NCBI GenBank assembly: GCA_016210925.1 | Contig: JACQTF010000179.1 | Span: 1 to 60,913, forward strand | Reading direction: 5' to 3' | DNA: 60,913 nt | Origin: Acidobacteriota bacterium | Lineage (GTDB): Bacteria; Acidobacteriota; UBA6911; JACQTF01 | Shown: positions 1 through 60,913 of the stretch, piece by piece | Layout of the letters: each line of letters opens with the position of its first letter | Position numbering within the stretch: the stretch's first letter is position 1 | Notes under the pieces: model-generated | What the model was told of the DNA's origin: nothing | What the model saw: only the letters and a program-made list of their open reading frames with translations | Databases searched by the model: none | Program-made: the position numbers and the translations under genes

Positions 1-281
1 AGCGTGTTGCCCTCCAACAGCTCCATGACGATGAAGGGCTGCCCTTCGTGCTCGTCAATGTCGTAAATCGTGCAAATGTAAGGATGATTCAGGGCAGAAG
101 CAGCGCGGGCTCCGCGCTGGAATCGCTCCAAGGCCTGACGGTCCTTGGAGAACTCTTCCGGGAGGAACTTGAGGGCTACGCCGCGGCCCAGGCGGGTGTC
201 TTCGGCCTGATAGACCACACCCATGCCGCCGCCGCCCAGCTTCTCAAGAACGCGATAACGGGAAAGCGTCTTGCCAATCAC
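1..281 (-). CDS. Ser/Thr protein kinase, N-terminal part (gene continues beyond the left edge)
   Basis: Reverse translation from GTG at 281 gives [43 protein letters not shown]...[12 protein letters not shown]...[13 protein letters not shown]. This shows Hanks kinase subdomains I-V (Gly-rich loop, VALK lysine). It is absent from the ORF track because no stop lies inside the window. The start codon is uncertain. Confidence 0.75.
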
Positions 282-745
282 GTCTCTCCGAGACCACTCG
301 CGCCCCCCCAAAAAAGAGGCCGCTTATCCTGCGCCTGTGACCGAGACTTGTAAACACCGTCGGTGTGTGTGATGGGATTCTCCTACTTCTCCCACCGGCA
401 AGTCAACTGCAAAGTCAGCGGCCGCCCGGGACACGGCCCCCCTGCATGTTCATCCCATCAGGCGCTGCAGCAATTGGTTGGGCATCATGACGCCGCGCAA
501 GACGGGCCGGATGCTGGAGGCCATCGAATGTGGCACGGCCGGTTCGAAAGAAAGCTGAGGTGCGGGCCCGGCGGGCGTGTCTTGCCAGGCCTCGAGCGCC
601 GCCTCCACGTTTGCCACGCTTATTATCTGCAGGTTAAGGCGATGGCCGGGCAGAATGGAGCCGACGCGTCCTGAAGGCCTCCGCTGCGCCGGTGGGTGAC
701 CACCGCGTCGAAAAACCCATTTTCATCCGCCCTCTTCCCAACGGC

Positions 746-1348
746 TCAATGCATGTAAAAGAAACAGCCAAACAAAAGCTCATCCTCCAGCTTACGGGGA
801 GAGACGGGGATGGTGTCATCGGGGAACTTCACTGGGATCTCAACCGCTTTTCCTTCTCTTAGAGCAGTGGCCTTCGCTTGGTTTTTCAATGGGATTTTGG
901 CGCCCAGCGGCGTGGACGGATCGAGCTGGAGAGTCAGATGGAGGAGCAGGCCTTCCGGAATTCCACTTTGACCCGGCCCGGTGGACGTCAGTTGGAGAAG
1001 GAGCGATGATTCTTCGTCCTGGCCCGTCGTTTTCACTTCACTGCGGAGCTCGACTCCGGCACCCTGCAACAGGAACCCCTTCTCCGCCTGAACAAATTTC
1101 ACCAGCTTGGCCGGAAATCGAAGTTGCAGCGACAGGCTCTGGAGGTCGCGGGCCATTTTCCCTTCCAGGTACAACGGGTAGACCACCTTGGCGCCCGCAT
1201 TTCCCATGGAGGTGGTCAAGCCCACCTGAAGAGTCCCTTCACTCCCCGTCTGCGCCGCGACCGCGCGAGCGTGGCCCGTCGCGATGACCATCCACAAGGC
1301 GAGAGCGGAATAGCAGCCGGCAGCCCGCTTCAGGAAACGCGAAAACAC
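746..1348 (-). CDS. exported hypothetical protein (possibly a cohesin-like beta-sandwich)
   Basis: 200-aa ORF with signal peptide MFSRFLKRAAGCYSALALWMVIATGHARAVAAQ. It is the last gene of the co-directional TBDR/amidohydrolase string. The fold assignment is a guess. Confidence 0.5.
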   Translation of the reverse strand: MFSRFLKRAAGCYSALALWMVIATGHARAVAAQTGSEGTLQVGLTTSMGNAGAKVVYPLYLEGKMARDLQSLSLQLRFPAKLVKFVQAEKGFLLQGAGVELRSEVKTTGQDEESSLLLQLTSTGPGQSGIPEGLLLHLTLQLDPSTPLGAKIPLKNQAKATALREGKAVEIPVKFPDDTIPVSPRKLEDELLFGCFFYMH

Positions 1349-1397
1349 CTTCCCCTCCCTGCGATGGACACACAGGAACAGCCAATGCCGCCGCGCC

Positions 1398-2900
1398 TCA
1401 GCGTGGCTTCGTGGCTGAGTTTTTCTCGTGTTGTTCCACTTCGACCTTGATCCACCTCTCCGGATAAGACCCGTAGTCCTTCATGTAGTCGCCCTTGACA
1501 TTGATCCCGGGCACCGCCGGAATCCAGGCCTCCTGGAGCAGGTCGTCGGGATCGCCATATTGGGCGGCAATCCTGCGAACCTCCGGATCATCCAAAAAGG
1601 TGATGCGTCCCTTGTCCGCGACCTGGACCGTCTTGCCGTCGGCGGTCTCCACGTCGATGGTATTAAAGTACGTGTGGATATGGAAATGACCGCGTGTCAG
1701 ATTCTCAGCCTCGACCTTTTCCCTGTATGCCTTTGTGTGGCTGGCGGTCACGGGAATGCTGACTCCGAAGCCCCAGTGAATGACGCCGGAGCGGCCGCGC
1801 TCCCACGTCATGCCTTCGCCCTTGGTCACCGTGGTGACCCGGGCAATCTTGGGATTCGTGCCCAAGGCCGCCTCGATAAACCATCCCACGCCCTTTCCAG
1901 GAAAGCCGGGGTATTGGACGGTTTCATATTTCTTGAGGACCTGCTGGATCGCTTCGCCGTAACGCCCGCCCGCTTCCACACGCGCGATCTTACCGCCCTC
2001 CAGGTAGAGCTTCGTATAGGGGAACACGCCCGCGTGGTTGATCGTGCCCGCCACGGTTCCCTTCGCATCAATGTCCGGCATCGCGAGAAAGAGAGGGGTC
2101 AAGCTAATATGTCCCCGCTTCACGACGTCATAGGTGCCACGCGGATAAATGGGATCATCATATTCCTTCAGGAGCTTCTCAAGGTGTTCCGGCTTGACGG
2201 ACCACGTGAGATCCGTTCCCTCCGGGTCCGTAATGTGAATCCGCCGGGCGTTCTTGAACGCATCCCAGACTTTTCGGTCGATGATGTCCTGAACCTCCGC
2301 TGGAAAAGAGGCTGACAAAATAAACTTTTCTGCCGTGCTCCAGGGGATCCGTTCCCAGCGGAATGCGCTCACCGGCTGCGGGCCCCCGCTTCCTTCGATG
2401 AGCAAGTCGTAGCGATCGGCTTTTGCCAACGCCATGATCTTCTGGTAATACTGTCCTCCCCCCGCCTGAGGGTCCAGCATTCGGGTGGCTTCCACGGTTC
2501 CGTCCTGTGGCAACCCGCCGTGACCAGAGGCCTCACCCGGCTCCGAGCTTGACAAAAGCACAATGTCCAACCTGGCGCCGGCCTCGCGAATGGCCATGGC
2601 CAGGGCGTCACGCACCAGAGGGTCGAAGGTGCTGGGGATCACCATCATCACCTTTTCGCCCGGCTTGACGTTGTAACCTGGGCGGAGCGTTTCCCGACGG
2701 GAAGGCTTGCGAACGACCACCCTGGCAATTTCCAGCAAATCCGCCGCCGACTTCACCTCCCGCAGCTTGGGATATCGAGGCGCGGGGTACTCAAGACCTT
2801 GCGCCTTCTGCGCCCTCACAAGGCCGCCGAAGGTCAAGCCAAACAGAAAAGCCATCACGAGAACACACATACCTCTCAGTGACAAATGATGCTTGGACAT
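1398..2900 (-). CDS. exported protein of uncharacterised family, paralogue 1 (motif order recalls M29 aminopeptidase/NicX fold)
   Basis: 500-aa ORF with signal peptide (MCVLVMAFLFGLTFGGLVRAQ). Motifs are YPAPRYPK, ITDPEGTDLTW, EAALGTNP, SGVIHWGFG, HFHIHTYF and a C-terminal EAWIPAVPGINVKGDY. Paralogous to 14079..15794, 17925..20369 and 44151..45680. Confidence 0.8.
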   Translation of the reverse strand: MSKHHLSLRGMCVLVMAFLFGLTFGGLVRAQKAQGLEYPAPRYPKLREVKSAADLLEIARVVVRKPSRRETLRPGYNVKPGEKVMMVIPSTFDPLVRDALAMAIREAGARLDIVLLSSSEPGEASGHGGLPQDGTVEATRMLDPQAGGGQYYQKIMALAKADRYDLLIEGSGGPQPVSAFRWERIPWSTAEKFILSASFPAEVQDIIDRKVWDAFKNARRIHITDPEGTDLTWSVKPEHLEKLLKEYDDPIYPRGTYDVVKRGHISLTPLFLAMPDIDAKGTVAGTINHAGVFPYTKLYLEGGKIARVEAGGRYGEAIQQVLKKYETVQYPGFPGKGVGWFIEAALGTNPKIARVTTVTKGEGMTWERGRSGVIHWGFGVSIPVTASHTKAYREKVEAENLTRGHFHIHTYFNTIDVETADGKTVQVADKGRITFLDDPEVRRIAAQYGDPDDLLQEAWIPAVPGINVKGDYMKDYGSYPERWIKVEVEQHEKNSATKPR

Positions 2901-3001
2901 GTTGAACCTCCCACGAAGTCAATCGCCTGACATGGTCAGGTTCCTTTTTTGCTGTAAAAAGATCTGACCTCTCTACACTGAGAAATCGGGCTCATACGTT
3001 T

Positions 3002-4714
3002 CTAGTCTCGGTACTTTACCATAAGAAAGGCCGGCGCCGATGTCTCGCCTCCCGACGGGGAAGCGCTCACCCGAACGGGGAAGGTGCCTACCGCTTGAAG
3101 GGATATCTCCGTTACCTCTGCTTGTAATTCAGTGGTACTCATGTAGGTAGTCTTGAGACCGGTCCTATCGAACCAGACAATGGACTCCCGTGCAAAGCCG
3201 GTTCCCCTTATCGTCAGTGTGACCCTTGTGTCTCCCTGTACCACGACGTAGGGATGAACAGAGCGGATGGATGGAGCGGCACGATCGCCCGGATTGTCGC
3301 GAAACGGGCGTTGATAAGGGTTCGTGTACCAGGCATGGTAGCCCATGTTCATGACCTGCCCATCTATCATTACCAGCTCGATATTCCTGGTGTTCCGGAT
3401 GTCCTCTAACGGATCCCCCCGAACGACAATCAAGTCAGCCAATTGACCCGGTTCGAGTGTACCCAGTCCCTTTCCTCTCAGATAAAAGTCCGCCGGATTT
3501 TTGGTAGCCGTCTGAATCGCCTGCATCGGAGTGAGGCCCACGTCCTCCACAAAGACCTCCAGTTCCTGATGCAGGGTCGTACCGGGAGGTGAAGACCCCA
3601 CAAAGTCCGATCCCGCCAGGAGGAGACCCCCGGCTGCAACAAACCTCTTGAGGAATTCCAGCATCTTCTCATAGCCTGCTCGCCGCCTCGCCAGCTCCCT
3701 GGGCGTGGCTCCTTTCAGAAAGGACGTGCTGAACCACCTTTGACGCGCATCTTGTGGGAGGTAAGCCAGGTTGGGGTCGTCCAGAAGCCTGCGATTCTCC
3801 AAATCGAACCTGTCCCAGTCCCTGAGAATCCCCTTGGCGCTATGGACCAAGTCGGGCTGAATCATGACCCGTCGGTCGATCAATAAACGGATGAGATCAT
3901 CAAATTTGTTGGCATCCATCTGGTAGTGGAATACGCCCCCACCTGGGGTACCCCAGGGATTGCCTCCGGCGGTGGCCTTGATCACCCTTGCCTCAGACTC
4001 GGGGACGAGTGCCGCTGAGATTCCACCGGCATGGATCAACCCATCAATGCCAGCCAGGGCAGCTTCCCTGGCATCAACGATCCGCAAATGACCCACCACG
4101 GGTATTTCCACCGCGTGCGCTACCTCGGTCACAGCTCTCAATTGGTCGGCAGTGATGCCCTCGTAGACTTTGATGAAATCGACTTTTCTCCGGACATGTT
4201 CCTCCGCAGCCGCTTTTGCTTCCGTCGGGTTCTTCACGACGAACCTGTCCCGCATCAAACCGCCGTCCGACCCGGTAATGCCCGACCCCGTGGTAAACAC
4301 CCGTGGGCCCCAGAGCTTACCTGTTGCGGAGGCTTCCCTGACTGCCAGGACATAGTCCATGTAATTTCCCGTATCAATGAGCGTCGTCGTGCCGTGCGTG
4401 ATCAGCAGTTCCGGCAAATACTCCCAATAGTGCCCGTGTGCGTCGATGAACCCCGGCAGGATCGTTTTCCCTTGAGCATCGATTCTCTTCGCCCCGGCAG
4501 GCACCTCCGTACGAGCCTTCGGACCGACGGCCTTGATCCGGCTTCCCTCGACCACGACCACGGCATCCGCCAACGGCGGCCTACCCGTACCGTCGATTAA
4601 TGTTCCTCCTTCAATGACCGTCACCTGGCTCTGCCCCAGAGCCACCGTCCTGGCCTCAGCGGCAAAATAGAAAAGTATCGCGACCCATACAATCAAAAAT
4701 CTCACCGTTGTCAC
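3002..4714 (-). CDS. exported metal-dependent amidohydrolase with C-terminal IPT/TIG-like domain
   Basis: GTG start preceded by GGAGG with a 4-nt spacer. Signal peptide present. GFIDAHGHY metal-binding motif and an ...AGSDF... region. The C-terminal ~90 aa (VVVQGDTRVTLTIRGTGF...) look Ig-like. Confidence 0.85.
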   Translation of the reverse strand: MTTVRFLIVWVAILFYFAAEARTVALGQSQVTVIEGGTLIDGTGRPPLADAVVVVEGSRIKAVGPKARTEVPAGAKRIDAQGKTILPGFIDAHGHYWEYLPELLITHGTTTLIDTGNYMDYVLAVREASATGKLWGPRVFTTGSGITGSDGGLMRDRFVVKNPTEAKAAAEEHVRRKVDFIKVYEGITADQLRAVTEVAHAVEIPVVGHLRIVDAREAALAGIDGLIHAGGISAALVPESEARVIKATAGGNPWGTPGGGVFHYQMDANKFDDLIRLLIDRRVMIQPDLVHSAKGILRDWDRFDLENRRLLDDPNLAYLPQDARQRWFSTSFLKGATPRELARRRAGYEKMLEFLKRFVAAGGLLLAGSDFVGSSPPGTTLHQELEVFVEDVGLTPMQAIQTATKNPADFYLRGKGLGTLEPGQLADLIVVRGDPLEDIRNTRNIELVMIDGQVMNMGYHAWYTNPYQRPFRDNPGDRAAPSIRSVHPYVVVQGDTRVTLTIRGTGFARESIVWFDRTGLKTTYMSTTELQAEVTEISLQAVGTFPVRVSASPSGGETSAPAFLMVKYRD

Positions 4715-4724
4715 CAGGCCTCCT

Positions 4725-7700
4725 TCAAAAGGCGAATTTCAACCCAAATTGAATCTGTCGTGAGGTATTGACCGTGCCCGTGATTCTTCCCGCATTTCCT
4801 CTCACCGCTCCGGAAGGGAGAAACAGGTCTTGTACCGGCAAGCCAAAATTCGGAGTGTTGAATAGATTGAAGAATTCGGCCCGGAACTCGACGGTTTTCT
4901 TTTCTCCCAAGCCTGTCTTCTTCACCAGGGAAAAATCAAAATTCACAAATCCCGGACCTCGAATCGTATTTCTTCCCAGATTCCCTATGAATCCAGACCG
5001 CGATGGAGAAAACGCCGCCGGGTCGTAGTAGCGATCCGGACCGCCCAAGACCGGATTGTTGCTTCTGCCTGGAACGAGATCGGGATAAAAGGTTTGGTCG
5101 GAAGGTCCGAACACAAAATTCGGCGGGATGAACCCCAAGTACACGCTGAAGGGATATCCGGACGCCACCGTGGTGATTCCGCTCACTTGCCAGTCACCCA
5201 TGAGCTTGGCCACCGTCCCGGAGCTTTTGCCGCCCCAAGCCCGTTGCGGCCCGAAAGGCAAGTCATAGGTGTAGTTGGCCACAAAATTATGTTTGACGCT
5301 AAATGGAGCCGGTCCCACGTCCTTGGGGCAAAACAGACATCGGGGCACGGCATTATCGTTGCTAAAATCCCGATTTCCGGCAACCGATGCCCCGTCGTCC
5401 AAGACTTTAGAAAAAGTATAGGACGCCTGGAATCGAAGCCTCTGAACAGGACGCTTGCTGAGGCTAACCTCCAGAGCATGATATTTCGCAATGCCGTCCG
5501 TGACTTTCACGCGCATCGTCGAAAAGTTGGGATTTCTGAGAACCGGCGGGAAGGGGTAAAATCGTCTGCCGTCAGGCAATATCTGGTGGACCGGATGGTT
5601 GATTCCAAGATGATGCGGCAAGTGGATACTATGGGCGCCAGAGTATCCGATCTGCAAGACAACACTGGGAAGCACTTGCTGCTGGATGTTAAGCCCGTAG
5701 CGGCTTACGTAGGGCTGGTCAGGGCGAAAAACGAACCCGTCAATGCCCGGTTGTCCCGACGCAACCAGATTGTTTGCCGCAAAGTTCGGAAACACAACCG
5801 GTCCCAGAACGCTTGTAATGGTGGTGCTCAGAAGAAGAGGCGGGTTTTGGGTGAGCGCAGTTCGAGCATAGTGTGAAAAGAGGTGCTCGTAGAAGATTCC
5901 AAATCCCGCTCGAATAACCGTCTTTCCCTTTTGAAAGGGATCCCAGGCAAGTCCAATCCGCGGCGCGAAATTTTTCAGTCCAGGATTCTCGAAGAGCCTG
6001 CCCCCCACCACAAAATCCGACGGCCGCACCAGCGGATTGAACGGGTCCTCCAACTGGGAAATCCTGCCATGCGTTTCCCCCGGAACAGTGATGAACTCGT
6101 ATCGCAGTCCGAGATTCAAGGTGAAATTTTCCCTGACCCGGTAATCGTCTTGGAGGAAAAGCCCTAACAGCATCTGCCGCACGCTTCGGGTCGTGCTCGA
6201 CCCCGGAAGCTGCCCGCTGACGCTCCGGGGCCTGTTGGTCAAGAACTCTTGCAGGCTTTGAAATGCATACGAGCCGCCGGCCTGAAATTCGGTGCGGATG
6301 TTGTATTGAAGTCGTTCGACGTTGGCGCCCAGCCTCATCGAGTGACCGCCTCGATGCAGGACTAAGTCATCCGAGTACTGAAACATGTTGGTGACAAATA
6401 TTCGGGGTCGAAGAACATCTCCTCCGAGGGCGGTCAGCCCCCCGACACTCACACTGCCAATGGCGCCAGGAATCCCTGTGAAACGCAGTAACGATGTGTC
6501 TTTGTGCACTCCCACGTCAAAGTCAGACAGCAGGGAACGGTTCAAAGCAAAGCGGAATGTGTTCAAAGCGCTGCCAGTGATGATTCGTGTCTCCTGAAGG
6601 GTAAAGTACTGATTCCGGGAATCCAAACTTTGCTTCGTCAGCCCGACCCGATCCGGCCGCGTCAAGGTGGCGTCATCAAAAACGTAGCGGCCGAAAAAGG
6701 AATCGCTGTCACCGAACTGCCGGTCCACTCTTCCCATGAAGTAATGTTCATCGATGGCCTGGCCGGGGGAGCTTAAAAATTCTCCGGTCCCGTCGGGAAA
6801 AGTCCGGCTGTTCGGAAGAGGGTACAGCGCCACGTAGGGCCGGACCGCAGGGTCTGCTCCTTGACGCACCGCCGCTCCCGGCACGGTGGCAACGTTGGAC
6901 AAGCCCAATCTCTCGATGAGTGCTTCATAACTGGCGAAGAAAAACGTCCGGTTCCTCTGAACAGGACCTCCCGCAGTTGCGCCGAACTGGTTGCGCTTGA
7001 ACGGGGGAATCGGCTGCGTGGGTTGGTCGAAAAAATTCTTCGCATCCAGCGCGCTATTGCGCAAAAATTCAAAGGCCGACCCATGGAGCTCGTTCGTGCC
7101 TGATCTCGTCACGTAGGTGACCACCCCCGCAGAAGTCCTTCCGTATTCTGCGCTGAAAGGATTGGTAACGATCTTAAACTCCCTGATCGTATCCACGCCC
7201 AGCTGCACTCCCGCCGAGCTTCCCGGTGTCGTATTTGCCATCGCGTTGATGTCGGTCTCGTCGAGCAAGAAGCTGGTCGCTTGCGGCCGGGATCCTCCTA
7301 TACTCATCCGTTTTCCCGCACCCAAGGCGACGTTCGCTGTCGTTGAGAATTGCGATAAAGTCACCCCGGGTGTGAGGAGTGCCAACTGGGTTAGGTCGCG
7401 CCCGTTCAGGGCAAGTTCCCGCATCGTTGCCTGATCGATCAAGGAAGAAACTGCAGATGTGCTCGTCTCCACCAAGGGCGCTTCTTCAGTGACCACCACC
7501 TGCTCTGTCACTTCACCTACTTTGAGCACCATGTCCACCACCGCATGCCTTCCCACTGTCAACTCGATCCCTCGCCTGATTGCAGCCTGAAACCCGGGTA
7601 ACTCCGCTTTAACCTCGTAATTGCCCAACGCAAGGTTTGGAGCATGATAACGACCTTGGTCATCTGTGATCGCGGTTCTGGTGATCCCAGTGTCAAGATT

Positions 7701-7856
7701 CTTAATCATCACGGCAACCCCCGGAAGAACGGCGTCTGTCTCATCCTTTGCTGCTCCAGAGATGGTCGCCGCTGCCACCTGCGCCAGAACCATTTGGTTG
7801 GAAAAAGATAGGCCAAGCAAGACCACAGGATAATAGAATGATTTCTTGAACATCAT
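4725..7856 (-). CDS. TonB-dependent receptor with CarboxypepD_reg-like N-terminal domain
   Basis: 1043 aa with a signal peptide. N-terminal ISGAAKDETDAVLPGVAVMIKN...YEVKAELPGF. Plug and barrel regions present. C-terminus is TSRQIQFGLKFAF. Confidence 0.9.
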   Translation of the reverse strand: MMFKKSFYYPVVLLGLSFSNQMVLAQVAAATISGAAKDETDAVLPGVAVMIKNLDTGITRTAITDDQGRYHAPNLALGNYEVKAELPGFQAAIRRGIELTVGRHAVVDMVLKVGEVTEQVVVTEEAPLVETSTSAVSSLIDQATMRELALNGRDLTQLALLTPGVTLSQFSTTANVALGAGKRMSIGGSRPQATSFLLDETDINAMANTTPGSSAGVQLGVDTIREFKIVTNPFSAEYGRTSAGVVTYVTRSGTNELHGSAFEFLRNSALDAKNFFDQPTQPIPPFKRNQFGATAGGPVQRNRTFFFASYEALIERLGLSNVATVPGAAVRQGADPAVRPYVALYPLPNSRTFPDGTGEFLSSPGQAIDEHYFMGRVDRQFGDSDSFFGRYVFDDATLTRPDRVGLTKQSLDSRNQYFTLQETRIITGSALNTFRFALNRSLLSDFDVGVHKDTSLLRFTGIPGAIGSVSVGGLTALGGDVLRPRIFVTNMFQYSDDLVLHRGGHSMRLGANVERLQYNIRTEFQAGGSYAFQSLQEFLTNRPRSVSGQLPGSSTTRSVRQMLLGLFLQDDYRVRENFTLNLGLRYEFITVPGETHGRISQLEDPFNPLVRPSDFVVGGRLFENPGLKNFAPRIGLAWDPFQKGKTVIRAGFGIFYEHLFSHYARTALTQNPPLLLSTTITSVLGPVVFPNFAANNLVASGQPGIDGFVFRPDQPYVSRYGLNIQQQVLPSVVLQIGYSGAHSIHLPHHLGINHPVHQILPDGRRFYPFPPVLRNPNFSTMRVKVTDGIAKYHALEVSLSKRPVQRLRFQASYTFSKVLDDGASVAGNRDFSNDNAVPRCLFCPKDVGPAPFSVKHNFVANYTYDLPFGPQRAWGGKSSGTVAKLMGDWQVSGITTVASGYPFSVYLGFIPPNFVFGPSDQTFYPDLVPGRSNNPVLGGPDRYYDPAAFSPSRSGFIGNLGRNTIRGPGFVNFDFSLVKKTGLGEKKTVEFRAEFFNLFNTPNFGLPVQDLFLPSGAVRGNAGRITGTVNTSRQIQFGLKFAF

Positions 7857-7894
7857 CGCCTCTCTTTTTAGGAATTCGAAAGTAAATTCAGGTT

Positions 7895-10800
7895 CTAAAA
7901 CAGGAACTTCAGCCCAAACTGGATCTGGCGGGCGGTGGTGATGGTGCTGGTGATTCTACCCGACGTGGCAATCCTGGTAGCTTGGGGAGTGAAAAGGTTC
8001 AAAACCGCGGGAATATCGAAGTTGGCGCGGTTCAACAAGTTGAAAAATTCCGCGCGGAATTGAACGTTCTTGCTTTCAGCGATCCTGTTGTTTTTGACCA
8101 ACGAAAAGTCGAAGCTGGCCAGCCCGGGGCTGATGATCGTGTTTCTGCCCAGGTTGCCGTGAAACCCTGCCGCGGGGAGCTCGAAAGCTGTCGGATCGAA
8201 ATAGCCATTGGGGTCCCCGAGAACCGGGTTGTTGTCGCGCCCGGAGACCAGGTTCGGCCGGTCCATCAGCGACGGACCGGTGGCCCGATTGCGGGAACGG
8301 TTAAAACCGATCCTCACCGTAAAAGGCACGCCGGTGGAGAGCTTCGCAATTCCGTTGAGCTGCCACCCTCCCAGGAGCCTCCTGGCCACGCCGGCGAGGC
8401 CGGGCGCCGGCAGGTCGTAGGTGTAGTTGAACGAGAAGTTGTGCCGCAGGTCGAAGCTGGAAAGGCCGCGGCTACTTTTGTGGTCTTCCGGAAAGACCGG
8501 ATAGTCCACGGCGCCCCTGTTATCGACCGAACCTAGAACTCCCGAGCCATCATCGACGGAGTGGGAGTACGTGTAGGAAGCCTGGAACTGGAAGCCGCGG
8601 CCCGAACGGCGATTCACGCTGAACTGAAGCGAATTGTAGAAGGAACTCGCGTCGGTTCTGCGATTGCGGACGATGGCAAAGCGCGGGTTGCGCCGGGTCG
8701 CGGTCGCCGGGAAAAAGAACCTCTCCACCCCGCTCCGATCAGGAAGGATCTGGGGTATGGCGGTGTTCTCGTCCACCACCCGCAGCAACTTCACCCCGTG
8801 GGAACCCACGTAGCCGACGGTGAACACAGTCTCAGGGAAAACCTCCCTTTGGAGAACCAGATTGTATTGCAGCATGTAAGGATTCTGAGGCCTGAACGGC
8901 AAAGCCTGCACGTCATCTTGAATCCTCACCGTACCTCCTTCGAGAGGACGCGGCCAGGGAGGAAAATCGATGGCAAAGGACTTGTGAAACGGCGGCGACA
9001 GGAAACCAGCCGGCCGCACGTACTGGGTCCAGACCTGCTCGTGAAAGACGCCGAAGCCCCCTCGGAGGGAGGTCCGGCCGTTCTTCCACGGATCCCACGC
9101 GAACCCGATGCGCGGACCAAAATTGCGAAGCGAAGGATTGAGAAACATCGGATCGCCCAGCGTGGGCGCCGGGTCCATGACATCCCGCAGGTTGGCCACT
9201 TTCCCGTTGACTTCCGTCGGGATGGTAATGAACTCGTACCGGATACCCAGGTTCCAGGTGAAGTGCGATTTCCACTTGAAATCATCCTGAAAGTAAAAGC
9301 CGAACATGCTTTGGCGCCAACCGCGGTCTAAATCGACATCGGGCAGCCGTCCCTGAAGAAGCGCGGGCTGCCCAAGCAAGAAGTCGCGTAAGCTGCGGAA
9401 CGTGTAGAAACCGCCGGGTCGCTGATCGGCGAAACCGTTCAGTCGAACTCGCTTGATGTGGACGCCCGACTTGATCGAGTGGGATCCTTTCGCATAGGTG
9501 AGGTTGTCCGCATATTCGAAAAGGTTCGTCAGGTACATTTGGGGAAACAAGGACCCTTTGCCCGTCCCGGTGAACTCTGAGGAATCGATATTCCCGAAGG
9601 GCTGGCCGGGTATAAAGATCAGCGCCGGGTCCGCGTTGAAGTTCTGAAGATTATCCGACAAGGGCTTCGACCGATTGAAATTGAAGCGGAAAGTATTCAG
9701 AAGCGTGGACGAGAAGATCCGTTTTTCCTCCAGCGTCAGGTACTGGTTGCGGTGCAAATGAAGCGCTGAAAATAAGCCCAAAGCCGTCGGCACGATCTGC
9801 GAGGAGTCGTCAAACGTGTAGCGAGCAAAGAAGGAGTCCGAGGGGGACCATTGATGATCCACTTTGATCAAGAAATAATCTTCATCGGTCCTTTGGCTCT
9901 CGGATTTTATGAACTCACCGACGCCACCCCCGAGATCCTGGACGCCGCTGGGCAGAGGGTACAGGGAGAGATAGGGCACCACCGTGGGATTCACCGTCAC
10001 GGTCCCGGTGGGCAGAATGCCCCGCCGGGCCGACGCATTAGGGACAAAAGCTCTGGTGGTGATTCCCAGCCTCTCCCGCAGTCCTTCATAGCTTCCTAAG
10101 AAAATCGTTTGATCCCTGATGATTGGCCCGCCTGCAACAAATCCGAATTGATTTCTCTTGAACGGCGGCGGATCCGCTCCGACATCGAAAAAGTTTCGAG
10201 CGTCCAGGGCGCTGTTGCGGAGGAACTCGAAGACGGTTCCATGCAGTTCGTTGGTACCGGATTTGGTAACCGCATTGATCACGCCTCCGGAGGCGTTCCC
10301 CATTTCCGCGCTGAAATTGTTAATTTTCACCTCAAATTCCCTGATCGTCTCCACCCCCAAAAGGACTCCTGCGGCGCTCCCGGGGGTCTTTTGAAAGACG
10401 TCCATGATATCGCCGCTGTCGATGAGAAACTTGCTGGACTCCGGGCGCGCGCCGGAAATGGATACTTTCTGCATGGGAGTGCCGCCGGGCCCGCCTCCTC
10501 CCGCCCGATGGAAGGTGACGCCGGTTTGAAGAAAAGCGAGTTCGTGAAAGCTGCGGCCATTCAGCGGCAAATCGCGAATTTTTTTGTCATCCACCAAAGC
10601 CGCAAAGGCCGAGCTGGTCGTCTCGACCATGGAGGCTTCCCCTGTGACCACCACTCTCTCCGTGATTTCGCCCACCTTCAGCGTGAAATCCACAATGGCT
10701 TCTCGTCCGATCGTGAGGTTCAACCCACTTCGGACACCTGTCTGAAACCCGGCCAACTCGGCCTGCACTTCGTACTGACCGACTGCCAGATCGGGTGCAC

Positions 10801-11011
10801 GATACCTGCCCCGATCATCTGTGACGATCGTCCTCGTGATCTCGGTCGCCAGATTCTTGATCACGACAGTGACCGCAGGTAACACGGCACCCGTCTCATC
10901 CCTAATGGTCCCAGAGATGGTTGCCGTGGTGACTTGAGCCCAAGCCGCCTGGCTACAAACAGTGAGTGCCAACAAAAGTGCAAAAAGGTGAAATCGCTTT
11001 TTAGGCATCAT
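7895..11011 (-). CDS. TonB-dependent receptor with CarboxypepD_reg-like N-terminal domain
   Basis: Paralogue of 4725..7856. I trimmed the start to the ATG-ATG (11011/11008) after GGAGG, giving MMPKKRFHLFALLLALTVCSQAAWAQ. C-terminus is ARQIQFGLKFLF. Confidence 0.9.
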   Translation of the reverse strand: MMPKKRFHLFALLLALTVCSQAAWAQVTTATISGTIRDETGAVLPAVTVVIKNLATEITRTIVTDDRGRYRAPDLAVGQYEVQAELAGFQTGVRSGLNLTIGREAIVDFTLKVGEITERVVVTGEASMVETTSSAFAALVDDKKIRDLPLNGRSFHELAFLQTGVTFHRAGGGGPGGTPMQKVSISGARPESSKFLIDSGDIMDVFQKTPGSAAGVLLGVETIREFEVKINNFSAEMGNASGGVINAVTKSGTNELHGTVFEFLRNSALDARNFFDVGADPPPFKRNQFGFVAGGPIIRDQTIFLGSYEGLRERLGITTRAFVPNASARRGILPTGTVTVNPTVVPYLSLYPLPSGVQDLGGGVGEFIKSESQRTDEDYFLIKVDHQWSPSDSFFARYTFDDSSQIVPTALGLFSALHLHRNQYLTLEEKRIFSSTLLNTFRFNFNRSKPLSDNLQNFNADPALIFIPGQPFGNIDSSEFTGTGKGSLFPQMYLTNLFEYADNLTYAKGSHSIKSGVHIKRVRLNGFADQRPGGFYTFRSLRDFLLGQPALLQGRLPDVDLDRGWRQSMFGFYFQDDFKWKSHFTWNLGIRYEFITIPTEVNGKVANLRDVMDPAPTLGDPMFLNPSLRNFGPRIGFAWDPWKNGRTSLRGGFGVFHEQVWTQYVRPAGFLSPPFHKSFAIDFPPWPRPLEGGTVRIQDDVQALPFRPQNPYMLQYNLVLQREVFPETVFTVGYVGSHGVKLLRVVDENTAIPQILPDRSGVERFFFPATATRRNPRFAIVRNRRTDASSFYNSLQFSVNRRSGRGFQFQASYTYSHSVDDGSGVLGSVDNRGAVDYPVFPEDHKSSRGLSSFDLRHNFSFNYTYDLPAPGLAGVARRLLGGWQLNGIAKLSTGVPFTVRIGFNRSRNRATGPSLMDRPNLVSGRDNNPVLGDPNGYFDPTAFELPAAGFHGNLGRNTIISPGLASFDFSLVKNNRIAESKNVQFRAEFFNLLNRANFDIPAVLNLFTPQATRIATSGRITSTITTARQIQFGLKFLF

Positions 11012-11662
11012 GACCTCCACGCGCTGGACGGTCGACAGTCTCACAGCTCTCGGAGCCTCCAGAGGCCGCTGCCTCCTTACGGGACCGTCGCGTCCACCAT
11101 GTCCGGCCTGGCACGGTCATCCGCGTCCCAGGGGCGGGGACTCCTGGGCGGGCCCACCGGCTGAAGTCCCAATTCCTCTGCCTTGAAATAACGCCGGGCA
11201 CCCGGGTCGTCATTGCGAATTGCCACTCATAGATCCTCCTCTGGGGGCCCGGCACCGGCCGCGGGTCCAGGTACGGGATCAGCTGGCGCTATTGGTATCC
11301 CAGCCAAAACACTTTGTCAAGTGGATAGAAATCCTTGCCCACCCCCAGTAAAAGGAGGAGAATTCATCGGGCTTGAGATAGAGATGAGAAGGCCAGTCTC
11401 CCCGCAGTACCAGGTAAACTGGTCTGCAAAATTTTAATGAGCCGAGCTCTAAGGCTCAATCGACAAAGGAGACAGGCCACGACCAACTATAGCAGCAAGA
11501 CGGCGGATACAACAGTCGGTTTGGATTTAGCAACGCAGGGCGTTGACGCCACCTTCCACGTGCCCGAGATTTTCGATCCGAAGGCCACGGAGGGTCCCGA
11601 CGCAACCGTCCGAACGCCACCCTCGCGGAGGAGGCACCGGCAGCCCTGATGCACCCCCTGTC

Positions 11663-12493
11663 TCAGAAGATTTCAGGAAAGTGGAAGGTCAAGACCGCAT
11701 TGAGGAATTTGTCTGAGACGATCACGGCCTTGTTCTTGGAATCCAAAACCACCCCACGGGGTTTTTTCAAGGTGCCGTAAGGACCGCCAATCGTCCAGCG
11801 AGGAGGAACGTCGCCCCTGTCGTCGATGCTCCAGACGCCGACAAAGGCCGTTTCCGTGGCCATCTCCACTCCTGAGCCGGGGCCGGGAACGACTACAATA
11901 ATCTCCCCGCGGGGCGGGTAGACCTGGATCCGGGAGATCGAGTTGAGCCCTGTTTTCGGGCCACCGATGACACGCAGAGGCTTCACCTTGCCCTGATCTG
12001 TCCGGTTAAAGATCATCAGGTGGACAGCTCCCTCCTCGCCCTCGGATCCTGTGCCTGTCGCCACCACCATCAGGTTGCGCACAGGATCGACGGCGACCGG
12101 TCCGACACGACGGCCTAAGTCGGTATCAGGCTGCAGAGTTCGAATGGGCGCCACGTCTCCATCGGCTTCCCGTGGGAAAACGAGAACGGAACCGCTTTCA
12201 GGCACGAGAATTTCATTGTTGACGGGATCGATAGCCAGTGAACTCGAGCCTGCCAGTTTTGTCCGAGGACCCGAGATGACTCGAACGGGCGGTTCCTCCC
12301 CTCTCGCTCCTCCTCGAAATGTGAGGACGGCGCAGGCAAAAGGCTGCGGCACCACAATCTCGTCATGGATTTCGTCGTAGAAGATGGCATGCATGGTACG
12401 ACTCATCAGCGTCGCCTGTCCCTCGATCTTGCGAGTGGCCGTGGCATTTCCTTCCGCCAGCCTGGCGAAAACCGCAATCTGCGGATGGGCCAC
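11663..12493 (-). CDS. NHL/YVTN-like beta-propeller repeat protein, C-terminal portion (in frame with 12494..13741 across a single TGA)
   Basis: Repeats of the type GDVAPIRTL...G..VAVDP..N...V. The ORF begins at the codon immediately after the TGA of the upstream ORF, in the same frame. Confidence 0.6.
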   Translation of the reverse strand: MAHPQIAVFARLAEGNATATRKIEGQATLMSRTMHAIFYDEIHDEIVVPQPFACAVLTFRGGARGEEPPVRVISGPRTKLAGSSSLAIDPVNNEILVPESGSVLVFPREADGDVAPIRTLQPDTDLGRRVGPVAVDPVRNLMVVATGTGSEGEEGAVHLMIFNRTDQGKVKPLRVIGGPKTGLNSISRIQVYPPRGEIIVVVPGPGSGVEMATETAFVGVWSIDDRGDVPPRWTIGGPYGTLKKPRGVVLDSKNKAVIVSDKFLNAVLTFHFPEIF

Positions 12494-13741
12494 TCAGTTG
12501 GGCACCAGGATCTCCTCTCTTTTGCTGTCGTAAGCGACCGCACCCGGGTTCCCGATCATCAGCGCAGGTACCCCTGAAGGCCCGCTGCGGATGGTGCGCA
12601 GAGGTGCTGCATCCCCCTCGGCTGTCAACCGATACACTGTGAGGGAGTGACTGCCAAAGTTAGAGACCCAGAGTTCGTTGTTTTTGCCATCCAAAAAGAC
12701 ACCGGTCGGATTCTTGAGCCCCGTTCTGGGGCCTTTCACCACACGCGCGGGGGCCACATTGCCTTCATCCGTTTCATGGAACACCAGGATCGAGTTCGTC
12801 ATGTCGTTCGCGACAAAAAGCTCGCCCCGCTCCACGTCCACAGCCAGACCTGTCGGCCAGTTCAACTGGGTCTTGGGTCCCTGGATCACACGAAGAGGAG
12901 CCGCATCGCCGCTGGCGTCCAGAGCGTGCACCGTGATGGACGGAGGTAAGATCCGGCCTGAGCCTGGAACCTCTCTCTCCAGAGGCCAGTTGGACTTCAG
13001 GCGCCGCGAGACTTCGGCTTCGGGCATCTTGGAGTGCACACTTCCGTAGTTCGTCACGAACATCAGATTCTTCTTCGTATCAATGGCGATCCCGTGCGGG
13101 TCCGCCAACCCGGTGCGATCCCCCTGAATCAGGCGAGCAGGTGTTTCCTCTCCGGAGGCCATCTTGCGGAACACGATGACCGCATTGGCGTGCTGCGAGG
13201 TCAGGTACATCTCCTGCTTGCCCTCGTCCACAGCGATTCCAAAGGTCCCGTGGGGAGTCTTGAGAGCGCGATCGGGCGCAACATTGCCCCTGGCGTTTCG
13301 GGAAAAAATGACCAGGGTGTCAACGGTGTCGTTGTTCACCGCGTAAACATCCCCGCTTTGGGGGTCCACATAAAGTCCGCACTGAAACTCAATCTTGGTT
13401 TTTGGTCCCCCAATGGCGCGTTTCGGTTCAGTCATGGCGGCCGTTGGAGGAGTGTTATCCAGTCTGTTGTAAAACAGGAGTTGGAACAGATTCTCGTCTG
13501 TGGCAACAACTTCGTCGCGCGCAATGTCTACAGCGACAGAACTGGGCGATGAGTAGCTATCGCGAATGACCCGCAACGGAGGTCGCTTTGCCGCGGCGGT
13601 TTTCGGGTCGACTGAACTCTGTGCTCCTCCTAAGAGAATGTTTCGGGCTGCTTCGGCGGATGACAAAATAAAAGCGACCGCCGCCAGCGCCACCAGGGTT
13701 CCCAGAACACCCCAGGCTCGTTTCAGTTTGTAAATTCTCAT
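12494..13741 (-). CDS. exported NHL/YVTN-like beta-propeller repeat protein, N-terminal portion
   Basis: Start trimmed to ATG 13741 after GGGAGG (MRIYKLKRAWGVLGTLVALAAVAFILSSAEA). Repeated units such as GNVAPARVVKGPRTGLKNPTGVFLD..NELWVSN. Ends at TGA 12494..12496. Confidence 0.75.
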   Translation of the reverse strand: MRIYKLKRAWGVLGTLVALAAVAFILSSAEAARNILLGGAQSSVDPKTAAAKRPPLRVIRDSYSSPSSVAVDIARDEVVATDENLFQLLFYNRLDNTPPTAAMTEPKRAIGGPKTKIEFQCGLYVDPQSGDVYAVNNDTVDTLVIFSRNARGNVAPDRALKTPHGTFGIAVDEGKQEMYLTSQHANAVIVFRKMASGEETPARLIQGDRTGLADPHGIAIDTKKNLMFVTNYGSVHSKMPEAEVSRRLKSNWPLEREVPGSGRILPPSITVHALDASGDAAPLRVIQGPKTQLNWPTGLAVDVERGELFVANDMTNSILVFHETDEGNVAPARVVKGPRTGLKNPTGVFLDGKNNELWVSNFGSHSLTVYRLTAEGDAAPLRTIRSGPSGVPALMIGNPGAVAYDSKREEILVPN

Positions 13742-14078
13742 GTTGACCTCCCTTTCCGGGGCTGATTTGCCTTCGCTCATTGGATTCGTCTTCCGAATCG
13801 CCACTCGGGTCTGAGATGAGACGTGGCGAGAATACTATAGTCGTCTTCCTTGCTTGGGTCTACTGTGGATTTGCCGCTGCCGAGCTCAAAAAAGCCTAAG
13901 ATCGGCTTCGTCGTGACGAACTTGGGCTTGGATGAAGCTCTTGAAGGGCAGCATTTCAGCATTTGCGGAAAATCCTTGACATCTCCATTCAGGGGATGGT
14001 AGCAACGTTCTCAATTCTGTTTGCGCGCGCAAGTGTTTTCGGCCGTGGGTAATGGAATGACGGATGGAGGTAGACCCT

Positions 14079-15794
14079 ATGCGACGACGTTGGATAGCAC
14101 TGTCCATGAGTTTGGCGGCGCTGCTGGGTTGTTCCGCGCAAAGGCAGGAAGCGGAATTCCAATCCAAGTACATGGCGCCCCGTTTTCCTTCCTATTTTAA
14201 AGACATAAACTCGGTGGAAGACCTGATGCCTTACGTGCGGACCCTGGTCCGGGCCAAGGTGGGCTTTCAGGGAAAAGGCCTGGGGGAGGCCGGGCCGGGT
14301 GACACGGTCGCGTTGATCGTCCCGTCGACGGCGGAGGATATGGTCATCGAGGCCATTCATCGCGCCTACGACGAGCGGAAGGTCAAAGCGGAGATCGTCT
14401 GGTATCACGACCTGGTGGGGGTCACTCGGGAGCAGGCGCTGGCCCTGGACAAGGCCAGGCGCCCGTACACGGCGGAAAAAGGCTTCATGGAAGCGGCCAA
14501 TTGGATCAACGGCGTCTTCGCGGATCGCAACGTGCCGAAGCAGTGGCTCAAAGAAAGAAGGCCCGATCTGTACAGTGAACTCTTCCCTCCCTCCTCTGAG
14601 CTCTCGAAGGAGCTGGAAGAAGTGGCCAACAAGATGGAGCGGCGCGAGTTTGCCAGAAAGCTGCGGGAGTATATCGAGCGTCATCCCAACGTCAGGGGCA
14701 TTTTCTGGGGCCAGGGAGGAAGTACCGGGCTTCGCCGGAGCCTGTACCCGCACGACAAGAAACTTTTGGGGCTCTTCACTTACACCAACCGCTACGAGGT
14801 GATGAGCAAGATTTCCTCTTTTCCGGGTGACGTGTGGGCCCTGGTCGAGGAGCGGACCATCGAGCCTCTGGGCTGGATAGACCGATTCGAGGCGACCGAT
14901 CCCGAAGGAACCCAGCTGGTGACCGACCTGACTGAGGATCAAGCCGACCGGTGGAACAGGGGCTCTTACCAGCGCGGCCACCTTTACATGTTTCCCAATC
15001 AGGCGACGGGCCGGTTCCCCTACTCCTTTGTGGAGTACCCCGCCCAGGAAAGCAAATGGGTCTCCCGTTCGCCCATGGCTCTGCCGAGCGGTGTGATTGC
15101 GGGCACTCACAGCGGCAGCGGCCTGATCCCCCGGATCGAAGTGCACTTCAAGAATGGTTACATCACGGACGTCAAGGGCGGGGGAGTTTACGGCGAAGCC
15201 TGGAGGGAGTTCCTGAAGTATCCCAAATTGAACGAGCTGACCTTCCCCTTCCACCAGGAGCGCGGCTTTTGGTACCTCTACGAGTGCGCGTGGGGCAGTC
15301 GCCCGAAGGATTTCCGCAATCCCTTCTATCTGGAAAGGGGCAGTATTGGACCGGAGCGGATGCGCGCCGGTGTGATTCACTGGGGCTTTGGCCTTCGGCT
15401 CTGGCATGATCCGGATAAGCCCGTCGAGTCGCCGAGCTGGATCAAGTTTTCGAAGGACAATAACACCCCCGACGACCACGGCTGGCATATCAAGACCTAC
15501 TTCAGCACGTACAAGGTGAGGGTACGTGGGACCGATAAGTGGCTGACCCTGATGGACGGCGGTCATATGACCGCGCTGGACAGTCCGGAGGTCCGCGCAC
15601 TCGCCTCCCGCTACGGGGACGCCGATGCAGTCCTGGCGGAAGAATGGATCCCGCACATTCCTGGGATTAACGTCCCCGGAAAATACGAAGACTATGCCCG
15701 GGATCCCTGGAAGACCGTCAGCGCGGTGTTCGAGCGAATTAAGAACGGAACTTATGAGTACTTCTACCCGCCGGTCGCTAAGAAAACCGGTTAG
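14079..15794 (+). CDS. lipoprotein of the uncharacterised exported family, paralogue 2
   Basis: ATG 14079 lies 8 nt after GGAGG. Lipobox LAALLGCS. Motifs are MAPRFPSYFK, ATDPEGTQL, AGVIHWGFG, GWHIKTYF and EEWIPHIPGINVPGKY. The 555-aa antisense ORF 13989..15656 is an artefact. Confidence 0.85.
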   Translation: MRRRWIALSMSLAALLGCSAQRQEAEFQSKYMAPRFPSYFKDINSVEDLMPYVRTLVRAKVGFQGKGLGEAGPGDTVALIVPSTAEDMVIEAIHRAYDERKVKAEIVWYHDLVGVTREQALALDKARRPYTAEKGFMEAANWINGVFADRNVPKQWLKERRPDLYSELFPPSSELSKELEEVANKMERREFARKLREYIERHPNVRGIFWGQGGSTGLRRSLYPHDKKLLGLFTYTNRYEVMSKISSFPGDVWALVEERTIEPLGWIDRFEATDPEGTQLVTDLTEDQADRWNRGSYQRGHLYMFPNQATGRFPYSFVEYPAQESKWVSRSPMALPSGVIAGTHSGSGLIPRIEVHFKNGYITDVKGGGVYGEAWREFLKYPKLNELTFPFHQERGFWYLYECAWGSRPKDFRNPFYLERGSIGPERMRAGVIHWGFGLRLWHDPDKPVESPSWIKFSKDNNTPDDHGWHIKTYFSTYKVRVRGTDKWLTLMDGGHMTALDSPEVRALASRYGDADAVLAEEWIPHIPGINVPGKYEDYARDPWKTVSAVFERIKNGTYEYFYPPVAKKTG

Positions 15795-15800
15795 GAGGCC

Positions 15801-17834
15801 TTAGCCACTACAAGAGGAATCTGTGGTTTTCAGTTTCTCCACGTCAACCCGCGCATCGTTATAACACGCTCCCCCACCGACCTCGTTGACATCTGCCGGG
15901 CAGAGCGCTGTGGAAGTACGACCGTTCATGGATGATTTCCGCCACGCCCCTTTGGGCAGAGAGACAACGCTTTCCCGAACGCGCTCGCTCACTCTGGCAC
16001 GACAGATGACTTCTCCAAGCCCATTGAACACCCGCACAGTATCTCCCTCAGCAATCCCCCTCGCCGAAGCATCGCGCGGGTGCAACGTGAGCCAGAGCTC
16101 CGGGAAGTTAAACTCACCCAACGTGCTGGTGATCATCTTTGAGGTGGCCGGACTGATCATGGCCAGCGGGAATCCGTCGCTTTTGACCGGACGATAGTGA
16201 AATGGCGACGACCCGAGCGCCGGCGGGGTCAGGTGAATTTTCCCGTCCGGGGTCTGTGGAAAGGCTGTTTTGAACTGTATTGGCGTGGGTCCGGGAAAGT
16301 CATAGGGTTGAGTTTCTCCTGCGGTAAAGATGCCCGCGCTGGCGGGACGGCCATGCAACGTGAGGGCATCAGCCACTTTTTGCATGGAGGTGTGTGTATC
16401 CCAGAAAAACGGTTCATCCTGCCAACCCATGGCGCGTCCTAATGCGGCAAATACCTCGCCATTTGATTTCGCCTCACCGAGGGCCGGAATCACCGGCTGC
16501 ACGCCACCCACCACATAGCTCCCGTAGGCGCGCCGAATGTCCTGATGCTCCAAGAAAGTTGTTGCCGGCAGGAGAATGTCGGCATATTTTGCCGTGTCGG
16601 TCATCACCTGCTCAAATACGACCGTGAACAAGTCTTCTCGTGCCAACCCGCGCAGAATCGCGTTTTGATGGGGCGCGGTGACCGCCGGATTGCAATTGTA
16701 AACGAACAGCCCTTTGATGGGCGGCTGGAGATCGCCGTTGAGCACCTCGCCCAGTTGCGTCATATTGATCATGCGCGTTGGCCAGGCATAGTCGCCAAAG
16801 ATCTTTGTCGTGTCCAATTTTGCCGCCCCGCTGTTGCTCAAGGTGTAGCCACCCCCGCGGACGCCGAACTTCCCCAACAGCGCAGGCATGGCCAGGATAG
16901 CAGCAATGGCTTGACCACCGTTGCGATTTCGCTCCAGCCCCCACCCACACCGGATCACCGCCGGAGTTGATTCGGCGTAGACCTCGGCCAGGATGCGGAT
17001 ATCCTGAGGCGCAACACGTGCTTCTTGGGCAGCCCGCTCCACCGGCCACGCATGAGCCTCCTCCAGCAGGGGTCCAAGACCGTCGGCGTGTTGGCGCAAA
17101 AAATCCCTATCAAGCCGGCCAGCTTCTTTCCAGATGCGGATCATCGCCAGAGCCACTGGTAGGTCGGCGCCAGGGAAAACCGGCACGTGCAGATCGACAT
17201 CGTGAGAAGAGAAATTTTTTAACGGATCCACTACGGCGACAAACGCACCATTCCTCTTGGCCTGGCGTAAAAACGGAACCAGGTGAATATTCGAGACCTT
17301 CGGGTTGGCTCCGCAAATCAGGATGAACTTCGCGTATCGATAGTCTTCAAACGCCACGCCGGGCATTTTGCCGTACATGCCCATCGCCACCTCGGTCGTG
17401 GGTGCAGCGCAAAGGGTTCTGGCCAATCGCGAAGCGCCGAGTCTGGCGAAGTAAAAAGCATCTATCCATCCGTCACTGAGCAGGCCATTGGAGCCGCCAT
17501 AATGATACGGCAAAATGGCTTCGCTACCCCACCCGCGGATGATTTCCCGGAACCGGCTGGTGATCTCAGCCATTGCTTCAACCCAGGAGATGCGCACAAA
17601 TTCTCCAGCCCCTTTCGGGCCACGGCGACGCATGGGATACAGAAGGCGATCCCCATGATAAACTCTCCGGGCGAACCGAGACACTTTATCGCAGATAAAC
17701 CCGTTGGTCGTCGGGTGGTCTTGCGCCCCACCGATGCGTTGAATCCTGCCATCGTCCACGACGACCTCAAGCGCACAGGTATCGGGGCAATCCATGACGC
17801 AGGTTGTGTGGACGATTTTCGCAGTCCTAATCAT
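15801..17834 (-). CDS. cytoplasmic molybdopterin (bis-MGD) oxidoreductase, DMSO-reductase superfamily
   Basis: N-terminal 4Fe-4S motif HTTCVMDCPDTCALEV. No Tat signal. 677 aa with typical MopB and C-terminal molybdopterin dinucleotide-binding regions. Substrate unknown. Confidence 0.85.
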   Translation of the reverse strand: MIRTAKIVHTTCVMDCPDTCALEVVVDDGRIQRIGGAQDHPTTNGFICDKVSRFARRVYHGDRLLYPMRRRGPKGAGEFVRISWVEAMAEITSRFREIIRGWGSEAILPYHYGGSNGLLSDGWIDAFYFARLGASRLARTLCAAPTTEVAMGMYGKMPGVAFEDYRYAKFILICGANPKVSNIHLVPFLRQAKRNGAFVAVVDPLKNFSSHDVDLHVPVFPGADLPVALAMIRIWKEAGRLDRDFLRQHADGLGPLLEEAHAWPVERAAQEARVAPQDIRILAEVYAESTPAVIRCGWGLERNRNGGQAIAAILAMPALLGKFGVRGGGYTLSNSGAAKLDTTKIFGDYAWPTRMINMTQLGEVLNGDLQPPIKGLFVYNCNPAVTAPHQNAILRGLAREDLFTVVFEQVMTDTAKYADILLPATTFLEHQDIRRAYGSYVVGGVQPVIPALGEAKSNGEVFAALGRAMGWQDEPFFWDTHTSMQKVADALTLHGRPASAGIFTAGETQPYDFPGPTPIQFKTAFPQTPDGKIHLTPPALGSSPFHYRPVKSDGFPLAMISPATSKMITSTLGEFNFPELWLTLHPRDASARGIAEGDTVRVFNGLGEVICRARVSERVRESVVSLPKGAWRKSSMNGRTSTALCPADVNEVGGGACYNDARVDVEKLKTTDSSCSG

Positions 17835-17924
17835 CTTTCCAATCCGATCTTCTCCAGCAACTCGGTAAACCTGAGCATATCAAGAGGCTTCCATCAGCGA
17901 ACAGGTCCCTGATGCTCCGGGAGG

Positions 17925-20369
17925 CTATTGTTGCTGCTGAGCTTCGCCGCCCACCGGGGGGATCCAATCCTCCTTCAGAAGCTTCTCCGGGTCCCCAAAG
18001 CGTGCCACCGCAGCATGAATGTCCGGATCGTCCAGGTAGGCGACATGCCCGTTGACGATCACGTCTTTGACCAGTCCGGCTCCCTCCACGGTCAAAATGG
18101 GAAAATATTGCTGGTATTCCCAGGTACGAATCCCCTCCGAGGTTCCAAAGGTGAGGGTCAAAACCCCGGAGCGCTGGCCGCCTGCATACCACGACCACAA
18201 AAAGGCGGAGCCCTTGAGCTGGCCGGTCGCGGGAAGACGGAAGGCAGCGGGACTCATTCCCCAACTCAAGGAGAGCAGAGCGTCCCCTATCTGCTGCACG
18301 GAAGCTGAAGCCTCACCTTCGAAGCGCTGGACCCGGCCCTGTTCGATCGCCAATTTCAGTGGCGCGGTAGCACCTGTGAGAAGGTTGTTGGTGACCACCT
18401 GCCCTTTTGCGAAACCGTCGGGCTTCGGAAACAGAGTGACGGTCACCTGGGGCGGGAAGTGAAGCAGCCCGTGATCGGGGAGATCGAGTCCCTCCACGTT
18501 TTTGCGGTCCACGGGCTGAACGTCTAACATCAACTCGGTTCCCCGGCGGTCCAGCAGGGTCACGCTGTGGAGGCTCCGGACCTCTTCCAGCAGCTTCTCC
18601 ACCATGGCCCGGGGCACCTCGGTGCCCTGGAGGGCCCACCGGGAAGCAAAGATTTCAGGCAGCGCTACCACACTGACGAACCGGACCTGCTGCTCTGCCA
18701 GCCATTGAGCAAACGGTTTCTGATCCTGGCGCATCCCTCGGACAGGCAAGTAGGTGGTGCTCAGGACAAATTTCGTCCGCGCCACTTCCCCCCACAGGTC
18801 CGGCGGGAGGGTCCTGGATCGGAGCTGCTGCCAGGCCTGCAGCGGCGTACCGGAAAACGCGGGGGGCTCCACCTCGCGGGTCACTACGCGACACTTTTGT
18901 TCCCTCAACGCTTTGACCAGGGCTTCGTTGACCAGAGCGGGAACGGAGGCATCGGTGATGAGCAGCACGTCAGAACCCTCCGGCGCCCGCAAGGATCGGG
19001 TGACACACAGCCGGGCCGCCTCCATGAGCTCTTCCACGCTGCCGGGTTTCTTCACGGACGGAGCCCTGGGTTCCGGCAGTGGCACCTGTTCCGCGCCGAA
19101 CATGGTGCACTGCTCCACCAGCAGCACCGGATCACCGTAAGCAGAAGCCACCTTCAGCACGTCCGGCGCGTCCAGCGCCACCACGTGGCCGTCGCGGATG
19201 AAAGGACGTCCGGCCTGGAAGAGCGACGGAAAGAAGATCATCATCTCGAATTCCCGGCTCCCGCGCCGCTGCCGGAAGTGCAGGGTGACGACGCCGCTGC
19301 GCTGGTGCCCGCCCAGCTCGCCCAGCAGACGCGCCGGTCCCACGGAGGAAGGGCTCGCCACGCGGAAAGGTTTGGGATTCAGGTTCCAGGACAGGCCGGA
19401 GAATTCGTAGGGGGCCTCTCCCCGATTTTTCACGTATTCACCCCACGTTCCCCCGCCCTCCACCCGCAGTAGCCTTCCCTCGGAAAGGGAGAGCCGCGTT
19501 AACGGCACCATCCCTGCAGGGGCGCTGTGAGCCACCAGCGTGCCCGCTCCCGTCCCCTTCCGCGCCATCAGGCGCACGCGATAGTTGGGGGGGAAGAAGA
19601 GCAACGTTCCCGTGGGGGCAGGGTCAAACTCAGGTGCCGCCGCACTCGCTTCAAAGCGAAAAGAGGATCCAGCCGGGTCCTGCAGCAGGATCAGGCCGCC
19701 GCGCAGAAGTTGCCGGCTTTGCTCCTGGTAGGTGGCTTGCAGAACATCCTTGGGATACGCGGCCCACGGCGCCGCCAATACCTCCGGGACGGCGGTGACC
19801 AGGACCATTCGGAGCCCGTGCCTTCTGAGAAAGCCCTCCAGGTCCATTGCCTCCCGCTGGAAGGCGTGGGGGTTCAGGTATGAAAGCGAGACGATAACCC
19901 CGCTCTCCTTCGCAGCTCGCCAGATCTCCTCGGGCCACCAATCGCGGGCATGGTACGCCTCGTGAAGCCCCGTCAGCGACTCGCCCCGTTTCCATGCGGA
20001 ACGGGGCTCGCCCTTCGAGGTCGAAATCGGGATCCGAAATTCCCTCACTGAAACGCCCCGTTCCGACGCAGCCCGAAGGAAGGCCCGGCGCACCAGCTCG
20101 GAGGTGGTGGAGTCGGACACCAAAAGCATCCGATCCCCGGACCGCAGCTCCAACCAGTCCTCCAGCAGACGACGCGCCGGCCGCACGAGCTGGAGTTCGC
20201 TGAAAACGACCGGAGGCTTCACGGGCCGGATGTAGTCGGGCAGGTAATAGCCTCCGGGCATGCGGGGCCCCTGCTTCCCGTCCATCCCTTCCGCGCCCAA
20301 AACCAGCAAAAGCACTGAACCGAACCAAACGCACCCCCGAAGCACTTGTGACATGAATGGCTGCCTCAC
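17925..20369 (-). CDS. exported two-domain (tandem-duplicated) member of the uncharacterised family, paralogue 4, His motifs degenerate
   Basis: 814 aa with a signal peptide. Both halves align to paralogue 1 and end in ...GHVVALDAPDV..ASAYGDP and ...GHVAYLDDPDIHAAVARFGDPEKLLKEDWIPP. SGVIHWGFG is replaced by SGVVTLHFR/SGVLTLTFG, and HFHIH by EFEMM/WEYQQ. Confidence 0.8.
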   Translation of the reverse strand: MRQPFMSQVLRGCVWFGSVLLLVLGAEGMDGKQGPRMPGGYYLPDYIRPVKPPVVFSELQLVRPARRLLEDWLELRSGDRMLLVSDSTTSELVRRAFLRAASERGVSVREFRIPISTSKGEPRSAWKRGESLTGLHEAYHARDWWPEEIWRAAKESGVIVSLSYLNPHAFQREAMDLEGFLRRHGLRMVLVTAVPEVLAAPWAAYPKDVLQATYQEQSRQLLRGGLILLQDPAGSSFRFEASAAAPEFDPAPTGTLLFFPPNYRVRLMARKGTGAGTLVAHSAPAGMVPLTRLSLSEGRLLRVEGGGTWGEYVKNRGEAPYEFSGLSWNLNPKPFRVASPSSVGPARLLGELGGHQRSGVVTLHFRQRRGSREFEMMIFFPSLFQAGRPFIRDGHVVALDAPDVLKVASAYGDPVLLVEQCTMFGAEQVPLPEPRAPSVKKPGSVEELMEAARLCVTRSLRAPEGSDVLLITDASVPALVNEALVKALREQKCRVVTREVEPPAFSGTPLQAWQQLRSRTLPPDLWGEVARTKFVLSTTYLPVRGMRQDQKPFAQWLAEQQVRFVSVVALPEIFASRWALQGTEVPRAMVEKLLEEVRSLHSVTLLDRRGTELMLDVQPVDRKNVEGLDLPDHGLLHFPPQVTVTLFPKPDGFAKGQVVTNNLLTGATAPLKLAIEQGRVQRFEGEASASVQQIGDALLSLSWGMSPAAFRLPATGQLKGSAFLWSWYAGGQRSGVLTLTFGTSEGIRTWEYQQYFPILTVEGAGLVKDVIVNGHVAYLDDPDIHAAVARFGDPEKLLKEDWIPPVGGEAQQQQ

Positions 20370-20657
20370 TCTCGACTCCCTGTGGGTTTTCGTGCGGACC
20401 GAATCCAGGCTCCAAGGAGAACGCCTGCCTGGAGCCCTCTTGATTCACAAAAGACGGATTATATATGCTCCCTCGGGTGAAACGGCGGCCAAAATCAAAG
20501 AAGATCCAGGCCGTGCCGCTTAAGATGCGATCTCTTGCGGAAACGAGTTTACCTTTTCCGAAAGAGCAGTGACAAGCCCCGATCCGTCCGTAACGGGCCC
20601 GTATCCCCACGTCGGACCTTCCGCTATACTGAGGATGTCGACTGACTTACGGAGCTT

Positions 20658-20696
20658 TCACGAACGGAGCACCTTCCAGGTGCTCCTCGTTCGTGA
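20658..20696. promoter_or_regulatory. 16-bp interrupted palindrome in the divergent intergenic region upstream of the RND operon
   Basis: tcacgaacggagcacc-ttcca-ggtgctcc(tc)gttcgtga has 8+8 bp with a 2-nt bulge. A second 7-bp hairpin, ggattcg...cgaatcc, follows at about 20712..20738. No T-run on either side. Confidence 0.45.
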
Positions 20697-20903
20697 AGGA
20701 TGAAAACAGATGGATTCGGAGCGTTGGAGCACGAATCCGGTCCTGAGCTAACTTGCCAGCAGCTCTCGTCGACGGATCGGGGCCTGGTGTAAGGCCTTGA
20801 TTTTGCTGAAAGTTTTGTGAAACATGGGCCGAGGGAGACGCGTAACTGAGTATGGACGTTTTCCATGGTTTTTTCTGTTTGGCAACGGAGGGCATTCATT
20901 TCA

Positions 20904-22184
20904 ATGACAGGAACCGGGAAGAAAGCCGTGACGGCGAAGGGCGGATTCCTATGGGCGGGGCTCGCGGCGGTGGTCCTTCTGGCCGGCTGTTCGCAGAACT
21001 CAACGGAAGCGCGCGCGTCGCGAGGGAAAGGGCCCGGAGCGGTGGACCCGCCCCAGAACGTCCCGGTGATCGAGTTGGAGACGCGCGAGGTTCGCCGGGT
21101 CGTGAACGCGGTGGGCAGCTTGTGGCCTTTCGACCAGGTCACGGTCAGCTCGGAGGTGGAAGGGCATGTGCAGCAGATTCTTGCCGACGTGGGCGATCTG
21201 GTACGGGAAAGCCAGGTGCTCGTCAAACTGAGCCCTGAAGAACTCCAGTACGAGCTCGACCAGCAGACCGCCGCCTTGAGACAGGCTATGGTCCGGCTGG
21301 GACTGTCGAGCGAGGAAGCGTCGCCGGGCGATCCGGAGGAGCTTCCGGAGGTCAAAAGGGCTGCAGCCATCCTCATCGAAGCCGAACAGAAACTGGAAAG
21401 GGCCCGCGAATTGCATGAGCGTAACCTCATCTCCAAACAGCAACTGGATGAAGCCGAGGCCCGTTTCCGCGTAGCTCAGGCGGAGCGCGACGCGATTTTT
21501 CAGCAGGTGAGACACACGCAGGCTTTGGTGCAACAATACCGAGCGAGCGTCGCGCTGGCACGCAAGAAGCTTCGGGACACGGAGATCCGCGCGCCGTTCG
21601 CCGGGGCGGTCCGAGAGCGGCTGGTCTCGGTCGGACAGTCCCTGAACGTCCGGTCCCCGGTCATGACCCTGGTGAAACTCGATCCGTTGAAGCTGCGGGC
21701 CGATGTGCCCGAAAAAATGAGTCCCTGGGTTCGGATCGGCCAGGTCGTTGAGGTGGGGGTCGAGGCCTATCCGAACCAGGTTTTTTCGGGAAAGATCAGC
21801 CGCCTGGTGCCGGCCGTCAGCGAGGACTCACGCAGCTTGACGGTGGAAGCGCTCGTGGACAACAGGCAAGGCCTTCTGAAACCGGGTTTTTTCGCCAAGG
21901 TGAAACTGACCACCGAGAAAGCTGACTCGATTCACCTCTTACCGGAGTCCGCCACCGCCTACGCCTACGGCGTACACAAAGCGTTCGCGGTGGAAAACGG
22001 CCGCGTCAAGGAGCGCGATCTCAGCCTGGGAGAGCGGTTTGGCGACCAGGTGGAAATCCTTTCAGGAATCCGGCCGGGAGAGTGGGTGGCGCTTCAGCCG
22101 CAGGGGTTGAAAGACGGACAAGCCGTCACCATCCAAACCTCTAAGAGCGGAGTCCACGAGGAGGATCACGATGTACATCGCTGA
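20904..22184 (+). CDS. RND efflux membrane fusion protein (HlyD/AcrA family lipoprotein)
   Basis: Start trimmed to ATG 20904 (MTGTGKK...VVLLAGCSQ lipobox). Coiled-coil hairpin region and beta-barrel motifs present. 14-nt overlap with the RND permease gene. Confidence 0.85.
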   Translation: MTGTGKKAVTAKGGFLWAGLAAVVLLAGCSQNSTEARASRGKGPGAVDPPQNVPVIELETREVRRVVNAVGSLWPFDQVTVSSEVEGHVQQILADVGDLVRESQVLVKLSPEELQYELDQQTAALRQAMVRLGLSSEEASPGDPEELPEVKRAAAILIEAEQKLERARELHERNLISKQQLDEAEARFRVAQAERDAIFQQVRHTQALVQQYRASVALARKKLRDTEIRAPFAGAVRERLVSVGQSLNVRSPVMTLVKLDPLKLRADVPEKMSPWVRIGQVVEVGVEAYPNQVFSGKISRLVPAVSEDSRSLTVEALVDNRQGLLKPGFFAKVKLTTEKADSIHLLPESATAYAYGVHKAFAVENGRVKERDLSLGERFGDQVEILSGIRPGEWVALQPQGLKDGQAVTIQTSKSGVHEEDHDVHR

Positions 22185-25100
22185 TCTGTGTGTGCGGCGC
22201 CCGGTCTTCGCCACCATGTTGATCTCCTTCCTGGTGGTCCTTGGGGTCTTTTCCTTCCTGGACCTGGGAGTGGACCTGTTTCCCAAGGCTGAGTTCCCCA
22301 TGGTCATGGTGGTGGTCCGGCTGCCCGGGGCCAGCCCTGAGGAGGTGAACAGCCAGATCGTCCTGCCTTTAGAGGAACAGCTCAGCACCATCAGCGGGTT
22401 GGACGAGCTGAACTCCACGGCCCAAGAGGGCTCCGCGCGAGTCCACTGCAGGTTCGTTTTGGAAAGAGACATGGAGGACGCCGCGCAGGACGTTCGAGAA
22501 AAGGTCTCATTGGCCATATCGCGATTTCCTCCCGGGGTCCAGCCTCCGGTGATTCGCAAGATGGATCCGGACGCGGCGCCCATCCTCCAGCTCGTGGTGG
22601 CAGGTCAACGTGATCTGCGGGAGATCACGGAAATCGCCGAAAAGCAGGTCAAGCGGGCGTTGGAGACCGTAGACGGCGTGGCGGGCGTGGACGTGGTCGG
22701 GGGTCGCGCCCGCGAAATCATCGTCGAGTTGGACGCTGAGAAGCTCAACGCCCAGAGCCTCACCATTCAACAGGTCCGGGACGCCCTTCAGCGGGAAAAT
22801 GTGGACATTCCCGGCGGCCAGATCGTCCAGGGGAGCAACGAGCTTACCCTTCGCACCGAAGGCCGGGTGAACGCCGTCGGCGAGTTCTCGGACATCGTCG
22901 TGACCACCCGGCGGGGCTTTCCGCTCAAGATCTCCGACCTGGGCCAGGTCAAAGATTCATTCCAGCAGCCGCGCAGCTTCGCCCACCTGGATGGGAAGTC
23001 GGCGGTGACCTTGATGGTGCGGCGCCAGTCAGGAACCAACACCGTCAAAATCGTGGACCAGGTCCGGGAGAAACTCCGGCAAATCGAGCGCACGCTGCCT
23101 TCCGGTCTCAGCCTCCAGGTCATTCAGGACCAGTCCCAGTTTATCCGCGCCTCCGTTCAAGCTCTGGAAGAGCATCTCTTGCTGGGCAGCCTGTTCGCCA
23201 GCCTGGTGATCCTGCTGTTCATTCGCAATCTGCGGTCGGTGCTCATCGCCTCCGTTGCGATTCCGACCTCGATCATCGCCACTTTCACCGTCATGCGGGG
23301 TTTCGACTTCACCCTGAACAGCATGACCCTGCTGGCACTCACCCTGGCCGTCGGCATCGTCATCGATGACGCCATTGTGGTGCTGGAGAACATCTTCCGA
23401 TACGTGGAGGAGCTAAAGTACAAGCCCCGCCTGGCAGCCGTGGAAGCCACCCGAGAGATCGGGCTCGCGGTCATGGCCACCACACTCTCGCTGGTCATCA
23501 TTTTCGTTCCGGTCGCTTTCATGACCGGTTTCGCCGCCCGCTATTTGAATGCGTTTGGTTGGACCATGGCGTCCGCCATCCTGGTCTCACTGCTGGTCAG
23601 CTTCACGCTCACGCCCATGCTCAGCTCTCGATTTCTCCGGGAGATTCCCGAAGGCTCCGAAGGTCCTCACGGCGGCTCCAAGAAAACAGCTTTTTTTGCC
23701 TTCCTCGAACGTCGCTATCTGAAGGCCCTGGGCTGGGCATTGAATCACCGTCTGGCCATCGTTGCCCTGAGCCTGCTGGTCTTTCTTTCCACTTTTCCCC
23801 TGGCGCAGCGCGTCGGTCGCGATTGGATCCCGACGGATGACCGGGGCGAGTTTATGATCCACCTGGACGTCCCGGAGGGGACTTCCGTCGAAGGAACGCA
23901 GCAAGTATCTGCGCAGATCGAACCGCTGCTGTCCCGTCTGCCCGGTGTCGCCCACGTGTTGTCCTCCACCGGCGAGCGAGTCACGCACCTGCACATATCG
24001 GTCCAACTCGTGCCTCCGGAACAGCGGCCGGTCAACCAGTTTGAGGTCGCCGACCTGGCACGGGAGGCGCTGCAGAATTTTCCCAAGACCATCTACAGGA
24101 TCTCGTTCGTGTCGGCACTGGGAGGCGGAGAATTTGCAGGGTTCCCGATTAATTTGAATCTCCGGGGTCCGGACTTGCAGCGCCTGGGAACATTGGCCTT
24201 GCGCGCCGCCGACGAGATGCGAAAGCTGCCGGGCTTCGGCGAGGTTGAAGCTTCCTTCTACGTCAGCAGTCCCGAGTTGAAGGTCCGGGTGGACCGGGAG
24301 CGGGCTGCAGACCTCGGCGTGAGGATCTCGGATGTGGCAGGAGCCCTTCGGTTGATGATCAGTGGAGAAGACGAGATCACCACGTACCGGGAAGCAGGCG
24401 AGCAATACCCTGTCAAAATGAGGGTGCTGGAAGAGCAGCGCACAGATCCCAAACGCGTCGCCAGTCTCATGGTCCCTTCCTCGAGGTTGGGGCTCGTGCG
24501 GGTCGACAGCGTCGCGCAGATCGAACGCGGGCTGGGGCCGACCCGCATCCCTCGTTTCAATCGACAGTACGTCGTGGGCATCTCCGCGGCCCTGGCTCAG
24601 GGGACGCCTTTGGATCAAGCTGCCCGACAGACCCAAGCCATCCTGGATGGCTTGGAGCTTCCCGCGGGATATGACTATCGCTTCGGCGGACAGGTGAAGG
24701 CCCTGGAGGAAACGACTCGCAATTTGGTGCTTGCCTTCCTGCTGGCTTCCATCTTCATGTACATGGTGCTGGCCGCCCAGTTCGAGAGTTTTGTCCACCC
24801 ATTCATTATCATGCTCGCACTGCCCTTGAGCGTTCCGTTCGCCTTGCTGTCCCTCTACTTGACCGGCAGGACTTTGAACCTGTGGAGCACCCTGGGCGTT
24901 CTGCTCCTGCTGGGCATCGTCAAGAAGAACTCCATCCTCCAGGTGGACTACACCAACAGGCTTCGCGCCAGAGGGATGAACCTACGCGATGCCCTGATGG
25001 AAGCCAATCGGGCCCGTCTCCGGCCTATCCTGATGACCACCTTCGCGATTGTGGCCGGCTTGATTCCTACCGCACTGGGAGGCGGATCAGGCGCCGCCCA

Positions 25101-25287
25101 ACGGTCGGCCATCGCCATCACCATCATCGGGGGACAAATGCTGTGCCTCTTCTTGACCCTCCTGTTGACCCCGGTGGCCTATTCCCTACAGGCCAGCTTC
25201 GCTGTGAGCTCCCTGGCGGCGAGATTTCAGCTGGGGCTGATGCGCTTGCGCACCCAGGCGGGACGCGCCCTCAGCTCCCTCCTTTAG
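22171..25287 (+). CDS. RND efflux permease (AcrB/HAE family)
   Basis: 1038 aa. N-terminal MYIADLCVRRPVFATMLISFLVVLG. 12-TM architecture with two large periplasmic loops and typical AIVVLENI motifs. Confidence 0.92.
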   Translation: MYIADLCVRRPVFATMLISFLVVLGVFSFLDLGVDLFPKAEFPMVMVVVRLPGASPEEVNSQIVLPLEEQLSTISGLDELNSTAQEGSARVHCRFVLERDMEDAAQDVREKVSLAISRFPPGVQPPVIRKMDPDAAPILQLVVAGQRDLREITEIAEKQVKRALETVDGVAGVDVVGGRAREIIVELDAEKLNAQSLTIQQVRDALQRENVDIPGGQIVQGSNELTLRTEGRVNAVGEFSDIVVTTRRGFPLKISDLGQVKDSFQQPRSFAHLDGKSAVTLMVRRQSGTNTVKIVDQVREKLRQIERTLPSGLSLQVIQDQSQFIRASVQALEEHLLLGSLFASLVILLFIRNLRSVLIASVAIPTSIIATFTVMRGFDFTLNSMTLLALTLAVGIVIDDAIVVLENIFRYVEELKYKPRLAAVEATREIGLAVMATTLSLVIIFVPVAFMTGFAARYLNAFGWTMASAILVSLLVSFTLTPMLSSRFLREIPEGSEGPHGGSKKTAFFAFLERRYLKALGWALNHRLAIVALSLLVFLSTFPLAQRVGRDWIPTDDRGEFMIHLDVPEGTSVEGTQQVSAQIEPLLSRLPGVAHVLSSTGERVTHLHISVQLVPPEQRPVNQFEVADLAREALQNFPKTIYRISFVSALGGGEFAGFPINLNLRGPDLQRLGTLALRAADEMRKLPGFGEVEASFYVSSPELKVRVDRERAADLGVRISDVAGALRLMISGEDEITTYREAGEQYPVKMRVLEEQRTDPKRVASLMVPSSRLGLVRVDSVAQIERGLGPTRIPRFNRQYVVGISAALAQGTPLDQAARQTQAILDGLELPAGYDYRFGGQVKALEETTRNLVLAFLLASIFMYMVLAAQFESFVHPFIIMLALPLSVPFALLSLYLTGRTLNLWSTLGVLLLLGIVKKNSILQVDYTNRLRARGMNLRDALMEANRARLRPILMTTFAIVAGLIPTALGGGSGAAQRSAIAITIIGGQMLCLFLTLLLTPVAYSLQASFAVSSLAARFQLGLMRLRTQAGRALSSLL

Positions 25288-25643
25288 TAAAGCGTCCCTG
25301 CTTAATCCCGGGCAACGATCCCTGGCGTCTTGCCTGCGCCGGAGGTCTTTTTGAAAAAGGATTGAATTTGGCCGGCCACTCCGCCGTAATTAGGTAGGAC
25401 AAGGAACGGCAGGGCGCCGGTTCGAGGTCTTTTTTCCAGAAAAACGCCCGTTAAATTTCGAAACACCGCTGCAACTGGTCTTCACCCGCAGAATCGTGGA
25501 TCCCCGCCTGGGAGCCCGGACCACCGGGAAACTGGGAGAGTGGAACCTGGGCCTTCTCGTGGCGGACGATTCCCGGCCCCGGGACGGCTCCGGGGAACGC
25601 CTGCAGGGAAAACTCTTGACAGTCGGCTCCGTTGCGTGGGAAG

Positions 25644-26131
25644 GTGGCGGAGGTGTCCGAGCGACTGGTGGTGACGGGAGACGCGCCGCTGGTGAACACC
25701 ACCCACGCCACGGTTCCCACCGTGATCCCGGTGAAAAGCTTTCTCGATGTGGGAGTCAAGCCCTCTCTCGAATGGGGTGGCGGACAGCCCGAGGGCCTGT
25801 CCTCGGCCCCGTGGAATCTGGAGAAGCTCATTACCAGAAAGGACGAGGCAGGGAAGGTTTGGGGAGCCCACGAGAAGATTGATCGAAAGCAGGCCCTGTG
25901 CATGATGACCAATTGGTCCTCCTATTACACCAGCGAGCGGAAGATGCTGGGTACAATTGAGGTAAGGAACGTGGGCAGATTTCGTCGTGCTCAGCGGCGA
26001 CTACCTGACGGTCCCTGAAGATGAGATCGCTGAGATGACCGTTTTGATGAACGGTGACGGGCGGCAAGGTCATGTACGAGTGGAAGCCGCGGGACAAGCC
26101 CAGCCGGAGCCGAGACAGAGACGACATTTGA
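25644..26131 (+). pseudogene. chimeric remnant: TBDR N-terminal fragment fused to a frameshifted amidohydrolase C-terminal fragment
   Basis: VAEVSERLVVTGDAPLVNTT matches the TBDR segment GEITERVVVTGEASMVETT. It is followed directly by IPVKSFLDVGVKP...EKLITRKDEAGKVWGAHEKIDRKQALCMMTNW, which matches the C-terminus of 26763..28565. Reading on to ADFVVLSGDYLTVPEDEIAEM and TVTGGKVMYEW needs two frameshifts. Confidence 0.55.
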
Positions 26132-26162
26132 GGAAAGGAAAAAAACATGACCAGAACCCATC

Positions 26163-26522
26163 ATGATTTGTTTTTTCGGGATCGCTCTGCCGGTTTTGTG
26201 GCCCGCGTGGGCCGCGGACAATGCCGATGTCGCGGGGACGTGGAAGGTCACCACGGAGAGCCAATTCGGCAAGCAGGAAGGGCAACTGGCCTTACAGCAG
26301 GATGCGGCAGGCAAGCTGGAGGGTCGCTACCAGTATGACGGTAAGGAGACCGACGTGTCGGGCCAGGTGACGGGCGATCAGATTGAGCTGAAGATGACCG
26401 TCGAAACCCGCGGCGGGTCCGTCGAACGGACGCTGACCGGCACCGTCCAGGGCAACTCCATGACCGGCACTTTTAAGACGCGCGGCGGCCAGGGGAAGTG
26501 GTCGGCCACCAAGGCCGAGTGA
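26163..26522 (+). CDS. small exported hypothetical protein
   Basis: 119-aa ORF with a short signal peptide MICFFGIALPVLWPAWA. The mature part is beta-rich (GTWKVTTESQFGKQEG...GTVQGNSMTGTFKT). No family recognised. Confidence 0.55.
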   Translation: MICFFGIALPVLWPAWAADNADVAGTWKVTTESQFGKQEGQLALQQDAAGKLEGRYQYDGKETDVSGQVTGDQIELKMTVETRGGSVERTLTGTVQGNSMTGTFKTRGGQGKWSATKAE

Positions 26523-26611
26523 CTCCCAGCAGGCCAGCCTGGCAGCTCGGAAGCACCAAGATGATTCAGGCAGTGCCGGCCCAGGATGCCTTCCATCGTG
26601 CCCGGCGCTGA

Positions 26612-26716
26612 CGGCATTTGATCGGCGTGGCAGACCCATTGCGACTGCGGGTAAGCATCACGGACACCACGACCACTTCCCGACAGATTCAATTCGGCGT
26701 CAAGATCCTCTTTTAA
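26612..26716 (+). pseudogene. TonB-dependent receptor C-terminal remnant
   Basis: The frame ends ...VSITDTTTTSRQIQFGVKILF-TAA (stop 26714..26716). This matches the last ~20 aa of the intact TBDRs. An in-frame TGA lies at 26609. Confidence 0.6.
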
Positions 26717-26762
26717 ATCAGGTCCGGTAAGAATCCGGATTGGATTTTTTAAGGAAGGGACG

Positions 26763-28565
26763 ATGAAAACAAAAAATCTCGTTCGCGCGATTTCAGTGAG
26801 TGTCACCCTGGTTTCCTTGCCTTGGCTGGCGGCCCAAACGCCAGCCCCGTTGCCCGCTGAGGTCGTCCGGTATGCGGACACCGTCTTGTACAACGGTGCC
26901 ATTCTCACCGCGGATGACCGCTTTACCATCGCGGAAGGGGTCGCGATTCGCGACGGTAAAATTCTGGCCGTTGGGACCAGCCAGCGGGTCCTCTCGCTGG
27001 CGGGACCCGAGACGAAGAAGATCGACCTGGAAGGGAAAAGCCTGGTCCCGGGATTTTTCGACACGCACCTGCACGGGGCCTGGGTGGGCAACATCGCCAA
27101 GAGAGGGCGCGGGGGCAGGGTCAACTTCGAAGACAAAGATCGCGCGTTTGCGGAAATCAAGAAAATGGTGGAGGGCGCGTCTCCCGGGGAATGGATCGTG
27201 CTTTCCGGCCCCAGGACCAAGAATTTTTATTCCGTGACCCGCCGGGATCTGGACCCGATTTCACCGCAGAATCCGCTGGTCTTTATCACGCAAAGCCAGG
27301 AGGTACTGGCCAATAGCGTGGCCTTGAAGCTGGCGAATCTGCCTCCGGAGATGCCTGGTGTGCTCAAAGACGCCAAAACCGGTGAGCCTACAGGGCAGCT
27401 GTTCAGCTTCGCAGCCGGCGTCGTGACCTACGACGTCATGCCTCTGCCTCAGGTGACCGAGGAAATGCTGGCGAATCAAAAAACGGTCTTGAGAAGGCTG
27501 AATTCCCAGGGCCTCACCACCATCATCGGCCGGGGACAGGGGTTGACGACGAGCATCCTGAAGGAACTCTGGCAGCGCCAGGAGCTGACGGCGCGGGTCC
27601 GAATCACCCATGAGTTCACCCGCTTGAACCCCCAGCTGGAAAGTTACCTGAAGCGGATGGGCAATCTCAGCGGTTTTGGCGATGCATGGATGAAAATTGT
27701 GGGCGCGACGGTGCAACCGGTAGACGGCACCACCGGCGACGCGGCGGCACTGTCCGCGAAGCGAAAGATCCGCCGGCGGCCCGAGGATCCCTATGAGTGG
27801 GGCGCAAACAAGTGGCTCGCTTACGGGCCGATTCAGCAGGAGGATCCGAAAGAGCGAACCGAATGGAACAGCATCCTTCTCGCAAACCGTTACGGGTGGA
27901 ACGTGACATCGGTGCACAGCCAGGGAGATCTGGGAACCCAGATCCTGCTCGAGGCCTACGCGGAAGCGGACAAGGAGAAATCTCTCCAGGGAAGGCGGTT
28001 TGGTTTCGATCATGGCTTGATGCGCACCCCCGAAAACTTTAAATTGGCCAAGCAACTGGATGTCATCCCCAGCATTGGACCGAAATATATGTTCATGGGC
28101 TCGCCTTCGACCTTGATCTTTCTCTATGGGGCCGACGCTGTCCACGAGATGACTCCGGTCAAGAGCCTGATTCAGATGGGGATCAAGCCGGTGCTGGAGG
28201 CTGATATCGCCGGTGCCTATTCGGCCCCCTTATGGTTGATGGAAAAACTCATCACCCGGATGGACGAAAAAGGGACGGTGTGGGGACCGCAGGAGAAAAT
28301 CTCCCGGCAGGAAGCGCTCTGGATGAAAACGAACTGGGCAGCGCGCTACAGCGGAGATGAAAGGATCTCAGGGACCATCGAGGCTGGGAAATTGGCGGAT
28401 CTGGTGGTCCTGGACGGAGACTATATGAAGGTGCCGGAGCAGGAGATTTCCAAAATCCCGATTCTGCTCACCTATGTGGATGGGCGCGTTGTCTATGACC
28501 GGCAAAGAGACGGGGATGTGCGGACGCCGTTGTGGGACCGTCCCGGTGCCTTTGGAGTCGAGTAA
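26763..28565 (+). CDS. exported amidohydrolase (Amidohydro_3/YtcJ-like)
   Basis: 600 aa with signal peptide MKTKNLVRAISVSVTLVSLPWLAAQ. GFFDTHLHG motif. C-terminal GKLADLVVLDGDY...YVDGRVVYD. Paralogue of 41243..43105. Confidence 0.88.
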   Translation: MKTKNLVRAISVSVTLVSLPWLAAQTPAPLPAEVVRYADTVLYNGAILTADDRFTIAEGVAIRDGKILAVGTSQRVLSLAGPETKKIDLEGKSLVPGFFDTHLHGAWVGNIAKRGRGGRVNFEDKDRAFAEIKKMVEGASPGEWIVLSGPRTKNFYSVTRRDLDPISPQNPLVFITQSQEVLANSVALKLANLPPEMPGVLKDAKTGEPTGQLFSFAAGVVTYDVMPLPQVTEEMLANQKTVLRRLNSQGLTTIIGRGQGLTTSILKELWQRQELTARVRITHEFTRLNPQLESYLKRMGNLSGFGDAWMKIVGATVQPVDGTTGDAAALSAKRKIRRRPEDPYEWGANKWLAYGPIQQEDPKERTEWNSILLANRYGWNVTSVHSQGDLGTQILLEAYAEADKEKSLQGRRFGFDHGLMRTPENFKLAKQLDVIPSIGPKYMFMGSPSTLIFLYGADAVHEMTPVKSLIQMGIKPVLEADIAGAYSAPLWLMEKLITRMDEKGTVWGPQEKISRQEALWMKTNWAARYSGDERISGTIEAGKLADLVVLDGDYMKVPEQEISKIPILLTYVDGRVVYDRQRDGDVRTPLWDRPGAFGVE

Positions 28566-28576
28566 GGGGTGATTCG

Positions 28577-28936
28577 ATGTACCAAAGAAATGTTTTCCTT
28601 TTTGCGCTGTTCTGCTTTGGCCGGCTTTTTGCACAGAGTGGAAGCCTTCCCCCTGAGGTTTTGGCCTATCCTGAAACCATTCTTTACAACGGTCAGATCC
28701 TGACGGCAAACGATGACTTCGCGGTGGCCCAGGCGATGGCCATCAGGGGTAACCTGGTGGTCCTGGGCAGCAATTACATGAAAGTGCCGGAGAACCAAAT
28801 TGCTGAGCTTCCCATCGATCTGACGATCGTGGACGGCAAGATCGTTTACGACCGCGAGAAAGAAGAGGAAATCCGTTCCGATTACTGGGACCGGACGATG
28901 AGGGGGATGATGGCCGGCCAGTCGGAAGACCGATAG
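28577..28936 (+). pseudogene. in-frame internally deleted amidohydrolase paralogue (signal peptide and N-terminus fused to C-terminus)
   Basis: MYQRNVFLFALFCFGRLFAQSGSLPPEVLAYPETILYNGQILTANDDFAVAQAMAIRGN joins directly to LVVLGSNYMKVPENQIAELPIDLTIVDGKIVYDRE. Compare the N- and C-termini of 26763..28565. The catalytic barrel is absent. Confidence 0.6.
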
Positions 28937-29164
28937 TAAACATCCAAGCCCTGCAAACTAAAAATGCCGGAAAGGGGTGGGTGCGGAATCAGCTGATGGG
29001 ATGAATTCTCCAGCCCCGGGGCAGGCGCTCTAGTCGACAGTGACTCTCGACAAATGCGAGCGCAGCCTGGACCCCGGCCTCAAAGCCAGGATCGAGCTGG
29101 ATCATAATTCCCTCCGTGAAATGGCGTCTGCTCATGGCCAGCCAAAACGTATTTGCACAAGGTT

Positions 29165-30277
29165 CTAATGGTGGTGCCCGTGGGCGGGAGCGCTGCTGGG
29201 CTTGTGCTTCAAAAGTTCCTCGAGGTCCTTTCGATGGCGGGAGATCTTTTCGCTTTTCGGGTCGAAATTCTGATAGGCGCTGAGGAGCAGTTCCAGCACC
29301 TTTCCCTCCACCTCATTGTAATCGTCGATATCGTGGGAATGGCGGATGTCCACGTCGCGGACAAAGGGAAGGCTCTTCTCTAGATTCGCCGCGGCAAGTT
29401 CCCATTGCTGCCGCCGGTGGAAGACGATCCCGAGGTTATAAAACGCCCGGCCTTTTCCCAGGACATCGTTGGACCGCTCAAAAAGCTCCAGAGCGACGGT
29501 GAAGGCCCTGGTCGCCTGCTCGAAATCGCCGCTCATCAAAGAAGCGCTTCCCAGGTTCAGCCAGGCATTGCCCTCCCAGATGGTTTTTCCCACCTTCTTC
29601 GCCGCTTCCGCGGCGTCCCGCGAGTACGCCACCGAGTCCGCGTAGCGTCCCAAGTGAAGGTAGGCCGCCCCCACGTTGTAAAGACTGAGCGCTAACTTTT
29701 CTGCATCGTCCAGCCGCCGCGCCAGCTCCAGAGCTTTTTCACAGTCGCCGAGGGCCTTTTCCGATTGCTCCAAACCCAGGTAGGCGTAAGCTCTGCTGAT
29801 ATAGGTTGAGACTAAAAACGACGTGTCTTGCAGTTCCTCGGCCTTGGAACGGATGCCTTCAATGAGGTCCAATGCCTCGCGAAATCGCTTTTCATTGAGC
29901 CATTTTGTGGCCTGGATCCGGTCCTGTCGAATCTCGAACATCATCAAAAGGCTGCGGTCCCCCATCTCCTGGGCGTACAGCCGCCCGAGCTCAATGCCGA
30001 AGTTCAAGAGGTCTTCAGAATAACGCACGCGTCGTTGCTCCGGCTGATTCCTCATGGAGTGGATGGAACGATCGAAGTCATCCACCAGTCGCTTCAAAGA
30101 TTCCCTGACCTCCGCCGGTTCTTTTCGGATCGCCTCCCGTGCCGCAGCAGTGTCACCCTGCTTCAGATATTCTCGCAAGCGGTCGAGCAGTGAATCCTCC
30201 TGGGCACAAACGGAAGGCATCGCCAGCGCGAGCACCACCCAGAGGAGAGCCAATGGCCTGAAGTGAATGGCAAGCAT
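29165..30277 (-). CDS. exported TPR-repeat protein with His-rich C-terminal tail
   Basis: Start trimmed to MLAIHFRPLALLWVVLALAMPSVCAQ. Multiple TPR-like units (A..YL.LG....A......AL). Ends in APAHGHHH. Confidence 0.75.
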   Translation of the reverse strand: MLAIHFRPLALLWVVLALAMPSVCAQEDSLLDRLREYLKQGDTAAAREAIRKEPAEVRESLKRLVDDFDRSIHSMRNQPEQRRVRYSEDLLNFGIELGRLYAQEMGDRSLLMMFEIRQDRIQATKWLNEKRFREALDLIEGIRSKAEELQDTSFLVSTYISRAYAYLGLEQSEKALGDCEKALELARRLDDAEKLALSLYNVGAAYLHLGRYADSVAYSRDAAEAAKKVGKTIWEGNAWLNLGSASLMSGDFEQATRAFTVALELFERSNDVLGKGRAFYNLGIVFHRRQQWELAAANLEKSLPFVRDVDIRHSHDIDDYNEVEGKVLELLLSAYQNFDPKSEKISRHRKDLEELLKHKPSSAPAHGHHH

Positions 30278-30303
30278 AGCTCGAGTTTTTCTTGTTTCTC
30301 CCA

Positions 30304-30720
30304 CTACAGGGGAGCGCCTACGACTCGATCCACCTGCAAGGACCAAGTTGCACACAGATCACCTAGCCCTTCCTCGCCCTCAGGCCTGAGATAAACCTCC
30401 CATCGATAAAGACCGGGGCCAGGGAATATGAATCCGAAGAGAGCGTTGTCAATCCTATGCCGGGGCCGCTCGAAACGTATCTCCGCCACCAGCTGGTGCA
30501 ATTCCTTATCGTCAGGCCCAACAATTCGCACTGTTTGAACGAAGTTTGCTCCAGCCTCAGTTTCATCGCGCTTCCAAAGCGTTACGGCGTGTAACTGCGG
30601 AAAAGCTGCGGGAAAGCTTGTTGAGCCAACCTGTTCCAAAACCTCAAAAATGGAGAGCGTGTTCTGGCGAAAATCAATACTGGTGTTCTTGCAAAGAACG
30701 AAGAAAAAGAGGCTGGGCAT
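30304..30720 (-). CDS. hypothetical protein (small beta-sandwich-like)
   Basis: 138-aa ORF MPSLFFFVLCKNTSIDFRQNTLSIFEVLEQV...GLYRWEVYL. It lies 5 nt downstream of 30726..31256. AT-richer than its surroundings. Confidence 0.6.
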   Translation of the reverse strand: MPSLFFFVLCKNTSIDFRQNTLSIFEVLEQVGSTSFPAAFPQLHAVTLWKRDETEAGANFVQTVRIVGPDDKELHQLVAEIRFERPRHRIDNALFGFIFPGPGLYRWEVYLRPEGEEGLGDLCATWSLQVDRVVGAPL

Positions 30721-30725
30721 TTTCC

Positions 30726-31256
30726 TCAGGCACCAATGGAGCCCACGATCCGGATCTCAAGTCTTGAATCCATCCAAAATTCTTTGATCACATTCTCCGA
30801 GACATCTCCCGAAAGGATCGTCTGGGCAATTGAGAGCCCGACCGCCTGCCCCGCTTGGTAAGGCACCGAGACGGTCTCAGTGCGAATGTTTACCACGAAT
30901 CTCGCCACCTCAGTCGCGTAACGTACACTCGGCCGATCCTGAGTGGACAATTGATTCAGAAAGCTGTCAAAGCCCGGGACATTAGTTCTTGCCAGCGCCA
31001 CGATGCAGGCGCATAAGGCCATCTCGTTGTGGAACCGACTTCCCGCCTCAAATCGTGCTTGGCTGAATAACTCCTTCGCGTACCGAAGAACTTTTTTCGC
31101 GTCCGAGTCAGCCCCGAAAACAAATCGTCTCAAGTCCGCCACTGCGCGGGTGGCCTCAAGCCTTTTGAAAAGAGAGCGCCGGTGACTCGCGAGCGCTGCC
31201 TCGTAATAGAGTTCGTCTCCTTCAAGTGCGGACCTCAAGTCCTCCCATGAAATCAT
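30726..31256 (-). CDS. hypothetical protein
   Basis: Start at ATG 31256 (MISWEDLRSALEG...) overlaps the TGA of the upstream small ORF as ATGA. Mostly helical by composition. No family recognised. Confidence 0.6.
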   Translation of the reverse strand: MISWEDLRSALEGDELYYEAALASHRRSLFKRLEATRAVADLRRFVFGADSDAKKVLRYAKELFSQARFEAGSRFHNEMALCACIVALARTNVPGFDSFLNQLSTQDRPSVRYATEVARFVVNIRTETVSVPYQAGQAVGLSIAQTILSGDVSENVIKEFWMDSRLEIRIVGSIGA

Positions 31257-31447
31257 CCTGCCGCCTCCGTCCAAAACTCAATCTGCGAAGATCCGTGTTC
31301 GTAATAGGGGCAGTCGGCCATAGAGTGGATGTACTCCCCCAGAGATCCCCATTTGCTCAGCACCCTTGGAATATGAAATTCGCGGTCAAAACCGATGACG
31401 ATTCCAGAGTGGCAGATTTCTCCGTCCGGCTCTCGATAGATAATCAC
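31253..31447 (-). CDS. small ORF or truncated remnant with an NlpC/P60- or CHAP-like C-terminal His region
   Basis: The frame reads DDGYKTIVGNKIKEGDVIIYREPDGEICHSGIVIGFD...EFWTEAAG. There is no in-frame ATG after the upstream stop. The only plausible start is GTG 31447 after AAGAAGGGG. The catalytic-Cys region would be missing. Confidence 0.3.
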   Translation of the reverse strand: MIIYREPDGEICHSGIVIGFDREFHIPRVLSKWGSLGEYIHSMADCPYYEHGSSQIEFWTEAAG

Positions 31448-31512
31448 GTCCCCTTCTTTTATCTTGTTGCCGACGATCGTCTTATAACCATCATCGCGAC
31501 GGGGAGGGCTCC

Positions 31513-32379
31513 CTACCGGCCAGGGAAAGCGCAGGCGAAGGCGCGTTTCAGGAAGACGCTGATCAGGTGGCGCTTGTAGTCCGCTCCGCCCTCCAGGTCG
31601 TCGATCAGGTCGGCTTCGTCGGCCAAAACCTCCGCAGCCTGCGACAGGTTTCTCTCCACCTGCGGCCGGTCTCCCACCAACAGGCTCTCCGCCTGGCGGG
31701 ACCGTCGCGGAAAGGGGCACACGCATCCCACGGCGACTCGAGCGGTAGCGATGGCCTGGCCCCTGTCCTGGGTCTCCATCACCAGCGCCAATCCCAACGT
31801 GGGCCGCTCGTGGACCTGGAACTTCAGGTAGGAGGCACGCTGCCCATTTTTCGGGAGTGGGATCTCCACAGCGGTGAGGATCTCGTCGCTGGCCAGCGAG
31901 GTCTGGTACGCGCCGGGGATCAGCTCCTGGATCGTGAGGGTGCGCGGGCCGGAGCGCCCCTCCACCCGCACCCGCGCCTCCAGCGCCAGGAGCAGCGTCG
32001 CGGGATCCGAATGGGGCTCTGCGAAGCACAGGTTTCCCGCCAGGGTGCCGGTGGCGCGCACCCGCCCGTTGGCCACTTTTGCCTCCATCTCGGCGAACAG
32101 GGGAAGGCGCTGCCGCACCACCGGCGAGATCTCGATGGACCGATGGGTCGCCACCCCGCCGATCCGCAGCCAACCGCCGTTCGCCTCGATCCCGGCCAGG
32201 CCCGGCACCGTCTTAACATCCACCAGGTGCTCAAACCGAAGGACGTCGTGCTTCATCGCCAGCAGCAACTCGGTGCCTCCTGCATAGAGGCGCCCGCTCT
32301 CGCCAAAGTGAGCCAACATCTCAGCGGCTTCGGCGATGGTGCCGGGCTGATGGATCCGGAAGCGTCGCAAAGGCATCAT
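31513..32379 (-). CDS. molybdenum hydroxylase FAD-binding (medium) subunit, CoxM/XdhB-like
   Basis: Start trimmed to MMPLRRFRIHQP (GAGGA 7 nt upstream). AGGTELLLAMK FAD-binding motif. CO dehydrogenase flavoprotein C-terminal domain present. Confidence 0.88.
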   Translation of the reverse strand: MMPLRRFRIHQPGTIAEAAEMLAHFGESGRLYAGGTELLLAMKHDVLRFEHLVDVKTVPGLAGIEANGGWLRIGGVATHRSIEISPVVRQRLPLFAEMEAKVANGRVRATGTLAGNLCFAEPHSDPATLLLALEARVRVEGRSGPRTLTIQELIPGAYQTSLASDEILTAVEIPLPKNGQRASYLKFQVHERPTLGLALVMETQDRGQAIATARVAVGCVCPFPRRSRQAESLLVGDRPQVERNLSQAAEVLADEADLIDDLEGGADYKRHLISVFLKRAFACAFPGR

Positions 32380-32401
32380 GAGGCTGTCCTCAACCCCGCA
32401 C

Positions 32402-34738
32402 CTACCCAGCTTCCCTGCGACTCTTCGCATCTTGCTTGGTAGGTGCGGGGCAACTCTCTCTGCCGTGACGCGCGTCTCTGAGAGCGCGCCAGACCCGCTC
32501 CGGCAGCAGGGGAACGCGACGGAGGCGAACGCCTGTCGCACGGTAGAGGGCGTTGACCAGTGCGGAGGAGATCGGGTTGAGGGATCCTTCGCCGCCCCCT
32601 TTTGCCCCGTACGGCCCCACCCCGTCCTGGTTCTCAGTCAAGGCCAGGTGCAGCTCCTCCGGCAGGTCCGAGAAACGAGGCACCCGGTAGTCCAGCAGCG
32701 AATTATTCACCAGTTGCTCGCCGTCGTAGATCAGCTCCTCGTACAGCCCGATGCCCATGCCCATGGTGGCGGCGCCCAAGTCCTGGCCCTCCGCCAGCGC
32801 GGGGTTGATGGCCAGGCCCACGTCTCCCACGACGGCCAGCTTTTCCAGGTGGACCCGCCCCGTCTCTTCGTCCACCGATACCTGCACTCCCAGGCAACCG
32901 AGCTCCCAGAACACCGGCAACTGGGAAAGGTCACCCGCCTTGCGGAGATAGGCCCGCCCCAACACTTCCCCATCGGGCAGGCCGAAATAGCGGGCGAGGA
33001 CTTGAGACCAATCCAGGCGGTCCGCCCCGCGCTGGACGCCCCCCCGCATCAGAGTCACCTCTTCCACCGGGCACCGCAAGACGTCCGCCGCCATCGCGCG
33101 CATCTGTGAGACGGCATCCTGGCACGCTTCCAACACCGCGCGGCCCATCAGCGTCGTGGTGCGGCTGGCGCCGGTGGAACGATCGAAGGGAGTGATGGCG
33201 GTATCCGAACCGACGACCCGCACTTTCTCGAAGGGGACGCCGATCTCCTCGGCGGCGATCTGGGCCACAATGGTATGGCTTCCCTGCCCCAGCTCGGTGC
33301 TGCCCGTGAGCACCGACACCGATCCATCGCCGTGGACCCGGACCGCCGCGGACGTCACCGGGTACGCCCCGGCGTCGCTGGCCGTGCAACCCACCGCCCG
33401 CCCCTTCCCCTTCGGGAGCGGCTTGTCCCAACCCAGGAGGTCCGCCACTTTCTTCAGATCGCTCTTCAGGTCTCCATCCAGCGGACGACTTTTCGGGAAG
33501 AAGACCTCGCCCCGTTCCGCCACGTTCGCCAGACGAAACGCCAAGGGATCCTGGCCGATCTTTTCCGCAATCTCGTCGATCTGGGACTCCGCCGCCAGCG
33601 TCACCTGGGCGGATCCAAAGCCGCGGAAGGAGCTGGCCGGCGCCGTGTTGGTGTAGACGCCATAGCAGTCGATGCGCGCATTCGGAATCCGGTAGGGCCC
33701 CGCCGCCCGGTTGGCCGCCTTCTCGCAGACCAGCGGGCTGTTTTCCGCGTAGGCTCCCGTGTTCAGATAGATGGTGGCCTGACGCGCCAGCAACTTGCCC
33801 TGGGCGTCCACGGCGGTCCGCTCGCGAACCAGCGCATCATCGCTCCGGGTGGTGAGCACGGCCTCCTCGACGCTGAGCTGCAGCTTGACCGGCCTGCGTG
33901 CCTTCCAGGCGCACGCCGCGGTAAGGGGCTCGATCTTGGTGTAGGACTTGCTCCCGTAGCCACCCCCCACGAACGGCACCACCAGACGAACCTTGCTCAC
34001 AGGAAGGTTGAACACGCCCGCCACGTCGTGGCGCACAATGAACGGGTGCTGGCAGGACGAATAGCAGGTCACGCCGCTTTCATTGACCTCCGCCACGCAC
34101 ACGTACGGCTCCATCGCGTACGCGTAGGCCATGGGATAGTAGTACTCCCCTTCCACGACGGCGGCAGCCTCCGCGAAAGCTTTGTCCGCATCGCCCCAGG
34201 TCACGTGGGCTTCCTGGCAGATATTGGTCCCGCGACCGGCCGACACATCGGCCTCGAAGCCCCGAAACCCTCCCGCAGCGAAAGTGCGCTCGTGGAGGAT
34301 CGGTGCTCCCTTCGCCAGCGCCTGCTCCACAGACAGGACCGCCGGCATCTCCTCGTATTGCACTGTAATGTGGTCCAGCGCTTGGAAGGCGGTGCGCTCG
34401 TCCACCGCCACCACCGCCACCACCGGTTCGCCCACGTAACGGACCTTCCCCATGGCCAGCACCGGGTGGTCCTTGACCGCATGGCCGTAATAAGGGTTCA
34501 AGCCCTCCAAACGATCCCCCGTCAGGACTGCGAACACGCCCGGCTGGGCCTCGGCCTCGCCGACCTTGATGGACAGGATCCGGGCGTGAGCATAAGGGCT
34601 GCGCAGCAGCTTCGCGTACGCCATGCCCGGGAGCACCACATCGCTGGCATATTTGGCCTGGCCCGTGACCTTGGCCACCCCGTCCCCTCGCGGCACCGAA
34701 TGGTTGACGACGTAAAACTCTCGCTTCTTCTCGCTCAT
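32402..34738 (-). CDS. molybdenum hydroxylase large (MoCo-binding) subunit, xanthine dehydrogenase/aldehyde oxidase family
   Basis: Start ATG 34738 overlaps the small-subunit TGA (ATGA). VAKVTGQAKYASD, GGGYGSK and SSFRGFG motifs. No AYxCSFR CO-dehydrogenase signature was seen. Confidence 0.92.
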   Translation of the reverse strand: MSEKKREFYVVNHSVPRGDGVAKVTGQAKYASDVVLPGMAYAKLLRSPYAHARILSIKVGEAEAQPGVFAVLTGDRLEGLNPYYGHAVKDHPVLAMGKVRYVGEPVVAVVAVDERTAFQALDHITVQYEEMPAVLSVEQALAKGAPILHERTFAAGGFRGFEADVSAGRGTNICQEAHVTWGDADKAFAEAAAVVEGEYYYPMAYAYAMEPYVCVAEVNESGVTCYSSCQHPFIVRHDVAGVFNLPVSKVRLVVPFVGGGYGSKSYTKIEPLTAACAWKARRPVKLQLSVEEAVLTTRSDDALVRERTAVDAQGKLLARQATIYLNTGAYAENSPLVCEKAANRAAGPYRIPNARIDCYGVYTNTAPASSFRGFGSAQVTLAAESQIDEIAEKIGQDPLAFRLANVAERGEVFFPKSRPLDGDLKSDLKKVADLLGWDKPLPKGKGRAVGCTASDAGAYPVTSAAVRVHGDGSVSVLTGSTELGQGSHTIVAQIAAEEIGVPFEKVRVVGSDTAITPFDRSTGASRTTTLMGRAVLEACQDAVSQMRAMAADVLRCPVEEVTLMRGGVQRGADRLDWSQVLARYFGLPDGEVLGRAYLRKAGDLSQLPVFWELGCLGVQVSVDEETGRVHLEKLAVVGDVGLAINPALAEGQDLGAATMGMGIGLYEELIYDGEQLVNNSLLDYRVPRFSDLPEELHLALTENQDGVGPYGAKGGGEGSLNPISSALVNALYRATGVRLRRVPLLPERVWRALRDARHGRESCPAPTKQDAKSRREAG

Positions 34739-35229
34739 GACCGACTCCTGAGCGCCTGAGCCGCCTTCTGGATGGCATGGACGATAGGCAGGTAGCCCGT
34801 GCATCGGCAGATGTTCCCGTCCATGGAGGCGCGAATTTCCTCTTCAGTGGGGAGCGGCCGCTCCTCCAGCAGGGCCCGGGCGGCCAGGATCATGCCGGGG
34901 GTGCAAAACCCGCACTGAAACGCCGACTCGTCCACGAAAGCCTGCTGCAAGGGATGCAGCGTCCCGTCCGGGGCAGCCAGACCTTCGATGGTCAGAACCT
35001 TTTTGTTCCGGGCCTCGTACGCCAGAAACGTACAGGCGCTCACCGGCAGGCCGTCCACCAGCACCGTGCAGGCTCCGCAGACCTGCACCTCGCACGAGAC
35101 TTTCGTTCCCGTCAGGTTCAGCCGGTTTCGCAGGACCTCCGCCAGACTCTCCTGCGGTTCGATCTCCAGTTCCACCGCGCGGCCGTTGACCTCGAAACTC
35201 AAGGGAAAAAGTGGGATTCCTTCGCTCAT
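34735..35229 (-). CDS. molybdenum hydroxylase [2Fe-2S] small subunit, CoxS-like
   Basis: 164 aa with CEVQVCGACTV and CGFCTPG cluster motifs. Confidence 0.92.
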   Translation of the reverse strand: MSEGIPLFPLSFEVNGRAVELEIEPQESLAEVLRNRLNLTGTKVSCEVQVCGACTVLVDGLPVSACTFLAYEARNKKVLTIEGLAAPDGTLHPLQQAFVDESAFQCGFCTPGMILAARALLEERPLPTEEEIRASMDGNICRCTGYLPIVHAIQKAAQALRSRS

Positions 35230-35693
35230 CCTGTTCCTCGGACCTCCACCAGCTTCGTCTTGATATGTTGCACGAACTCCGAAAAGCGCTCGTTCGCCCG
35301 ACGGCGAATCGGCGTCGCCCCCAGGGAGACCAGCCGGCCCAGGATCTCAAAGTCGCCGGCCAGGTCGAGCCGGGTACCGCCCCCCTCACTGATCAGTTCC
35401 GCTGTCAGGACGCCCTTGATGCGGTTCTGACCCTTGCCGTCCACGCCGGTCACCCGAGCTTTCAAAAGACGCGGTTCCTCGATCTGCTCCACCTCCACCC
35501 TGAGCTCCAGCTCCAGCTTGAACGGGCCGACCCGGTCCGCCAGCGCAGCCACGTATTCCCGATCCTCTGCCACCGTCTTGAGGTTTGTGACGCCAGGCAG
35601 CAAGGCGCTGAGCTGGCCTACGTCCCGAAGCAGCCTCCAGACGTGCTGGAGCGGCTGGTCCAGCCTGGCTTCTTCTCGGAGTTCCAACCTCAT
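35226..35693 (-). CDS. SRPBCC-family CoxG-like protein
   Basis: 155 aa. 4-nt overlap with the small-subunit gene. Sequence pattern PFKLELELRVEVEQ...GQNRIKGVLTAEL is typical of CoxG-like subunits. Confidence 0.8.
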   Translation of the reverse strand: MRLELREEARLDQPLQHVWRLLRDVGQLSALLPGVTNLKTVAEDREYVAALADRVGPFKLELELRVEVEQIEEPRLLKARVTGVDGKGQNRIKGVLTAELISEGGGTRLDLAGDFEILGRLVSLGATPIRRRANERFSEFVQHIKTKLVEVRGTG

Positions 35694-35702
35694 CTTTAGA
35701 AA

Positions 35703-35775
35703 GCAAACCTAAAACTCTGAAACCTGAAACCCAGAACCGGCTTCTTACGTTTAAGGTTTCAGAGTTTTAGGCTTT
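35703..35775. repeat. GAAACCT/AGGTTTC-type short-period palindrome (locus A)
   Basis: Perfect 17-bp inverted repeat cctaaaactctgaaacc / ggtttcagagttttagg (35708..35724 and 35755..35771). The 30 nt at 35703..35732 are identical to 40973..41002. Confidence 0.85.
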
Positions 35776-35889
35776 GTTTATCGTCACACGCGGGCCGCAT
35801 CCAGTCAAGCCGAAATCGGCCTCGGCCTCGGTCTGACGACCATTAATTTGCCGTCAGACCTCGTCTACTCTAACCCAAAACAATTCGAA

Positions 35890-36191
35890 CCTTGCGCCGG
35901 TGGTGTCCTCAAGGGCGTGGAGACGGTCCGCGAATTTAAGGTCATCTCCAACGCGTACAGCGCCGAATACGGCCAACACACCGGGGGCGGGGAGCACTGG
36001 AATTCGTCGGGGTTGATCCCAGGGTCCAGCCATTTCTGGAGAAAATCTACCCGGCGGCTAACGGGCTGGACTTCCGCGACGGCCGGGCGGAATTCATCCG
36101 TGCGGTGAGCAAGACCACCGACGAGGACTTTTTGTCGGCGCGAATGGACCATGCCTTCTCCAACTCACCGGTCGGAGGGCACCGCCGATAA
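35890..36191 (+). pseudogene. TonB-dependent receptor internal remnants (two fragments, internal deletion and frameshift)
   Basis: GVETVREFKVISNAYSAEYGQHTGG matches GVDTIREFKIVTNPFSAEYGRTSAG. After a frame change, VQPFLEKIYPAANGLDFRDGRAEFIRAVSKTTDEDFLSARMDHAFSNS matches VRPYVALYPLPNSRTFPDGTGEFLSSPGQAIDEHYFMGRVDRQFGDS of 4725..7856. Confidence 0.55.
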
Positions 36192-36346
36192 GGCCGTCGC
36201 CGAGGTGTTACGCTACCCTGCTCGGCTCGCCTCTTTACTTGCTTTTCTTGCGTGCGCTGGTCCATCATCTTAGAGGTAAAATGCGTCTGACTGTCGCTCT
36301 CGGAGCGATGAGCGATGGTCTGAAAAGGTTTCTTTGGGAGGATTCT

Positions 36347-39300
36347 ATGAACAGGCGGCTCAGTGGTCTACTCATTTTCATCGAGTTCATCCTGGTTCTT
36401 TGTTCCGTGTCCTCCATGCTCTTCGCCCAGAGGACGACTGGGACCATCTCAGGGGTGGTCAAGGACGAAAGCGGAGCCGTCGTGCCGGGCGCCGGGGTGG
36501 TGGTGAAGAATACGGAGACCGGCGCCGTGCGGTCCACGGTGAGCAATGACGAAGGCGCCTACGCCGCTCCCAACCTCGCCCCCGGCAGTTATGAAGTCTC
36601 GGCGGAAGTGCCCGGCTTCAAGACCTCCATTCGCAGAGGCATCAAGCTCAGCGTGGGCGGGTCCGCAGTCGTGGACATCACCTTGAACCTGGGCGAGATC
36701 ACGGAAGAAGTCGTCATCACCAGCGAGGCGCCTCTCGTCGAAACCACCACCTCGGGACTCTCGGGCCTGGTGGAGAGCCAGCAGATTCGAGATCTCCCCC
36801 TCAACGGCCGCGATTTTATTCAGCTCAGCACGTTGCACGAGGGAGTGGTCAGCGTACGCACGGGCGACAGCAACCAGAGCCGAGGTTTTGGCACCAAGCT
36901 CTCGATTGGGGGCGCCCGCCCCAGCCAGAACCGGTTCCTCCTCGATGGCAGCGACATCAACGATACCGCCGGTGCCACACCCGGCAGTGCCGCTGGCGTG
37001 ATGCTGGGCGTGGACACCCTCCGAGAGTTCCGGGTGCTGACCAATGCTTACTCCGCCGAGTTCGGCAAGAGCGCCGGCGGTGCCATCATCGCAGTGACCA
37101 AATCCGGCACCAACGAGTATCACGGAACGATTTTTGAATTTTTGCGCAATGACAATCTCGACGCCCGAAATTTCTTCGACCGGGGTCCTGCCCCGGAGTT
37201 CAAGCGAAACCAGTTCGGCTTTTCCTTCGGGGGACCGATTCTGAAGGAGAAAACCTTCTTCTTCGGATCCTATGAAGGCCTGCGCGAGCGTCTGGGAGTC
37301 ACCCGAATCGCCCGCGTTCCCGATGTGAGCGTGCGTACCAGCGCCGGGATCAGCCCTGTCATCCTTCCCTATCTCAACCTGTACCCCCTGCCGAATGGAC
37401 GGGCCTTCGGCGGGGGCATCGCCGAATTCCTCAGCTCCGCATCGGACGCCACTGATGAAGACTTCGCGGCTCTCCGGATCGACCACCGATTCAGCGGCGC
37501 CGACAGCCTCTTCGGGAGGTACTCTTTCGACGATGCTTCCCGGAACAGTCCGAACCCCTTACAGCTTTTTACCGGGAGTCAGACCAGCCGGTACCACTAT
37601 CTCACGATCGAAGAGACCCACATCTTCTCTCCACGGTTACTGAACACGGCGCGCTTCGCCTATAACACCACGCGGACCGGAGATGTCAGCATCACCCTCA
37701 AAGAGATCGACCGGTCCCTGTTTTTCGTCCCCTCACACCCTCAGTTTGGAGGCATCGCGGTGGCAGGGTTGACAGAGCTATCCGGCGGAGCAGCCGGGTT
37801 TCAACCGCGCATCTTCAACAACGTCAACGTCGATACGCTGGAGGCCGTCACCTACGACCGAGGTTCACATTCCTTGAAGATGGGTCTGGGCGTGACGCGC
37901 TACCACAACAACAATAATGCCCCCTTCCGGCCCGGAGGGCGCTTCCAATTTGATTCCCTGCAGGATCTGCTTCAGGCCCGGGCCAGCCAGCTCGAGTCCA
38001 TGGTGCCCGGCGTATCGGATACGGTGCGCCGGTGGCGCCAGTGGCTCGTCGGCATGTACCTTCAGGATGATTGGAAAGCCACACCTCATCTCACGTTCAA
38101 TCTGGGCCTGCGCTATGAGTTCATCACGGTCCCCGAGGAAGCGGACGGCAAGAGCGCCAACTTGCGGAACGTTCCTTTCAGCAAGGAAAGCACGGTGGGA
38201 CCTCCCTTCAAGAATCCTTCCTTGAGAAATTTTGCCCCCCGGGTGGGCGTCGCCTGGGCTCCGGGCGACGATGGGACGCTGGCCATCCGGGCCGGCGTGG
38301 GCGTCTTTTACGACCAGATTCTGTCCCAATACATGATTTTGGCCGGAAGCCGGGTGCCGCCTTTCTGGCTTCAGGCCAATCCCAGGAATCCGTCTTTCCC
38401 TGACTACATCAGAACTGTTTCGATCAGAGACGTGGATCCCAGGGTGGATACTCTTCCTTACGACATTGACCAGCCCTACCGCATCCAATACAACCTCTCC
38501 ATCGAGAAGCAGATCTCCCGCAACCTGGCCGTCCATACGGCGTACGTGGGCTCCCGGGGCGTTCACTTGCCGAGAGCCGTCGCCGACGCGAATGCAAATG
38601 TGCCCCAAGGCTTTCTTGACGGGCGGCTCTTTTGGCCGGCAACGCGGAGCCGGCTCAATCCGGTCTGGAGCACCATCCGATATCGTCCCACGGATGGAAA
38701 TTCCTTTTATCACTCCTGGGTGGCAGGTCTGACAAAAAGATTCAGTGGCGGGCTCCAATTTCAGGCGAGCTATACGTTCGGAAGAAGCGTCGATGACAGC
38801 TCCGCCGTCTTTAACGAAAATGAATTCACCAACACCATACCGGTCGCCAACATTTTTGACCGCACCGCGGAGAGAGGACTTTCCGACTTCCACGTCGCGC
38901 ACAACTTTGTCGCCAACTATCTCTGGGAACTGCCGTTCGGCCGGGACCGTAAATGGGGCCATCAGCTTTCCGGCGCGCCTGCCTGGTTCATCTCCGGATG
39001 GCAAATCTCGGGCATCTTGAACCTGTCCTCCGGGACTCCTTTCACGCCCGTTCTAAGCTTTGACCGGGCCAGGGCGGGCGCCGGTCGCGGCGGCGGCGGG
39101 CAGCGGCCTGATCTGGTCTCCGGGTCCAATAACCCCGTCCTGGGAGGGCCGGATCGCTACTTCGATGCTTCCGGGTTTGCCCTCCCGCCGGTCGGCGTTC
39201 TCGGCAACCTGGGAAGGAACACGGTGATGGGCCCGGGACTGGCGAGCTTCGACTTCAGCTTGTTCAAGAACTCCCGAGTGGGAGAAAATAAGAATCTTCA

Positions 39301-39469
39301 GTTCCGTGCCGAAATGTTCAACGTGTTCAACCGGGCCAACTTCACCATTCCCGCCGAGGCGGCGCGACAGGTATTTTCCGCCACCGGGCCCATCGCCGGC
39401 GCGGGGCGGATCACCGGTACCTTGACCACCTCGCGACAGATTCAGTTCGGACTGAAGTTCATTTTTTAA
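36347..39469 (+). CDS. TonB-dependent receptor with CarboxypepD_reg-like N-terminal domain
   Basis: Start trimmed to ATG 36347, 5 nt after GGAGG (MNRRLSGLLIFIEFILVLCSVSSMLFAQ). C-terminus is TSRQIQFGLKFIF. Confidence 0.9.
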   Translation: MNRRLSGLLIFIEFILVLCSVSSMLFAQRTTGTISGVVKDESGAVVPGAGVVVKNTETGAVRSTVSNDEGAYAAPNLAPGSYEVSAEVPGFKTSIRRGIKLSVGGSAVVDITLNLGEITEEVVITSEAPLVETTTSGLSGLVESQQIRDLPLNGRDFIQLSTLHEGVVSVRTGDSNQSRGFGTKLSIGGARPSQNRFLLDGSDINDTAGATPGSAAGVMLGVDTLREFRVLTNAYSAEFGKSAGGAIIAVTKSGTNEYHGTIFEFLRNDNLDARNFFDRGPAPEFKRNQFGFSFGGPILKEKTFFFGSYEGLRERLGVTRIARVPDVSVRTSAGISPVILPYLNLYPLPNGRAFGGGIAEFLSSASDATDEDFAALRIDHRFSGADSLFGRYSFDDASRNSPNPLQLFTGSQTSRYHYLTIEETHIFSPRLLNTARFAYNTTRTGDVSITLKEIDRSLFFVPSHPQFGGIAVAGLTELSGGAAGFQPRIFNNVNVDTLEAVTYDRGSHSLKMGLGVTRYHNNNNAPFRPGGRFQFDSLQDLLQARASQLESMVPGVSDTVRRWRQWLVGMYLQDDWKATPHLTFNLGLRYEFITVPEEADGKSANLRNVPFSKESTVGPPFKNPSLRNFAPRVGVAWAPGDDGTLAIRAGVGVFYDQILSQYMILAGSRVPPFWLQANPRNPSFPDYIRTVSIRDVDPRVDTLPYDIDQPYRIQYNLSIEKQISRNLAVHTAYVGSRGVHLPRAVADANANVPQGFLDGRLFWPATRSRLNPVWSTIRYRPTDGNSFYHSWVAGLTKRFSGGLQFQASYTFGRSVDDSSAVFNENEFTNTIPVANIFDRTAERGLSDFHVAHNFVANYLWELPFGRDRKWGHQLSGAPAWFISGWQISGILNLSSGTPFTPVLSFDRARAGAGRGGGGQRPDLVSGSNNPVLGGPDRYFDASGFALPPVGVLGNLGRNTVMGPGLASFDFSLFKNSRVGENKNLQFRAEMFNVFNRANFTIPAEAARQVFSATGPIAGAGRITGTLTTSRQIQFGLKFIF

Positions 39470-39480
39470 GGGAGCTCAGC

Positions 39481-40965
39481 ATGCAAACCATAGCGAAGAT
39501 GGAGCAGGTCCAGGCAAAAGCCTTCAGTTTGAGGTCCTACCTCGAAACTTTGGAATCCTTGTACCCCGAAGAGATCGTCCGGGTCAGCAAAACGGTGAGG
39601 CCGGCGGAGTACGAAGTGACGGCGATCCTGAAGCACCTGGAAGACAGGAGCCGCTTTCCGGTGGTCTTTTTTGAAAACCCGCTGAACCTGAAGGGCAAAC
39701 CGTCTCCCGTCCCCTTGGTCAGCAACCTTTACGCCACGCGAGAGCGCTGCGCGCTGGCCTTGGGGACGGACCCGGCCGATTGCCAGCTCGGTTTGAGCCT
39801 GGAGTACGCCCGGCGCGTCGAAGAACCCGTTCCCCCGGTGGCCATCCAGCGCTCGGAGGCCCCGGTGAAAGAGGTGGTCAAGACGGGCGATGAGGTGGAC
39901 CTGGCGGAGTATCCCATCGTGCGCCACCACGAGATGGATCCGGCTCCTTACGTCAACATGACGCCTGTGATGAAAGACCCGGACGGCGGGTTTTACAACA
40001 GCGCCTTCTTGCGCAACATGTACAAAGGCCCGCGCAAGCTGGGCATTCATATGTCGCCCCGCCACAACTGGCAGATCCACAGAAAGTATGAAGAAAGAGG
40101 CCGGCCGACTCCGACTGCGATCATCGTCAGCCATCATCCGGCCTTCTACCTCGGCTGTCTGAACGTGGCGCCGTTCGGCCTGGATGACTACGCCGTCATT
40201 GGGGGAATCATGGGCCAGCCGCTGCGCCTGACGCCCTCGGAGACGCTGGGCGAGGAATTTCTCGTCCCGGCGGATGCGGATTTCATCATCGAAGGATTTG
40301 TCGTTCCGAAAGCCCGGGAAGTGGAGGCTCCCTTCGGCGAGTTCACCGGCTACTACGGCCCCCAGAGGCTCCGCCCGGTCATCGAGGTGACCGCAGTCAC
40401 CCATCGGAAGGACGCGATCTTCCAGCATACCTTTGTGGGACATCGGGATAACTGGGTGATGGGCGGGCTTCCCAAAGAAGGCGCCGTTTACAACGTCATC
40501 CGGGGAGTGATCCCGACGGTGAAAAGTGTCCACTTCGCCCTGTCCGGGAGCTGCCGGTTCAACTGCTACATTTCCATCGACAAAAAGGTGGAGGGGGAAC
40601 CCAAGCAGGCGGCCCTGGCCGCCCTCGGCGCGGTGGACTTCATCAAGAATGTGATCGTCGTGGACAGCGACATCAATGTCTACAACGAACAGGAAGTGAT
40701 GTTTGCGGTGGCCACTCGCGTGCAGGCGGACCGGGACATCGAGTTCATTAAGAACGTCAAAGGCAATACCCTGGACCCCTCTCAGCTGGACGACATCACC
40801 ACCACCAAAATGTTGGTGGACGCCACCAGGCCGGTCAACCGGGCTTTCCCCGAACGGGTGCGGGTCCCCCAGGAGGTTCTCGACCGGCTGCGGTTGGAAG
40901 ATTACATCCCGGCAAAAAAGCTGGAGAAGCTGCCCGTCTTCTCAGATTCGGTGCGGAGCGTCTGA
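39481..40965 (+). CDS. UbiD-family (prenyl-FMN-dependent) decarboxylase
   Basis: 494 aa with the family-typical N-terminus ...LRSYLETLES...IVRVSKTVRPAEYEVTAILKHLE and a length typical of UbiD. Starts 12 nt after the TBDR stop. Confidence 0.85.
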   Translation: MQTIAKMEQVQAKAFSLRSYLETLESLYPEEIVRVSKTVRPAEYEVTAILKHLEDRSRFPVVFFENPLNLKGKPSPVPLVSNLYATRERCALALGTDPADCQLGLSLEYARRVEEPVPPVAIQRSEAPVKEVVKTGDEVDLAEYPIVRHHEMDPAPYVNMTPVMKDPDGGFYNSAFLRNMYKGPRKLGIHMSPRHNWQIHRKYEERGRPTPTAIIVSHHPAFYLGCLNVAPFGLDDYAVIGGIMGQPLRLTPSETLGEEFLVPADADFIIEGFVVPKAREVEAPFGEFTGYYGPQRLRPVIEVTAVTHRKDAIFQHTFVGHRDNWVMGGLPKEGAVYNVIRGVIPTVKSVHFALSGSCRFNCYISIDKKVEGEPKQAALAALGAVDFIKNVIVVDSDINVYNEQEVMFAVATRVQADRDIEFIKNVKGNTLDPSQLDDITTTKMLVDATRPVNRAFPERVRVPQEVLDRLRLEDYIPAKKLEKLPVFSDSVRSV

Positions 40966-40969
40966 CTGA

Positions 40970-41080
40970 AAGGCAAACCTAAAACTCTGAAACCTGAAAC
41001 CCCAGCGACCGCGCAACCATTCTCTTGTCCGGGTCTCAGGTTTCAGGTTTCAAGTCTTAGGTTTCAGGTTTCAGGTTTTT
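40970..41080. repeat. GAAACCT/AGGTTTC-type short-period palindrome (locus B)
   Basis: Left arm gcaaacctaaaactctgaaacctgaaaccc. Right arm caggtttcaggtttcaagtcttaggtttcaggtttcagg. Lies between the UbiD stop and the zinc-ribbon ORF. Confidence 0.85.
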
Positions 41081-41089
41081 GGAGGTACT

Positions 41090-41239
41090 ATGGCTAGGAT
41101 TTTTTGGGTGACTTGTCCCAAGTGCAACAAGCGGTTCTATTGTCATTCCGAGGAGCTGTTGCACAAAAAGATTGACTTGCTGTGCCCCTATTGTGGAATT
41201 TATTTTCCCCAGGAACAGAGCCCGAAAATTCAGGAGTAG
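41090..41239 (+). CDS. small zinc-ribbon protein (49 aa), absent from the ORF track
   Basis: GGAGG lies 4 nt upstream of the ATG. Translation is MARIFWVTCPKCNKRFYCHSEELLHKKIDLLCPYCGIYFPQEQSPKIQE, with two CxxC pairs. The stop TAG is 3 nt before the amidohydrolase ATG. Confidence 0.5.
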   Translation: MARIFWVTCPKCNKRFYCHSEELLHKKIDLLCPYCGIYFPQEQSPKIQE

Positions 41240-41242
41240 AAC

Positions 41243-43105
41243 ATGACCAAACTGGCTGCATTCATCGCCGGCGTCGTCCTGCTCTTCAGCATGTCGACCG
41301 CCCAGGCCCAAAAGGTGACGGTCCCCGAACAGATCGTTCTGTATCCGGACCTGATTGTCTACAACGCCAACATCGCGACCATGGATGACAAGGGTTACAA
41401 CACCCAGGTGGGAACCGTGGTTCAGGCCATGGCCATCCGGGCCGGCCGGATTCTCGCATTGGGCAAGAACGACGAGATGCTGGGCCTCGCGGGCTCCCAG
41501 ACCGAGAAGATCGATGTCAAAGGAAAGACCATCATCCCCGGCATCGTGAACGCCCACACCCATATTCATGACAAGGCTTTCACGGACTGGCTCCGCGAAC
41601 ATCCGGAGGAATCGCGGGCCGCAGCTGCGGTCTTCCGCGCGCGGGGAGCGACCTATGAAGAACTGCGACACGCCGTGGAGGTGGCCCTCAAGGAGCGGCT
41701 GCCCGGCGTCGAGAAAGGCAAATGGGTGTTTATGAACCTGCCCACTGCCCCCGATGGTTCCGGCAAGGGAATCGGAACCAACTTCGTCCTGGACCGGGCG
41801 ATGACGATGTCCGATCTGGACAAGCTGGCGCCGGATCATCCGCTGCTGGTGAATGCCCATCCCGGCTACCTGGTGAACACGGCAGCCATCGAGGCTCTCA
41901 AAAAGATCTATGGCTTCGATCCGTCCAACGAGCTTCGCCCTGGGGGGGTGGCGGAGCAAGGGGTCTACTACCGGCGCGGCGTGGTCATTGACAGCTACTT
42001 CAGGGGGAGACGAGAGGAGCTGGCCGAAATTATCTTGAAGGAATTGGAGAGGTGGGCTGCGGGTGGCGTGACGGCTTTTTCATCCCACATCATGGGCTTT
42101 GAGAACTTCGACGCTTACATGACCTTGCGCCGGCAGAACCGAATGCCCATTCGTTTTGGGTACAGCCACTTTGCCGGCCTCATGGTGAACCCCTATTCAG
42201 CCTCCTTCTACCGCCGGATGGGAGACATGGCCGGCTTCGGAGACGACTGGCTCTGGCAGATCGGGGTTGGAGCAGGAAGCATCGATTCCGGGCCGCCTGT
42301 GATTTGTACCTCCATTGACATTCCGAAGGAGCTGAAAGAGCGGGAAGTGTGCCGCATCGGGCCCGGCGAGACCCAGGGGGAAGGGCTCTATGCCGCGCTG
42401 TCGTCCGGGCAGCGGGTTGCCGTGGGGCACGCCTATGGGGATAAAGGCGTGGACATGTTCATGGACATGATCGAAAAAGCCATCGAAGAAGCTCCGGGCG
42501 TGACGTTGGAGACCGTGCGCGCCCAGAGGCTGAGCACGGACCACTGCGGCCTGTATCCCCGTCCGGACCAGATCCCGCGCATGAAGAAGTTGGGCATCCT
42601 GTTGAGTTGCGGCGCCAACATGCTGGATCGAACCCAGCCCTGGCTGGACCTCTATGGCCAGGACAAAGCGAAGTGGATCGTTCCGGTCAAGAGCGCCCTG
42701 GACGGCGGGCTCCGGGTCGTTTACGAAATGGAACAGGCTCCCACTCAGGTCTTCTCGGAAATGGTCCCCTTCATCACCCGGAAGAACAAGAAAGGCATTA
42801 CGATCGCCCCCGAGGAAGCTGTGGACCGGGTCACCGTCCTGAAGATGGCCACCTCGTGGTGCGCCGAATTCATGCTCAGAGAAAACGTCATTGGAAGCCT
42901 GGAGAAGGGGAAAGCAGCGGATTTTCTCGTCCTCAACAAGGACTACTTTACAGTCCCCGTGGAGGAAATCGCCACGGTTCGGCCGTTGATGACGGTGGTG
43001 GACGGCAGGACCGTTTTCCTGGAGACGCAGTTTGCCACGGAGCTGGGTCGGAAAGCTACGGGTCCCCAGCTCGACTACAGCAAAAAAGAGAGCAGCGTCG
43101 AATAA
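41243..43105 (+). CDS. exported amidohydrolase (Amidohydro_3/YtcJ-like)
   Basis: 620 aa with signal peptide MTKLAAFIAGVVLLFSMSTAQAQ. GIVNAHTHIHD motif. C-terminal GKAADFLVLNKDY...VVDGRTVF. Confidence 0.88.
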   Translation: MTKLAAFIAGVVLLFSMSTAQAQKVTVPEQIVLYPDLIVYNANIATMDDKGYNTQVGTVVQAMAIRAGRILALGKNDEMLGLAGSQTEKIDVKGKTIIPGIVNAHTHIHDKAFTDWLREHPEESRAAAAVFRARGATYEELRHAVEVALKERLPGVEKGKWVFMNLPTAPDGSGKGIGTNFVLDRAMTMSDLDKLAPDHPLLVNAHPGYLVNTAAIEALKKIYGFDPSNELRPGGVAEQGVYYRRGVVIDSYFRGRREELAEIILKELERWAAGGVTAFSSHIMGFENFDAYMTLRRQNRMPIRFGYSHFAGLMVNPYSASFYRRMGDMAGFGDDWLWQIGVGAGSIDSGPPVICTSIDIPKELKEREVCRIGPGETQGEGLYAALSSGQRVAVGHAYGDKGVDMFMDMIEKAIEEAPGVTLETVRAQRLSTDHCGLYPRPDQIPRMKKLGILLSCGANMLDRTQPWLDLYGQDKAKWIVPVKSALDGGLRVVYEMEQAPTQVFSEMVPFITRKNKKGITIAPEEAVDRVTVLKMATSWCAEFMLRENVIGSLEKGKAADFLVLNKDYFTVPVEEIATVRPLMTVVDGRTVFLETQFATELGRKATGPQLDYSKKESSVE

Positions 43106-43109
43106 GAAC

Positions 43110-43220
43110 CGGAAGGCTGGAAAGCTGGAAACCTGAAACCCAAAACCTGAAACCTAAGACCTGAAAACCCCGAGTTGCTTCGTCGGGTTTTAGATTTCAG
43201 GTTTCAAAGTTTCAGGTCAG
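43110..43220. repeat. hybrid GGCTGGAA plus GAAACCT-type palindrome (locus C)
   Basis: ggaaggctggaaagctggaaacctgaaacccaaaacctgaaacctaagacctgaaaaccccgag ... cgggttttagatttcaggtttcaaagtttcagg. Follows the amidohydrolase stop directly, between convergent genes. Confidence 0.85.
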
Positions 43221-43404
43221 TCAAAAGATCTTCTCATGACTTCCCTTCCCGCACGACGGATCAGCGGAAAGAATGACAGGATGAAGGACTGGAACATTTG
43301 GCGGAAAGGAGGTTCTCAATCCAGCACCCGCCGGAATGCCTTTCCACCAGGCGTTCGGTAGGTCGAGAAACCCCGTCGATCCAAAGTCAGGACTTCGTCG
43401 ATCT

Positions 43405-43731
43405 TTAATTGCTCGCCAGAAGGACAAGGGTCGCGTCGGCGAAATCCATTGGCGTGTCTGCGTATTTCTTCATGAGCCTGGCGGCCTGCCTGAGCTGCGA
43501 CGCCTGGGTACTTTCGTGGATCAGCAAACCGCTCGCTTCCACAAGATCGACCAAAAGTCCAGGCCCATCGCGATCCGCCGCGACGAAGTGCATCGCCTCC
43601 ACGAGGACCGCACTGGTGGTGCAGAGCTGTCCTGAAAACTGGGCCAGGCAGGTCGCCACTGGTTCGTGCTCCGGATCATCGCGGTCAAGGTAGGCAACGA
43701 GGGGCCCCGTGTCGATCAGCCAGGTTCTCAT
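43405..43731 (-). CDS. vapC: PIN-domain toxin VapC
   Basis: 108 aa, MRTWLIDTGPLVAYLDRDDPEH...DFADATLVLLASN (acidic PIN residues). ATGA overlap with the upstream antitoxin. The rest of the 429-aa ORF 43405..44694 is an artefact. Confidence 0.8.
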   Translation of the reverse strand: MRTWLIDTGPLVAYLDRDDPEHEPVATCLAQFSGQLCTTSAVLVEAMHFVAADRDGPGLLVDLVEASGLLIHESTQASQLRQAARLMKKYADTPMDFADATLVLLASN

Positions 43732-43970
43732 CGCCGCCAGTTGCGGGCCCTCAGTTCCTTGCGCCAGGGGTCGCCCGACGCACGCTTCAGGGATAGGCGA
43801 CCCATGAGGTGGCCGGCGCGGGTCTCCAAACGCCTCTCCGCGAGTGCGTTCTCCAGGATCTCCCGCACCAGCTCCGAATCGGTCTTGCCGAGCTGCCGGG
43901 CTCTCCGCCCCAGCCGCTCCCGCAGTTTGACATCCAAACGGACTGTAAAGCTCCCCCTCATGTCTTGCAT
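43728..43970 (-). CDS. vapB: ribbon-helix-helix antitoxin VapB
   Basis: MQDMRGSFTVRLDVKLRERLGRRARQLGKTDSELVREILENAL is a CopG/RHH motif. The start is ATG 43970 or 43961. Confidence 0.75.
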   Translation of the reverse strand: MQDMRGSFTVRLDVKLRERLGRRARQLGKTDSELVREILENALAERRLETRAGHLMGRLSLKRASGDPWRKELRARNWRR

Positions 43971-44057
43971 TGTAAAACGTTGTCCGACATAAGTCAAGCA
44001 CGTGGGAGGGACGGGGTTGACTACAGTAAGGCCGAGGGCAACGTCGAATAAAACACC

Positions 44058-44146
44058 GGAAGGCTGGAAGGCTGGAAGGCTGGAAGAATGGAAGATTGGT
44101 GAGAGCCGCTTCCAGCCTTCCAATGTTCCAGTCTTCCAGTCTTCCT
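44058..44146. repeat. GGCTGGAA-type tandem repeat palindrome (locus D)
   Basis: (ggaaggct)x3 ggaagaatggaagattgg ... cttccagccttccaatgttccagtcttccagtcttcc. Lies between vapB upstream DNA and the stop of 44151..45680. Confidence 0.85.
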
Positions 44147-44150
44147 GCTC

Positions 44151-45680
44151 TTACGGATAGGGTTTGAAGTCCAGGATGGAGCCGTAGGCTTGGCGGTGTT
44201 CCTGGCGGATCCACTTCACCGGGTCGTTGGCGTAGTCCTTGAAGTAGTCGCCGGGCACGTTGATGCCGGGGATCGCGGGAATCCATGCCTCCCGGAGCAG
44301 CTCGTCCGGATTGCCGTATTTGGCCGCCAGCGTGCGAACCTCCGGATGATCCAGCGCCACCAGGCGCCCCTTGTCGATGACCTTCTGCTCCCCCCCGTCC
44401 CGCGTTTTGACCACATAGGTAGGGAAATAAAGATGGACATGGAAGTGGCTTCCCGGCAGGCCGCGGGAGGAGGCCCAGGCCGCGGATAACAACTGGCCGA
44501 TCCCCACGTGAATGACGCCCGACCGGTTGCGCTCGTAAATCCAGCCGCGACGTGCGATCTGAGACTCGAACACGTTGTGCGGTCTGACGATCCAGGGATG
44601 GGTCCCGATGGCGCTTTCCATCAGATACTTGCTTCCCGGCTCCGGGTAGTGGGGATACTGGATGTCCTTGGTCAGCTCCAGGAACTCCCGCCACAGCTCC
44701 CCGAAGCGGCCGCCCCCCTCGATGGAAACCACCTGATTGCGCTTGATCGCGATCTTCAGGTGGGGATAAGGCCCCATGTGGTCCGAGGCCCCCTGGATGA
44801 CGCCCTCCCCATCGGATTTGTCCAGAATGACGCCCTGGGGATGGCCCATGAGGTGGCTCTGAATCAGCGGAATTTCCGACCGGCCCGGACCATAGATGTG
44901 GGTGCCGCTCCCGGCCACCTTCAAAGTGGGGTGCAGGCCCTCGACCACCTGCCAGTACTCGTCCAGCCAGGTGAATCGATAGTCGGTCCCTTCGGGGTCC
45001 GTGAGGTGGACCTGGCGGGCCTGCCGCAGTCTCTCCCAGCCTTTCTCGTCCACCACCTTCAAGAGATCCATGGGATATTTCACGGACGCGTCCGCCAGCA
45101 TTTCCCGGGTGACCCAGTCCAGCCCGTATCCAATTTCCAGGTCATTCTCAGGCTGGCGGTAGGTGATCCCGATCACCTTGTCGTATCCCTGGGCTTTGGA
45201 CGTGTCCATCAGCCACTTGGACGAACGAAACAGCGGGGGCTCGCTGCCCGGACCCTTTCGTCGCGCTCTGGCCACGACCCGCTCCATCATGTCCACGGCC
45301 CCTTCGATCTTTGTCAGGGTCGCGTCAGTGATCAGGGTATCGACGGTGCAATTCAGCTCCTTGAATCCCCTCTCGAACGCCTCGATCACCAGAGGGTCCA
45401 ACGCCCTGGATACGACGAAGAGAATCTTCTCGCCCCCTTTGACCTCGTATCCGGGAAACTGGTTACCCGAATAGGGCATGGGCCGCTGGATGATGATCTT
45501 GGCGTTGGGGAGCAGCTCCTCGACGGAGGTGATCCGAGGTATCTTGGGATACCTCGGAGCGGGATAGCCCAAGGTATCCGGCTCGGGACTTGCAGCCGTC
45601 CTAAGCTCGAGCCAGAGAACCCCCGCCAAAAGGGATCCCAATAGAATAAAGACCGTGAGGATCTTTGCCATGAAGCTCAT
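44151..45680 (-). CDS. membrane-anchored/exported protein of the uncharacterised family, paralogue 3
   Basis: 509 aa. AGGAG precedes the ATG. N-terminal hydrophobic segment. Motifs are YPAPRYPK, LTDPEGTDYRF, ESAIGTHP, SGVIHVGIG, HFHVHLYF and EAWIPAIPGINVPGDY. Lies 13 nt downstream of the TRAP permease gene. Confidence 0.85.
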   Translation of the reverse strand: MSFMAKILTVFILLGSLLAGVLWLELRTAASPEPDTLGYPAPRYPKIPRITSVEELLPNAKIIIQRPMPYSGNQFPGYEVKGGEKILFVVSRALDPLVIEAFERGFKELNCTVDTLITDATLTKIEGAVDMMERVVARARRKGPGSEPPLFRSSKWLMDTSKAQGYDKVIGITYRQPENDLEIGYGLDWVTREMLADASVKYPMDLLKVVDEKGWERLRQARQVHLTDPEGTDYRFTWLDEYWQVVEGLHPTLKVAGSGTHIYGPGRSEIPLIQSHLMGHPQGVILDKSDGEGVIQGASDHMGPYPHLKIAIKRNQVVSIEGGGRFGELWREFLELTKDIQYPHYPEPGSKYLMESAIGTHPWIVRPHNVFESQIARRGWIYERNRSGVIHVGIGQLLSAAWASSRGLPGSHFHVHLYFPTYVVKTRDGGEQKVIDKGRLVALDHPEVRTLAAKYGNPDELLREAWIPAIPGINVPGDYFKDYANDPVKWIRQEHRQAYGSILDFKPYP

Positions 45681-45693
45681 CGTGATTCTCCTA

Positions 45694-47682
45694 TCAGTCC
45701 TCCTCCGGGGTGGTGAGGGCCTCCTTCCCCGCCAGGGCGAACCCGGCTGCGGCAGCAGAGGGTTCGGCGACGGTTCGGGGTTGAACGCGCTTCCATTCCA
45801 GGCCCTGGAGGATCAAAAGCAGAGCGAGCAAGGCCAGTCCGATCAGGTCAGCGACCAGGTGGGGGAAAATCAGGGCGACGCCCGCTACAACCGCCAAGGC
45901 TCTCATGGCGATCGTGAGAACGGTCAGAAGATAGCCCATCATGCCCGCGGCCAGAGCTATGACGCCGACGATGGAGAGGACGACCCTCCAGACCGTCTCC
46001 AGGCTGAAGCTCTGAAGCAGGAGCACAGGCTGGTAGACGAAGAAATAAGGAACCAGGAAGGCGACGATCCCCAGGCGACAGGCGGTCCAGCCGGTCTTCC
46101 ACGGACTGGCCTCCGCGATTCCAGCCGCCGCGTAGGCAGCCAGGGCTACCGGAGGAGTAATGGCCGCGATCCCTGCAAAATAGACTGCGAAGAGATGGGC
46201 CGGAAGAGGCTCGACCCCCAGCCGGATGACGGCGGGCACGGCGAGGACGGCGGTCAAAATGTAGGAAGCGGAGATCGTCATACCCATTCCCAGCAGAAGG
46301 CAGATCAGCATGACAAGGACGAGAGCAGGAAGGAGCATGCCCCCGCTGAGGCCCACCACCAGGCTGCTGACCTTGCCCGCCAAGCCGGTCGTAGAAATGG
46401 AGCCGGTGATGATCCCCGCGCCAGCGCAAACAGCCGAAATCACCACCGCGTTTTTAGCACCGCCTTCCAGAGCCTCGAGAATCTTCTTGGGACCCATCCG
46501 TGTCCTGCCCCTCAACGCCGCCATCCCCACGATGGCCACGATTCCCCAGACCGCTGAAAGAGAAGGGGTGTAGCCCCAGTAAAGCAACCCAACAATCAAT
46601 CCGACGGGGAGAAGATGCTGAGCCCCATCCCGCAACACGGAGCCGAGGCGCGGCATCTGATCGACCTGCATGGGCTTCAGGTTCCGTTTCAAGGCCCGAA
46701 AATGGATCATCATGAAGAGGGAGAGATAGTAGAGAAAGGCCGGAAACGCCGCCGCAATGGCGATCTTCAGGTAGGGAATGCCCGTCATCTCCGACATGAG
46801 AAAGGCCACCGCTCCCATGATGGGCGGAGCGATGGTACCGCCGGTAGATGCCACGGCCTCCACCGCGGCCGCAAAGTGTGGCATAAAACCTGCGCGACGC
46901 ATCATGGGGATGGTGAAAGCTCCCGTGGTGACCACGTTCGCCACCGGTGCCCCCGAGATCATCCCGAACAGCGCGCTGGCGAAGATCGCGATCTTGGCGG
47001 GCCCGCCCCGCAGCCGGCCCGCGCAAATTAAAGAGAACTCGTAGAAGAACTTGCTGGCACCTGCCTTGTCCAGAAAGACCCCGAAAAGCACAAACAGGAA
47101 AATGTAAGTCGCTGCCACCCCCAGCGGAATGCCGAAAATCCCCCCCTCTCGAGCAAGAAATTGGGCGTCCACCATACGCTCGACGGAAATGCCGCCATGG
47201 TAGAAAAGGCCCGGTAGCAGCGGCCCGGCAAACATGTACGCCAGGAAGCACATCACCACGCAGACGAAGCTAAAGCCCACCGTGCGCCGCGTCCCTTCCA
47301 AAATCAAGAAGATCAATGCGAGCCCGAAAAAGAAATCTCCCGCAGTCACGACGTCCGCCATCGCCCACCGGGAGAGGATTCGCTCAGAGTTCAGGAGGGT
47401 GTAGACCCCAGTTGTCAGGCTCACCGCGGCAAGAACCAGGTCGATGAGGGGGACACGGTCCAGAGAGCGCCGTCTCGAAAACGAATGGGTGAGAAACAGC
47501 AGCGGTAAGATGAAGGCCAGGTGAATCGCGCGAATCAGGTGAGGATCCAGCCTGCTCAGAGCCGCCACCCAAAGCTGATACAGCGATAAGCCGATGCCCA
47601 GGACCGAGCAGACGACCTTCAGCCAGCCGGTCAGGTTTCGCTTCTTACCCGTCCCCAGAAGATCGCTCAAGAACTGCTTCAT
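45694..47682 (-). CDS. TRAP transporter fused 4TM/12TM permease (TAXI-type system)
   Basis: 662-aa polytopic membrane protein. GGAGG precedes the ATG. Composition and length are typical of TAXI-associated fused DctQM-like permeases. Confidence 0.88.
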   Translation of the reverse strand: MKQFLSDLLGTGKKRNLTGWLKVVCSVLGIGLSLYQLWVAALSRLDPHLIRAIHLAFILPLLFLTHSFSRRRSLDRVPLIDLVLAAVSLTTGVYTLLNSERILSRWAMADVVTAGDFFFGLALIFLILEGTRRTVGFSFVCVVMCFLAYMFAGPLLPGLFYHGGISVERMVDAQFLAREGGIFGIPLGVAATYIFLFVLFGVFLDKAGASKFFYEFSLICAGRLRGGPAKIAIFASALFGMISGAPVANVVTTGAFTIPMMRRAGFMPHFAAAVEAVASTGGTIAPPIMGAVAFLMSEMTGIPYLKIAIAAAFPAFLYYLSLFMMIHFRALKRNLKPMQVDQMPRLGSVLRDGAQHLLPVGLIVGLLYWGYTPSLSAVWGIVAIVGMAALRGRTRMGPKKILEALEGGAKNAVVISAVCAGAGIITGSISTTGLAGKVSSLVVGLSGGMLLPALVLVMLICLLLGMGMTISASYILTAVLAVPAVIRLGVEPLPAHLFAVYFAGIAAITPPVALAAYAAAGIAEASPWKTGWTACRLGIVAFLVPYFFVYQPVLLLQSFSLETVWRVVLSIVGVIALAAGMMGYLLTVLTIAMRALAVVAGVALIFPHLVADLIGLALLALLLILQGLEWKRVQPRTVAEPSAAAAGFALAGKEALTTPEED

Positions 47683-47720
47683 TCACGAAACCTCCACTTC
47701 CAGGTCGATCCGGCGATACG

Positions 47721-48710
47721 TCAGAGCACTCCCTGTTCTCGGAAGAACCTTTCGGCTCCGGGGTGCAAAGGGACTCCGCCCACTTCCCTCATCCGCTTCG
47801 CCGTCAAACCCTTCAAAGAAACGTGCACGGTCCCGAGATAGTCCCGGTTGTCGTAAATGGACTTCAGCATCTCGTAAGCGAGGGCCTCCGGAGTTGCCTC
47901 ATGGATCACCAGGACGTCCGGGAACCCGATGGTCACGACTTCGCCCTCCTGGAACGGGTACGTCTTGGGAGGAATCCTTACCTCCAACACGCCAAATTCC
48001 TCAATGATTTTTTTTCGCACCGGCTCCTCGAGGGAAAGCAGCTTGAGATGATGGGTGGTAGATAGATCCAGGAACTGAGGCACGGGGATGGCTATATAAC
48101 TGAAAAGGGCGTTCGCCTTACCATCCCGAATCAGTTCCGAGACCGGGTTGATCGGCAGGAACAAGACCTGTCCGCCCCAGGACTCGATGTCCTTCAGCCT
48201 GACACCGTAGGCATCCAGGATCGCCTCGCTGATGATCGCCATGGATGAGCCACGAACGTTCAGCGAAACCAGCAAGGGGTACTTTTTCTCTTTGACTTCC
48301 GCCAGAGAGTTCAGTCCGGTTTTTTCGAGGACCACCGCCTGGCAGACCGCCGTCCGCAGGCCGCACAGCGCCCGAAGGGTGGGATAGGCCTCCTTGAAAG
48401 GCTCTTTGCCCACCCGCGCGCTGCGTACCGTGGGCGAATAGGCCATCGCGAGCTGGCCCTCCTGCCGGGCGATCCGCACCACGTTGGGGGCATCTTCACC
48501 CGGTTGCATCGTGACCTCGACGCCGGGAAGACCTTTGCGAATGCTCTCAGCGACTCCCTCCATGGTCGCCGCCCACCCCCCGCCCGGTGCTCCTCCGATC
48601 AAGGTCAGGTGCTTGGGATTCGAAAGATCCTCGCGGGACTTGCTGCACTGGAGGGCCACGACACCCAGAAGCGCCGCCGCGCCGAGAAAAAGAGATTTGG
48701 AATGCATCAT
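47721..48710 (-). CDS. TAXI-family TRAP solute-binding lipoprotein
   Basis: Start trimmed to MMHSKSLFLGAAALLGVVALQCS (lipobox). The LTLIGGAPGGGWAA motif is typical of TAXI receptors. Confidence 0.85.
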   Translation of the reverse strand: MMHSKSLFLGAAALLGVVALQCSKSREDLSNPKHLTLIGGAPGGGWAATMEGVAESIRKGLPGVEVTMQPGEDAPNVVRIARQEGQLAMAYSPTVRSARVGKEPFKEAYPTLRALCGLRTAVCQAVVLEKTGLNSLAEVKEKKYPLLVSLNVRGSSMAIISEAILDAYGVRLKDIESWGGQVLFLPINPVSELIRDGKANALFSYIAIPVPQFLDLSTTHHLKLLSLEEPVRKKIIEEFGVLEVRIPPKTYPFQEGEVVTIGFPDVLVIHEATPEALAYEMLKSIYDNRDYLGTVHVSLKGLTAKRMREVGGVPLHPGAERFFREQGVL

Positions 48711-48961
48711 AAGTTTCCTACTCCCCTGACAATTCATGGCCAGAGTGCGTCAAAAGGCTAAGCCATCTTATGCAAAACGGGTTCGCCTTGGCAAGCGCCG
48801 CAGACCGATTCACGCCAGCCTTGCTCGACGCTGCGGCCGGCCGAAATAAAAGAAAACCAAGCATATCATGACGGCCAATGATCCTGGAACGGCATTGAAC
48901 CGGAACCCGTTCAGGGGTCCGGCCTTTTTGTCCTGAGGCGCGGCACCCAGGGGAAAAGTAT

Positions 48962-49168
48962 CTAAGAACCGTCTTCAGTGGTGAGATATCTTTGAATGTC
49001 AGACACCAGCGAGGCGAGATCCAAGTTCTTCTTCGAAGCAACTGCTTCGAGGGTTTGATCCCCGGCGCATCATATGTCTGGCACGCGGCGGAGAAGGAAG
49101 CGCGTGACCTCCGGTTTGAGGGAGAGCAACTGGCGGACTGTCATTCCACGGATTTGTTCCGCAGTCAT
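48962..49168 (-). CDS. DUF1858-like small redox protein with in-frame TGA (candidate selenoprotein, U-C dyad)
   Basis: MTAEQIRGMTVRQLLSLKPEVTRFLLRRVPDI-TGA-CAGDQTLEAVASKKNLDLASLVSDIQRYLTTEDGS. The TGA is at 49070..49072, where family members carry the Cys-containing motif before ETLEEAA. A hairpin follows 19 nt downstream. Confidence 0.45.
49033..49050 (-). promoter_or_regulatory. SECIS-like hairpin downstream of the DUF1858-like TGA
   Basis: RNA UCGAAGC-AGUU-GCUUCGA has a perfect 7-bp stem and a loop containing GU. It starts 19 nt after the UGA. A possible GAUC/GAUC lower stem flanks it. Confidence 0.4.
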
Positions 49169-49198
49169 CGGCGCAGATCCTCCACTCCGTCCACTCCC

Positions 49199-49330
49199 CT
49201 ACAGCGTAATGACCTGATCCACACCCACCTTGCCCAGCGCCGCGTAAAGATCGGGAAAACAGCCGATTTGTGCCCCATCAATGAGATTCTTATCTATTTC
49301 TCGCTCGTAAGCGCACTGGTCACAAGCCAT
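49199..49330 (-). CDS. 43-codon CxxC mini-ORF with glutaredoxin-like ends
   Basis: MACDQCAYEREIDKNLIDGAQIGCFPDLYAALGKVGVDQVITL. CDQC and LIDGAQIGCFPDLYAAL resemble the Grx CPYC and FIxGxxIGGxDDLxAL motifs, but the middle is missing. Overlaps the IscU-like stop by 11 nt. Confidence 0.3.
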   Translation of the reverse strand: MACDQCAYEREIDKNLIDGAQIGCFPDLYAALGKVGVDQVITL

Positions 49331-49637
49331 AGCAGTGCATCTTCTCGGGCGGAATCGTGCCGAGAGCGTCGGAAAGCTCTTGCTCCGTCACGGACAGAGC
49401 ATCTTCCACGTCCTTGCCTTGGACCATTTCCGTGAGCGCGCTGGAACACGCCACGGAGGTGATGCAACCCTGTGTTTTGAATTTCACCTCCTGAATCCGG
49501 CCGTCTTCCACGCTCAAGGTGAGGAGGATGCGGATACTCCAGGGATTGTCTTGCTCCAGGTAAGAGCGGTTGGGCTGATCGACAACTCCAAGATTGCGTG
49601 GATGATGGAAATGGTCCAAAACGGGGCTGCGGAACAT
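49320..49637 (-). CDS. IscU/NifU N-terminal-like protein (atypical, first Cys ligand absent)
   Basis: MFRSPVLDHFHHPRNLGVV..., FKTQGCITSVACSSALTEMVQGK and PPEKMHC match IscU motifs. The NPxCGD motif reads NPWSIR. Confidence 0.7.
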   Translation of the reverse strand: MFRSPVLDHFHHPRNLGVVDQPNRSYLEQDNPWSIRILLTLSVEDGRIQEVKFKTQGCITSVACSSALTEMVQGKDVEDALSVTEQELSDALGTIPPEKMHCYGL

Positions 49638-49719
49638 TCCAACATCACCGGTGGGCGTCGCAGTCTACTTAGGGTTTCCGCACCCCGACCCTAAGCCTTC
49701 CCCGATTCCTATCCGCATC

Positions 49720-50196
49720 TCACCGTTTCGGAATCTTGAATTCCGCCACCTTCAGTTCAAGCGGATCGCCGGAATCATCGATGGTGCCAAGGATCCAGAT
49801 CGGATGGCCCGAGGGGACCTTTGGAGAATCTACCAGGAGAAGCTTATCCTTGCCGGCAACGAAGAATCGCTTCGATCCCTCTTCCTGGACACGCCCGCGG
49901 GCGGCAATTTGGAACCGGACAATCTCAACCTCCGCTCTTGCCACGGCAGCGCGAATGTCCTCCGGTTGGAAGCTGGTTCCCGGCTCATAGGTGATCTGCA
50001 CGGTCTGCTTTTGCAGGCTAATGGAAACATCGGCGACACCGTCCAGGCGTCGTAGGGCGACCTCCATGATCGCCGCGCAGGCCGCTCAGGTGATTCCTCT
50101 TGCATCGGCCAGCACCCTTTCCACCTGAGCCAGTGCCGGTGTGCTCGCCGCCGGTGCCAGTAGGGCCAGAAGTAACAACCGCGTCAGGCGCTTCAT
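49720..50196 (-). CDS. periplasmic HMA/MerP-like protein with TGA at the first Cys of the CxxC metal site (candidate selenoprotein)
   Basis: ATG 50196: MKRLTRLLLLALLAPAASTPALAQVERVLADARGIT-TGA-AACAAIMEVALRRLDGVADVSISLQKQTVQITYEPG... The TGA is at 50086..50088. The ORF track sees only 49720..50067. Confidence 0.7.
50056..50074 (-). promoter_or_regulatory. SECIS-like hairpin downstream of the HMA-protein TGA
   Basis: RNA GGCGAU-CAUGGAG-GUCGCC has a 6-bp stem (one G-U pair) and a 7-nt loop with GG. It starts 11 nt after the UGA. Confidence 0.4.
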
Positions 50197-50233
50197 CTCC
50201 TTGTCCCTTGAAGAAGACTGTGGGAGAAACCCG

Positions 50234-50554
50234 TTAACGATAGCGGAACCAAAGCGTCATCCACGCGCTGAGAACCAACAGGTTTACCCCAATGCTCGCC
50301 CCCAGAATTGCCTTCATGCCCCTGGTCCGAAGAGAGGGAGGACGGCGATAGACGAGCGAACCCTGGTAGGCGAGTGCGCCCAGCGCTACCCCGATAAACA
50401 CCGGCTGCAAACGTTCCAGCCAGAAGAGGCAAGTGACGTTGAGGAGCGAAAAGAGGCCAAGTCCTGCCAGGACTTGCGGAAGCACTCATCAGCTCGGCGT
50501 GAGGAGGGCAGCCGCAATCGCCAGCAGTCCCATGCGTTTCGGATCCGATTTCAT
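50234..50554 (-). CDS. MerT-like membrane protein with tandem in-frame TGA-TGA at the vicinal Cys-Cys position (candidate di-selenocysteine protein)
   Basis: ATG 50554: MKSDPKRMGLLAIAAALLTPS-TGA-TGA-VLPQVLAGLGLFSLL...LERLQPVFIGVALGALAYQGSLVYRR... TGA codons are at 50489..50491 and 50486..50488. The ORF track sees only 50234..50485. Confidence 0.7.
50458..50476 (-). promoter_or_regulatory. SECIS-like hairpin downstream of the MerT-like TGA-TGA
   Basis: RNA CAAGUCC-UGGCA-GGACUUG has a perfect 7-bp stem and a 5-nt loop containing GG. It starts 9 nt after the second UGA. Confidence 0.5.
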
Positions 50555-50594
50555 GTGACCCGACTACCACTATACGGACCGGCCACTCCACCTG

Positions 50595-52106
50595 TCAAGG
50601 CTGGTTACGCTGGTTGACCATCCGGAACGCGGCTTTTACCCGGGGAACGACGAAGGGTAGAAGGATCAGAACGAGCGCCGAGAGGAGAAAGGCGCCCGAG
50701 AGGGGGCGCCAGAGAAAGATCATCAGGCTTCCCCGGGAGAGCAGGAGGGACTGCCGGAGGGATTCCTCCGCCATGCGGCCCAGGACGAAAGCCAGCAGGA
50801 GGGGGACCGGGTCGTACTGGAACTTTTTCATGAGGTAGCCCACCACGCCGAAGGCCAGCATGGTGATGATGTCCCAGATGTTGCCCGACACGCTGTAAGC
50901 GCCGATGACGCAAAACAGCAGGATCAACGGGAAAAGAATGCCGTAGGGAACCTTGAGGAGCTGGACCCATAGTCCGATCAGGGGGAGGTTCAGGACCAGG
51001 AGCATGGCGTTGCCGACGTACATGCTGGTGATGACGCCCCAGAAGATCTCCGGATGCTCCTTCATCAAGAGGGGGCCCGGCTGAACCCCGTGAACCAGAA
51101 AGGCTCCCAGCAGCACGGCCATGACCACGTTGGGGGGAATGCCCAGGGTCAGCAGCGGGATCATGGATCCTGCCGTGGCGGCGTTGTTGGCCGATTCCGG
51201 CCCGGCGACTCCCTCGATGGCGCCCGCGCCGAACTTCTCGGGGTGTTTGGAGATGCGCCGCTCGACCCCGTAGGAGATGAAGGACGGGATGATCGTGCCC
51301 ATCCCGGGGAGGATTCCCAGAAAGAAGCCCAACAGGCTTCCCCGGGCGACGGGGCCGGCGGAATCCTTCCAGTCCTGCCGGGTGGGCAGCAGGCCTTTGA
51401 TCCGGGTCTCGAAGACTCCCTGCTGGAGGCCTTGCTCGATGTTGAGGAGGACCTCTGCGACGCCGAACAGGCCCATGATGAGAGGCACCAGCCCCAACCC
51501 GTCCATCAGCGTGACACTGCGGAACGTGAAGCGCGGTGTGCCCACGATGGGGTCCAGCCCGACGGTGCCCAGAAACAACCCCAGAATGGCCATGGCCGCG
51601 GCCTTGAGCTTCGAGCCGCGCGCCAGGAAGGTCACCATGGTGAAACCCAGTATCAGGAGGCCGAAGATCTCCGGAGGCCCGAATCGGAGGGCGATGGAGG
51701 CGAGGGGAGGCGCCAGCAACATGATTCCCACCACGCCGAAGGTCCCGGCGATGAAGGAGCCGAAGGCTGCAATCCCAAGGGCCGGGCCCGCCCGGCCCCG
51801 GCGCGCCATCTGGTGACCATCCAGACACGTCACGACGGAAGCAGCCTCGCCGGGGACGTTGACCAGGATGGAGGTGGTGGAACCTCCGTACATGGCCCCG
51901 TAGTAGATGCCCGCCAGCATGATGAGGGAGGTGGTGGCGCTCATCGTGTAGGTGACCGGAAAGAGGAGGGACATGGTCACCACAGACCCGATGCCGGGCA
52001 GGACGCCCACCAGCGTTCCGATCAAGACGCCCGCGAAGCACGCCGCCAGGTTGGTAGGCTCTAGGCTCACGGAAAAGCCGTAAAGTACGCTCTGGACGAG
52101 GTCCAT
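50595..52106 (-). CDS. tctA: tripartite tricarboxylate transporter large permease TctA
   Basis: About 500-aa polytopic protein, [20 protein letters not shown]... Start trimmed to ATG 52106, downstream of the tctB stop. The same-strand overlapping 478-aa ORF is an artefact. Confidence 0.9.
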
Positions 52107-52120
52107 CTTGTCGCCGCCCT

Positions 52121-52597
52121 TCACGGACCCCAAATGCCCGGCGGGAGCCGTATCTGCAACAGTTTGAAGAGGCCGTACGCCAGCAGCGACGTGGCCAGGG
52201 AGCCGGCGACCGCCGCCGGCCAGCGCCGCAGTTCGACGACTCTGAAGAGAATCAACATGAGGAGGAAGGTCGCCACGAGAAACCCGAGGTGGTCCAGGGC
52301 GAAGGTGTAACCGAACAGCGCGAGGAGGGTCCAGATGATCTTGTTCCCGCCTGATTGCTCACCCGATCCTTGAGCGGCCGTTCCTTCCAATCCCGCGTGG
52401 TGGAACGATCGGACCAGCAGCGCGACGGAGACGATCGAAAGAGCCACGGCCAGGTAAAACGGGAAGAACCCGGGCCCTGGTCTTCCCAGCTCTCCCACGG
52501 TGAGACCCCGCGCCTCGAAGGCGGACAGAAGGCCGACAAGCAGCAGAAAGCCAGCGACCCATCGATCGTGTTGTCCCGGTCGTCCTCGTCCTCGCAT
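52121..52597 (-). CDS. tctB: tripartite tricarboxylate transporter small permease TctB
   Basis: 158-aa protein with 4 TM segments, located between tctC and tctA. ATGA overlap with the tctC stop. Confidence 0.8.
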   Translation of the reverse strand: MRGRGRPGQHDRWVAGFLLLVGLLSAFEARGLTVGELGRPGPGFFPFYLAVALSIVSVALLVRSFHHAGLEGTAAQGSGEQSGGNKIIWTLLALFGYTFALDHLGFLVATFLLMLILFRVVELRRWPAAVAGSLATSLLAYGLFKLLQIRLPPGIWGP

Positions 52598-53568
52598 CAG
52601 CCTCGAATACCCAGCTTCTTGACCGCCTGTTTGACGGCCTCGTGCTCGCTCTCCAGGAGCTTTCGGGTCGCCTTGGGATCGCGATAATCCACGAGCATTC
52701 CCGCTTTTTCAACCGCCGAGGCGACGGCTGCGTCTTGCATGGTCTTCTCCAGCGCTTTGGTCAGCTTGTCGATAGTCTCGTTCGGCGTTTTGGCGGGGAC
52801 GAACAGGCCCATCCAGATGTTCACGGAGGCTTCCGGGAAACCCTTCTCTGCCATGGTCGGCACGTTTGGGAAAGCCGCCACTCTTTTGGGCGCTGTCGTG
52901 ACCAACGGAATGAGCTGGCCGGCCCTGATGGACGGGGCCAGGGAGGCAAAGCCGCTGGACGCGAGATCCACATGCCCGCCCAGGACGGCAGTTTTCGCAG
53001 GCGCGGTCCCCTGGAAGGGCACGTGAGCGATGTCGAGCCCGTAGGAGAGCTTGAAAAGCTCCATGGTAAAAAACGAGACGGTCCCCTGGCCTGCCGAACC
53101 GTAGGTGAGCTTGCCGGGATTTTTCTTGGCGTAGTCCACGAGCTGCTCCAGCGTTTTCCAGGAGCTCCCGGGTCGGGCGGTGATCACTCCCAGGTCCACG
53201 ATGTAACTGCCGACGGAGGCGAAATTGTTGAGCTGATAGGGCAGATCGGGTTGCGTCGCCGTGATGATCGTCAGCGTGGAATTCGTGGTCGCGAACACCC
53301 GGTATCCGTCCGGCTTTCCCCTGGCCACAAAGTCCGCCCCCAGCGCGCCCCCGCCGCCGGGCTTGTTGATGAGAACAATGGGCACGCCCAGGATCGCCGA
53401 GAGCCTGGGCTGGATGATTCTAGCCGCAGTGTCGGCGGGCCCCGCTGGCGGGAAGGGGATGATGAACTCGATCTCGCGGTTGGGATAGTCGCTCTGGTCG
53501 GAGGCCCAGCTTCCGCCCAGTGCTAAGAGCAGCAACACGATCAGACTGACGAGGGTCATCTGACGCAT
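52597..53568 (-). CDS. tctC: tripartite tricarboxylate transporter substrate-binding protein TctC (Bug family)
   Basis: Start trimmed to ATG 53568, 5 nt after AGGAGG (MRQMTLVSLIVLLLLALGG). YPNREIEFIIPFPPAGPADT and NKPGGGGALG are typical Bug/TctC motifs. Confidence 0.88.
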   Translation of the reverse strand: MRQMTLVSLIVLLLLALGGSWASDQSDYPNREIEFIIPFPPAGPADTAARIIQPRLSAILGVPIVLINKPGGGGALGADFVARGKPDGYRVFATTNSTLTIITATQPDLPYQLNNFASVGSYIVDLGVITARPGSSWKTLEQLVDYAKKNPGKLTYGSAGQGTVSFFTMELFKLSYGLDIAHVPFQGTAPAKTAVLGGHVDLASSGFASLAPSIRAGQLIPLVTTAPKRVAAFPNVPTMAEKGFPEASVNIWMGLFVPAKTPNETIDKLTKALEKTMQDAAVASAVEKAGMLVDYRDPKATRKLLESEHEAVKQAVKKLGIRG

Positions 53569-53591
53569 GATAGCCTCCTTTCTCACGTCTC

Positions 53592-53687
53592 CGTCAATGG
53601 TCAACCGTCAATGGTCAATGGTCGTCAATGGTCAATCGTCAATGGTCATTCGGTCATTCGTCATTCTTCCAGTCTTCCACTCTTCCG
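53592..53687. repeat. GTCAATG/GTCATTC heptamer tandem array grading into CTTCCAG units (locus E)
   Basis: gtcaatggtcaaccgtcaatggtcaatggtcgtcaatggtcaatcgtcaatggtcattcggtcattcgtcattcttccagtcttccactcttcc. Lies between the livF stop and the tctC start. Confidence 0.85.
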
Positions 53688-53689
53688 CA

Positions 53690-54415
53690 TCACACCCCGA
53701 GGTAGGAAAGACGTACGTGGGGATTGCCGAGCAGCTCGCTTCCCTTCCCCTCCAGCACGACCCTTCCGTGCTCCAGGACATAGCCCCGATGGCTCATGCG
53801 GAGCGAAAAGTGGATGTTCTGCTCGATCAGAAACACGGTGATCCCACGCTCGTTGATCCGGCGGATCGTGTCCATGATTCCCTTGACGAGCGTGGGCTGG
53901 AGGCCCAGGGAAGGCTCGTCCAGGAGCAGGAGGTCAGGGCACGCCATGAGGGCCCGGCCGATGGCCAGCATCTGGCGCTCGCCGCCGGAGAGCGTCCGCG
54001 CCGGCTGGGCGATGCGCTCCTCCAGCCGGGGGAACAGAGCGAACACCTCCGCAAGGCTCCGGGCCTGCCGTGTCCGGGCCCGCGGGACTGCCGCACCTAT
54101 TTTCAGGTTGTCCAGCACGGTCATCTCGGGAAAGACCCGGGCCCCCTCGGGCACCACCGCAATCCCCTGCCGGACGATCTTCTCCGGGGCAAGGCCGTCG
54201 ATCCGCCGTCCCCGGAAGGTGATGCGCCCGCCCCCCCTGCTTCCATGGTTCGCCCGGGGCCGGAGCAGGCCGACGATGGTCTTGATGAGAGTGGTCTTGC
54301 CCGCGCCGTTGGGGCCGATCACGCTCACCAGCTCTCCCTCGCCTACCTCCACGGACACCTCCCACAGCACCTGGAGCGCCCCGTAACCGACGTTGATCGC
54401 CTCGACCTTAAGCAT
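53690..54415 (-). CDS. livF: branched-chain amino acid-type ABC transporter ATPase (LivF-like)
   Basis: MLKVEAINVGYGALQVLWEVS... Walker A GPNGAGKTT, signature LSGGERQ and Walker B LLLLDEPS. Confidence 0.9.
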   Translation of the reverse strand: MLKVEAINVGYGALQVLWEVSVEVGEGELVSVIGPNGAGKTTLIKTIVGLLRPRANHGSRGGGRITFRGRRIDGLAPEKIVRQGIAVVPEGARVFPEMTVLDNLKIGAAVPRARTRQARSLAEVFALFPRLEERIAQPARTLSGGERQMLAIGRALMACPDLLLLDEPSLGLQPTLVKGIMDTIRRINERGITVFLIEQNIHFSLRMSHRGYVLEHGRVVLEGKGSELLGNPHVRLSYLGV

Positions 54416-54426
54416 CGCGATCTCGC

Positions 54427-54504
54427 AAAACCCGAAACTTTGAAACTCGAAACCTAAAACCCACGGAATTCCCAAAGTTTCAGGTTTCAAGTTTCAGGTT
54501 TCAC
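54427..54504. repeat. GAAAC(C/T)T-type palindrome (locus F) between livG and livF
   Basis: aaaacccgaaactttgaaactcgaaacctaaaaccc ... cccaaagtttcaggtttcaagtttcaggtttcacc. Fills the 90-nt livG-livF spacer. Confidence 0.85.
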
Positions 54505-54505
54505 C

Positions 54506-55240
54506 TTATGCGTAAGCCTCACCAAGGTACGCGTTGATCACCGCGGGGTCCCTCATGACCTCGCCGGGGCTTCCTTCGGCGATTTTCTCGCCGTAGTTGA
54601 GAACCACGACGCGGTCAGCGACCCCCACGATCGCCCGCATGACGTGCTCGATCACCATCAGGCTTTTCCCGCGATCCCTTACGGACCGGACCAGGGAAAC
54701 AGCAGCCTCCATCTCGTTGTGGCTCAGCCCGGCCATGTTCTCGTCGAGCAGGATCACCTGAGCGCCCGTGGCCAGGACCCGGGCCAGGTCGAGGCGCCGG
54801 CGTTCGGAGATCGAGAGCTTGGCAGCCGGACTGCCCGCCTTGTCCACCAGGCCAACGAAATTCAGCCACTCTTCGGCCTCCCGCTGGGCCTCCCTCAATC
54901 CCGCGCCCTTCCCGTAGAGGCCGGCGACCAGGACATTCTCGAGCACGGTCAGCCGGGGGAAAAAACGGGGGATCTGAAAGGTCTTGGCGATCCCCATGCG
55001 GCAGACCGCGTGGGTTGGGAGCCCGGACATGGAACAGCCGCGATAATACACCGTTCCCGAGGTCGGCCGTTCCAGGCCCGCGATGACGTTGAACAGCGTG
55101 CTCTTCCCTGCCCCATTGGGACCAATGATTCCCAGGATCTCCCCCTCCCGGAGGGCGAGATCCACGCCATTCAGCGCCAGGAGGGCGCCAAAGGACTTCG
55201 ACACCGCCCGGCATTCCAGAACGGCCACGATGCCGGTCAC
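54506..55240 (-). CDS. livG: branched-chain amino acid-type ABC transporter ATPase (LivG-like)
   Basis: GTG 55240 overlaps the livM TGA (GTGA). Walker A GPNGAGKST, signature LSISERRR and Walker B ILLDENMAGL. The N-terminal 280 aa of ORF 54506..56080 are an overlap artefact. Confidence 0.9.
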   Translation of the reverse strand: MTGIVAVLECRAVSKSFGALLALNGVDLALREGEILGIIGPNGAGKSTLFNVIAGLERPTSGTVYYRGCSMSGLPTHAVCRMGIAKTFQIPRFFPRLTVLENVLVAGLYGKGAGLREAQREAEEWLNFVGLVDKAGSPAAKLSISERRRLDLARVLATGAQVILLDENMAGLSHNEMEAAVSLVRSVRDRGKSLMVIEHVMRAIVGVADRVVVLNYGEKIAEGSPGEVMRDPAVINAYLGEAYA

Positions 55241-56172
55241 GACGCCGTCTCCGCTCGTTTGCCGCCTCGATGAATGGCCATCCTGGCTATGCCCATCAGC
55301 CCGGAGGGCATGAACAAGGAGACCGCCACGATGATGGACCCGATGGCGATCAGGTAATGGTACACGAACCGCGTTCCCAGCAGCTCGGAAACGAGGCAGA
55401 GAAAGCCGGCGCCGGCGAGCGGCCCCAAGGGGGTGCCCAGTCCCCCCAGAAGGGCCATGACCACCATCTGAAAAGTGGTGGCGGCGCCGAAGGCCTCCGT
55501 GGCGTTGATGTAAGAAAGCCAGTAACCTGCCGTCCCTCCCGTCCAGGCAATGAAGAGGGCGCTCATCATGTAGACGCGGCGCTTGAGCCGGTGCAGGTCC
55601 ACCCCCGAGGCTTCGGCGAGGAGGTCGTTCTCGCCGACCGCGCGGAGACCGTAGCCGAACTTCGAGCGCTCGAGCCAGAACGCGGTCGCCGTCACCAGGA
55701 CCATCACCGTGAGCATCACGTAATAAAAAGGGAGATAGCCGGCGCTCAACGGCAGGGAAATGCCGGCGCTGCCGCCGGTCAACGGAATCCCGGTGAGCCG
55801 ATCCCAAGCCAGAGCCAGTTGTTTGGCCGACTCGGCCAGAGCCAAAGTCCCGATGGCGAAATAAGCGCCTCGAAGCCTCAGCGTGGGGGTCCCTAGGAGG
55901 AAGGCGATGGCCATGGCGATCAACCCGGCCAGGCCCAGACTCACCAGGAACGGCAAATGGGCCTTCATCATGAGATTTGCGGTGGCGAAGGTCCCGATCC
56001 CGTAATAGACGACCGGACCGAGGTCCACGGCTCCGCCGTAGCCCGCCAGCAGATTCCAGCTCCCGGCCAGGGCCGCCCACATGAAGATGAGGGTGGCCAG
56101 CCGAATCGCGTAGGCTCCTGCTCCCAGCGGGAGCAGGACCAGCGCGGCAAGGGTAACGAGGGCGATACGCAA
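55237..56172 (-). CDS. livM: branched-chain amino acid-type ABC transporter permease (LivM-like)
   Basis: 311-aa polytopic protein located between the livH-like and livG-like genes. Confidence 0.88.
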   Translation of the reverse strand: MRIALVTLAALVLLPLGAGAYAIRLATLIFMWAALAGSWNLLAGYGGAVDLGPVVYYGIGTFATANLMMKAHLPFLVSLGLAGLIAMAIAFLLGTPTLRLRGAYFAIGTLALAESAKQLALAWDRLTGIPLTGGSAGISLPLSAGYLPFYYVMLTVMVLVTATAFWLERSKFGYGLRAVGENDLLAEASGVDLHRLKRRVYMMSALFIAWTGGTAGYWLSYINATEAFGAATTFQMVVMALLGGLGTPLGPLAGAGFLCLVSELLGTRFVYHYLIAIGSIIVAVSLFMPSGLMGIARMAIHRGGKRAETAS

Positions 56173-57075
56173 TTATTCAATCCGCCCTTTCCCCAGGATC
56201 CCGGCTGGCATGAACTGCAAGACCAGGTAGAGCAGGAAGAACACCACCAGCAGCGAGAGTCCGGTCTCAATGTACGTCTCGGTGAGAGCCTGGGCGATCC
56301 CCAGCGCAAACCCGCCCCACAGGACCCCCGGGATGTACCCCATCCCTCCCAGGACGACGACGGAGAAGGCGAAGAGCGTATACGTCAAACCCATGTTGGG
56401 CTCCACTGGAGAGTAGAAGGCCACCAGCGACCCCGCCACCCCCGAGATTCCCGATCCCAGCCCAAAGGCGAGGGCATAGACGAGCCGCGGGTTCACCCCC
56501 ACCAGGCTTGCCATCTCCCGATCCTGCGCGGTGGCGCGGATCATCCTCCCCAGCTCGGTCCGCTGCAGAAGCCAGTAAAGCCCCGCCACAGCACCGACGC
56601 CGACGGCAAAGGCAGCGAGGCGCGAGAGCGGAACAATGAACGGTCCCAGGGTGAGACTCCGGTCGAGATAGGGAACGGTCATCATCCGGTAATCGGCGCT
56701 CCAGACCCTGAGCGCGGCGTTCACCAGGATCAGCGAGATGCCGAAGGTGACCAGGAGCGAGACGAGCAGAGGAGATCCCAGCGTCCGATTGAGGACCAGG
56801 TACTGGAGGGCGTAACCGAGGAGGAAGAGAAGCGCGAATGAAATCGGCAGCGTCAGGAGCGGATCCACCCGGTAGAGCTTGAAAAGCCAATAGGTGCCGA
56901 AGGCCCCCAGCATCACCAGCTCGCCGTGCGCCGCATTCAAAATGCCGCTCACACCAAAAATCAGCGAGAGGCCAACGGCCGCGGCCGCGTAGACTCCTCC
57001 CTGGAGGATTCCATTCAGGATCGTCTGCCCCGCGACGGTGAGTTGCTCCACTGACCGAACCGAGTCATTCGTCAT
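56173..57075 (-). CDS. livH: branched-chain amino acid-type ABC transporter permease (LivH-like)
   Basis: 300-aa polytopic protein. The first codons (ATG ACG AAT GAC) lie inside the heptamer repeat array. Confidence 0.88.
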   Translation of the reverse strand: MTNDSVRSVEQLTVAGQTILNGILQGGVYAAAAVGLSLIFGVSGILNAAHGELVMLGAFGTYWLFKLYRVDPLLTLPISFALLFLLGYALQYLVLNRTLGSPLLVSLLVTFGISLILVNAALRVWSADYRMMTVPYLDRSLTLGPFIVPLSRLAAFAVGVGAVAGLYWLLQRTELGRMIRATAQDREMASLVGVNPRLVYALAFGLGSGISGVAGSLVAFYSPVEPNMGLTYTLFAFSVVVLGGMGYIPGVLWGGFALGIAQALTETYIETGLSLLVVFFLLYLVLQFMPAGILGKGRIE

Positions 57076-57228
57076 TCGTCATCAGTCATTCGTCATTCGT
57101 CAATAGTCAATAGTCAATAGTCAATCGTGAATAGTCATTCGTCCCGACAACTGGTGACTATTGACTATCGACTATTGACCATTGACTATTAACCAGTGAC
57201 TATTGACCATTGACTATTGACTTCGTCC
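57062..57228. repeat. GTCAATA/GTCATTC heptamer array forming a long imperfect palindrome (locus G)
   Basis: The left arm gtcaatagtcaatagtcaatagtcaatcg is mirrored by gactattgactatcgactattgaccattgactatt. The centre is near 57145. The array overlaps the livK-like 3' end and the livH 5' end. Confidence 0.85.
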
Positions 57229-58450
57229 ACGGATAGAGGAGTTTGCCCGCTTTCACCCCTCCGATTTCGGTCGGGTACACCAGGACAAATTTCCCGTCCT
57301 GAATCTGGACCGCGATCGGCGGTTTCAGGACGATGGCCCCATCGGCTCCGAACTTGACCCGGCCATACAGCGTCTCGACATCCTGCTTATGGAGCTGCTG
57401 CATCACCGCTTCGCGGTCTTTTTCCGACAGCGGCGGCGCAAGTCCCAGCGCTTCGACGGCTTTCTGCTGGGCGACGGCGCCGGCAGCGGCCCCGGCCTGG
57501 ACGTAGTCAGGCTCTTTCCCCCATCGCCTGAACATCCGATCGCGCCACTCCCGGGCCGACCCGAACACCGGATCTCTGTGCGGCAGCGTCGGCAACCATT
57601 CCGAAACAGCGACGACTCCTTCGGCGCCTTTCCCCAGTTCCTTGATGAAATCGGGAACCGTGGGACCGTAGCTGAAGGCAATCCCCTTAGGCGTATAGCC
57701 CACCTCCCTAGCGGCCCTCATGACCCGCAGCGAGTGGGCGAAGAGCGATCCGACCAGCAGGATGTCGGGATTCCGTCGTTTGACCTTCAGGAGGAGGGAG
57801 TTGTAGTCGGTGAGGTCCACAGGAAAGATCTCGAAGTGGACCACCCGGACCCCCATCTCCCCCATGAATTTCTTGAACCCATCGGCCGAGAGCTTGGCGA
57901 AGAGGTGGTCGGCTCCGATGACGGCGGCGGTCTTGGGTTTGGGCTGGGCGAGGCTGAAGACCCTGGCGGCGCCCTCCACCTCATAGAAAGTCTTGTTCAG
58001 CGTGCCGAAAACGTACTTGAACCCCCTCTGGAAGATCGGGTCCGCGCTGGCCGACCCGGAAATGTACGGGTACTTATACTTCTCCGCCACCGCGCTTGCG
58101 GCGAACACGATACTGCTGCCGAAGCCTCCGAGTAACAGGTCCACCCGGTCCGCGGTGGCCAGCCGCTCGACGAGCTGAGCGCTCTTGACCGGGTTGCTCT
58201 CATCGTCATAGTAGATCAGTTTGACCGGATAGCCGGTCCCCGTGACTCTGATTCCTCCCTGGCGGTTGACCGTCTCGGCCCAGAGGTCGTAAGCCTCCTT
58301 GAGAAGCGCGGTGTCCCGGCTGTAGATGCCGCTCAACGAGAGCGGGATCCCGACGCGAAACTCTTTGGCTTGGGCACCACGGGCGCTCGGCCACGAATTT
58401 CCAGCAAAGGTCAAGAGGAGGAGAATCGCGATAATCCGGTGGCCTTCCAT
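57200..58450 (-). CDS. ABC transporter periplasmic substrate-binding protein (LivK/amide-urea type, Peripla_BP_6-like)
   Basis: 416 aa with a signal peptide. FRVGIPLSLSGIYSRD is typical of the type I PBP N-terminus. The last six codons (S-I-V-N-G-Q) are encoded by the heptamer repeat. Confidence 0.85.
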   Translation of the reverse strand: MEGHRIIAILLLLTFAGNSWPSARGAQAKEFRVGIPLSLSGIYSRDTALLKEAYDLWAETVNRQGGIRVTGTGYPVKLIYYDDESNPVKSAQLVERLATADRVDLLLGGFGSSIVFAASAVAEKYKYPYISGSASADPIFQRGFKYVFGTLNKTFYEVEGAARVFSLAQPKPKTAAVIGADHLFAKLSADGFKKFMGEMGVRVVHFEIFPVDLTDYNSLLLKVKRRNPDILLVGSLFAHSLRVMRAAREVGYTPKGIAFSYGPTVPDFIKELGKGAEGVVAVSEWLPTLPHRDPVFGSAREWRDRMFRRWGKEPDYVQAGAAAGAVAQQKAVEALGLAPPLSEKDREAVMQQLHKQDVETLYGRVKFGADGAIVLKPPIAVQIQDGKFVLVYPTEIGGVKAGKLLYPWTKSIVNGQ

Positions 58451-58473
58451 TCTTCCAGCCTTCCAGCCTTCCG
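58443..58473. repeat. GGCTGGAA-type repeat (locus H) covering the RBS and start codon of the substrate-binding protein gene
   Basis: The minus strand reads ccggaaggctggaaggctggaagaATGGAAGGCC. The stretch ccggaaggctggaaggctggaagaatggaag matches locus D apart from one extra GGCTGGAA unit in D. Confidence 0.8.
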
Positions 58474-58486
58474 GTTCTTGCCGTCT

Positions 58487-59320
58487 TCAACCCAATTCGC
58501 TGTTCGCCTCGACGCGCTCGAGAAATCTCAGGACTGCCTCGTTGAATTTTTCCGGCTCCTCCAGGTTCAGCGTGTGGCCGGTCCCGGGAAATATGACCAG
58601 CCTGGCATTCGGGAGGACTCTGCTCATGAAGCGGCTGGGTTCGAGCGCCGGCCCATCCTCGTCGCCAACGAGGATCATGGTCGGGACCCGCAGCTCCTTC
58701 ATCCGGGCCTCCAAGGCGTAGATGGTCGGGCGCTTGAACTGAACCCCACGCAGGGTGCGGGCCAGCCCGCGCCCGGAGAGACTGGCGAACTCCTCAGCAA
58801 ACTCCTGCCATGTCGCGGCGCTTTTGCGCAGAAGCGGAATCCGGGTGGCCATCCGCGGGTAGTACCCGTCAAATACCGCCCGGGGGCCGTCCGATTCCAG
58901 GCGGTCGGCGATGGGCGAGTACTCCCGGACCATCTGCTCACGGTTGTCGGAGCCGGTTCCGGTCCCGGCGAGCACGAGCGCCCGGACGCGTTCCGGATGC
59001 TCCAGCGCGAAGCTCAGAGCGATGGCGCCTCCCATGGACAACCCACCGACGTGAGCGCGGCCGATCTTCAGGTGGTCCAGGAGCGCCAGGAGGTCCCTGA
59101 CCGAGTGCTCCTGGGAATACTGGGAGGGGTCCTCGGGCACGCCGGAAGGGGGATACCCGCGGCAGTTATAAACGAGGACTGAGTACTGCTTGCGGAACGC
59201 CTCGACCTGCCGGCTCCAGCTCCTGCAGCTCCCGGAGAACTCGTGTACCAGGACGATCGGAGGCCCGGAGCCGACTTGCTCGTAATACAGCTCTACCTCT
59301 GGGAGGGCAACTTTAGGCAT
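58487..59320 (-). CDS. alpha/beta-fold hydrolase
   Basis: Start trimmed to MPKVALPEVELYYEQVGSGPPIVLVHEF. Nucleophile elbow GGLSMGG. C-terminal GTGHTLNLEEPEKFN. Confidence 0.8.
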   Translation of the reverse strand: MPKVALPEVELYYEQVGSGPPIVLVHEFSGSCRSWSRQVEAFRKQYSVLVYNCRGYPPSGVPEDPSQYSQEHSVRDLLALLDHLKIGRAHVGGLSMGGAIALSFALEHPERVRALVLAGTGTGSDNREQMVREYSPIADRLESDGPRAVFDGYYPRMATRIPLLRKSAATWQEFAEEFASLSGRGLARTLRGVQFKRPTIYALEARMKELRVPTMILVGDEDGPALEPSRFMSRVLPNARLVIFPGTGHTLNLEEPEKFNEAVLRFLERVEANSELG

Positions 59321-59394
59321 AGACCTGCCCGGTGAATGCAAGAACCCCCGACCTTAAATGAAGAAGACTTTGCGAGTCAAGGGGAAAACGTCAT

Positions 59395-59520
59395 GTCATC
59401 GGGGATGGCTTGCTGGAGGAGCTCGATTACGACCGAGCGGGAGAGTTGCTGTCCTGCAGCCCCACAGATTACCCGCTGCCGACCTGCAGCAACATCCCCC
59501 GCCGTTGAACTCCCTTGAAC
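59395..59520 (+). pseudogene. remnant of a molybdenum hydroxylase large-subunit C-terminal region
   Basis: VIGDGLLEELDYDRAGELLSCSPTDYPLPTCSNIP resembles GIGLYEELIYDGEQLVNNSLLDYRVPRFSDLP of 32402..34738. It is short, with no start and a broken frame. Confidence 0.35.
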
Positions 59521-59706
59521 GGACTCGGCTGTTTCTCGTCGCGGCCAGGATCACCTGGATGGGCTTCATCCGGCCAGCGAGTCATTACGACCGCGGGCAG
59601 CTTCCGGCAGCTTCCCCTGAAGCTGACTTCGGCTCCAGGTCGTGAACTACTTGCGCGAGTGCTCTAAACTTGACCCGGCTGGCAAGCCATAAAAAACAAC
59701 GGCAAT

Positions 59707-60913
59707 TCAGAACAGCAGCTTGAGCCCAAATTGGATTTGCCGCGAAGTACCGGCCGTTTGGGTAATTATTCCTGCCGCGGAAAGTGGGCTCTCGACATCC
59801 TGACGACCTGCGTAAACGCTTCGCTGGGGGGCGCTAAAATTCGGCCGGTTCAGGATGTTGAAGAATTCCCCACGGAACTCCAGCTTGCCACTCTCGCCCA
59901 GGAACTTCAGCGGAGTATCCTTTGCCAGCGAGAAGTCGAAACTGGCGAAACCAGGGGCTCGGAGAATGTTCCGACCTGCCGTCCCCAAAAATCCAGCGGG
60001 TTGGATTGCAAAGGCACACGGATCAAAATACAGCTCTGGCCCGCCCAACTTGCGGCCTGCTGGGACTCCTAAGCAGCCGGAGGTAACGCCTCGGGTGATG
60101 TTATCGTTGTGGCGACCGGCTACCAAATCTGGCCGGTCAGCTTGCGCCCCCGCCACTCTCGAGCGGGAGCGATTGGTCGTGAGGTTCGGGGTAAATGGAT
60201 AACCAGTATTCGTACTCAGAATGCCGCTCACCCACCAGCCGTTTAACAGCGTGCCTGGAGCGCCGCTTCGCGAAACTCCCGGCAAGCGATAGATTGCATT
60301 GAACCGCCAGTTGTGGCGGATGTCGAAGCCAGCCGGTCCCTTATCCACCTTGCGGTTGGTCGGATCGGTGCCCGTGTTCTGGTCAGCGGTGTCGTCGCTT
60401 CCGAGCTGACCTTGTGTTTCATCAATTATTTTCGACCATGTGTAGGAACTCTGAAATTGCAGTCCGTGGCTCAAACGCTTGACCAGACCCCACTGCAACG
60501 AGTTGTACCAGGAGTTTCCTGCTGCTGTTTTGAGTTCCATTGTGTCCCAGTTAGGATTGGTCCGCGATTCGCGACCGGTCCAGAACTGCCGGCCATCCGG
60601 AAGGATCTCCGGCACGGTGGGGTTTCCTTCTTTGGTTTGAATGATATTGAGGCCACGAGAACCTGCGTAAGCGACCGTCGAAACCATATTGAAGGGCAAC
60701 TGCCGCTCCACCGTCAGGTTGTACTGGAGCAAGTGAGGCTGCTGGAGGCCATAGTCTATGAGGCGAATCGATTTACCGACAGCCCCCGATGGGAATACGA
60801 GTGGGAGAGTCAACCCCGGAGGGCTCACCACCGTGCTGAGGCTAGCGAAGGGCGGCATGCCATTGGCGACCACAAGGAAAGAACTGCCGAGGTTACCAAG
60901 GTCATACAGCAGG
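59707..60913 (-). CDS. TonB-dependent receptor, C-terminal part (gene continues beyond the right edge)
   Basis: The C-terminus TSRQIQFGLKLLF and barrel motifs align with the other TBDRs. The frame stays open to the window end. Confidence 0.85.
   Translation of the reverse strand, partial: LLYDLGNLGSSFLVVANGMPPFASLSTVVSPPGLTLPLVFPSGAVGKSIRLIDYGLQQPHLLQYNLTVERQLPFNMVSTVAYAGSRGLNIIQTKEGNPTVPEILPDGRQFWTGRESRTNPNWDTMELKTAAGNSWYNSLQWGLVKRLSHGLQFQSSYTWSKIIDETQGQLGSDDTADQNTGTDPTNRKVDKGPAGFDIRHNWRFNAIYRLPGVSRSGAPGTLLNGWWVSGILSTNTGYPFTPNLTTNRSRSRVAGAQADRPDLVAGRHNDNITRGVTSGCLGVPAGRKLGGPELYFDPCAFAIQPAGFLGTAGRNILRAPGFASFDFSLAKDTPLKFLGESGKLEFRGEFFNILNRPNFSAPQRSVYAGRQDVESPLSAAGIITQTAGTSRQIQFGLKLLF

Follow-up and report, generated by a model that had tools for sequence, protein, structure and literature searches.

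A rare, mostly acidobacterial family of predicted exported proteins is a distant branch of the M29 aminopeptidase/NicX fold

To our knowledge, only three functional types exist within the M29/NicX fold: Co/Zn aminopeptidases, an Fe(II) pyridine-ring dioxygenase, and the peptide binders of crocagin biosynthesis. The M29 aminopeptidases are cytoplasmic homodimeric Co/Zn enzymes. Acidobacteria are a dominant and poorly understood soil phylum, with genomes rich in TonB receptors of unknown substrate. The metal-binding and catalytic residues of AmpS are E253, E319, H348, Y355, H381, and D383 (PMC4661694), and NicX binds a mononuclear Fe(II) through H265, S302, H318, and D320 (PMC7910607). The crocagin proteins CgnB and CgnE provide a precedent for a dead duplicate beside an intact copy (PMC10070186).

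Four acidobacterial proteins related to this fold are encoded in the window (the whole stretch of 60,913 nucleotides analyzed here), their open reading frames and translations lying where a sequence-only reading had placed them. P1 (1398..2900, minus strand; 500 aa) comprises a single NicX/M29-fold body behind a signal peptide, P2 (14064..15794, plus strand) has 576 aa, P3 (17925..20369, minus strand; 814 aa) is a tandem duplication of the domain, and P4 (44151..45680, minus strand; 509 aa) is encoded at the end of a TAXI-TRAP operon. Two starts are possible for P2, the ATG at 14064 with which the reading frame begins and the second ATG at 14079 adopted in the earlier reading; the latter gives 571 aa and a cleaner lipoprotein signal, MRRRWIALSMSLAALLGC. 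As judged by BLASTP, mutual homology of the four proteins is far beyond chance (P1 versus P4, E 3.5e-83; P1 versus P2, 2.7e-40; P3 N half versus C half, 1.9e-33; P1 versus the P3 C and N halves, 1.1e-18 and 2.8e-9). A family HMM from which the window's own sequences were excluded, with E-values scaled to 1.84e9 proteins, detected P1 (2.5e-188), P4 (8.3e-176), P2 (3.3e-85), and P3 (1.7e-38, as two domain copies), and a six-frame scan of the whole window with this HMM returned exactly these four genes. The claim that all four share the same ordered motifs held in part: by alignment the motifs are complete in P1, P2, and P4 and partial in the tandem P3, because the candidate catalytic motifs are replaced in both of its halves, where the scaffold motifs D-P-x-G-[ST], R-S-G-V, and L-D-x-P-[DE] are kept. 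The closest relative of P1 (79% identity) is from an Acidobacteria MAG; P2, with an insertion of ~80 aa in its N-domain, belongs to a subfamily with long-form relatives at 44–53% identity.

The guess of an M29/NicX fold was borne out by AlphaFold with Foldseek and by profile–profile alignment to NicX. The AlphaFold (AF2) model of P1 (pLDDT 92.7, pTM 0.89) matched PepS (1.2e-15), NicX (1e-13), AmpS/AmpT (4e-13), and CgnE/CgnB (1e-5) in the PDB, with alignments to M29 enzymes spanning ~470–480 columns and only unrelated matches thereafter (E above 2e-3). A model of the P3 N half, the most divergent copy (pLDDT 81.7), matched NicX first (3.5e-17, TM 0.66) and then M29 (2.5e-11). Both models exhibit the two-domain fold of AmpS/AmpT by Foldseek, and modeling shows an M29/NicX fold predicted to be common to all five domain copies. 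Three HHalign comparisons of the family with NicX gave probabilities of 85.8%, 93.9%, and 96.3%, the best of these (E 1.5e-9, 231 columns, against a 16-sequence NicX alignment) being a profile match that shows homology at the superfamily level, and comparison with AmpS/AmpT/PepS gave 14.9% (E 1.8e-3). By sequence, the family is nearer to NicX than to M29. Profile similarity that favors the oxygenase NicX (HHalign 96%) over M29 (14.9%) speaks against a hydrolase.

Peptidase_M29 (PF02073) did not match P1–P4 at E<=1 or 58 family members at E<=10. P1–P4 have no Pfam or NCBIfam match, the local Pfam copy being one that also misses NicX homologs and probably lacks PF26233, and a search of PDB sequences found no match for the family. 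Precomputed annotations place PF26233 ("NicX") on the tandem relatives and on 6 of the 120 relatives listed, in most cases with a weak or faint label. No well-characterized family claims these proteins by Pfam, NCBIfam, PDB sequence, or name, every source name of the relatives being "hypothetical protein". The sequence-only reading thus fared well where it was most exposed: a relation to M29/NicX was found, none to a well-characterized family was, and the predicted signals are supported. The P1–P4 family, rare and uncharacterized, branches distantly within the M29-aminopeptidase/NicX fold.

A candidate metal site composed of a Glu and several His residues (H264, E343, H375, H405, and H407 in P1) is retained, as judged by alignment, in P1, P2, and P4. 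In P1 the residues are encoded at 2109–2111 (H264), 1872–1874 (E343), 1776–1778 (H375), and 1674–1688 (H405/H407/H409); the P4 set is full (H276, E355, H391, H412, H414, and H416), and P2 contains H306, E407, H439, H472, and H475, with Lys at position 409 and Gly at position 289. Conservation of the His/Glu/Asp candidates, a check suggested with the original observation, extends to most of 214 full-length relatives. A census in P1 numbering found H264 in 189, E343 in 185 (Asp in 6 more), H375 in 201, H405 in 200, H407 in 182 (Asp in 20 more), and H409 in 179 (Glu in 14 more), with all five core residues kept in 167 of 214 (78%). E343 aligns with NicX H265 and AmpS E319; H375 aligns with AmpS H348 and lies two residues away from NicX S302; and the H405-x-H407-x-H409 strand aligns with M29 H381-x-D383 (paired with H407-x-H409 or H405-x-H407) and NicX H318-x-D320, in registers that differ by two residues between the M29 and NicX alignments. 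R368 aligns with NicX R293. The M29 signature (E253-E319-H348-Y355-H381-D383, AmpS numbering) is not kept as a set: E253 and Y355 fall opposite nonconserved hydrophobic residues, and the D383 position is His in ~85% of relatives. Nor are the NicX Fe(II) ligands H265, S302, H318, and D320 kept, with Glu at the H265 position (185/214) and a mostly H-x-H strand. The NicX substrate residues L104/H105 correspond to G/P173–174, and E177 and H189 to nonconserved positions ~250–259 in a region of low-confidence alignment. The family's candidate ligand set, as aligned, is neither that of M29 nor that of NicX. Against a hydrolase, M29 E253 and Y355 are without an equivalent in the alignment.

P3 lacks this site. 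Its N copy (~19098–20285, minus strand) and C copy (17928–19097, minus strand) exhibit T/L, -/S, T/T, E/-, E/E, and M/Q (N/C) at positions 264, 343, 375, 405, 407, and 409, such that neither half retains E343, H375, H405, H407, or H409, and P3 is probably a noncatalytic pseudoenzyme. Only two tandem relatives were found (P0332 and P0387), both distant at 31% identity; their N halves pair with the P3 N half and their C halves with the C half, and at one locus (L088) single-domain members lie on either side of the tandem relative. P2, with an intact site, and P3, degenerate in both halves, are adjacent (14064–20369), and a molybdopterin oxidoreductase gene without a signal (15801–17834) has P3 90 nt upstream.

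The neighbors are as originally described, namely a TonB-dependent receptor (TBDR) with an amidohydrolase, a molybdoenzyme, and TAXI-TRAP. The P1 operon has the order TBDR-TBDR-amidohydrolase-P1-cohesin, consisting on the minus strand (3002..11044 plus P1; intergenic gaps of 38, 10, and 101 nt) of two CarboxypepD_reg-type TBDRs (7895–11044 and 4725–7856) and an exported COG1228-type amidohydrolase (3002–4714) with a C-terminal TIG/choice-of-anchor Z domain, whose best named relative is a Caulobacter-type Xaa-Pro dipeptidase (E 2e-36, under the model cutoff). All three amidohydrolases in the window possess signal peptides. The cohesin partner (746..1348, minus strand; 200 aa), 49 nt downstream of P1, is exported, has a single cohesin domain, and ends in an invariant C-F-F-Y-M-H-stop. 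Upstream of P4 are TAXI (47721–48737) and fused DctQM (45694–47682), the three genes being separated by 38 and 13 nt. CoxSML+CoxG (31513–35693) and UbiD (39481–40965) are also present, CoxSML and UbiD without signal peptides.

With 965 clusters among 1.84 billion representatives, the family is rare, mostly acidobacterial, and multi-copy. A survey of 258 neighbors at 76 genome loci found 12 TBDRs, 11 Amidohydro_3 genes, and 9 paralogs, and no single conserved operon partner across the family. Many relatives reside in aromatic/xenobiotic clusters with UbiD, Amidohydro_2, luciferase-like oxidoreductases, TauD, and XDH-type hydroxylases, and FAD_binding_5 genes also recur nearby; such a context suits a ring-transforming small-molecule enzyme equally or better than a peptidase. 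Relatives also occur in MAGs labeled as strict-anaerobe lineages (Dehalococcoidia, Syntrophobacter), and some adjoin anaerobic-type aromatic genes, which together argue against an obligatory O2-dependent reaction. In other genomes, members of the cohesin-CFFYMH family lie beside NicX-like or Amidohydro_3 genes, and the cohesin-tail partner is encoded beside P1 and beside relatives of P1, P2, and P4. Directly upstream of cohesin-CFFYMH lies an Amidohydro_3 gene in 16 of 44 cases and a NicX-like family gene in most of the four loci carrying one; since both precede cohesin-CFFYMH genes, they share one operon slot.

Export of all four proteins had been predicted, and an n-h-c type N terminus is discernible in each, with variable leaders among orthologs. 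Judged by eye and hydropathy, the four exhibit a hydropathy maximum (over 15 residues) of 1.9–2.6 within the first 30 residues. The P1 signal peptide (~aa 1–30, 2811–2900) ends in GLVRA before QK, and the YPAPRYP motif follows (P41 at 2778–2780); P2 has a lipoprotein-type signal with the lipobox LLGC (Cys codon 14130–14132) and an RRRWI leader that also fits a minimal twin-arginine pattern; P4 has a signal peptide or anchor (~aa 1–30); and P3 has a hydrophobic leader before the N copy. That these are instead ordinary cytoplasmic M29-like aminopeptidases, with hydrophobic N termini created by wrong start-codon choice, appears very improbable. A public gene caller did place the P3 start at Met29, past the hydrophobic segment, and 19 relatives begin right at YPAPRYP. 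However, P1, P2, and P4 offer no alternative in-frame start between leader and motif with a plausible N terminus, and hydrophobic leaders are found in 130 of 178 relatives, where in orthologs they are nonconserved and end in A-x-A/Q directly before the conserved YPAPRYP. Twin-arginine (Tat) and lipobox variants exist, a signal peptide is clear in the P3 relative P0332, and neither the EEHYHD signature nor a PF02073 match is present. The cytoplasmic location typical of M29 is thus not shared by the four proteins, on all of which signal or lipoprotein leaders are predicted.

The best explanation of the whole, to which we give about even credence, is that P1, P2, and P4 are metalloenzymes of the periplasm or cell surface, with amide/peptide hydrolysis as the likeliest activity, and that P3 is a dead binder. 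P1, P2, and P4 would be Sec-exported, P2 as a lipoprotein, and, once in the periplasm or at the outer membrane, would carry one or two divalent cations (Zn, Co, Mn, or Fe). The reaction would most likely be hydrolysis of amide or peptide bonds in small organic nitrogen compounds; as in the sequence-only reading, we infer processing of a nitrogenous substrate. The amidohydrolase-rich surroundings, including the operon slot shared with Amidohydro_3, speak for hydrolysis; the absence of one operon partner common to the whole family and the two-residue register shift of the HxHxH strand count against this explanation. Substrates may enter through the adjacent TonB-dependent receptors, with exported amidohydrolases working alongside and import of the products through co-encoded TAXI-TRAP, TTT, and Liv-type transporters. 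P1 may act with, or be tethered by, its exported cohesin-domain partner, and P3, a single-chain duplicate with a dead metal site, would be a binding or scaffolding subunit by analogy with CgnE beside CgnB.

The main rival, a doubtful but serious contender, holds that the proteins are NicX-type nonheme Fe(II) ring-cleavage dioxygenases acting on a hydroxylated N-heterocycle or aromatic, as part of a catabolic island with an XDH/CoxSML-type hydroxylase, CoxG, UbiD decarboxylase, and amidohydrolases. Profile comparison places NicX nearest, NicX is also the best structural match of the P3 N-half model, weak PF26233 matches occur on relatives, the R293 counterpart is conserved, and a His/His/carboxylate Fe(II) site from E343 and the histidines is chemically possible. 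Consistent with such chemistry are CoxSML+CoxG and UbiD in the window and UbiD, FAD_binding_5, Amidohydro_2, TauD, and luciferase-like genes near relatives. Yet the NicX ligands are replaced (Glu at the H265 position, mostly His at the D320 position), and H105, E177, and H189 lack conserved counterparts in a low-confidence region. A true VppE locus carries deformylase, maleamate amidase, and maleate isomerase genes side by side, and N-formylmaleamate deformylase, maleamate amidase, and maleate isomerase (NicD, NicF, and NicE-type) are absent among the window's Pfam matches. Sec export to an oxidizing periplasm would be awkward for an Fe(II) enzyme, the putative pathway partners CoxSML and UbiD are without signal peptides, and the family occurs in anaerobe-labeled MAGs.

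It is less probable that even the ligand-intact copies are mainly noncatalytic ligand- or peptide-binding proteins like CgnB/CgnE, for example recognizing or processing the partner's CFFYMH tail or presenting substrates to neighboring enzymes. CgnB has a dinuclear Zn site and no peptidase activity, binds a precursor peptide, and has duplicates in which the site was lost repeatedly (PMC10070186). Here both Cgn proteins are significant fold matches, P3 and its tandem relatives remain conserved despite their dead ligand positions, and an invariant six-residue C terminus marks the partner beside P1 and relatives of P1, P2, and P4. In contrast, all five candidate ligands, with conserved Arg and Asp around them, persist in 78% of relatives, as is usual for an active enzyme. 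Most family genes lack a cohesin partner (present at ~12/87 loci), most cohesin-tail genes lack a family gene nearby (present at 4/68), and the window's Pfam matches include no RiPP-type genes (precursor, CgnC-like Fe/2OG dioxygenase, or CgnD-like protease). A speculative wider proposal, itself improbable, is that exported Amidohydro_3 and P1–P4 family proteins are interchangeable catalytic modules of a hitherto undescribed cell-surface system with the cohesin C-F-F-[YF]-[MT]-H tail as anchor or substrate. The tail might tether the enzyme to the envelope as a new C-terminal sorting/anchoring signal; alternatively, this aromatic, Cys-containing tail might be bound and modified, by analogy with CgnB/CgnE binding of the C-terminal crocagin precursor core. 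P3-type tandem dead copies would then be dedicated noncatalytic binders.

Compared with known systems, the family would add a fourth branch to the fold, distinguished by a different, His-rich set of ligands, by residence outside the cytoplasm (in Sec, Tat, and lipoprotein variants), and by strong paralog expansion in Acidobacteria, and knowledge of its reaction would help reveal what these bacteria take up and process at the surface. A protein–protein organization undescribed for this fold is suggested by the tandem dead copy together with the cohesin-tail partner. Exported Amidohydro_3 proteins (COG1574-type) of Acidobacteria and sediment bacteria are a functional analogy only: they are likewise exported and metal-dependent, lie beside TonB-dependent receptors, and occupy the slot upstream of cohesin-CFFYMH genes, but their fold (TIM barrel) is unrelated. 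NicX/Hpo/VppE (2,5-dihydroxypyridine 5,6-dioxygenase; PF26233; PDB 7CN3, 7CUP) has the same two-domain fold as the family and shares with it a G-[ST]-D motif (SKAGSDF versus TDPEGTDL in the family), an x-[EH]-x-x-x-G-x-[NQ]-P motif (SHIGWGLQP versus EAALGTNP), the conserved Arg (R293 versus R368), and the H-x-[HD] β-strand, which binds metal in NicX. Whereas NicX is cytoplasmic and ~350 aa, the family spans ~470–580 aa, most members being predicted exported, with an N-terminal YPAPRYP and a conserved ~60-aa C-terminal extension absent from NicX; where NicX has H265 the family has Glu, and its HxHxH strand is His-rich. The M29 enzymes AmpS, AmpT, and PepS (MEROPS M29, PF02073; PDB 1ZJC, 2AYI, 4ICQ) are the best fold matches of P1, with aligned GTDL motif, bridging Glu (E319 to E343), H348 (to H375), and H-x-D strand, the carboxylate at the bridging position being as expected for a dinuclear site. 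They differ in marginal sequence similarity, in the EEHYHD set, in D383 (mostly His in the family), and in being cytoplasmic, whereas the family has predicted export signals. Finally, CgnB/CgnE (crocagin biosynthesis, M29-derived peptide binders; PDB 6ZSV, 6ZSU; fold matches at 1e-5) are reminiscent of the present arrangement in having an intact copy near a decayed duplicate, as intact P2 adjoins dead P3, but the Cgn proteins are cytoplasmic, ~300 aa, without the M29 N-terminal domain, and encoded in a RiPP cluster, whereas the dead copies here are tandem-fused, predicted exported, and outside a RiPP context.

Homology among the four exported proteins described by the sequence-only reading was borne out by pairwise and profile comparison of their translated open reading frames, namely P1 (1398–2900, minus strand, 500 aa), P2 (14064–15794, plus strand, 576 aa; the start assigned earlier, 14079, is its second ATG), P3 (17925–20369, minus strand, 814 aa; a tandem protein with one domain copy in each half), and P4 (44151–45680, minus strand, 509 aa). 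BLASTP linked P1 to P4 (E = 3.5e-83), P2 (2.7e-40), and the C and N halves of P3 (1.1e-18 and 2.8e-9), and the two P3 halves to each other (E = 1.9e-33). A family HMM, built with the window sequences left out and with E-values scaled to 1.84e9 proteins, scored P1 at 2.5e-188, P4 at 8.3e-176, P2 at 3.3e-85, and P3, in two copies, at 1.7e-38; scanning all six frames of the window with this model returned exactly these four genes. The ordered motifs said to be common to all copies are present in P1, P2, and P4, whereas the P3 halves retain the scaffold motifs and lack the candidate catalytic ones. Every paralogue has a separate subfamily outside the window: the nearest relatives of P1 and P4 are 79% and 61% identical, those of P2 (44–53%) are long forms sharing its insertion, and those of P3 (31%) are two other tandem proteins. 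This existence of a subfamily elsewhere for each gene indicates that the paralogues are ancient, and presumably they differ functionally.

The description of the family as uncharacterised held when HMMER searches against Pfam, NCBIfam, and PDB sequences, the profile check proposed earlier, found no curated profile that claims the proteins. P1–P4 had no match in Pfam or NCBIfam; 58 relatives compared with Pfam at E ≤ 10 gave stray Glyco_trans_4 matches only, with no peptidase or NicX family; and PDB sequences yielded no match to the family by phmmer (single sequence) or hmmsearch (profile). No description of the family was found in a literature search. Searching for homologues of P1 gave 372 relatives, the best being that at 79% identity; among the relatives listed, which are mostly from Acidobacteria MAGs, every source name given was "hypothetical protein." Exhaustive profile search among 1.84 billion representatives recovered 965 clusters (50% identity) at E ≤ 1e-3, 196 of them at E ≤ 1e-30, and the family is therefore rare. 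When each of 185,579 species was represented by a single genome, 381 loci carried a relative; those listed are mostly from Acidobacteriota (Terriglobia, Pyrinomonadaceae, and Blastocatellia), where a genome often has many copies, and members are found sporadically in Binatia, Betaproteobacteria, Steroidobacteraceae, Chloroflexi/Dehalococcoidia, a Thaumarchaeota MAG, Bacillus sp. OV166, Ureibacillus, and Amycolatopsis. Four P2-like paralogues lie in a row in one Terriglobia MAG (L035:6487–12971), and at another locus (L008) three genes of ∼508 aa without Pfam matches, one a confirmed member and two probable ones, lie within 13 kb; as judged from these arrays, the family is expanded by local duplication. 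One 2733-aa relative (P0388) matches only profile positions ∼190–232, 18 times at 90-residue spacing and each time insignificantly, and is probably a repeat protein with a spurious summed score.

Resemblance to the M29/NicX fold, previously proposed from motif order, was upheld by structural models. An AlphaFold2 model of P1 from a 58-sequence alignment (pLDDT 92.7, pTM 0.89) gave as its only significant PDB matches PepS (1.2e-15), NicX (1e-13), AmpS/AmpT (4e-13), and CgnE/CgnB (∼1e-5); these span almost the whole length, and the next matches are unrelated (E > 2e-3). The N half of P3, the most divergent copy, was modeled alone (pLDDT 81.7, pTM 0.82) and matched NicX best (3.5e-17, TM 0.66), followed by M29 enzymes (2.5e-11). 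Since both models match NicX and M29 structures, all five domain copies almost certainly have this fold. At the profile level, HHalign probability for the family rose from 85.8% against VppE alone (a NicX homologue of characterised type from Shinella plasmid pShin-05, PMC5003870, its identity confirmed against PDB 7CN3) to 93.9% over 320 columns against NicX plus VppE and 96.3% (E = 1.5e-9) against a 16-sequence NicX alignment. Comparison with an M29 set of AmpT, PepS, and AmpS sequences taken from PDB alignments was marginal (14.9% probability, E = 1.8e-3), and a NicX-family profile did not reach M29 among PDB sequences. The precomputed Pfam tag PF26233 (named "NicX") is present on all NicX homologues and weak on six P1 relatives and both tandem relatives of P3. 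With strong similarity to NicX and a marginal one to M29, the family is, on these profile comparisons, a distant relative of NicX and through NicX of M29, and a member of neither.

The catalytic centers of the two groups provide the frame for the candidate metal site. NicX binds Fe(II) through H265, S302, H318, and D320, with R293 positioning D320 (PMC7910607), and AmpS holds two metals via E253, E319 (bridging), H348, H381, and D383, with Y355 nearby (PMC4661694); these AmpS residues were verified in the recovered AmpS sequence. In P1 numbering, E343 (EAALGTNP) aligns with NicX H265 (SHIGWGLQP) and AmpS E319 (GEVALVP), H375 (GVIHWGFG) aligns with AmpS H348 (AACHLAIG) and lies no more than two residues from NicX S302, and R368 aligns with NicX R293. 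The strand H405-F-H407-I-H409 aligns with the H-x-D strand of both NicX and M29, in a register that is shifted by two residues from one alignment to the other, and TDPEGTDL corresponds to the GTDL/GSDF motif of both. A census of 214 full-length relatives found His at position 264 in 189, Glu at 343 in 185 (Asp in 6), His at 375 in 201, His at 405 in 200, His at 407 in 182 (Asp in 20), and His at 409 in 179 (Glu in 14). All five core residues are kept in 167/214; the sequence-only reading had proposed a check of His/Glu/Asp candidate ligand conservation. The Asp and Glu alternatives at 407 and 409 would fit an H-x-[HD] metal strand, and a carboxylate at the M29 bridging-Glu position would fit a dinuclear, or at least a non-NicX, center. 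No conserved counterpart of M29 E253 or Y355, or of NicX H105, E177, or H189, was found in the alignments. The candidate ligands would, we infer, cluster in space, and metal binding by P1, P2, and P4 is considered likely.

In both halves of P3, H264, E343, H375, H405, H407, and H409 are all replaced. A word-indexed homologue search with P3 returned nothing beyond P3 itself, and its only relatives found, which surfaced only in the exhaustive profile search, are P0332 (L088:1681–4137; 818 aa, carrying an evident signal peptide) and P0387 (L089:103–2358; 751 aa), both tandem and both degenerate. In all three proteins, each half matches the corresponding half of the others (N with N, C with C), and this correspondence, together with their shared degeneracy, indicates that the fused, ligand-dead architecture is old and maintained. 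At L088, the one relative with usable context, single-domain family members flank the tandem gene; P3 likewise adjoins the intact P2. This arrangement is reminiscent of the crocagin proteins, a precedent for an intact copy with a dead duplicate, in which CgnB retains a dinuclear Zn site and its duplicate CgnE is without it; in that family, independent duplications repeatedly gave a dead second copy, and CgnB and CgnE both bind peptide (PMC10070186).

The N termini of P1–P4 all have a positive stretch followed by a hydrophobic one, ending at VRA|QK in P1 and TAA|S in P4; P2 carries the lipobox LLGC and an RRRWI compatible with a minimal twin-arginine pattern. Leaders of P1 orthologues are unrelated to one another and hydrophobic, and end in A-x-[AG]-Q directly before the conserved YPAPRYP. 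Together these features agree with the earlier prediction that all four proteins are exported. Among 178 relatives aligned on YPAPRYP, 130 have a strongly hydrophobic 12-mer before the motif, several of the remainder carry twin-arginine leaders (SLPRRQFVK...), lipobox-like sequences occur in 9, and 19, presumably cytoplasmic, start 14 or fewer residues from the motif. Most of the family is thus very likely exported, though not all of it, and the window's four proteins are predicted to be of the exported kind. Twin-arginine leaders (SLPRRQFVKTSAAS...) occur on relatives P0072, P0073, P0076, and P0250, and such leaders would imply export in a folded, possibly metal-loaded state. Five other relatives (P0112, P0117, P0245, P0248, and P0256) have an N-terminal extension of ∼40–90 aa (MCYWDS.../MCYECG...) in place of a signal peptide. 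The gene caller used for the public protein set starts P3 at Met29; the leader of P0332 supports the longer predicted form.

P1 lies fourth in a minus-strand operon whose closely spaced genes encode, in order, two CarboxypepD_reg-type TonB-dependent receptors, an exported amidohydrolase, P1, and a 200-aa exported protein. The best named relative of the amidohydrolase is a Caulobacter-type Xaa-Pro dipeptidase (E = 2e-36, a match that falls well short of the model cutoff). Its C-terminal TIG domain (gene at 3002–4714, minus strand) matches the NCBIfam "choice-of-anchor Z repeating domain" (NF058597, E = 5e-19), which suggests that it too may be surface attached. A TAXI-TRAP transporter operon ends with P4. 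The gene that follows P3 and is convergent with P2 encodes a molybdopterin oxidoreductase without a signal peptide. Directly 3′ of P4, translation of 43405–44123 (minus strand) suggests a small toxin–antitoxin-like pair, composed of a ribbon-helix-helix-like ORF (43728–44123, minus strand) and a PIN/VapC-like C-terminal region within ORF 43405–44694 (minus strand). A CoxSML/XDH-type molybdenum hydroxylase and CoxG adjoin a TonB-dependent receptor, a UbiD-family decarboxylase, and an exported Amidohydro_3 (31513–35693, minus strand; 36239–43105, plus strand); in NCBIfam the hydroxylase is closest to 4-hydroxybenzoyl-CoA reductase alpha and XdhA, neither of which reaches the cutoff, and by gene content the 31513–43105 region resembles a block for the catabolism of aromatics or heterocycles. 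All three window amidohydrolases have signal peptides, and CoxSML, CoxG, and UbiD have none. Two small ORFs lie at 49320–50067 (minus strand) in the otherwise gene-poor 48.8–50.6 kb, one of which (49320–49637) appears IscU/NifU-like by eye. Rfam and tRNA scans of the window gave no matches.

Beyond the window, the 258 nearest neighbors at 76 genome loci include 12 TonB-dependent receptors, 11 Amidohydro_3 proteins, 9 additional family paralogues, and 6 cohesin partners. The other families seen most often, polysaccharide deacetylase (10) and aconitase (6), appear from locus geometry to belong to a non-acidobacterial Binatia/deltaproteobacterial subgroup. UbiD recurs near family members. Single-locus contexts comprise UbiD decarboxylases, phenylphosphate-carboxylase-like genes, and CoA ligases; Amidohydro_3 with FAD_binding_5; UbiD, Amidohydro_2, and luciferase-like genes with TRAP; groups of three paralogues alongside NHL and CarboxypepD_reg genes; a phosphotriesterase (PTE) in Bacillus; and SDR and TauD in a betaproteobacterium. 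Two further look-ups found luciferase-like oxidoreductases near family genes. A conserved operon was rejected as a functional guide since neighbors vary by lineage, the acidobacterial pattern being receptor/amidohydrolase/cohesin, and no universal partner gene was found across the loci examined. The common theme is small-organic-compound catabolism, with hydrolases prominent around exported members.

The 200-aa protein 3′ of P1 (746–1348, minus strand) is 50% identical to the protein 3′ of a P1 orthologue in another genome and consists of a signal peptide and a cohesin domain (profile against PDB cohesins, E = 1.3e-8; Pfam Cohesin in 9/15 members). Proteins of this type are ∼190–260 aa long with a single cohesin domain and end invariantly in C-F-F-[YF]-[MT]-H-stop, a tail covered by no model in Pfam or NCBIfam that may act as a new kind of sorting or anchoring signal at the C terminus, or be the site of a modification. 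Twenty such ORFs were found in 1.07 Mb around family genes, six of which directly follow a co-oriented family gene. Besides the window copy, members of this cohesin-tail family occur at L002:9311–9910, L006 (three copies), L009, L010, L020, L042, L045, and L050. In a reverse test, a DNA pattern for the tail was run against metagenome contigs and found 68 loci (among L093–L212) with a cohesin-type ORF bearing it. A family gene is present at 4/68, by which a specific partnership with the NicX-like family was rejected. The cohesin-tail gene usually follows an exported Amidohydro_3 gene or a NicX-like one; Amidohydro_3 is encoded immediately upstream of it in 16/44 cases, and the neighbors also include relatives of P2 (53% identity), P4 (50–51%), and the window Amidohydro_3 (49%). 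From these counts, the cohesin-tail protein partners exported metallohydrolase-like enzymes in general, with the NicX-like family and Amidohydro_3 sharing the slot. The conserved C-terminal extension of the family was also considered as a dockerin and rejected, as it has no EF-hand-like repeats and is kept in cytoplasmic members without a cohesin neighbor.

Taken together, P1, P2, and P4 would be exported NicX/M29-fold metalloenzymes with a Glu plus poly-His center, most likely cleaving amide or peptide bonds of compounds imported via neighboring TonB-dependent receptors, with the hydrolysis products passing to TRAP, TTT, or ABC uptake and P3 acting as a binder without catalysis. As a whole, this account is about an even call, and the hydrolytic chemistry of P1, P2, and P4 in particular is put forward tentatively. 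The main rival explanation, that these three are NicX-like oxygenases, draws on the closer sequence relationship to NicX than to M29 and on the aromatic-catabolic contexts of relatives, but the ligand set is changed from that of NicX, neither the NicX substrate residues nor the genes of the nic pathway are there, export is by Sec, and anaerobe-labeled MAGs contain relatives; we consider such oxygenases unlikely. The fold assignment is solid, and the new elements are an exported branch rich in His, a dead copy in tandem, and a partner with the cohesin tail. Compared with the M29 and NicX groups, the family falls outside both by the ligands and profiles that define them, yet it would work in a like manner and descend from the M29/NicX group.

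What the first reader, a model, noticed from the sequence alone, without database searches (positions are those of the whole stretch)
48962..49168. DUF1858-like small redox protein with in-frame TGA immediately before a Cys (U-C dyad)
Seen in sequence: the minus-strand frame from ATG 49168 reads MTAEQIRGMTVRQLLSLKPEVTRFLLRRVPDI, then TGA (49070..49072), then CAGDQTLEAVASKKNLDLASLVSDIQRYLTTEDGS and a TAG stop.
From memory, the DUF1858 / hybrid-cluster-protein-associated redox disulfide domain reads I..dMtI.evl...Pe...vf...GmhC.gCp......etLeeAa..hgidl..ll..Ln.
Both flanks of the TGA match that pattern, and the TGA-TGC pair sits where the Cys motif is expected.
Nineteen nt downstream is a perfect 7-bp hairpin, UCGAAGC-AGUU-GCUUCGA, with GU in the loop.
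No ORF in the supplied track covers this frame. This is the third TGA-at-a-redox-Cys case within 1.6 kb.
Basis: partly seen in the sequence, partly recalled or inferred. Interest (0 to 1): 0.65.

Follow-up and report, generated by a model that had tools for sequence, protein, structure and literature searches.

The report
New Sec-Cys selenoprotein, ScdA_N fold
The in-frame TGA is real and almost certainly encodes selenocysteine in a 68-residue protein of an apparently undescribed Acidobacteria family. In this family selenium replaces the first cysteine of the unexplained Cys-Cys motif known from iron-sulfur repair proteins (ScdA/YtfE).

Summary
ATG 49168 to TAG 48962 on the minus strand reads as one 68-codon frame, with TGA (49072..49070) directly before TGC and a perfect 7-bp hairpin 19 nt downstream.

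Thirteen related loci from metagenomes and Acidobacteriota MAGs are 41-61% identical. Twelve carry intact reading frames with TGA at this column. The thirteenth, L016, also keeps the TGA but is a pseudogene. One full-length homologue has Cys there and one has Leu.

Both flanks evolve as coding sequence in this frame (pN/pS 0.33 upstream, 0.43 downstream). The hairpin UCGARGC-RGUY-GCYUCGA is kept in all loci, with a compensatory change at two synonymous sites. Protein databases hold only N-terminal stubs ending "...PDI".

By sequence and predicted fold the protein is a stand-alone ScdA_N/DUF1858-type helical domain. It is closer to ScdA_N (PF04405) than to DUF1858, and below threshold for both. 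The U-C pair aligns with the DfCCgG motif of YtfE/ScdA.

It is the last gene of a conserved five-gene cassette: merT-like (UU), periplasmic HMA (UxxC), NifU_N-like, DsrE/SaoD-like, and this gene.

I infer a selenol/thiol hand-off role for a thiophilic cargo; this is not shown. In this window the neighbouring NifU and DsrE genes carry a deletion.

The parts
48962..49168 (-). Selenoprotein gene of 68 codons including UGA, plus the TAG stop. It encodes a stand-alone ScdA_N/DUF1858-fold domain with Sec33-Cys34.
   Evidence: Frame read. Twelve intact homologous loci with TGA at the same column, plus pseudogene L016. Purifying selection on both sides of the TGA. AF2 pLDDT 87.9. Best fold matches are the YtfE N-domain (TMq 0.77) and 2k5e (TMq 0.69).
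49070..49072 (-). In-frame UGA read as selenocysteine (U33). It aligns with the first Cys of the DfCCgG motif of ScdA/YtfE.
   Evidence: TGA in every Sec-form locus; TGC in L002/P0003; TTA in L003/P0002. Alignment to S. aureus ScdA 'DFCCGG'. TGA is also the commonest ordinary stop in the window (13 of 27), so the code is not reassigned.
49067..49069 (-). TGC, the invariant Cys34 that partners Sec in the U-C dyad.
   Evidence: Invariant in all 11 aligned members.
49033..49050 (-). SECIS-type hairpin with a 7-bp stem and an AGUU loop, 19 nt after the UGA. It overlaps the codons for L-E-A-V-A-S.
   Evidence: 98.7% of cells are paired across 11 loci. Pair 30-39 is GC 5 / AU 4 / GU 2, at two synonymous third positions. 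No conserved lower stem.
49178..49183 (-). Shine-Dalgarno-like GGAGGA, 9 nt before the ATG.
   Evidence: Read from the sequence. The start position gives 32-35 residues before the Sec column in all loci.
49199..49330 (-). Remnant (last 43 codons) of the DsrE/SaoD-like gene that precedes this gene in relatives. It keeps the CDQC motif and the third Cys.
   Evidence: NCBIfam NF040732 SaoD positions 68-110 of 110, E=1.4e-19. Full 112-aa genes in L004-L006, L009-L011, L013-L015 and a partial one in L002.
49320..49637 (-). NifU_N-like gene, truncated after 'MHCYGL' by the same deletion. The first Cys ligand is absent across the whole subfamily.
   Evidence: Pfam NifU_N E=3.3e-27. Comparison with 134-aa relatives. 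The junction is also present in an independent run.
49720..50196 (-). Periplasmic HMA/MerP-like selenoprotein gene, with TGA at 50088..50086 (GIT-U-AAC).
   Evidence: Pfam HMA E=2.3e-9. NCBIfam UxxU_metal_bind 45 bits, below cut-off. TGA conserved in L004, L006, L016. Hairpin 11 nt after the UGA.
50234..50554 (-). MerT-like membrane protein gene with tandem TGA-TGA at 50491..50486 (TPS-U-U-VLPQ).
   Evidence: Pfam MerT E=3.8e-6, below cut-off. TGATGA conserved in L004, L006, L016. Hairpin at 50476..50458.
50569..50598 (-). Sigma-70-like promoter TTGACA-18-TATAGT (11 of 12 matches) directly upstream of the merT-like gene. It is the likely start of the five-gene transcript.
   Evidence: This is a consensus match only.

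Best explanation
**Shown.** 48962..49168(-) is one gene. Its UGA at 49072..49070 is conserved as UGA across a small Acidobacteriota protein family. It sits between two stretches that evolve as one reading frame. A conserved 7-bp hairpin with an RGUY loop follows 19 nt downstream. A Cys-containing full-length homologue exists.

This is the standard signature of a bacterial selenoprotein gene. SelB carrying Sec-tRNA(Sec) binds the hairpin (SECIS) and inserts selenocysteine at the UGA.

The product is a 68-residue cytoplasmic, all-helical, stand-alone ScdA_N/DUF1858-fold domain. Sec33-Cys34 lies in the loop between helix 19-28 and helix 40-47. This is the position of the DfCCgG dyad of YtfE/ScdA.

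It is the last gene of a self-contained five-gene cassette:
- a merT-like gene with a Sec-Sec pair,
- a secreted HMA/MerP-like gene with Sec-x-x-Cys,
- a NifU_N-like gene with a Cys-Cys pair,
- a DsrE/SaoD-like gene with CxxC,
- this gene.

**Inferred, at about 0.4.** The Sec-Cys dyad is a fast-exchanging selenolate/thiolate ligand pair. It would take a thiophilic cargo from the MerP-like/MerT-like import pair, whose transporter lacks MerT's cytoplasmic Cys pair. The cargo would be a soft metal or metalloid ion, or a sulfur/selenium species. The dyad would then pass it to the NifU-like and DsrE-like proteins.

**Caveat for this window.** A deletion of about 390 nt has truncated the NifU-like gene and removed two thirds of the DsrE-like gene. 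The gene is intact here, but its pathway may be impaired in this organism.
For: - **TGA column.** All 9 metagenome loci (codons) and 3 intact MAG loci have TGA at the same column, at 41-60% identity. L016 (61%) also has TGA there but is a pseudogene. P0003 has Cys there and P0002 has Leu.
- **Coding signal.** pN/pS is 0.33 upstream and 0.43 downstream in frame. It is above 1.2 in the other two frames.
- **Truncated database entries.** Ten further database clusters are N-terminal stubs. Nine end exactly at '...PDI'; the tenth is the frameshifted L016 product.
- **Hairpin.** It is present in all loci. The Glu GAA/GAG and Ala GCU/GCC third positions co-vary. Given the peptide LEAVASK and window codon usage, full pairing is expected in only 12% of sequences.
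- **Standard genetic code.** TGA is the commonest ordinary stop in the window.
- **Family and fold.** ScdA_N hits in 10 of 11 members. NCBIfam RIC models span the TGA. Alignment to ScdA 'DFCCGG'. AF2 pLDDT 87.9. TMq 0.77 to YtfE 5fnn_A.
- **Synteny.** The cassette is conserved while its flanks differ between loci.
- **Neighbouring selenoprotein genes.** Two other genes in the operon have conserved TGAs and downstream hairpins.
- **Sequence is not an assembly error.** It is reproduced in independent groundwater runs.
Against: - No selA, selB, selC or selD lies in the 60.9-kb window, and no tRNA was found. The rest of the genome could not be searched.
- There is no transcript or protein evidence.
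- No Rfam family matches the hairpin.
- The UGA-to-hairpin spacing of 19 nt is longer than in E. coli fdhF (from memory, about 11 nt).
- The hairpin is also kept in the Cys and Leu forms, and its sequence is partly forced by the conserved peptide LEAVAS.
- The operon is eroded in this window. The closest relative, L016, has this gene as a pseudogene.
- The window copy differs at two positions that are otherwise nearly invariant (D16S, R22T).
- The cargo and the direction of transfer are inference from gene neighbours only.
Confidence: 0.85

Rival explanations
1. The gene is a true selenoprotein gene by descent, but in this organism it is a relic that still looks intact. The cytoplasmic half of the cassette is being lost, and the product no longer has working partners.
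For: In the window the NifU-like gene is truncated and the DsrE-like gene is reduced to 43 codons, also in an independent run. The closest relative, L016, has a NifU nonsense codon (GAA to TAA), no DsrE gene, and this gene broken by a 7-nt duplication plus a TAG. Its merT-like and HMA genes keep their TGAs. The window protein is the second most divergent of the 11 aligned members (mean 51% identity; only the Leu-form L003 is lower) and departs at two nearly invariant positions.
Against: The frame, the UGA, Cys34, the start codon with its SD, and the hairpin with a Watson-Crick A-U at the co-varying pair are all intact. Its divergence from L004/L006 (55-62%) matches that of the HMA protein (55-59%), so there is no gene-specific acceleration. 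The DsrE remnant keeps all three conserved Cys and has its own ATG overlapping the NifU stop.
Confidence: 0.15
2. The protein is a redox enzyme or cofactor rather than a cargo carrier. Sec33-Cys34 would cycle between a selenenylsulfide and a selenol/thiol, as the vicinal Cys-Sec pair of thioredoxin reductase does. It would supply or accept electrons for Fe-S or persulfide chemistry on the NifU-like and DsrE-like proteins.
For: Most bacterial selenoproteins use Sec as a redox-active residue (reviews PMC9312934, PMC13188914). The CC pair of ScdA/YtfE is redox-active and forms disulfides (PMC9268430, PMC12412097). The immediate neighbours are NifU_N-like and DsrE-like. YtfE interacts with IscU and IscS (PMC9268430).
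Against: The cassette contains no reductase or electron donor. The other two selenoproteins of the operon are metal-transport types, MerT-like and HMA. Vicinal CC/CU/UU motifs in MerT, HgcA and SAO proteins are read as metal ligands (bioRxiv 10.1101/2022.07.06.499078).
Confidence: 0.3
3. The hairpin is only a by-product of the conserved peptide TLEAVASK and is not the SECIS. Sec insertion, if it happens, relies on another element.
For: Random synonymous coding of LEAVASK gives full pairing in 12% of cases and at least 6 of 7 pairs in 44%. The Cys form (L002) and the Leu form (L003) keep the hairpin. No conserved lower stem was found. No Rfam hit.
Against: Ten of 11 distinct sequences are fully paired, while synonymous sites elsewhere in the gene are about 57% diverged. 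Variation inside the stem is compensatory, including the double synonymous change in L003. The loop always shows G-U at its centre. From memory, this is the SelB contact in the E. coli and Moorella SECIS. No other conserved structure lies within 70 nt of the UGA.
Confidence: 0.08
4. The TGA is an ordinary stop or a nonsense mutation. Only a 32-residue peptide is made, or nothing, and the downstream frame is not translated.
For: Automatic gene calls stop there. There is no direct expression evidence.
Against: TGA is conserved at one column in 12 intact divergent loci. The downstream 26 codons are under purifying selection in the same frame. Full-length Cys and Leu homologues exist.
Confidence: 0.02

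Closest known systems
ScdA_N domain (Pfam PF04405/DUF542) of RIC proteins: E. coli YtfE and S. aureus ScdA
   Same: It has the same small helical fold (TMq 0.77, rmsd 2.4 A over 62 columns to 5fnn_A). It gives the best sequence matches. The U-C dyad and the following Gly align with the DfCCgG loop motif between two helices (PMC9268430).
   Different: It is stand-alone at 59-88 residues (59-79 for complete ORFs), with no hemerythrin-like di-iron domain. Sec replaces the first Cys. It scores below the Pfam cut-off (26.7 against 32.5 bits). It sits in a merT/HMA/NifU/DsrE cassette rather than in a nitrosative-stress regulon.
DUF1858 domain-containing selenoprotein (PF08984, CxxU motif, WP_012065717.1), listed in PMC9312934 and PMC13188914
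   Same: It is a small stand-alone helical domain of the same fold superfamily. The fold match to 2k5e/GSU1278 has TMq 0.69; from memory this is a DUF1858 protein, not verified here. It is also a selenoprotein, with Sec in the equivalent loop.
   Different: The motif here is U-C (vicinal), not CxxU, and Sec is the first residue of the pair rather than the last. The DUF1858 model does not hit the window protein and hits only 3 of 11 relatives at E>=0.007. The lineage differs: every locus that carries an organism title is an Acidobacteriota MAG.
Mercury transport pair MerP/MerT with hand-off to cytoplasmic Cys pairs (mer operon), and the MerT-family selenoproteins noted by Haft and Gwadz (bioRxiv 10.1101/2022.07.06.499078)
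   Same: The operon begins with a MerT-like membrane protein carrying a vicinal pair in its first helix, followed by a secreted HMA protein with a GMTCxxC-type motif. Thiolate or selenolate ligand exchange is the accepted MerP-to-MerT-to-MerA mechanism (established knowledge).
   Different: There is no MerA, MerB or MerR. The MerT-like protein has U-U instead of C-C and lacks the cytoplasmic Cys pair. The cytoplasmic partners are NifU-like, DsrE-like and ScdA_N-like. Scores are below the MerT and MerP family cut-offs.
SAO system of Clostridia (SaoD and partners; Haft and Gwadz 2022)
   Same: The neighbour is a SaoD/DsrE-related protein with the invariant CxxC plus Cys. Several selenoproteins with vicinal Cys/Sec motifs sit in one metal-related locus.
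   Different: None of the other Sao components is present. The SaoD model scores 70 bits against a cut-off of 169. The phylum and gene set differ. The paper mentions no ScdA_N-like member.
C-terminal Gly-Cys-Sec-Gly redox centre of mammalian thioredoxin reductase
   Same: It is a vicinal Cys/Sec pair able in principle to form an eight-membered selenenylsulfide ring (established knowledge).
   Different: The order is reversed (Sec-Cys). The pair is internal in a loop of a small helical domain, not on a flexible C-terminal tail of a flavoenzyme. There is no evidence here for redox cycling.

Membership tests
Bacterial selenoprotein gene (UGA recoded by SelB/SECIS) | An in-frame UGA flanked on both sides by sequence conserved as one reading frame | tested here: met
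   Twelve intact loci with TGA at the same column. pN/pS is 0.33 upstream and 0.43 downstream, and above 1.2 in the other frames.
Bacterial selenoprotein gene (UGA recoded by SelB/SECIS) | Homologues with Cys at the UGA column | tested here: met
   P0003/L002 reads PDI-C-CRGG with TGC. P0002/L003 has Leu (TTA). Only these two full-length non-Sec forms were found among 1.84 billion representatives.
Bacterial selenoprotein gene (UGA recoded by SelB/SECIS) | A stem-loop shortly 3' of the UGA with G(U) in the apical loop (bacterial SECIS) | tested here: met
   A 7-bp stem and RGUY loop 19 nt after the UGA in all loci, 98.7% paired, with one compensatory pair. SelB binding itself was not tested.
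Bacterial selenoprotein gene (UGA recoded by SelB/SECIS) | selA, selB, selC (tRNA-Sec) and selD present in the same genome | not testable with these tools
   None lies in the window. The rest of the genome is not available. Two further conserved TGA-at-Cys genes with hairpins in the operon argue indirectly for a Sec-decoding host.
Pfam ScdA_N (PF04405 / DUF542) | Score at or above the gathering threshold (32.5 bits) | tested here: not met
   26.7 bits, E=4.2e-6, for residues 31-59. Ten of 11 relatives hit, all below threshold.
Pfam ScdA_N (PF04405 / DUF542) | DfCCgG motif in the loop between two helices of a small helical domain | tested here: met
   D-I-U-C-A-G aligns with D-F-C-C-G-G of S. 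aureus ScdA. The loop is residues 29-39, between H19-28 and H40-47, in the AF2 model. The fold matches the YtfE N-domain. The first Cys is Sec.
RIC / YtfE / ScdA di-iron proteins | A C-terminal hemerythrin-like four-helix di-iron domain | tested here: not met
   The protein ends after 68 residues. NCBIfam RIC models align only to their first ~60 positions, at 16-21 bits against cut-offs above 200.
Pfam DUF1858 (PF08984) and its CxxU selenoprotein subfamily | A match to the DUF1858 model and a CxxC/CxxU motif | tested here: not met
   No hit for the window protein at E<=10. Three of 11 relatives hit at E>=0.007. The motif is U-C-A-G, with no Cys or Sec at +3.
SAO system (Haft and Gwadz 2022) | A nine-gene sao neighbourhood (SaoL, SaoT, SaoE, SaoC, SaoX, SaoB, SaoP, SaoA, SaoD) | tested here: not met
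   Only a SaoD-related remnant is present, below cut-off. The neighbours are MerT-like, HMA and NifU_N-like.

The most novel reading that the evidence does not exclude
The five-gene cassette is a previously unrecognised selenium-dependent trafficking pathway of Acidobacteriota. A thiophilic cargo would be bound by a periplasmic Sec-x-x-Cys HMA protein and pass a membrane protein with a tandem Sec-Sec site. The Sec-Cys dyad of this ScdA_N-like protein would collect it for delivery to IscU-type and DsrE-type proteins. If so, the long-unexplained DfCCgG motif of RIC/YtfE/ScdA proteins is a cargo hand-off site towards Fe-S scaffolds, not a mere dimerisation disulfide.
Probability: 0.25. Interest if true: 0.75.

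Novelty: new member of a known kind. Interest (0 to 1): 0.6.

Why it matters
The mechanism, UGA recoding by a SECIS hairpin, is textbook. The family appears undescribed:
- No NCBIfam model names it.
- Database entries are unnamed stubs cut at the UGA.
- The 2022 and 2026 reviews of prokaryotic selenoproteins list a DUF1858 CxxU family but nothing with ScdA_N/PF04405.

Sec forms greatly outnumber Cys forms here, which is unusual for bacterial selenoprotein families.

Sec generally marks a residue that does chemistry. Its placement on the first Cys of the DfCCgG motif therefore points to a function for a motif that two decades of work on YtfE/ScdA have left unexplained (PMC9268430, PMC12412097).

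Practical consequence: gene callers mis-annotate all three selenoprotein genes of this cassette.

The cassette also offers a compact system with Sec-Sec, Sec-x-x-Cys and Sec-Cys sites for studying why selenium is chosen for metal or chalcogen handling.

Tried and rejected
- The word-index protein search with the U-to-C protein found nothing.
An X at position 33 was accepted.
- The first genome-contig scan found nothing, because its patterns came from only three sequences. A second scan with 11 sequences found four MAG loci.
- Rfam gave no SECIS or other match at gathering threshold, or at E<=10 apart from one chance snoRNA hit.
- No tRNA lies in the window.
- No RNA-seq run holds the region.

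**Ideas rejected**
- P0001 (1519 aa, E=2.6e-16) is a spurious match of a repetitive protein to 'DQTLEAYAG' and was discarded.
- An extended lower SECIS stem, seen in the single-sequence fold, is not conserved.
- Membership of DUF1858 is rejected.
- A reassigned genetic code is rejected, because TGA is the commonest true stop.
- An in-frame NifU-DsrE fusion protein at the deletion junction is rejected. The two frames differ, and the same junction is seen in a second sample.
- Flanking genes gave no clue to the cargo. They differ in every locus: Tct and TAXI-TRAP transporters here; a RecN-like ATPase, a helicase with siroheme synthase, and a zinc ribbon protein with RNase H elsewhere.
Full report
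**1. The observation**

The minus-strand frame from ATG 49168 reads MTAEQIRGMTVRQLLSLKPEVTRFLLRRVPDI. It continues with TGA (49072..49070), TGC, then AGDQTLEAVASKKNLDLASLVSDIQRYLTTEDGS and TAG (48964..48962). A GGAGGA sits 9 nt before the ATG.

The hairpin UCGAAGC-AGUU-GCUUCGA occupies 49050..49033, 19 nt after the TGA. Perfect 7-bp hairpins occur 0.66 times per strand-kb in this window. One in the right place has a prior of about 1%.

Mechanical ORF listing shows only the 32-aa stub. The gene call on an identical Logan contig does the same.

**2. Is the TGA conserved?**

A word-index search found nothing. A full HMMER scan of 1.84 billion representative proteins, with X at position 33, found only two true homologues:
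- P0003 (59 aa) reads ...PDI-C-CRGGDTLEAVASKK...
- P0002 (79 aa) reads ...PDL-L-CRGGQTLEAVASLK...

Both span the two halves of the window frame.

Scanning metagenome contigs with conserved peptide patterns gave nine loci, L004-L012 (L012 duplicates L011), at 41-60% identity. Every one has a stop at the same column, and in each the stop is TGA.

A second scan of GTDB species representatives gave four Acidobacteria/Terriglobia MAG loci. Three have TGA at the column in an intact frame. The fourth, L016, also keeps the TGA but is a pseudogene.

A profile search of the 5.8-billion-protein collection returned ten more clusters. Nine are N-terminal fragments ending exactly at '...PDI', the signature of selenoproteins truncated by gene callers. 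The tenth (P0011) is the frameshifted L016 product.

TGA is also the commonest ordinary stop of long ORFs in the window (13 of 27), so the code is standard.

**3. Coding signal on both sides**

Over ten loci, the 22 codons before the TGA have pS 0.57 and pN 0.19 (ratio 0.33). The 26 codons after it have pS 0.59 and pN 0.25 (ratio 0.43). The same nucleotides read in the other two frames give ratios of 1.2-2.6.

The distance from the start codon to the Sec column is 32-35 codons everywhere.

**4. The hairpin**

All loci have UCGARGC-RGUY-GCYUCGA at the same distance, without indels. Of 77 pair cells, 98.7% are standard pairs.

Pair 30-39 is G-C in five sequences, A-U in four and G-U in two. It is formed by the third positions of a Glu codon (GAA/GAG) and an Ala codon (GCU/GCC), both synonymous.

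In the Leu form, L003, a second pair is kept by CUC to CUG and UCG to UCC, again both synonymous.

RNAalifold finds only this helix as conserved, with no lower stem.

The hairpin overlaps the invariant peptide LEAVAS. With window codon usage, that peptide alone would give full pairing in 12% of random synonymous codings. Part of the structure therefore comes free with the protein, but not its retention in every locus against about 57% synonymous divergence elsewhere.

The loop centre G-U is the first two bases of the Val codon. From memory, G-U in the apical loop is the SelB contact in the E. coli fdhF and Moorella SECIS. From memory also, the distance of 27 nt from the UGA to the loop G lies within the bSECISearch range of 16-37 nt. 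Rfam has no model that matches.

**5. What the protein is**

- Pfam ScdA_N (DUF542) matches residues 31-59 with E=4.2e-6 but below threshold. DUF1858 does not match.
- NCBIfam RIC/YtfE models align residues 14-62, across the TGA, to their first ~60 positions.
- Ten of 11 family members hit ScdA_N. Three hit DUF1858 weakly.
- A family profile finds S. aureus ScdA as the best PDB sequence match. It aligns D-I-U-C with D-F-C-C.
- AlphaFold2 with a three-sequence alignment gives pLDDT 87.9 and five helices, with residues 29-39 as a loop.
- Foldseek places the model on the N-terminal domain of E. coli YtfE (5fnn_A, TMq 0.77, rmsd 2.4 A, 62 columns). It also matches the 73-residue GSU1278 NMR structure 2k5e (TMq 0.69).

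The protein is therefore a stand-alone domain of the ScdA_N/DUF1858 fold. Sec takes the place of the first Cys of the DfCCgG motif.

The role of that motif in RIC proteins is unresolved. It is redox-active and mediates disulfide-linked oligomers. It is not needed for the di-iron site or for nitrite reduction (PMC9268430; PMC12412097).

**6. Context**

On the minus strand, a near-consensus sigma-70 promoter (50598..50569) precedes five genes:
- A MerT-like gene (50554..50234) with tandem TGA-TGA in its first helix, TPS-U-U-VLPQVLAGLG.
- A signal-peptide HMA/MerP-like gene (50196..49720) with GIT-U-AAC.
- A NifU_N-like gene (49637..49320).
- A DsrE/SaoD-like remnant (49330..49199).
- The gene in question.

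The full five-gene order, with the same TGAs, is found in L004 and L006/L013. The NifU-DsrE-ScdA_N part is found in L009, L010, L011 and L015. DsrE followed by ScdA_N is found in L002, L005 and L014. The genes flanking the cassette differ in every locus, so it is a self-contained module.

Both other selenoprotein genes have hairpins 11-15 nt after their UGA.

Every cytoplasmic member carries a close Cys/Sec pair: NifU-like 'MYCC', DsrE-like 'CDQC', and this protein 'UC'. The MerT-like protein lacks the cytoplasmic Cys pair of classical MerT.

**7. State of the cassette in this window**

Relatives have a 134-aa NifU-like protein and a 112-aa DsrE-like protein. The window's NifU stops at MHCYGL. 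The DsrE-like frame begins, out of frame, at the codons for MACDQC. About 390 nt are missing. An independent sample assembles the same junction, so it is genomic.

The closest relative, L016, shows further decay:
- NifU has GAA changed to TAA.
- The DsrE gene is absent.
- The ScdA_N-like gene has a 7-nt duplication and a TAG.
- Its merT-like UU and HMA U genes are intact.

The L016 stub is seen on three contigs.

The window's own ScdA_N-like gene is intact. Its divergence matches that of the HMA gene. Whether its product still has a job here is nevertheless uncertain.

**8. Mechanism**

Shown: this is a conserved UGA-containing gene with a SECIS-type hairpin, encoding an ScdA_N-fold protein, in a conserved cassette with two other UGA-containing metal-handling genes.

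Inferred:
- SelB-dependent Sec insertion.
- A cytoplasmic location, because the sequence has no signal peptide or hydrophobic segment.
- A role of the Sec-Cys pair as an exchange-labile ligand pair. It would take a thiophilic cargo from the Sec-Sec site of the transporter and pass it to the NifU-like and DsrE-like proteins.

The main functional rival is a selenenylsulfide redox role. The cargo is unknown.

**9. Comparison and novelty**

The closest described entities are:
- the ScdA_N domain of RIC proteins;
- the DUF1858 CxxU selenoprotein listed in reviews;
- MerT-family and UxxU metal-binding selenoproteins;
- the SAO system.

This family fails the thresholds of all their models. It has a different motif (U-C). 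It is not in the review tables.

A 2026 survey of groundwater MAGs (Deng et al., cited in PMC13188914) reports novel candidate selenoproteins that I could not inspect. It may already include this family.

I rate it a new member of a known kind, namely a new bacterial selenoprotein family.

Noticed in passing
window 50234..50554 (-), TGA-TGA at 50491..50486; also L004, L006/L013, L016: A MerT-like membrane protein has two adjacent in-frame TGA codons (TPS-U-U-VLPQVLAGLG) where MerT has its Cys-Cys pair. The pair is conserved in four lineages at 65-75% identity. A hairpin CAAGUCCUGGCAGGACUUG begins 15 nt after the first UGA. The MerT selenoproteins mentioned in the literature are CU or C/SxxU forms. 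I found no mention of a tandem Sec-Sec site in a bacterial transporter in the papers read.
   Followed up: partly
window 49720..50196 (-), TGA at 50088..50086: A secreted HMA/MerP-like protein carries GIT-U-AAC and a C-terminal extension of about 70 residues of unknown family. It is nearest to NCBIfam NF041115 'UxxU metal-binding (seleno)protein' but far below its cut-off (45 against 95 bits). The TGA and a hairpin 11 nt downstream are conserved in L004, L006 and L016.
   Followed up: partly
window 49199..49637 (-), junction near 49330: A deletion of about 390 nt joins a truncated NifU_N-like gene (ending MHCYGL*) to the last 43 codons of a DsrE/SaoD-like gene, out of frame. The remnant keeps the CDQC motif, the third Cys and an ATG overlapping the NifU stop. 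The same junction is assembled from an independent groundwater sample.
   Followed up: yes
window 49320..49637 (-); L004, L006, L009-L011, L015: This NifU_N subfamily lacks the first cluster-ligand Cys and the following Asp (NPW[SHRL]IR instead of NPxCGD). In most members it has a Cys-Cys pair at the last ligand position (KMYCC). It is therefore probably not a conventional [2Fe-2S] scaffold.
   Followed up: no
L016 5723..7200 (Terriglobia MAG CBDCTS010000007.1): In the closest relative the cytoplasmic half of the cassette is decayed: NifU has GAA changed to TAA, DsrE is absent, and the ScdA_N-like gene has a 7-nt duplication plus a TAG. The merT-like (UU) and HMA (U) genes stay intact. This suggests the two halves can be selected separately.
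   Followed up: partly
stop codons of the ScdA_N-like genes: window 48962..48964; L002, L004-L006, L008-L011: The true terminator is TAG in 9 of 11 loci, although the C-terminal tails differ in length and sequence. TGA is the commonest stop in the window (13 of 27; TAG 7 of 27). No conserved sequence follows the stop. This is unexplained.
   Followed up: partly
L003 121..176 (Leu form, P0002): The homologue with TTA (Leu) at the Sec column still keeps the hairpin through two synonymous compensatory changes. A near relative, P0012, is truncated at PDI and so still has TGA. Either the loss of Sec is recent or the hairpin has a second role.
   Followed up: no
window 50569..50598 (-): A near-consensus sigma-70 promoter (TTGACA, 18 nt, TATAGT) lies in the 40-nt gap between the tctA stop and the merT-like start.
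   Followed up: no
window 4725..11044, 36239..39469, 59707..60873: Several large CarboxypepD_reg + OMP_b-brl_4 (TonB-dependent-like) outer-membrane proteins are present. There are also amidohydrolases, a UbiD-like decarboxylase, a molybdopterin oxidoreductase and TctCBA/TAXI-TRAP/ABC transporters. This is consistent with an Acidobacteriota genome from groundwater (runs).
   Followed up: partly

What the first reader, a model, noticed from the sequence alone, without database searches (positions are those of the whole stretch)
48962..50554. Operon-level view: a selenocysteine-rich MerT/MerP-like relay coupled to IscU-like and thiol-redox proteins, with no merA or merR
Five co-directional minus-strand genes sit with short spacers:
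- MerT-like (UU)
- HMA/MerP-like (UxxC)
- atypical IscU-like protein
- CxxC mini-ORF
- DUF1858-like (UC)
Four TGA codons fall on positions that are metal- or redox-active Cys in the respective families, and every TGA site (the tandem pair counted as one) is followed by a hairpin at SECIS-like distance.
There is no mercuric reductase, MerR, organomercurial lyase or P-type ATPase in the window, so this is not a canonical mercury-resistance operon.
Inference: the cluster could import or hand over a soft, chalcogen-philic species (Hg, Cu, Ag, or selenium/tellurium itself). The path would run from periplasm to a cytoplasmic IscU-like acceptor through Sec ligands rather than Cys ligands. I cannot place this arrangement in any described system.
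It starts only 40 nt after the tctA stop, so it may be co-transcribed with tctCBA.
Basis: inference. Interest (0 to 1): 0.9.

Follow-up and report, generated by a model that had tools for sequence, protein, structure and literature searches.

The report
Selenocysteine-rich MerT/HMA metal-relay gene module
A soil acidobacterium-like genome carries a small conserved gene set in which a membrane protein with two adjacent selenocysteines and a periplasmic metal-binding protein with one selenocysteine appear to pass a soft metal, most likely copper, across the membrane; it has not been described in this form in the sources I could read.

Summary
The four in-frame TGA codons are real and conserved. 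The MerT-like gene has TGA-TGA in all 24 distinct relatives. An invariant hairpin follows, and its synonymous sites are frozen. The HMA protein (UxxC) and a small ScdA_N-like protein (UC) keep their TGA and hairpins across lineages. Relatives or reference proteins have Cys at those positions.

The order MerT-HMA-NifU-DsrE-UC recurs in other soil contigs, so synteny holds. Three details are wrong:
- The "atypical IscU" and "CxxC mini-ORF" are the two ends of a ~290-nt deletion. It fused a NifU-like gene to a DsrE/SaoD-like gene, out of frame.
- The last gene is ScdA_N-like, not DUF1858.
- The operon has its own conserved TTGACA-N18-TATAGT promoter, so it need not depend on tctCBA.

The commonest partner was missed. 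It is a membrane-anchored tandem beta-propeller (NHL) protein that is itself a selenoprotein (VPN-U-VAHPQ; window 11663-13804). An exported methyltransferase-fold protein usually accompanies it.

In one all-Cys version, the HMA and propeller genes follow PCuAC and SCO1 copper chaperones. My best reading is a Sec-based Cu(I) relay. This is a new variant of a known kind.

The parts
50569..50598 (-). Sigma-70-type promoter, TTGACA (50598-50593), 18-nt spacer, TATAGT (50574-50569). The -35 overlaps the tctA stop codon. It leaves a leader of about 8 nt.
   Evidence: 11 of 12 consensus matches. TTGACA followed by a TATAGT-like -10 recurs upstream of the MerT-like gene in most of 22 distinct lineages, whatever the upstream gene; the spacer shows a GAAC..GTTC-like dyad.
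50234..50554 (-). MerT-like membrane selenoprotein with three hydrophobic segments, 106 aa. Vicinal Sec-Sec at codons 22-23 (TGA TGA, 50491-50486), in the first hydrophobic segment.
   Evidence: Pfam MerT 27.4 bits, below the gathering cut-off. UU aligns with MerT CC. TGATGA is present in all 24 distinct relatives.
50458..50476 (-). SECIS-like hairpin CAAGUCC-UGGCA-GGACUUG. It starts 12 nt after the first UGA and 9 nt after the second.
   Evidence: Nearly invariant at nucleotide level. Third-codon-position pairwise identity is 0.92-1.00 in codons 27-32, against 0.57 in the rest of the gene.
49720..50196 (-). Exported HMA (CopZ/MerP-like) selenoprotein, 158 aa. It has a signal peptide, a GIT-U-AAC motif (TGA 50088-50086) and a C-terminal OB-like beta domain.
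   Evidence: Pfam HMA 37.9 bits, above cut-off. Full-length relatives have Cys at the U position. U is conserved in 23 distinct sequences. AF2 of a Cys-form relative gives pLDDT 87, and Foldseek finds Atx1/CopZ plus OB folds.
50034..50074 (-). Two conserved hairpins after the HMA UGA (50074-50056 and 50052-50034). Both have UGGA-containing loops. The first starts 11 nt after the UGA.
   Evidence: 91% of cells paired over 20 sequences, against 60% or less for slid controls.
49320..49637 (-). Truncated NifU_N-like gene (105 aa; relatives are 125-153 aa). This subfamily lacks the CGD ligand motif and normally carries a (Y/H)CC pair.
   Evidence: Pfam NifU_N 95.6 bits, profile positions 3-106 of 127. 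Relatives and alignment. Deletion mapped.
49199..49330 (-). Remnant (last 43 codons) of a DsrE/SaoD-family gene. It keeps the CxxC and the third Cys but lacks the first ~67 codons.
   Evidence: NCBIfam SaoD positions 68-110 of 110, 70 bits. Intact 110-112-aa relatives are 84-93% identical. The 289-297-nt gap has its junction at ~49331/49330.
48962..49168 (-). Small cytoplasmic ScdA_N-like selenoprotein, 68 aa, motif PDI-U-C (TGA 49072-49070).
   Evidence: Pfam ScdA_N E 4e-6, below the gathering cut-off. UC aligns with YtfE CC. The TGA is conserved in L010, L015, L017 and L018.
49033..49050 (-). SECIS-like hairpin UCGAAGC-AGUU-GCUUCGA, starting 19 nt after the UGA.
   Evidence: 97% of cells paired in 5 lineages, with one compensatory A-U to G-C change.
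11663..13804 (-). Membrane-anchored tandem beta-propeller (NHL) selenoprotein, ~700 aa, annotated as two ORFs. In-frame TGA at 12496-12494 in the motif LVPN-U-VAHPQ. It is the commonest genomic partner of the MerT/HMA pair elsewhere; here it lies 36 kb away. The start codon is uncertain (GTG 13804 or ATG 13741).
   Evidence: Both ORFs are in one frame, and sequence is conserved across the TGA in 11 loci. 86 of 87 full-length homologues have Cys there. Adjacency is shown. AF2 gives pLDDT 88 with an N-terminal TM helix plus propellers.
12451..12484 (-). Two conserved hairpins after the propeller gene's UGA (12484-12472 and 12471-12451).
   Evidence: 98.6% of cells paired in 6 lineages, with one compensatory A-U to U-A change.

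Best explanation
The window holds a slightly damaged copy of a conserved, multi-selenoprotein metal-handling module of soil Acidobacteriota-like bacteria.

Shown:
- The invariant core is a MerT-like membrane protein with three hydrophobic segments and two adjacent selenocysteines in the first, followed by an exported HMA protein with a UxxC site.
- Each UGA site is followed by a conserved SECIS-like hairpin. For the tandem UGA-UGA there is only one hairpin, 12 and 9 nt downstream of the two codons.
- The core has its own strong promoter.
- Variable cytoplasmic partners follow: a divergent NifU-like protein with a CC pair, a DsrE/SaoD-like CxxC protein, and an ScdA_N-like UC protein.
- The commonest external partners are an N-terminally anchored tandem beta-propeller with one Cys or Sec, and a methyltransferase-fold protein with a signal-peptide-like N-terminus.

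Inferred:
- One hairpin recodes both UGAs, presumably because each lies close to the ~11-nt spacing known for E. coli fdhF (own knowledge).
- The HMA protein binds a thiophilic metal ion in the periplasm on its Sec/Cys pair. It passes the ion to the Sec-Sec pair of the MerT-like protein, as MerP does to MerT. The ion then crosses between the periplasm and the cytoplasmic Cys/Sec proteins.
- The metal is most likely Cu(I), and the pathway serves the periplasmic propeller protein.
- The direction of transfer is not known.

In this window a ~290-nt deletion has truncated the NifU-like gene and destroyed the DsrE-like gene. Relatives without the DsrE gene exist, so the rest may still work.
For: Sec decoding:
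- TGATGA is present in 24 of 24 distinct MerT-like genes, with protein conservation on both sides.
- The hairpin is invariant while flanking synonymous sites vary.
- The HMA U is conserved in 23 sequences, with Cys in full-length relatives.
- The UC protein's TGA is conserved in 5 lineages.
- The propeller's U equals Cys in 86 of 87 homologues.
- Hairpins are kept, with wobble and compensatory changes.
- TGA is also the ordinary stop of several genes here, so this is not a reassigned code.
- Acidobacteriota are known Sec users.

Module:
- MerT-HMA adjacency holds in every locus that covers both genes, about 45 in all.
- T-P-N-D-S occurs in L010, L015 and L032, the same order up to the contig end in L034, and T-P-N-S in L017 and L018.
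- The propeller and methyltransferase-fold genes are divergent neighbours in more than 20 loci.

Metal relay:
- UU sits on the MerT CC pair.
- The HMA domain passes the Pfam cut-off.

Copper:
- In L052 the order is cytochrome c, PCuAC (105.8 bits), SCO1 (152 bits), a g2-like HMA lipoprotein (CxxC), then the Cys-form propeller. A methyltransferase orthologue and an HMBD protein lie nearby.
- In L010 the Sec-form propeller is followed on the same strand by a CuA-type COX2 and COX1.
- The HMA domain scores higher with Cu-ATPase metal-binding domains (E 1e-17) than with MerP (E 2e-4).
- Foldseek's top hits are Atx1 and CopZ.
Against: - No experiment and no metal-binding data exist.
- The copper link rests on one Cys-form locus (L052), one Sec-form locus (L010) and one weak NosD-like hit (L050, below cut-off).
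- Two other Cys-form propeller loci (L051, L053) have no copper genes.
- HMA domains do not reveal metal specificity from sequence.
- The MerT-like protein is below the Pfam and NCBIfam cut-offs and lacks MerT's cytoplasmic Cys pair.
- No selA, selB, selC or selD is in the window.
- Single-sequence hairpin energies are not significant, and covariation counts are small.
- The propeller fold search gave only generic tandem propellers, so its activity is unknown.
Confidence: 0.5

Rival explanations
1. A transmembrane reductant relay. Cytoplasmic thiol/selenol proteins (UC protein, NifU-like CC, DsrE-like CxxC) reduce the Sec-Sec pair of the membrane protein. That pair reduces the periplasmic UxxC protein, which keeps the single Cys or Sec of the propeller protein reduced. 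This would work like CcdA/DsbD rather than like a metal transporter.
For: - Every component carries a redox-capable Cys/Sec pair.
- The end client has a single conserved Cys or Sec.
- SCO1 in L052 is a thioredoxin-fold protein that also acts as a reductase (function from own knowledge).
- Sec is usually recruited at redox-active Cys.
Against: - The homology is to MerT and HMA, not to CcdA/DsbD or thioredoxin folds.
- Vicinal CC pairs and HMA CxxC sites are classical metal sites (own knowledge).
- PCuAC in L052 is a copper chaperone with no redox role.
- Type-A loci encode no cytoplasmic donor nearby.
Confidence: 0.15
2. A mercury or other toxic-metal (Hg, Ag, Cd) uptake and sequestration system. 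It would be a mer-like import pathway whose cytoplasmic sink is the NifU-like, DsrE-like or UC proteins instead of MerA.
For: - The best family matches are MerT and MerP.
- Sec binds Hg very tightly (own knowledge).
- MerT-like selenoproteins are already listed as putative mercuric transport proteins.
Against: - The Pfam scans of the larger ORFs found no MerA, MerB or MerR in the window, and the called genes of the related loci with Pfam annotation show none either.
- Importing Hg without a reductase is harmful.
- Contexts are chromosomal housekeeping, with no mobile or resistance genes.
- Neighbours point to copper chaperones and a CuA oxidase.
- The MerT cytoplasmic Cys pair is absent.
Confidence: 0.12
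3. Chalcogen trafficking. The module would move sulfur or selenium species such as persulfide, perselenide, selenide or tellurium to NifU-like and DsrE-like carriers.
For: - DsrE and NifU families carry persulfides (own knowledge; for DsrE).
- The DsrE-like gene is close to SaoD (159 bits).
Against: - The NifU, DsrE and UC genes are absent from most loci, and the DsrE-like gene is dispensable (L017, L018, and this window).
- The invariant parts are metal-type domains.
- Thousands of Cys-form propeller homologues exist without Sec.
- The operon-type NifU lacks the CGD motif, which is Cys37 and Asp39 of IscU.
Confidence: 0.08
4. The TGAs are ordinary stops, and the ORFs are decaying pseudogenes or chance.
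For: - Part of the cluster is indeed damaged in this window.
- No sel genes or tRNA-Sec are in the 61 kb.
- Single-sequence hairpin energies are unremarkable.
Against: - The same TGAs, with conserved protein sequence on both sides, occur in many diverged lineages.
- Cys sits at these positions in homologues.
- Synonymous sites of the hairpin are frozen.
Confidence: 0.03

Closest known systems
MerT/MerP of the mercury-resistance (mer) operon
   Same: - A small three-segment membrane protein with a vicinal Cys-type pair in its first hydrophobic segment, plus an exported HMA protein with a CxxC-type site, encoded side by side.
- The UU pair aligns with the MerT CC pair.
   Different: - Sec replaces three of the four ligand Cys.
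- There is no cytoplasmic Cys pair in the membrane protein.
- There is no MerA, MerR or MerB.
- Scores are below the family cut-offs.
- The HMA protein has an extra C-terminal OB-like domain.
Catalogued MerT-like and HMA selenoproteins: 'putative mercuric transport protein' (C/SxxU or CU), NCBIfam NF045683 MerT/CopZ fusion-like selenoprotein, and NF041115 UxxU metal-binding selenoprotein
   Same: The idea is the same: Sec as a metal ligand in MerT- and CopZ-type proteins.
   Different: - Here there are two separate genes.
- The motif in the membrane protein is a tandem UU, and the HMA motif is UxxC rather than UxxU.
- Scores are far below those models' cut-offs (17-19 against 375, and 45 against 95).
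- The partners differ.
- I could not read the paper that probably defines NF045683.
SAO (selenocysteine-assisted organometallic) system of anaerobes (Haft and Gwadz)
   Same: - A multi-selenoprotein operon with CC/CU-type motifs on both sides of the membrane.
- It contains a DsrE-like SaoD, and the relative here scores 159 bits on that model.
   Different: - None of SaoA, B, C, E, L, P, T or X is present.
- Transport is by a MerT-like protein, not an ABC system.
- The hosts are soil Acidobacteriota-like bacteria rather than strict anaerobes.
- The DsrE-like gene is optional.
Periplasmic copper-chaperone pathways (PCuAC, SCO1/SenC, CopZ)
   Same: - A CopZ-fold chaperone sits next to a periplasmic client.
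- In the all-Cys locus L052 the g2-like HMA gene lies directly between SCO1 and the propeller gene.
   Different: - In Sec-type loci PCuAC and SCO1 are not adjacent, and a MerT-like membrane protein is there instead.
- The client is an uncharacterised tandem propeller.

Membership tests
MerT (Pfam PF02411; NCBIfam NF010314) | Vicinal Cys pair in the first transmembrane helix | tested here: met
   The UU pair aligns with the CC pair of Tn501 MerT (45% identity over 56 aa; reference sequence from memory). The Pfam alignment covers residues 13-71. The pair is Sec instead of Cys.
MerT (Pfam PF02411; NCBIfam NF010314) | Score above the curated cut-off | tested here: not met
   27.4 bits against 32.9 for Pfam, and 28.9 against 150 for NCBIfam.
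MerT (Pfam PF02411; NCBIfam NF010314) | Second Cys pair in the cytoplasmic loop between the second and third helices | tested here: not met
   The loop YRRPPSLRTRGMK has no Cys. The same holds in relatives.
mer operon | merR and merA (with or without merB) in the same locus | tested here: not met
   Pfam scans of the 30 largest window ORFs found none (smaller ORFs not scanned). The called genes with Pfam annotation in about 20 related loci show none.
HMA domain (PF00403) | Ferredoxin-like fold with an xxC-x-x-C metal site; score above cut-off | tested here: met
   37.9 bits against 24.8. The site is UxxC here and CxxC in relatives. The AF2 model matches Atx1/CopZ with TM 0.77-0.86 on the target.
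MerP equivalog (TIGR02052) and UxxU metal-binding selenoprotein (NF041115) | Score above the curated cut-off; UxxU motif for NF041115 | tested here: not met
   39.5 against 92.55, and 45 against 95. The motif is UxxC in all 23 sequences.
MerT/CopZ fusion-like selenoprotein (NF045683) | A single fused polypeptide scoring 375 bits or more | tested here: not met
   Two separate genes, scoring 17.1 and 19.5 bits.
IscU/NifU scaffold (PF01592; TIGR01999) | NifU_N domain | tested here: met
   95.6 bits against 22.
IscU/NifU scaffold (PF01592; TIGR01999) | Three cluster-ligand Cys, including the CGD motif, and a C-terminal helix | tested here: not met
   CGD is replaced by NPW-x-(I/V)R in the whole operon-linked subfamily. 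The C-terminal ~30 residues are deleted in this window. Scores are below the equivalog cut-offs.
SaoD / SAO system (NF040732) | Full-length DsrE-like protein at or above cut-off, inside a saoABCELPTX locus | tested here: not met
   The window holds only profile positions 68-110 (70 bits). An intact relative scores 159 against 169. No other sao genes are present.
RIC/ScdA/YtfE (ScdA_N plus di-iron hemerythrin domain) | N-terminal ScdA_N domain with a CC pair | tested here: inconclusive
   Pfam ScdA_N E 4e-6, but 26.7 bits is below the 32.5 cut-off. UC aligns with YtfE C30-C31. The PDB ScdA hit has E 0.14.
RIC/ScdA/YtfE (ScdA_N plus di-iron hemerythrin domain) | C-terminal di-iron domain | tested here: not met
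   The protein is only 68 aa.
   No hit at E up to 1.
Bacterial selenoprotein genes | In-frame UGA aligned with Cys in homologues, with conservation on both sides | tested here: met
Bacterial selenoprotein genes | Stem-loop (SECIS) shortly downstream of the UGA | tested here: met
   Conserved hairpins lie 9-12, 11, 19 and 12-22 nt downstream. Single-sequence energies are not significant.
Bacterial selenoprotein genes | selA, selB, selC and selD in the genome | not testable with these tools
   None is in the 61-kb window, and whole genomes of the carriers could not be fetched. Acidobacteriota include Sec users.

The most novel reading that the evidence does not exclude
This is an undescribed multi-selenoprotein system of soil Acidobacteriota-like bacteria, with up to five Sec in four proteins.
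- Two adjacent UGA codons in a membrane protein are recoded by one SECIS hairpin, giving a vicinal diselenol metal site.
- At least two of its selenoprotein families, the NHL tandem propeller (VPN-U-VAHPQ) and the ScdA_N-like UC protein, are absent from current catalogues.
- The system delivers copper to, or takes it from, a new periplasmic propeller enzyme.
Probability: 0.4. Interest if true: 0.8.

Novelty: new variant of a known kind. Interest (0 to 1): 0.7.

Why it matters
- Bacterial SECIS elements must sit right after each UGA. A naturally conserved UGA-UGA pair served by one hairpin gives a direct test of how much spacing SelB-dependent recoding tolerates. It would also give a natural Sec-Sec metal site inside a membrane.
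- The module ties a very large, uncharacterised family of periplasmic tandem propellers in soil bacteria to metal chaperones. More than 4,000 homologues were found at E of 1e-10 or better, and the search scored only the top 8,000 candidates.
- The module shows Cys and Sec versions of the same pathway side by side. That makes it a useful system for asking why Sec is chosen as a metal ligand.
- The Sec-form genes examined here are called as truncated or split ORFs in the collections searched, so this chemistry is under-counted in soil metagenomes.

Tried and rejected
- Single-sequence RNA folding of the four post-TGA stretches gave z-scores from -0.8 to +0.3, which is uninformative. Comparative analysis replaced it.
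- Rfam found no family in the window.
- A literature search for 'SaoD' returned only unrelated acronyms. A search for adjacent or tandem Sec found nothing relevant.
- Haft and Tolstoy 2025 is not held, so prior description cannot be fully excluded.
A narrower alignment found only 3 loci among 185,579 species.
- The contig of the Cys-form HMA P0005 had no DNA available.
- Foldseek of the propeller model gave only generic tandem WD/YWTD propellers.
- Cys-form propeller loci L051 and L053 gave no metal context.
- I considered a programmed frameshift or a NifU-DsrE fusion at the g3/g4 junction. I rejected it because relatives have two separate intact genes and the gap is a simple ~290-nt deletion.
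- I considered TGA reassignment. I rejected it because TGA also ends ordinary genes here.
- A scan of the window for further ORF pairs split by a TGA was too noisy at 60% GC to use.


Full report
**What is in the window**

On the minus strand, 40 nt after the tctA stop, lie five ORFs:
- g1, 50554-50234: MerT-like, with TGA-TGA at codons 22-23.
- g2, 50196-49720: signal peptide plus HMA domain, with TGA as the first position of a UxxC site.
- g3, 49637-49320: NifU_N-like.
- g4, 49330-49199: a 43-codon ORF with CxxC.
- g5, 49168-48962: a small protein with TGA-TGC (UC).

Family scans give the following:
- g1: Pfam MerT 27.4 bits, below cut-off.
- g2: HMA 37.9 bits, above cut-off.
- g3: NifU_N 95.6 bits.
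- g5: ScdA_N/DUF542 at E 4e-6, and no DUF1858 match.
- g4: this is the surprise. It matches only positions 68-110 of the 110-residue NCBIfam model for the DsrE-like protein SaoD (70 bits).

Pfam scans of the 30 largest non-overlapping ORFs found no MerA, MerR, MerB, P-type ATPase or sel gene, and ARAGORN found no tRNA; smaller ORFs were not scanned. The gene content looks acidobacterial: CarboxypepD_reg/OMP_b-brl_4 receptors, TctABC and TRAP transporters. A Logan assembly of run SRR12113390 is 100% identical over 4.5 kb.

**Are the TGAs selenocysteine codons?**

The g2 family is tiny, with 24 clusters among 5.8 billion proteins.
- Its full-length members have Cys where the window has TGA.
- The 114-115-aa members start just after that position, so they are truncated gene calls.

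I fetched DNA for about 50 related loci. They show:
- The MerT-like gene carries TGATGA in all 24 distinct sequences, embedded in the conserved peptide LL-x-PS-UU-(V/A/I)LPQVLAGLGL.
- The HMA gene carries G(I/D)(T/F)-U-xxC in 23 distinct sequences.
- g5 carries P(D/E)I-U-C in five lineages.

TGA also serves as an ordinary stop in this window, so the code is not reassigned. Acidobacteriota are documented Sec users.

**SECIS evidence**

Folding each site alone is no better than shuffled sequence. The comparative picture is clear.
- After the tandem UGA there is one hairpin, CAAGUCC-UGGCA-GGACUUG. It is nearly invariant in nucleotide sequence. Third-codon-position pairwise identity is 0.92-1.00 in codons 27-32, against a mean of 0.57 elsewhere in the gene. 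Neighbouring invariant-residue codons vary freely.
- The HMA site is followed by two hairpins with UGGA loops. They are 91% paired over 20 sequences, against 60% or less when the pairing register is slid.
- The g5 hairpin is 97% paired in five lineages, with one compensatory change.

The first hairpin starts 12 and 9 nt after the two UGAs of g1, 11 nt after the UGA of g2, and 19 nt after that of g5. I infer that a single SECIS recodes both adjacent UGAs.

**Synteny**

- The order MerT-HMA-NifU-DsrE-UC recurs in L010, L015 and L032, and in L034 as far as the contig end inside the DsrE-like gene.
- Two Terriglobia MAGs (L017, L018) have MerT-HMA-NifU-UC without the DsrE-like gene.
- Most soil-metagenome loci have only MerT-HMA.
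- The pair is adjacent in every locus that covers both genes.
- Only 3 of 185,579 species representatives carry the HMA family, so the module is rare in genomes but recurrent in soil metagenomes.

**The g3/g4 junction**

- Relatives have an intact NifU-like gene (125-153 aa) followed by an intact DsrE/SaoD-like gene (110-112 aa, 84-93% identical to g4).
- Nucleotide alignment shows a single 289-297-nt gap in the window, with its junction at ~49331/49330. The 289- and 292-nt estimates are not multiples of three, and the frames observed at the junction show the two remnants are out of frame.
- So g3 lost its last ~30 codons, and g4 is a pseudogene remnant.
- The operon-linked NifU subfamily is itself unusual. 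It lacks the CGD motif (Cys37 and Asp39 of IscU) and normally has a (Y/H)CC pair.
- The intact DsrE-like relative scores 159 bits on SaoD, just below the 169-bit cut-off. That places it in the non-SAO branch, which Haft and Gwadz found next to metal transporters.

**A missed partner**

In more than 20 loci the MerT-HMA pair is transcribed divergently from three ORFs: an NHL-repeat ORF, a ~240-260-aa ORF, and a methyltransferase-fold ORF with a signal-peptide-like N-terminus.

The first two of these are one gene.
- They share a frame and are separated only by TGA.
- The sequence ...KREQLLVPN-U-VAHPQIAAFARLADGNA... is conserved across the TGA in 11 loci.
- More than 4,000 homologues exist (only the top 8,000 candidates were scored).
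- The full-length ~733-aa forms have Cys at that position in 86 of 87 cases.
- Two conserved hairpins follow the TGA, 98.6% paired, with one A-U to U-A swap.
- AF2 of a Cys form gives pLDDT 88, with an N-terminal TM helix and tandem propellers. Foldseek finds only generic propellers.

The window has this selenoprotein gene at 11663-13804, 36 kb from the operon. Neither NCBIfam release 20 nor the 2026 catalogue of 119 families lists a propeller or an ScdA_N-like selenoprotein.

**Which substrate?**

- In L052, an all-Cys version, the gene order is cytochrome c, PCuAC (105.8 bits), SCO1/SenC (152 bits), a g2-like HMA lipoprotein (GITCPTC, same two-domain layout, E 1e-12), then the Cys-form propeller.
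- A methyltransferase orthologue and an HMBD protein lie upstream in L052.
- In L010 the Sec-form propeller is followed on the same strand by a CuA-type COX2 and COX1.
- A weak NosD-like ORF follows a Cys-form HMA gene in L050.
- The HMA domain scores better with Cu-ATPase metal-binding domains than with MerP.
- Its model matches Atx1 and CopZ, with an OB-like C-terminal domain.

Against this, two other Cys-form loci show no copper genes. I therefore rate copper as the most likely substrate, but not as established.

**Transcription**

- A TTGACA-N18-TATAGT promoter (11 of 12 matches) sits in the 40-nt gap, with its -35 overlapping the tctA stop.
- The same elements recur upstream of the MerT-like gene in most of 22 distinct lineages, whatever lies upstream. 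The spacer contains a conserved GAAC..GTTC-like dyad.
- The tctCBA neighbourhood is not conserved in the same orientation.

**Comparison with known systems**

- MerT-like selenoproteins (C/SxxU or CU), a UxxU metal-binding selenoprotein, a MerT/CopZ fusion-like selenoprotein and the SAO operon are already catalogued.
- The present proteins fall far below those models' cut-offs. They also differ in motif (UU, UxxC), in architecture (separate genes) and in partners.
- I could not read Haft and Tolstoy 2025, so an earlier description cannot be excluded.

**Verdict**

The system is best filed as a new variant of the known Sec-containing MerT/HMA kind, with unusually interesting features: the tandem Sec pair, the propeller selenoprotein, and parallel Cys and Sec versions of one pathway.

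Noticed in passing
window 11663-13804 (-), TGA at 12494-12496: Two adjacent ORFs (436 aa and 276 aa) are one tandem beta-propeller (NHL) gene, interrupted by a conserved in-frame TGA (LVPN-U-VAHPQ). It is not in the selenoprotein catalogues I could check.
   Followed up: yes
window 50569-50598 (-); the equivalent regions of L002-L043: The promoter spacer upstream of the MerT-like gene keeps a GAAC..GTTC-like dyad across lineages. This suggests an operator for an unidentified, possibly metal-sensing, regulator. No regulator gene is nearby.
   Followed up: partly
L010 6633-7304; L002 2215-2889; L052 1-214: A class I methyltransferase-fold protein with no Cys and a signal-peptide-like N-terminus (AEA-PAQ) travels with the module. 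An exported SAM methyltransferase would be odd, because SAM is cytoplasmic. The tblastn search found no orthologue in the window.
   Followed up: partly
L018 8789-8984: The UC gene of this Terriglobia MAG shows a frameshift just before the TGA. By eye it looks like a 7-nt duplication; I did not check the DNA. It could be an assembly indel error or a real pseudogene.
   Followed up: no
L009 1838-3969: In an Acidobacteria MAG the Sec-form HMA gene stands without a MerT-like gene, directly after a B12-binding radical SAM gene.
   Followed up: no
window 49720-49915 (C-terminal half of g2): The HMA protein has a conserved C-terminal beta domain of OB-like fold with no Cys, Met or His motif. It is kept in the distant Cys-form of L052 and may be a docking domain.
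   Followed up: partly
window 1398-2900, 13989-15656, 17925-20369 and 44151-45680 (all -): Four long ORFs (500-814 aa) have no Pfam match at E of 1e-5 or better.
   Followed up: no
window 32402-35392 (-): A molybdopterin xanthine-dehydrogenase-type large subunit (800 aa) is preceded in the same frame by a 181-aa ORF, separated by a single TGA. This is probably just adjacent subunit genes, but I did not check.
   Followed up: no
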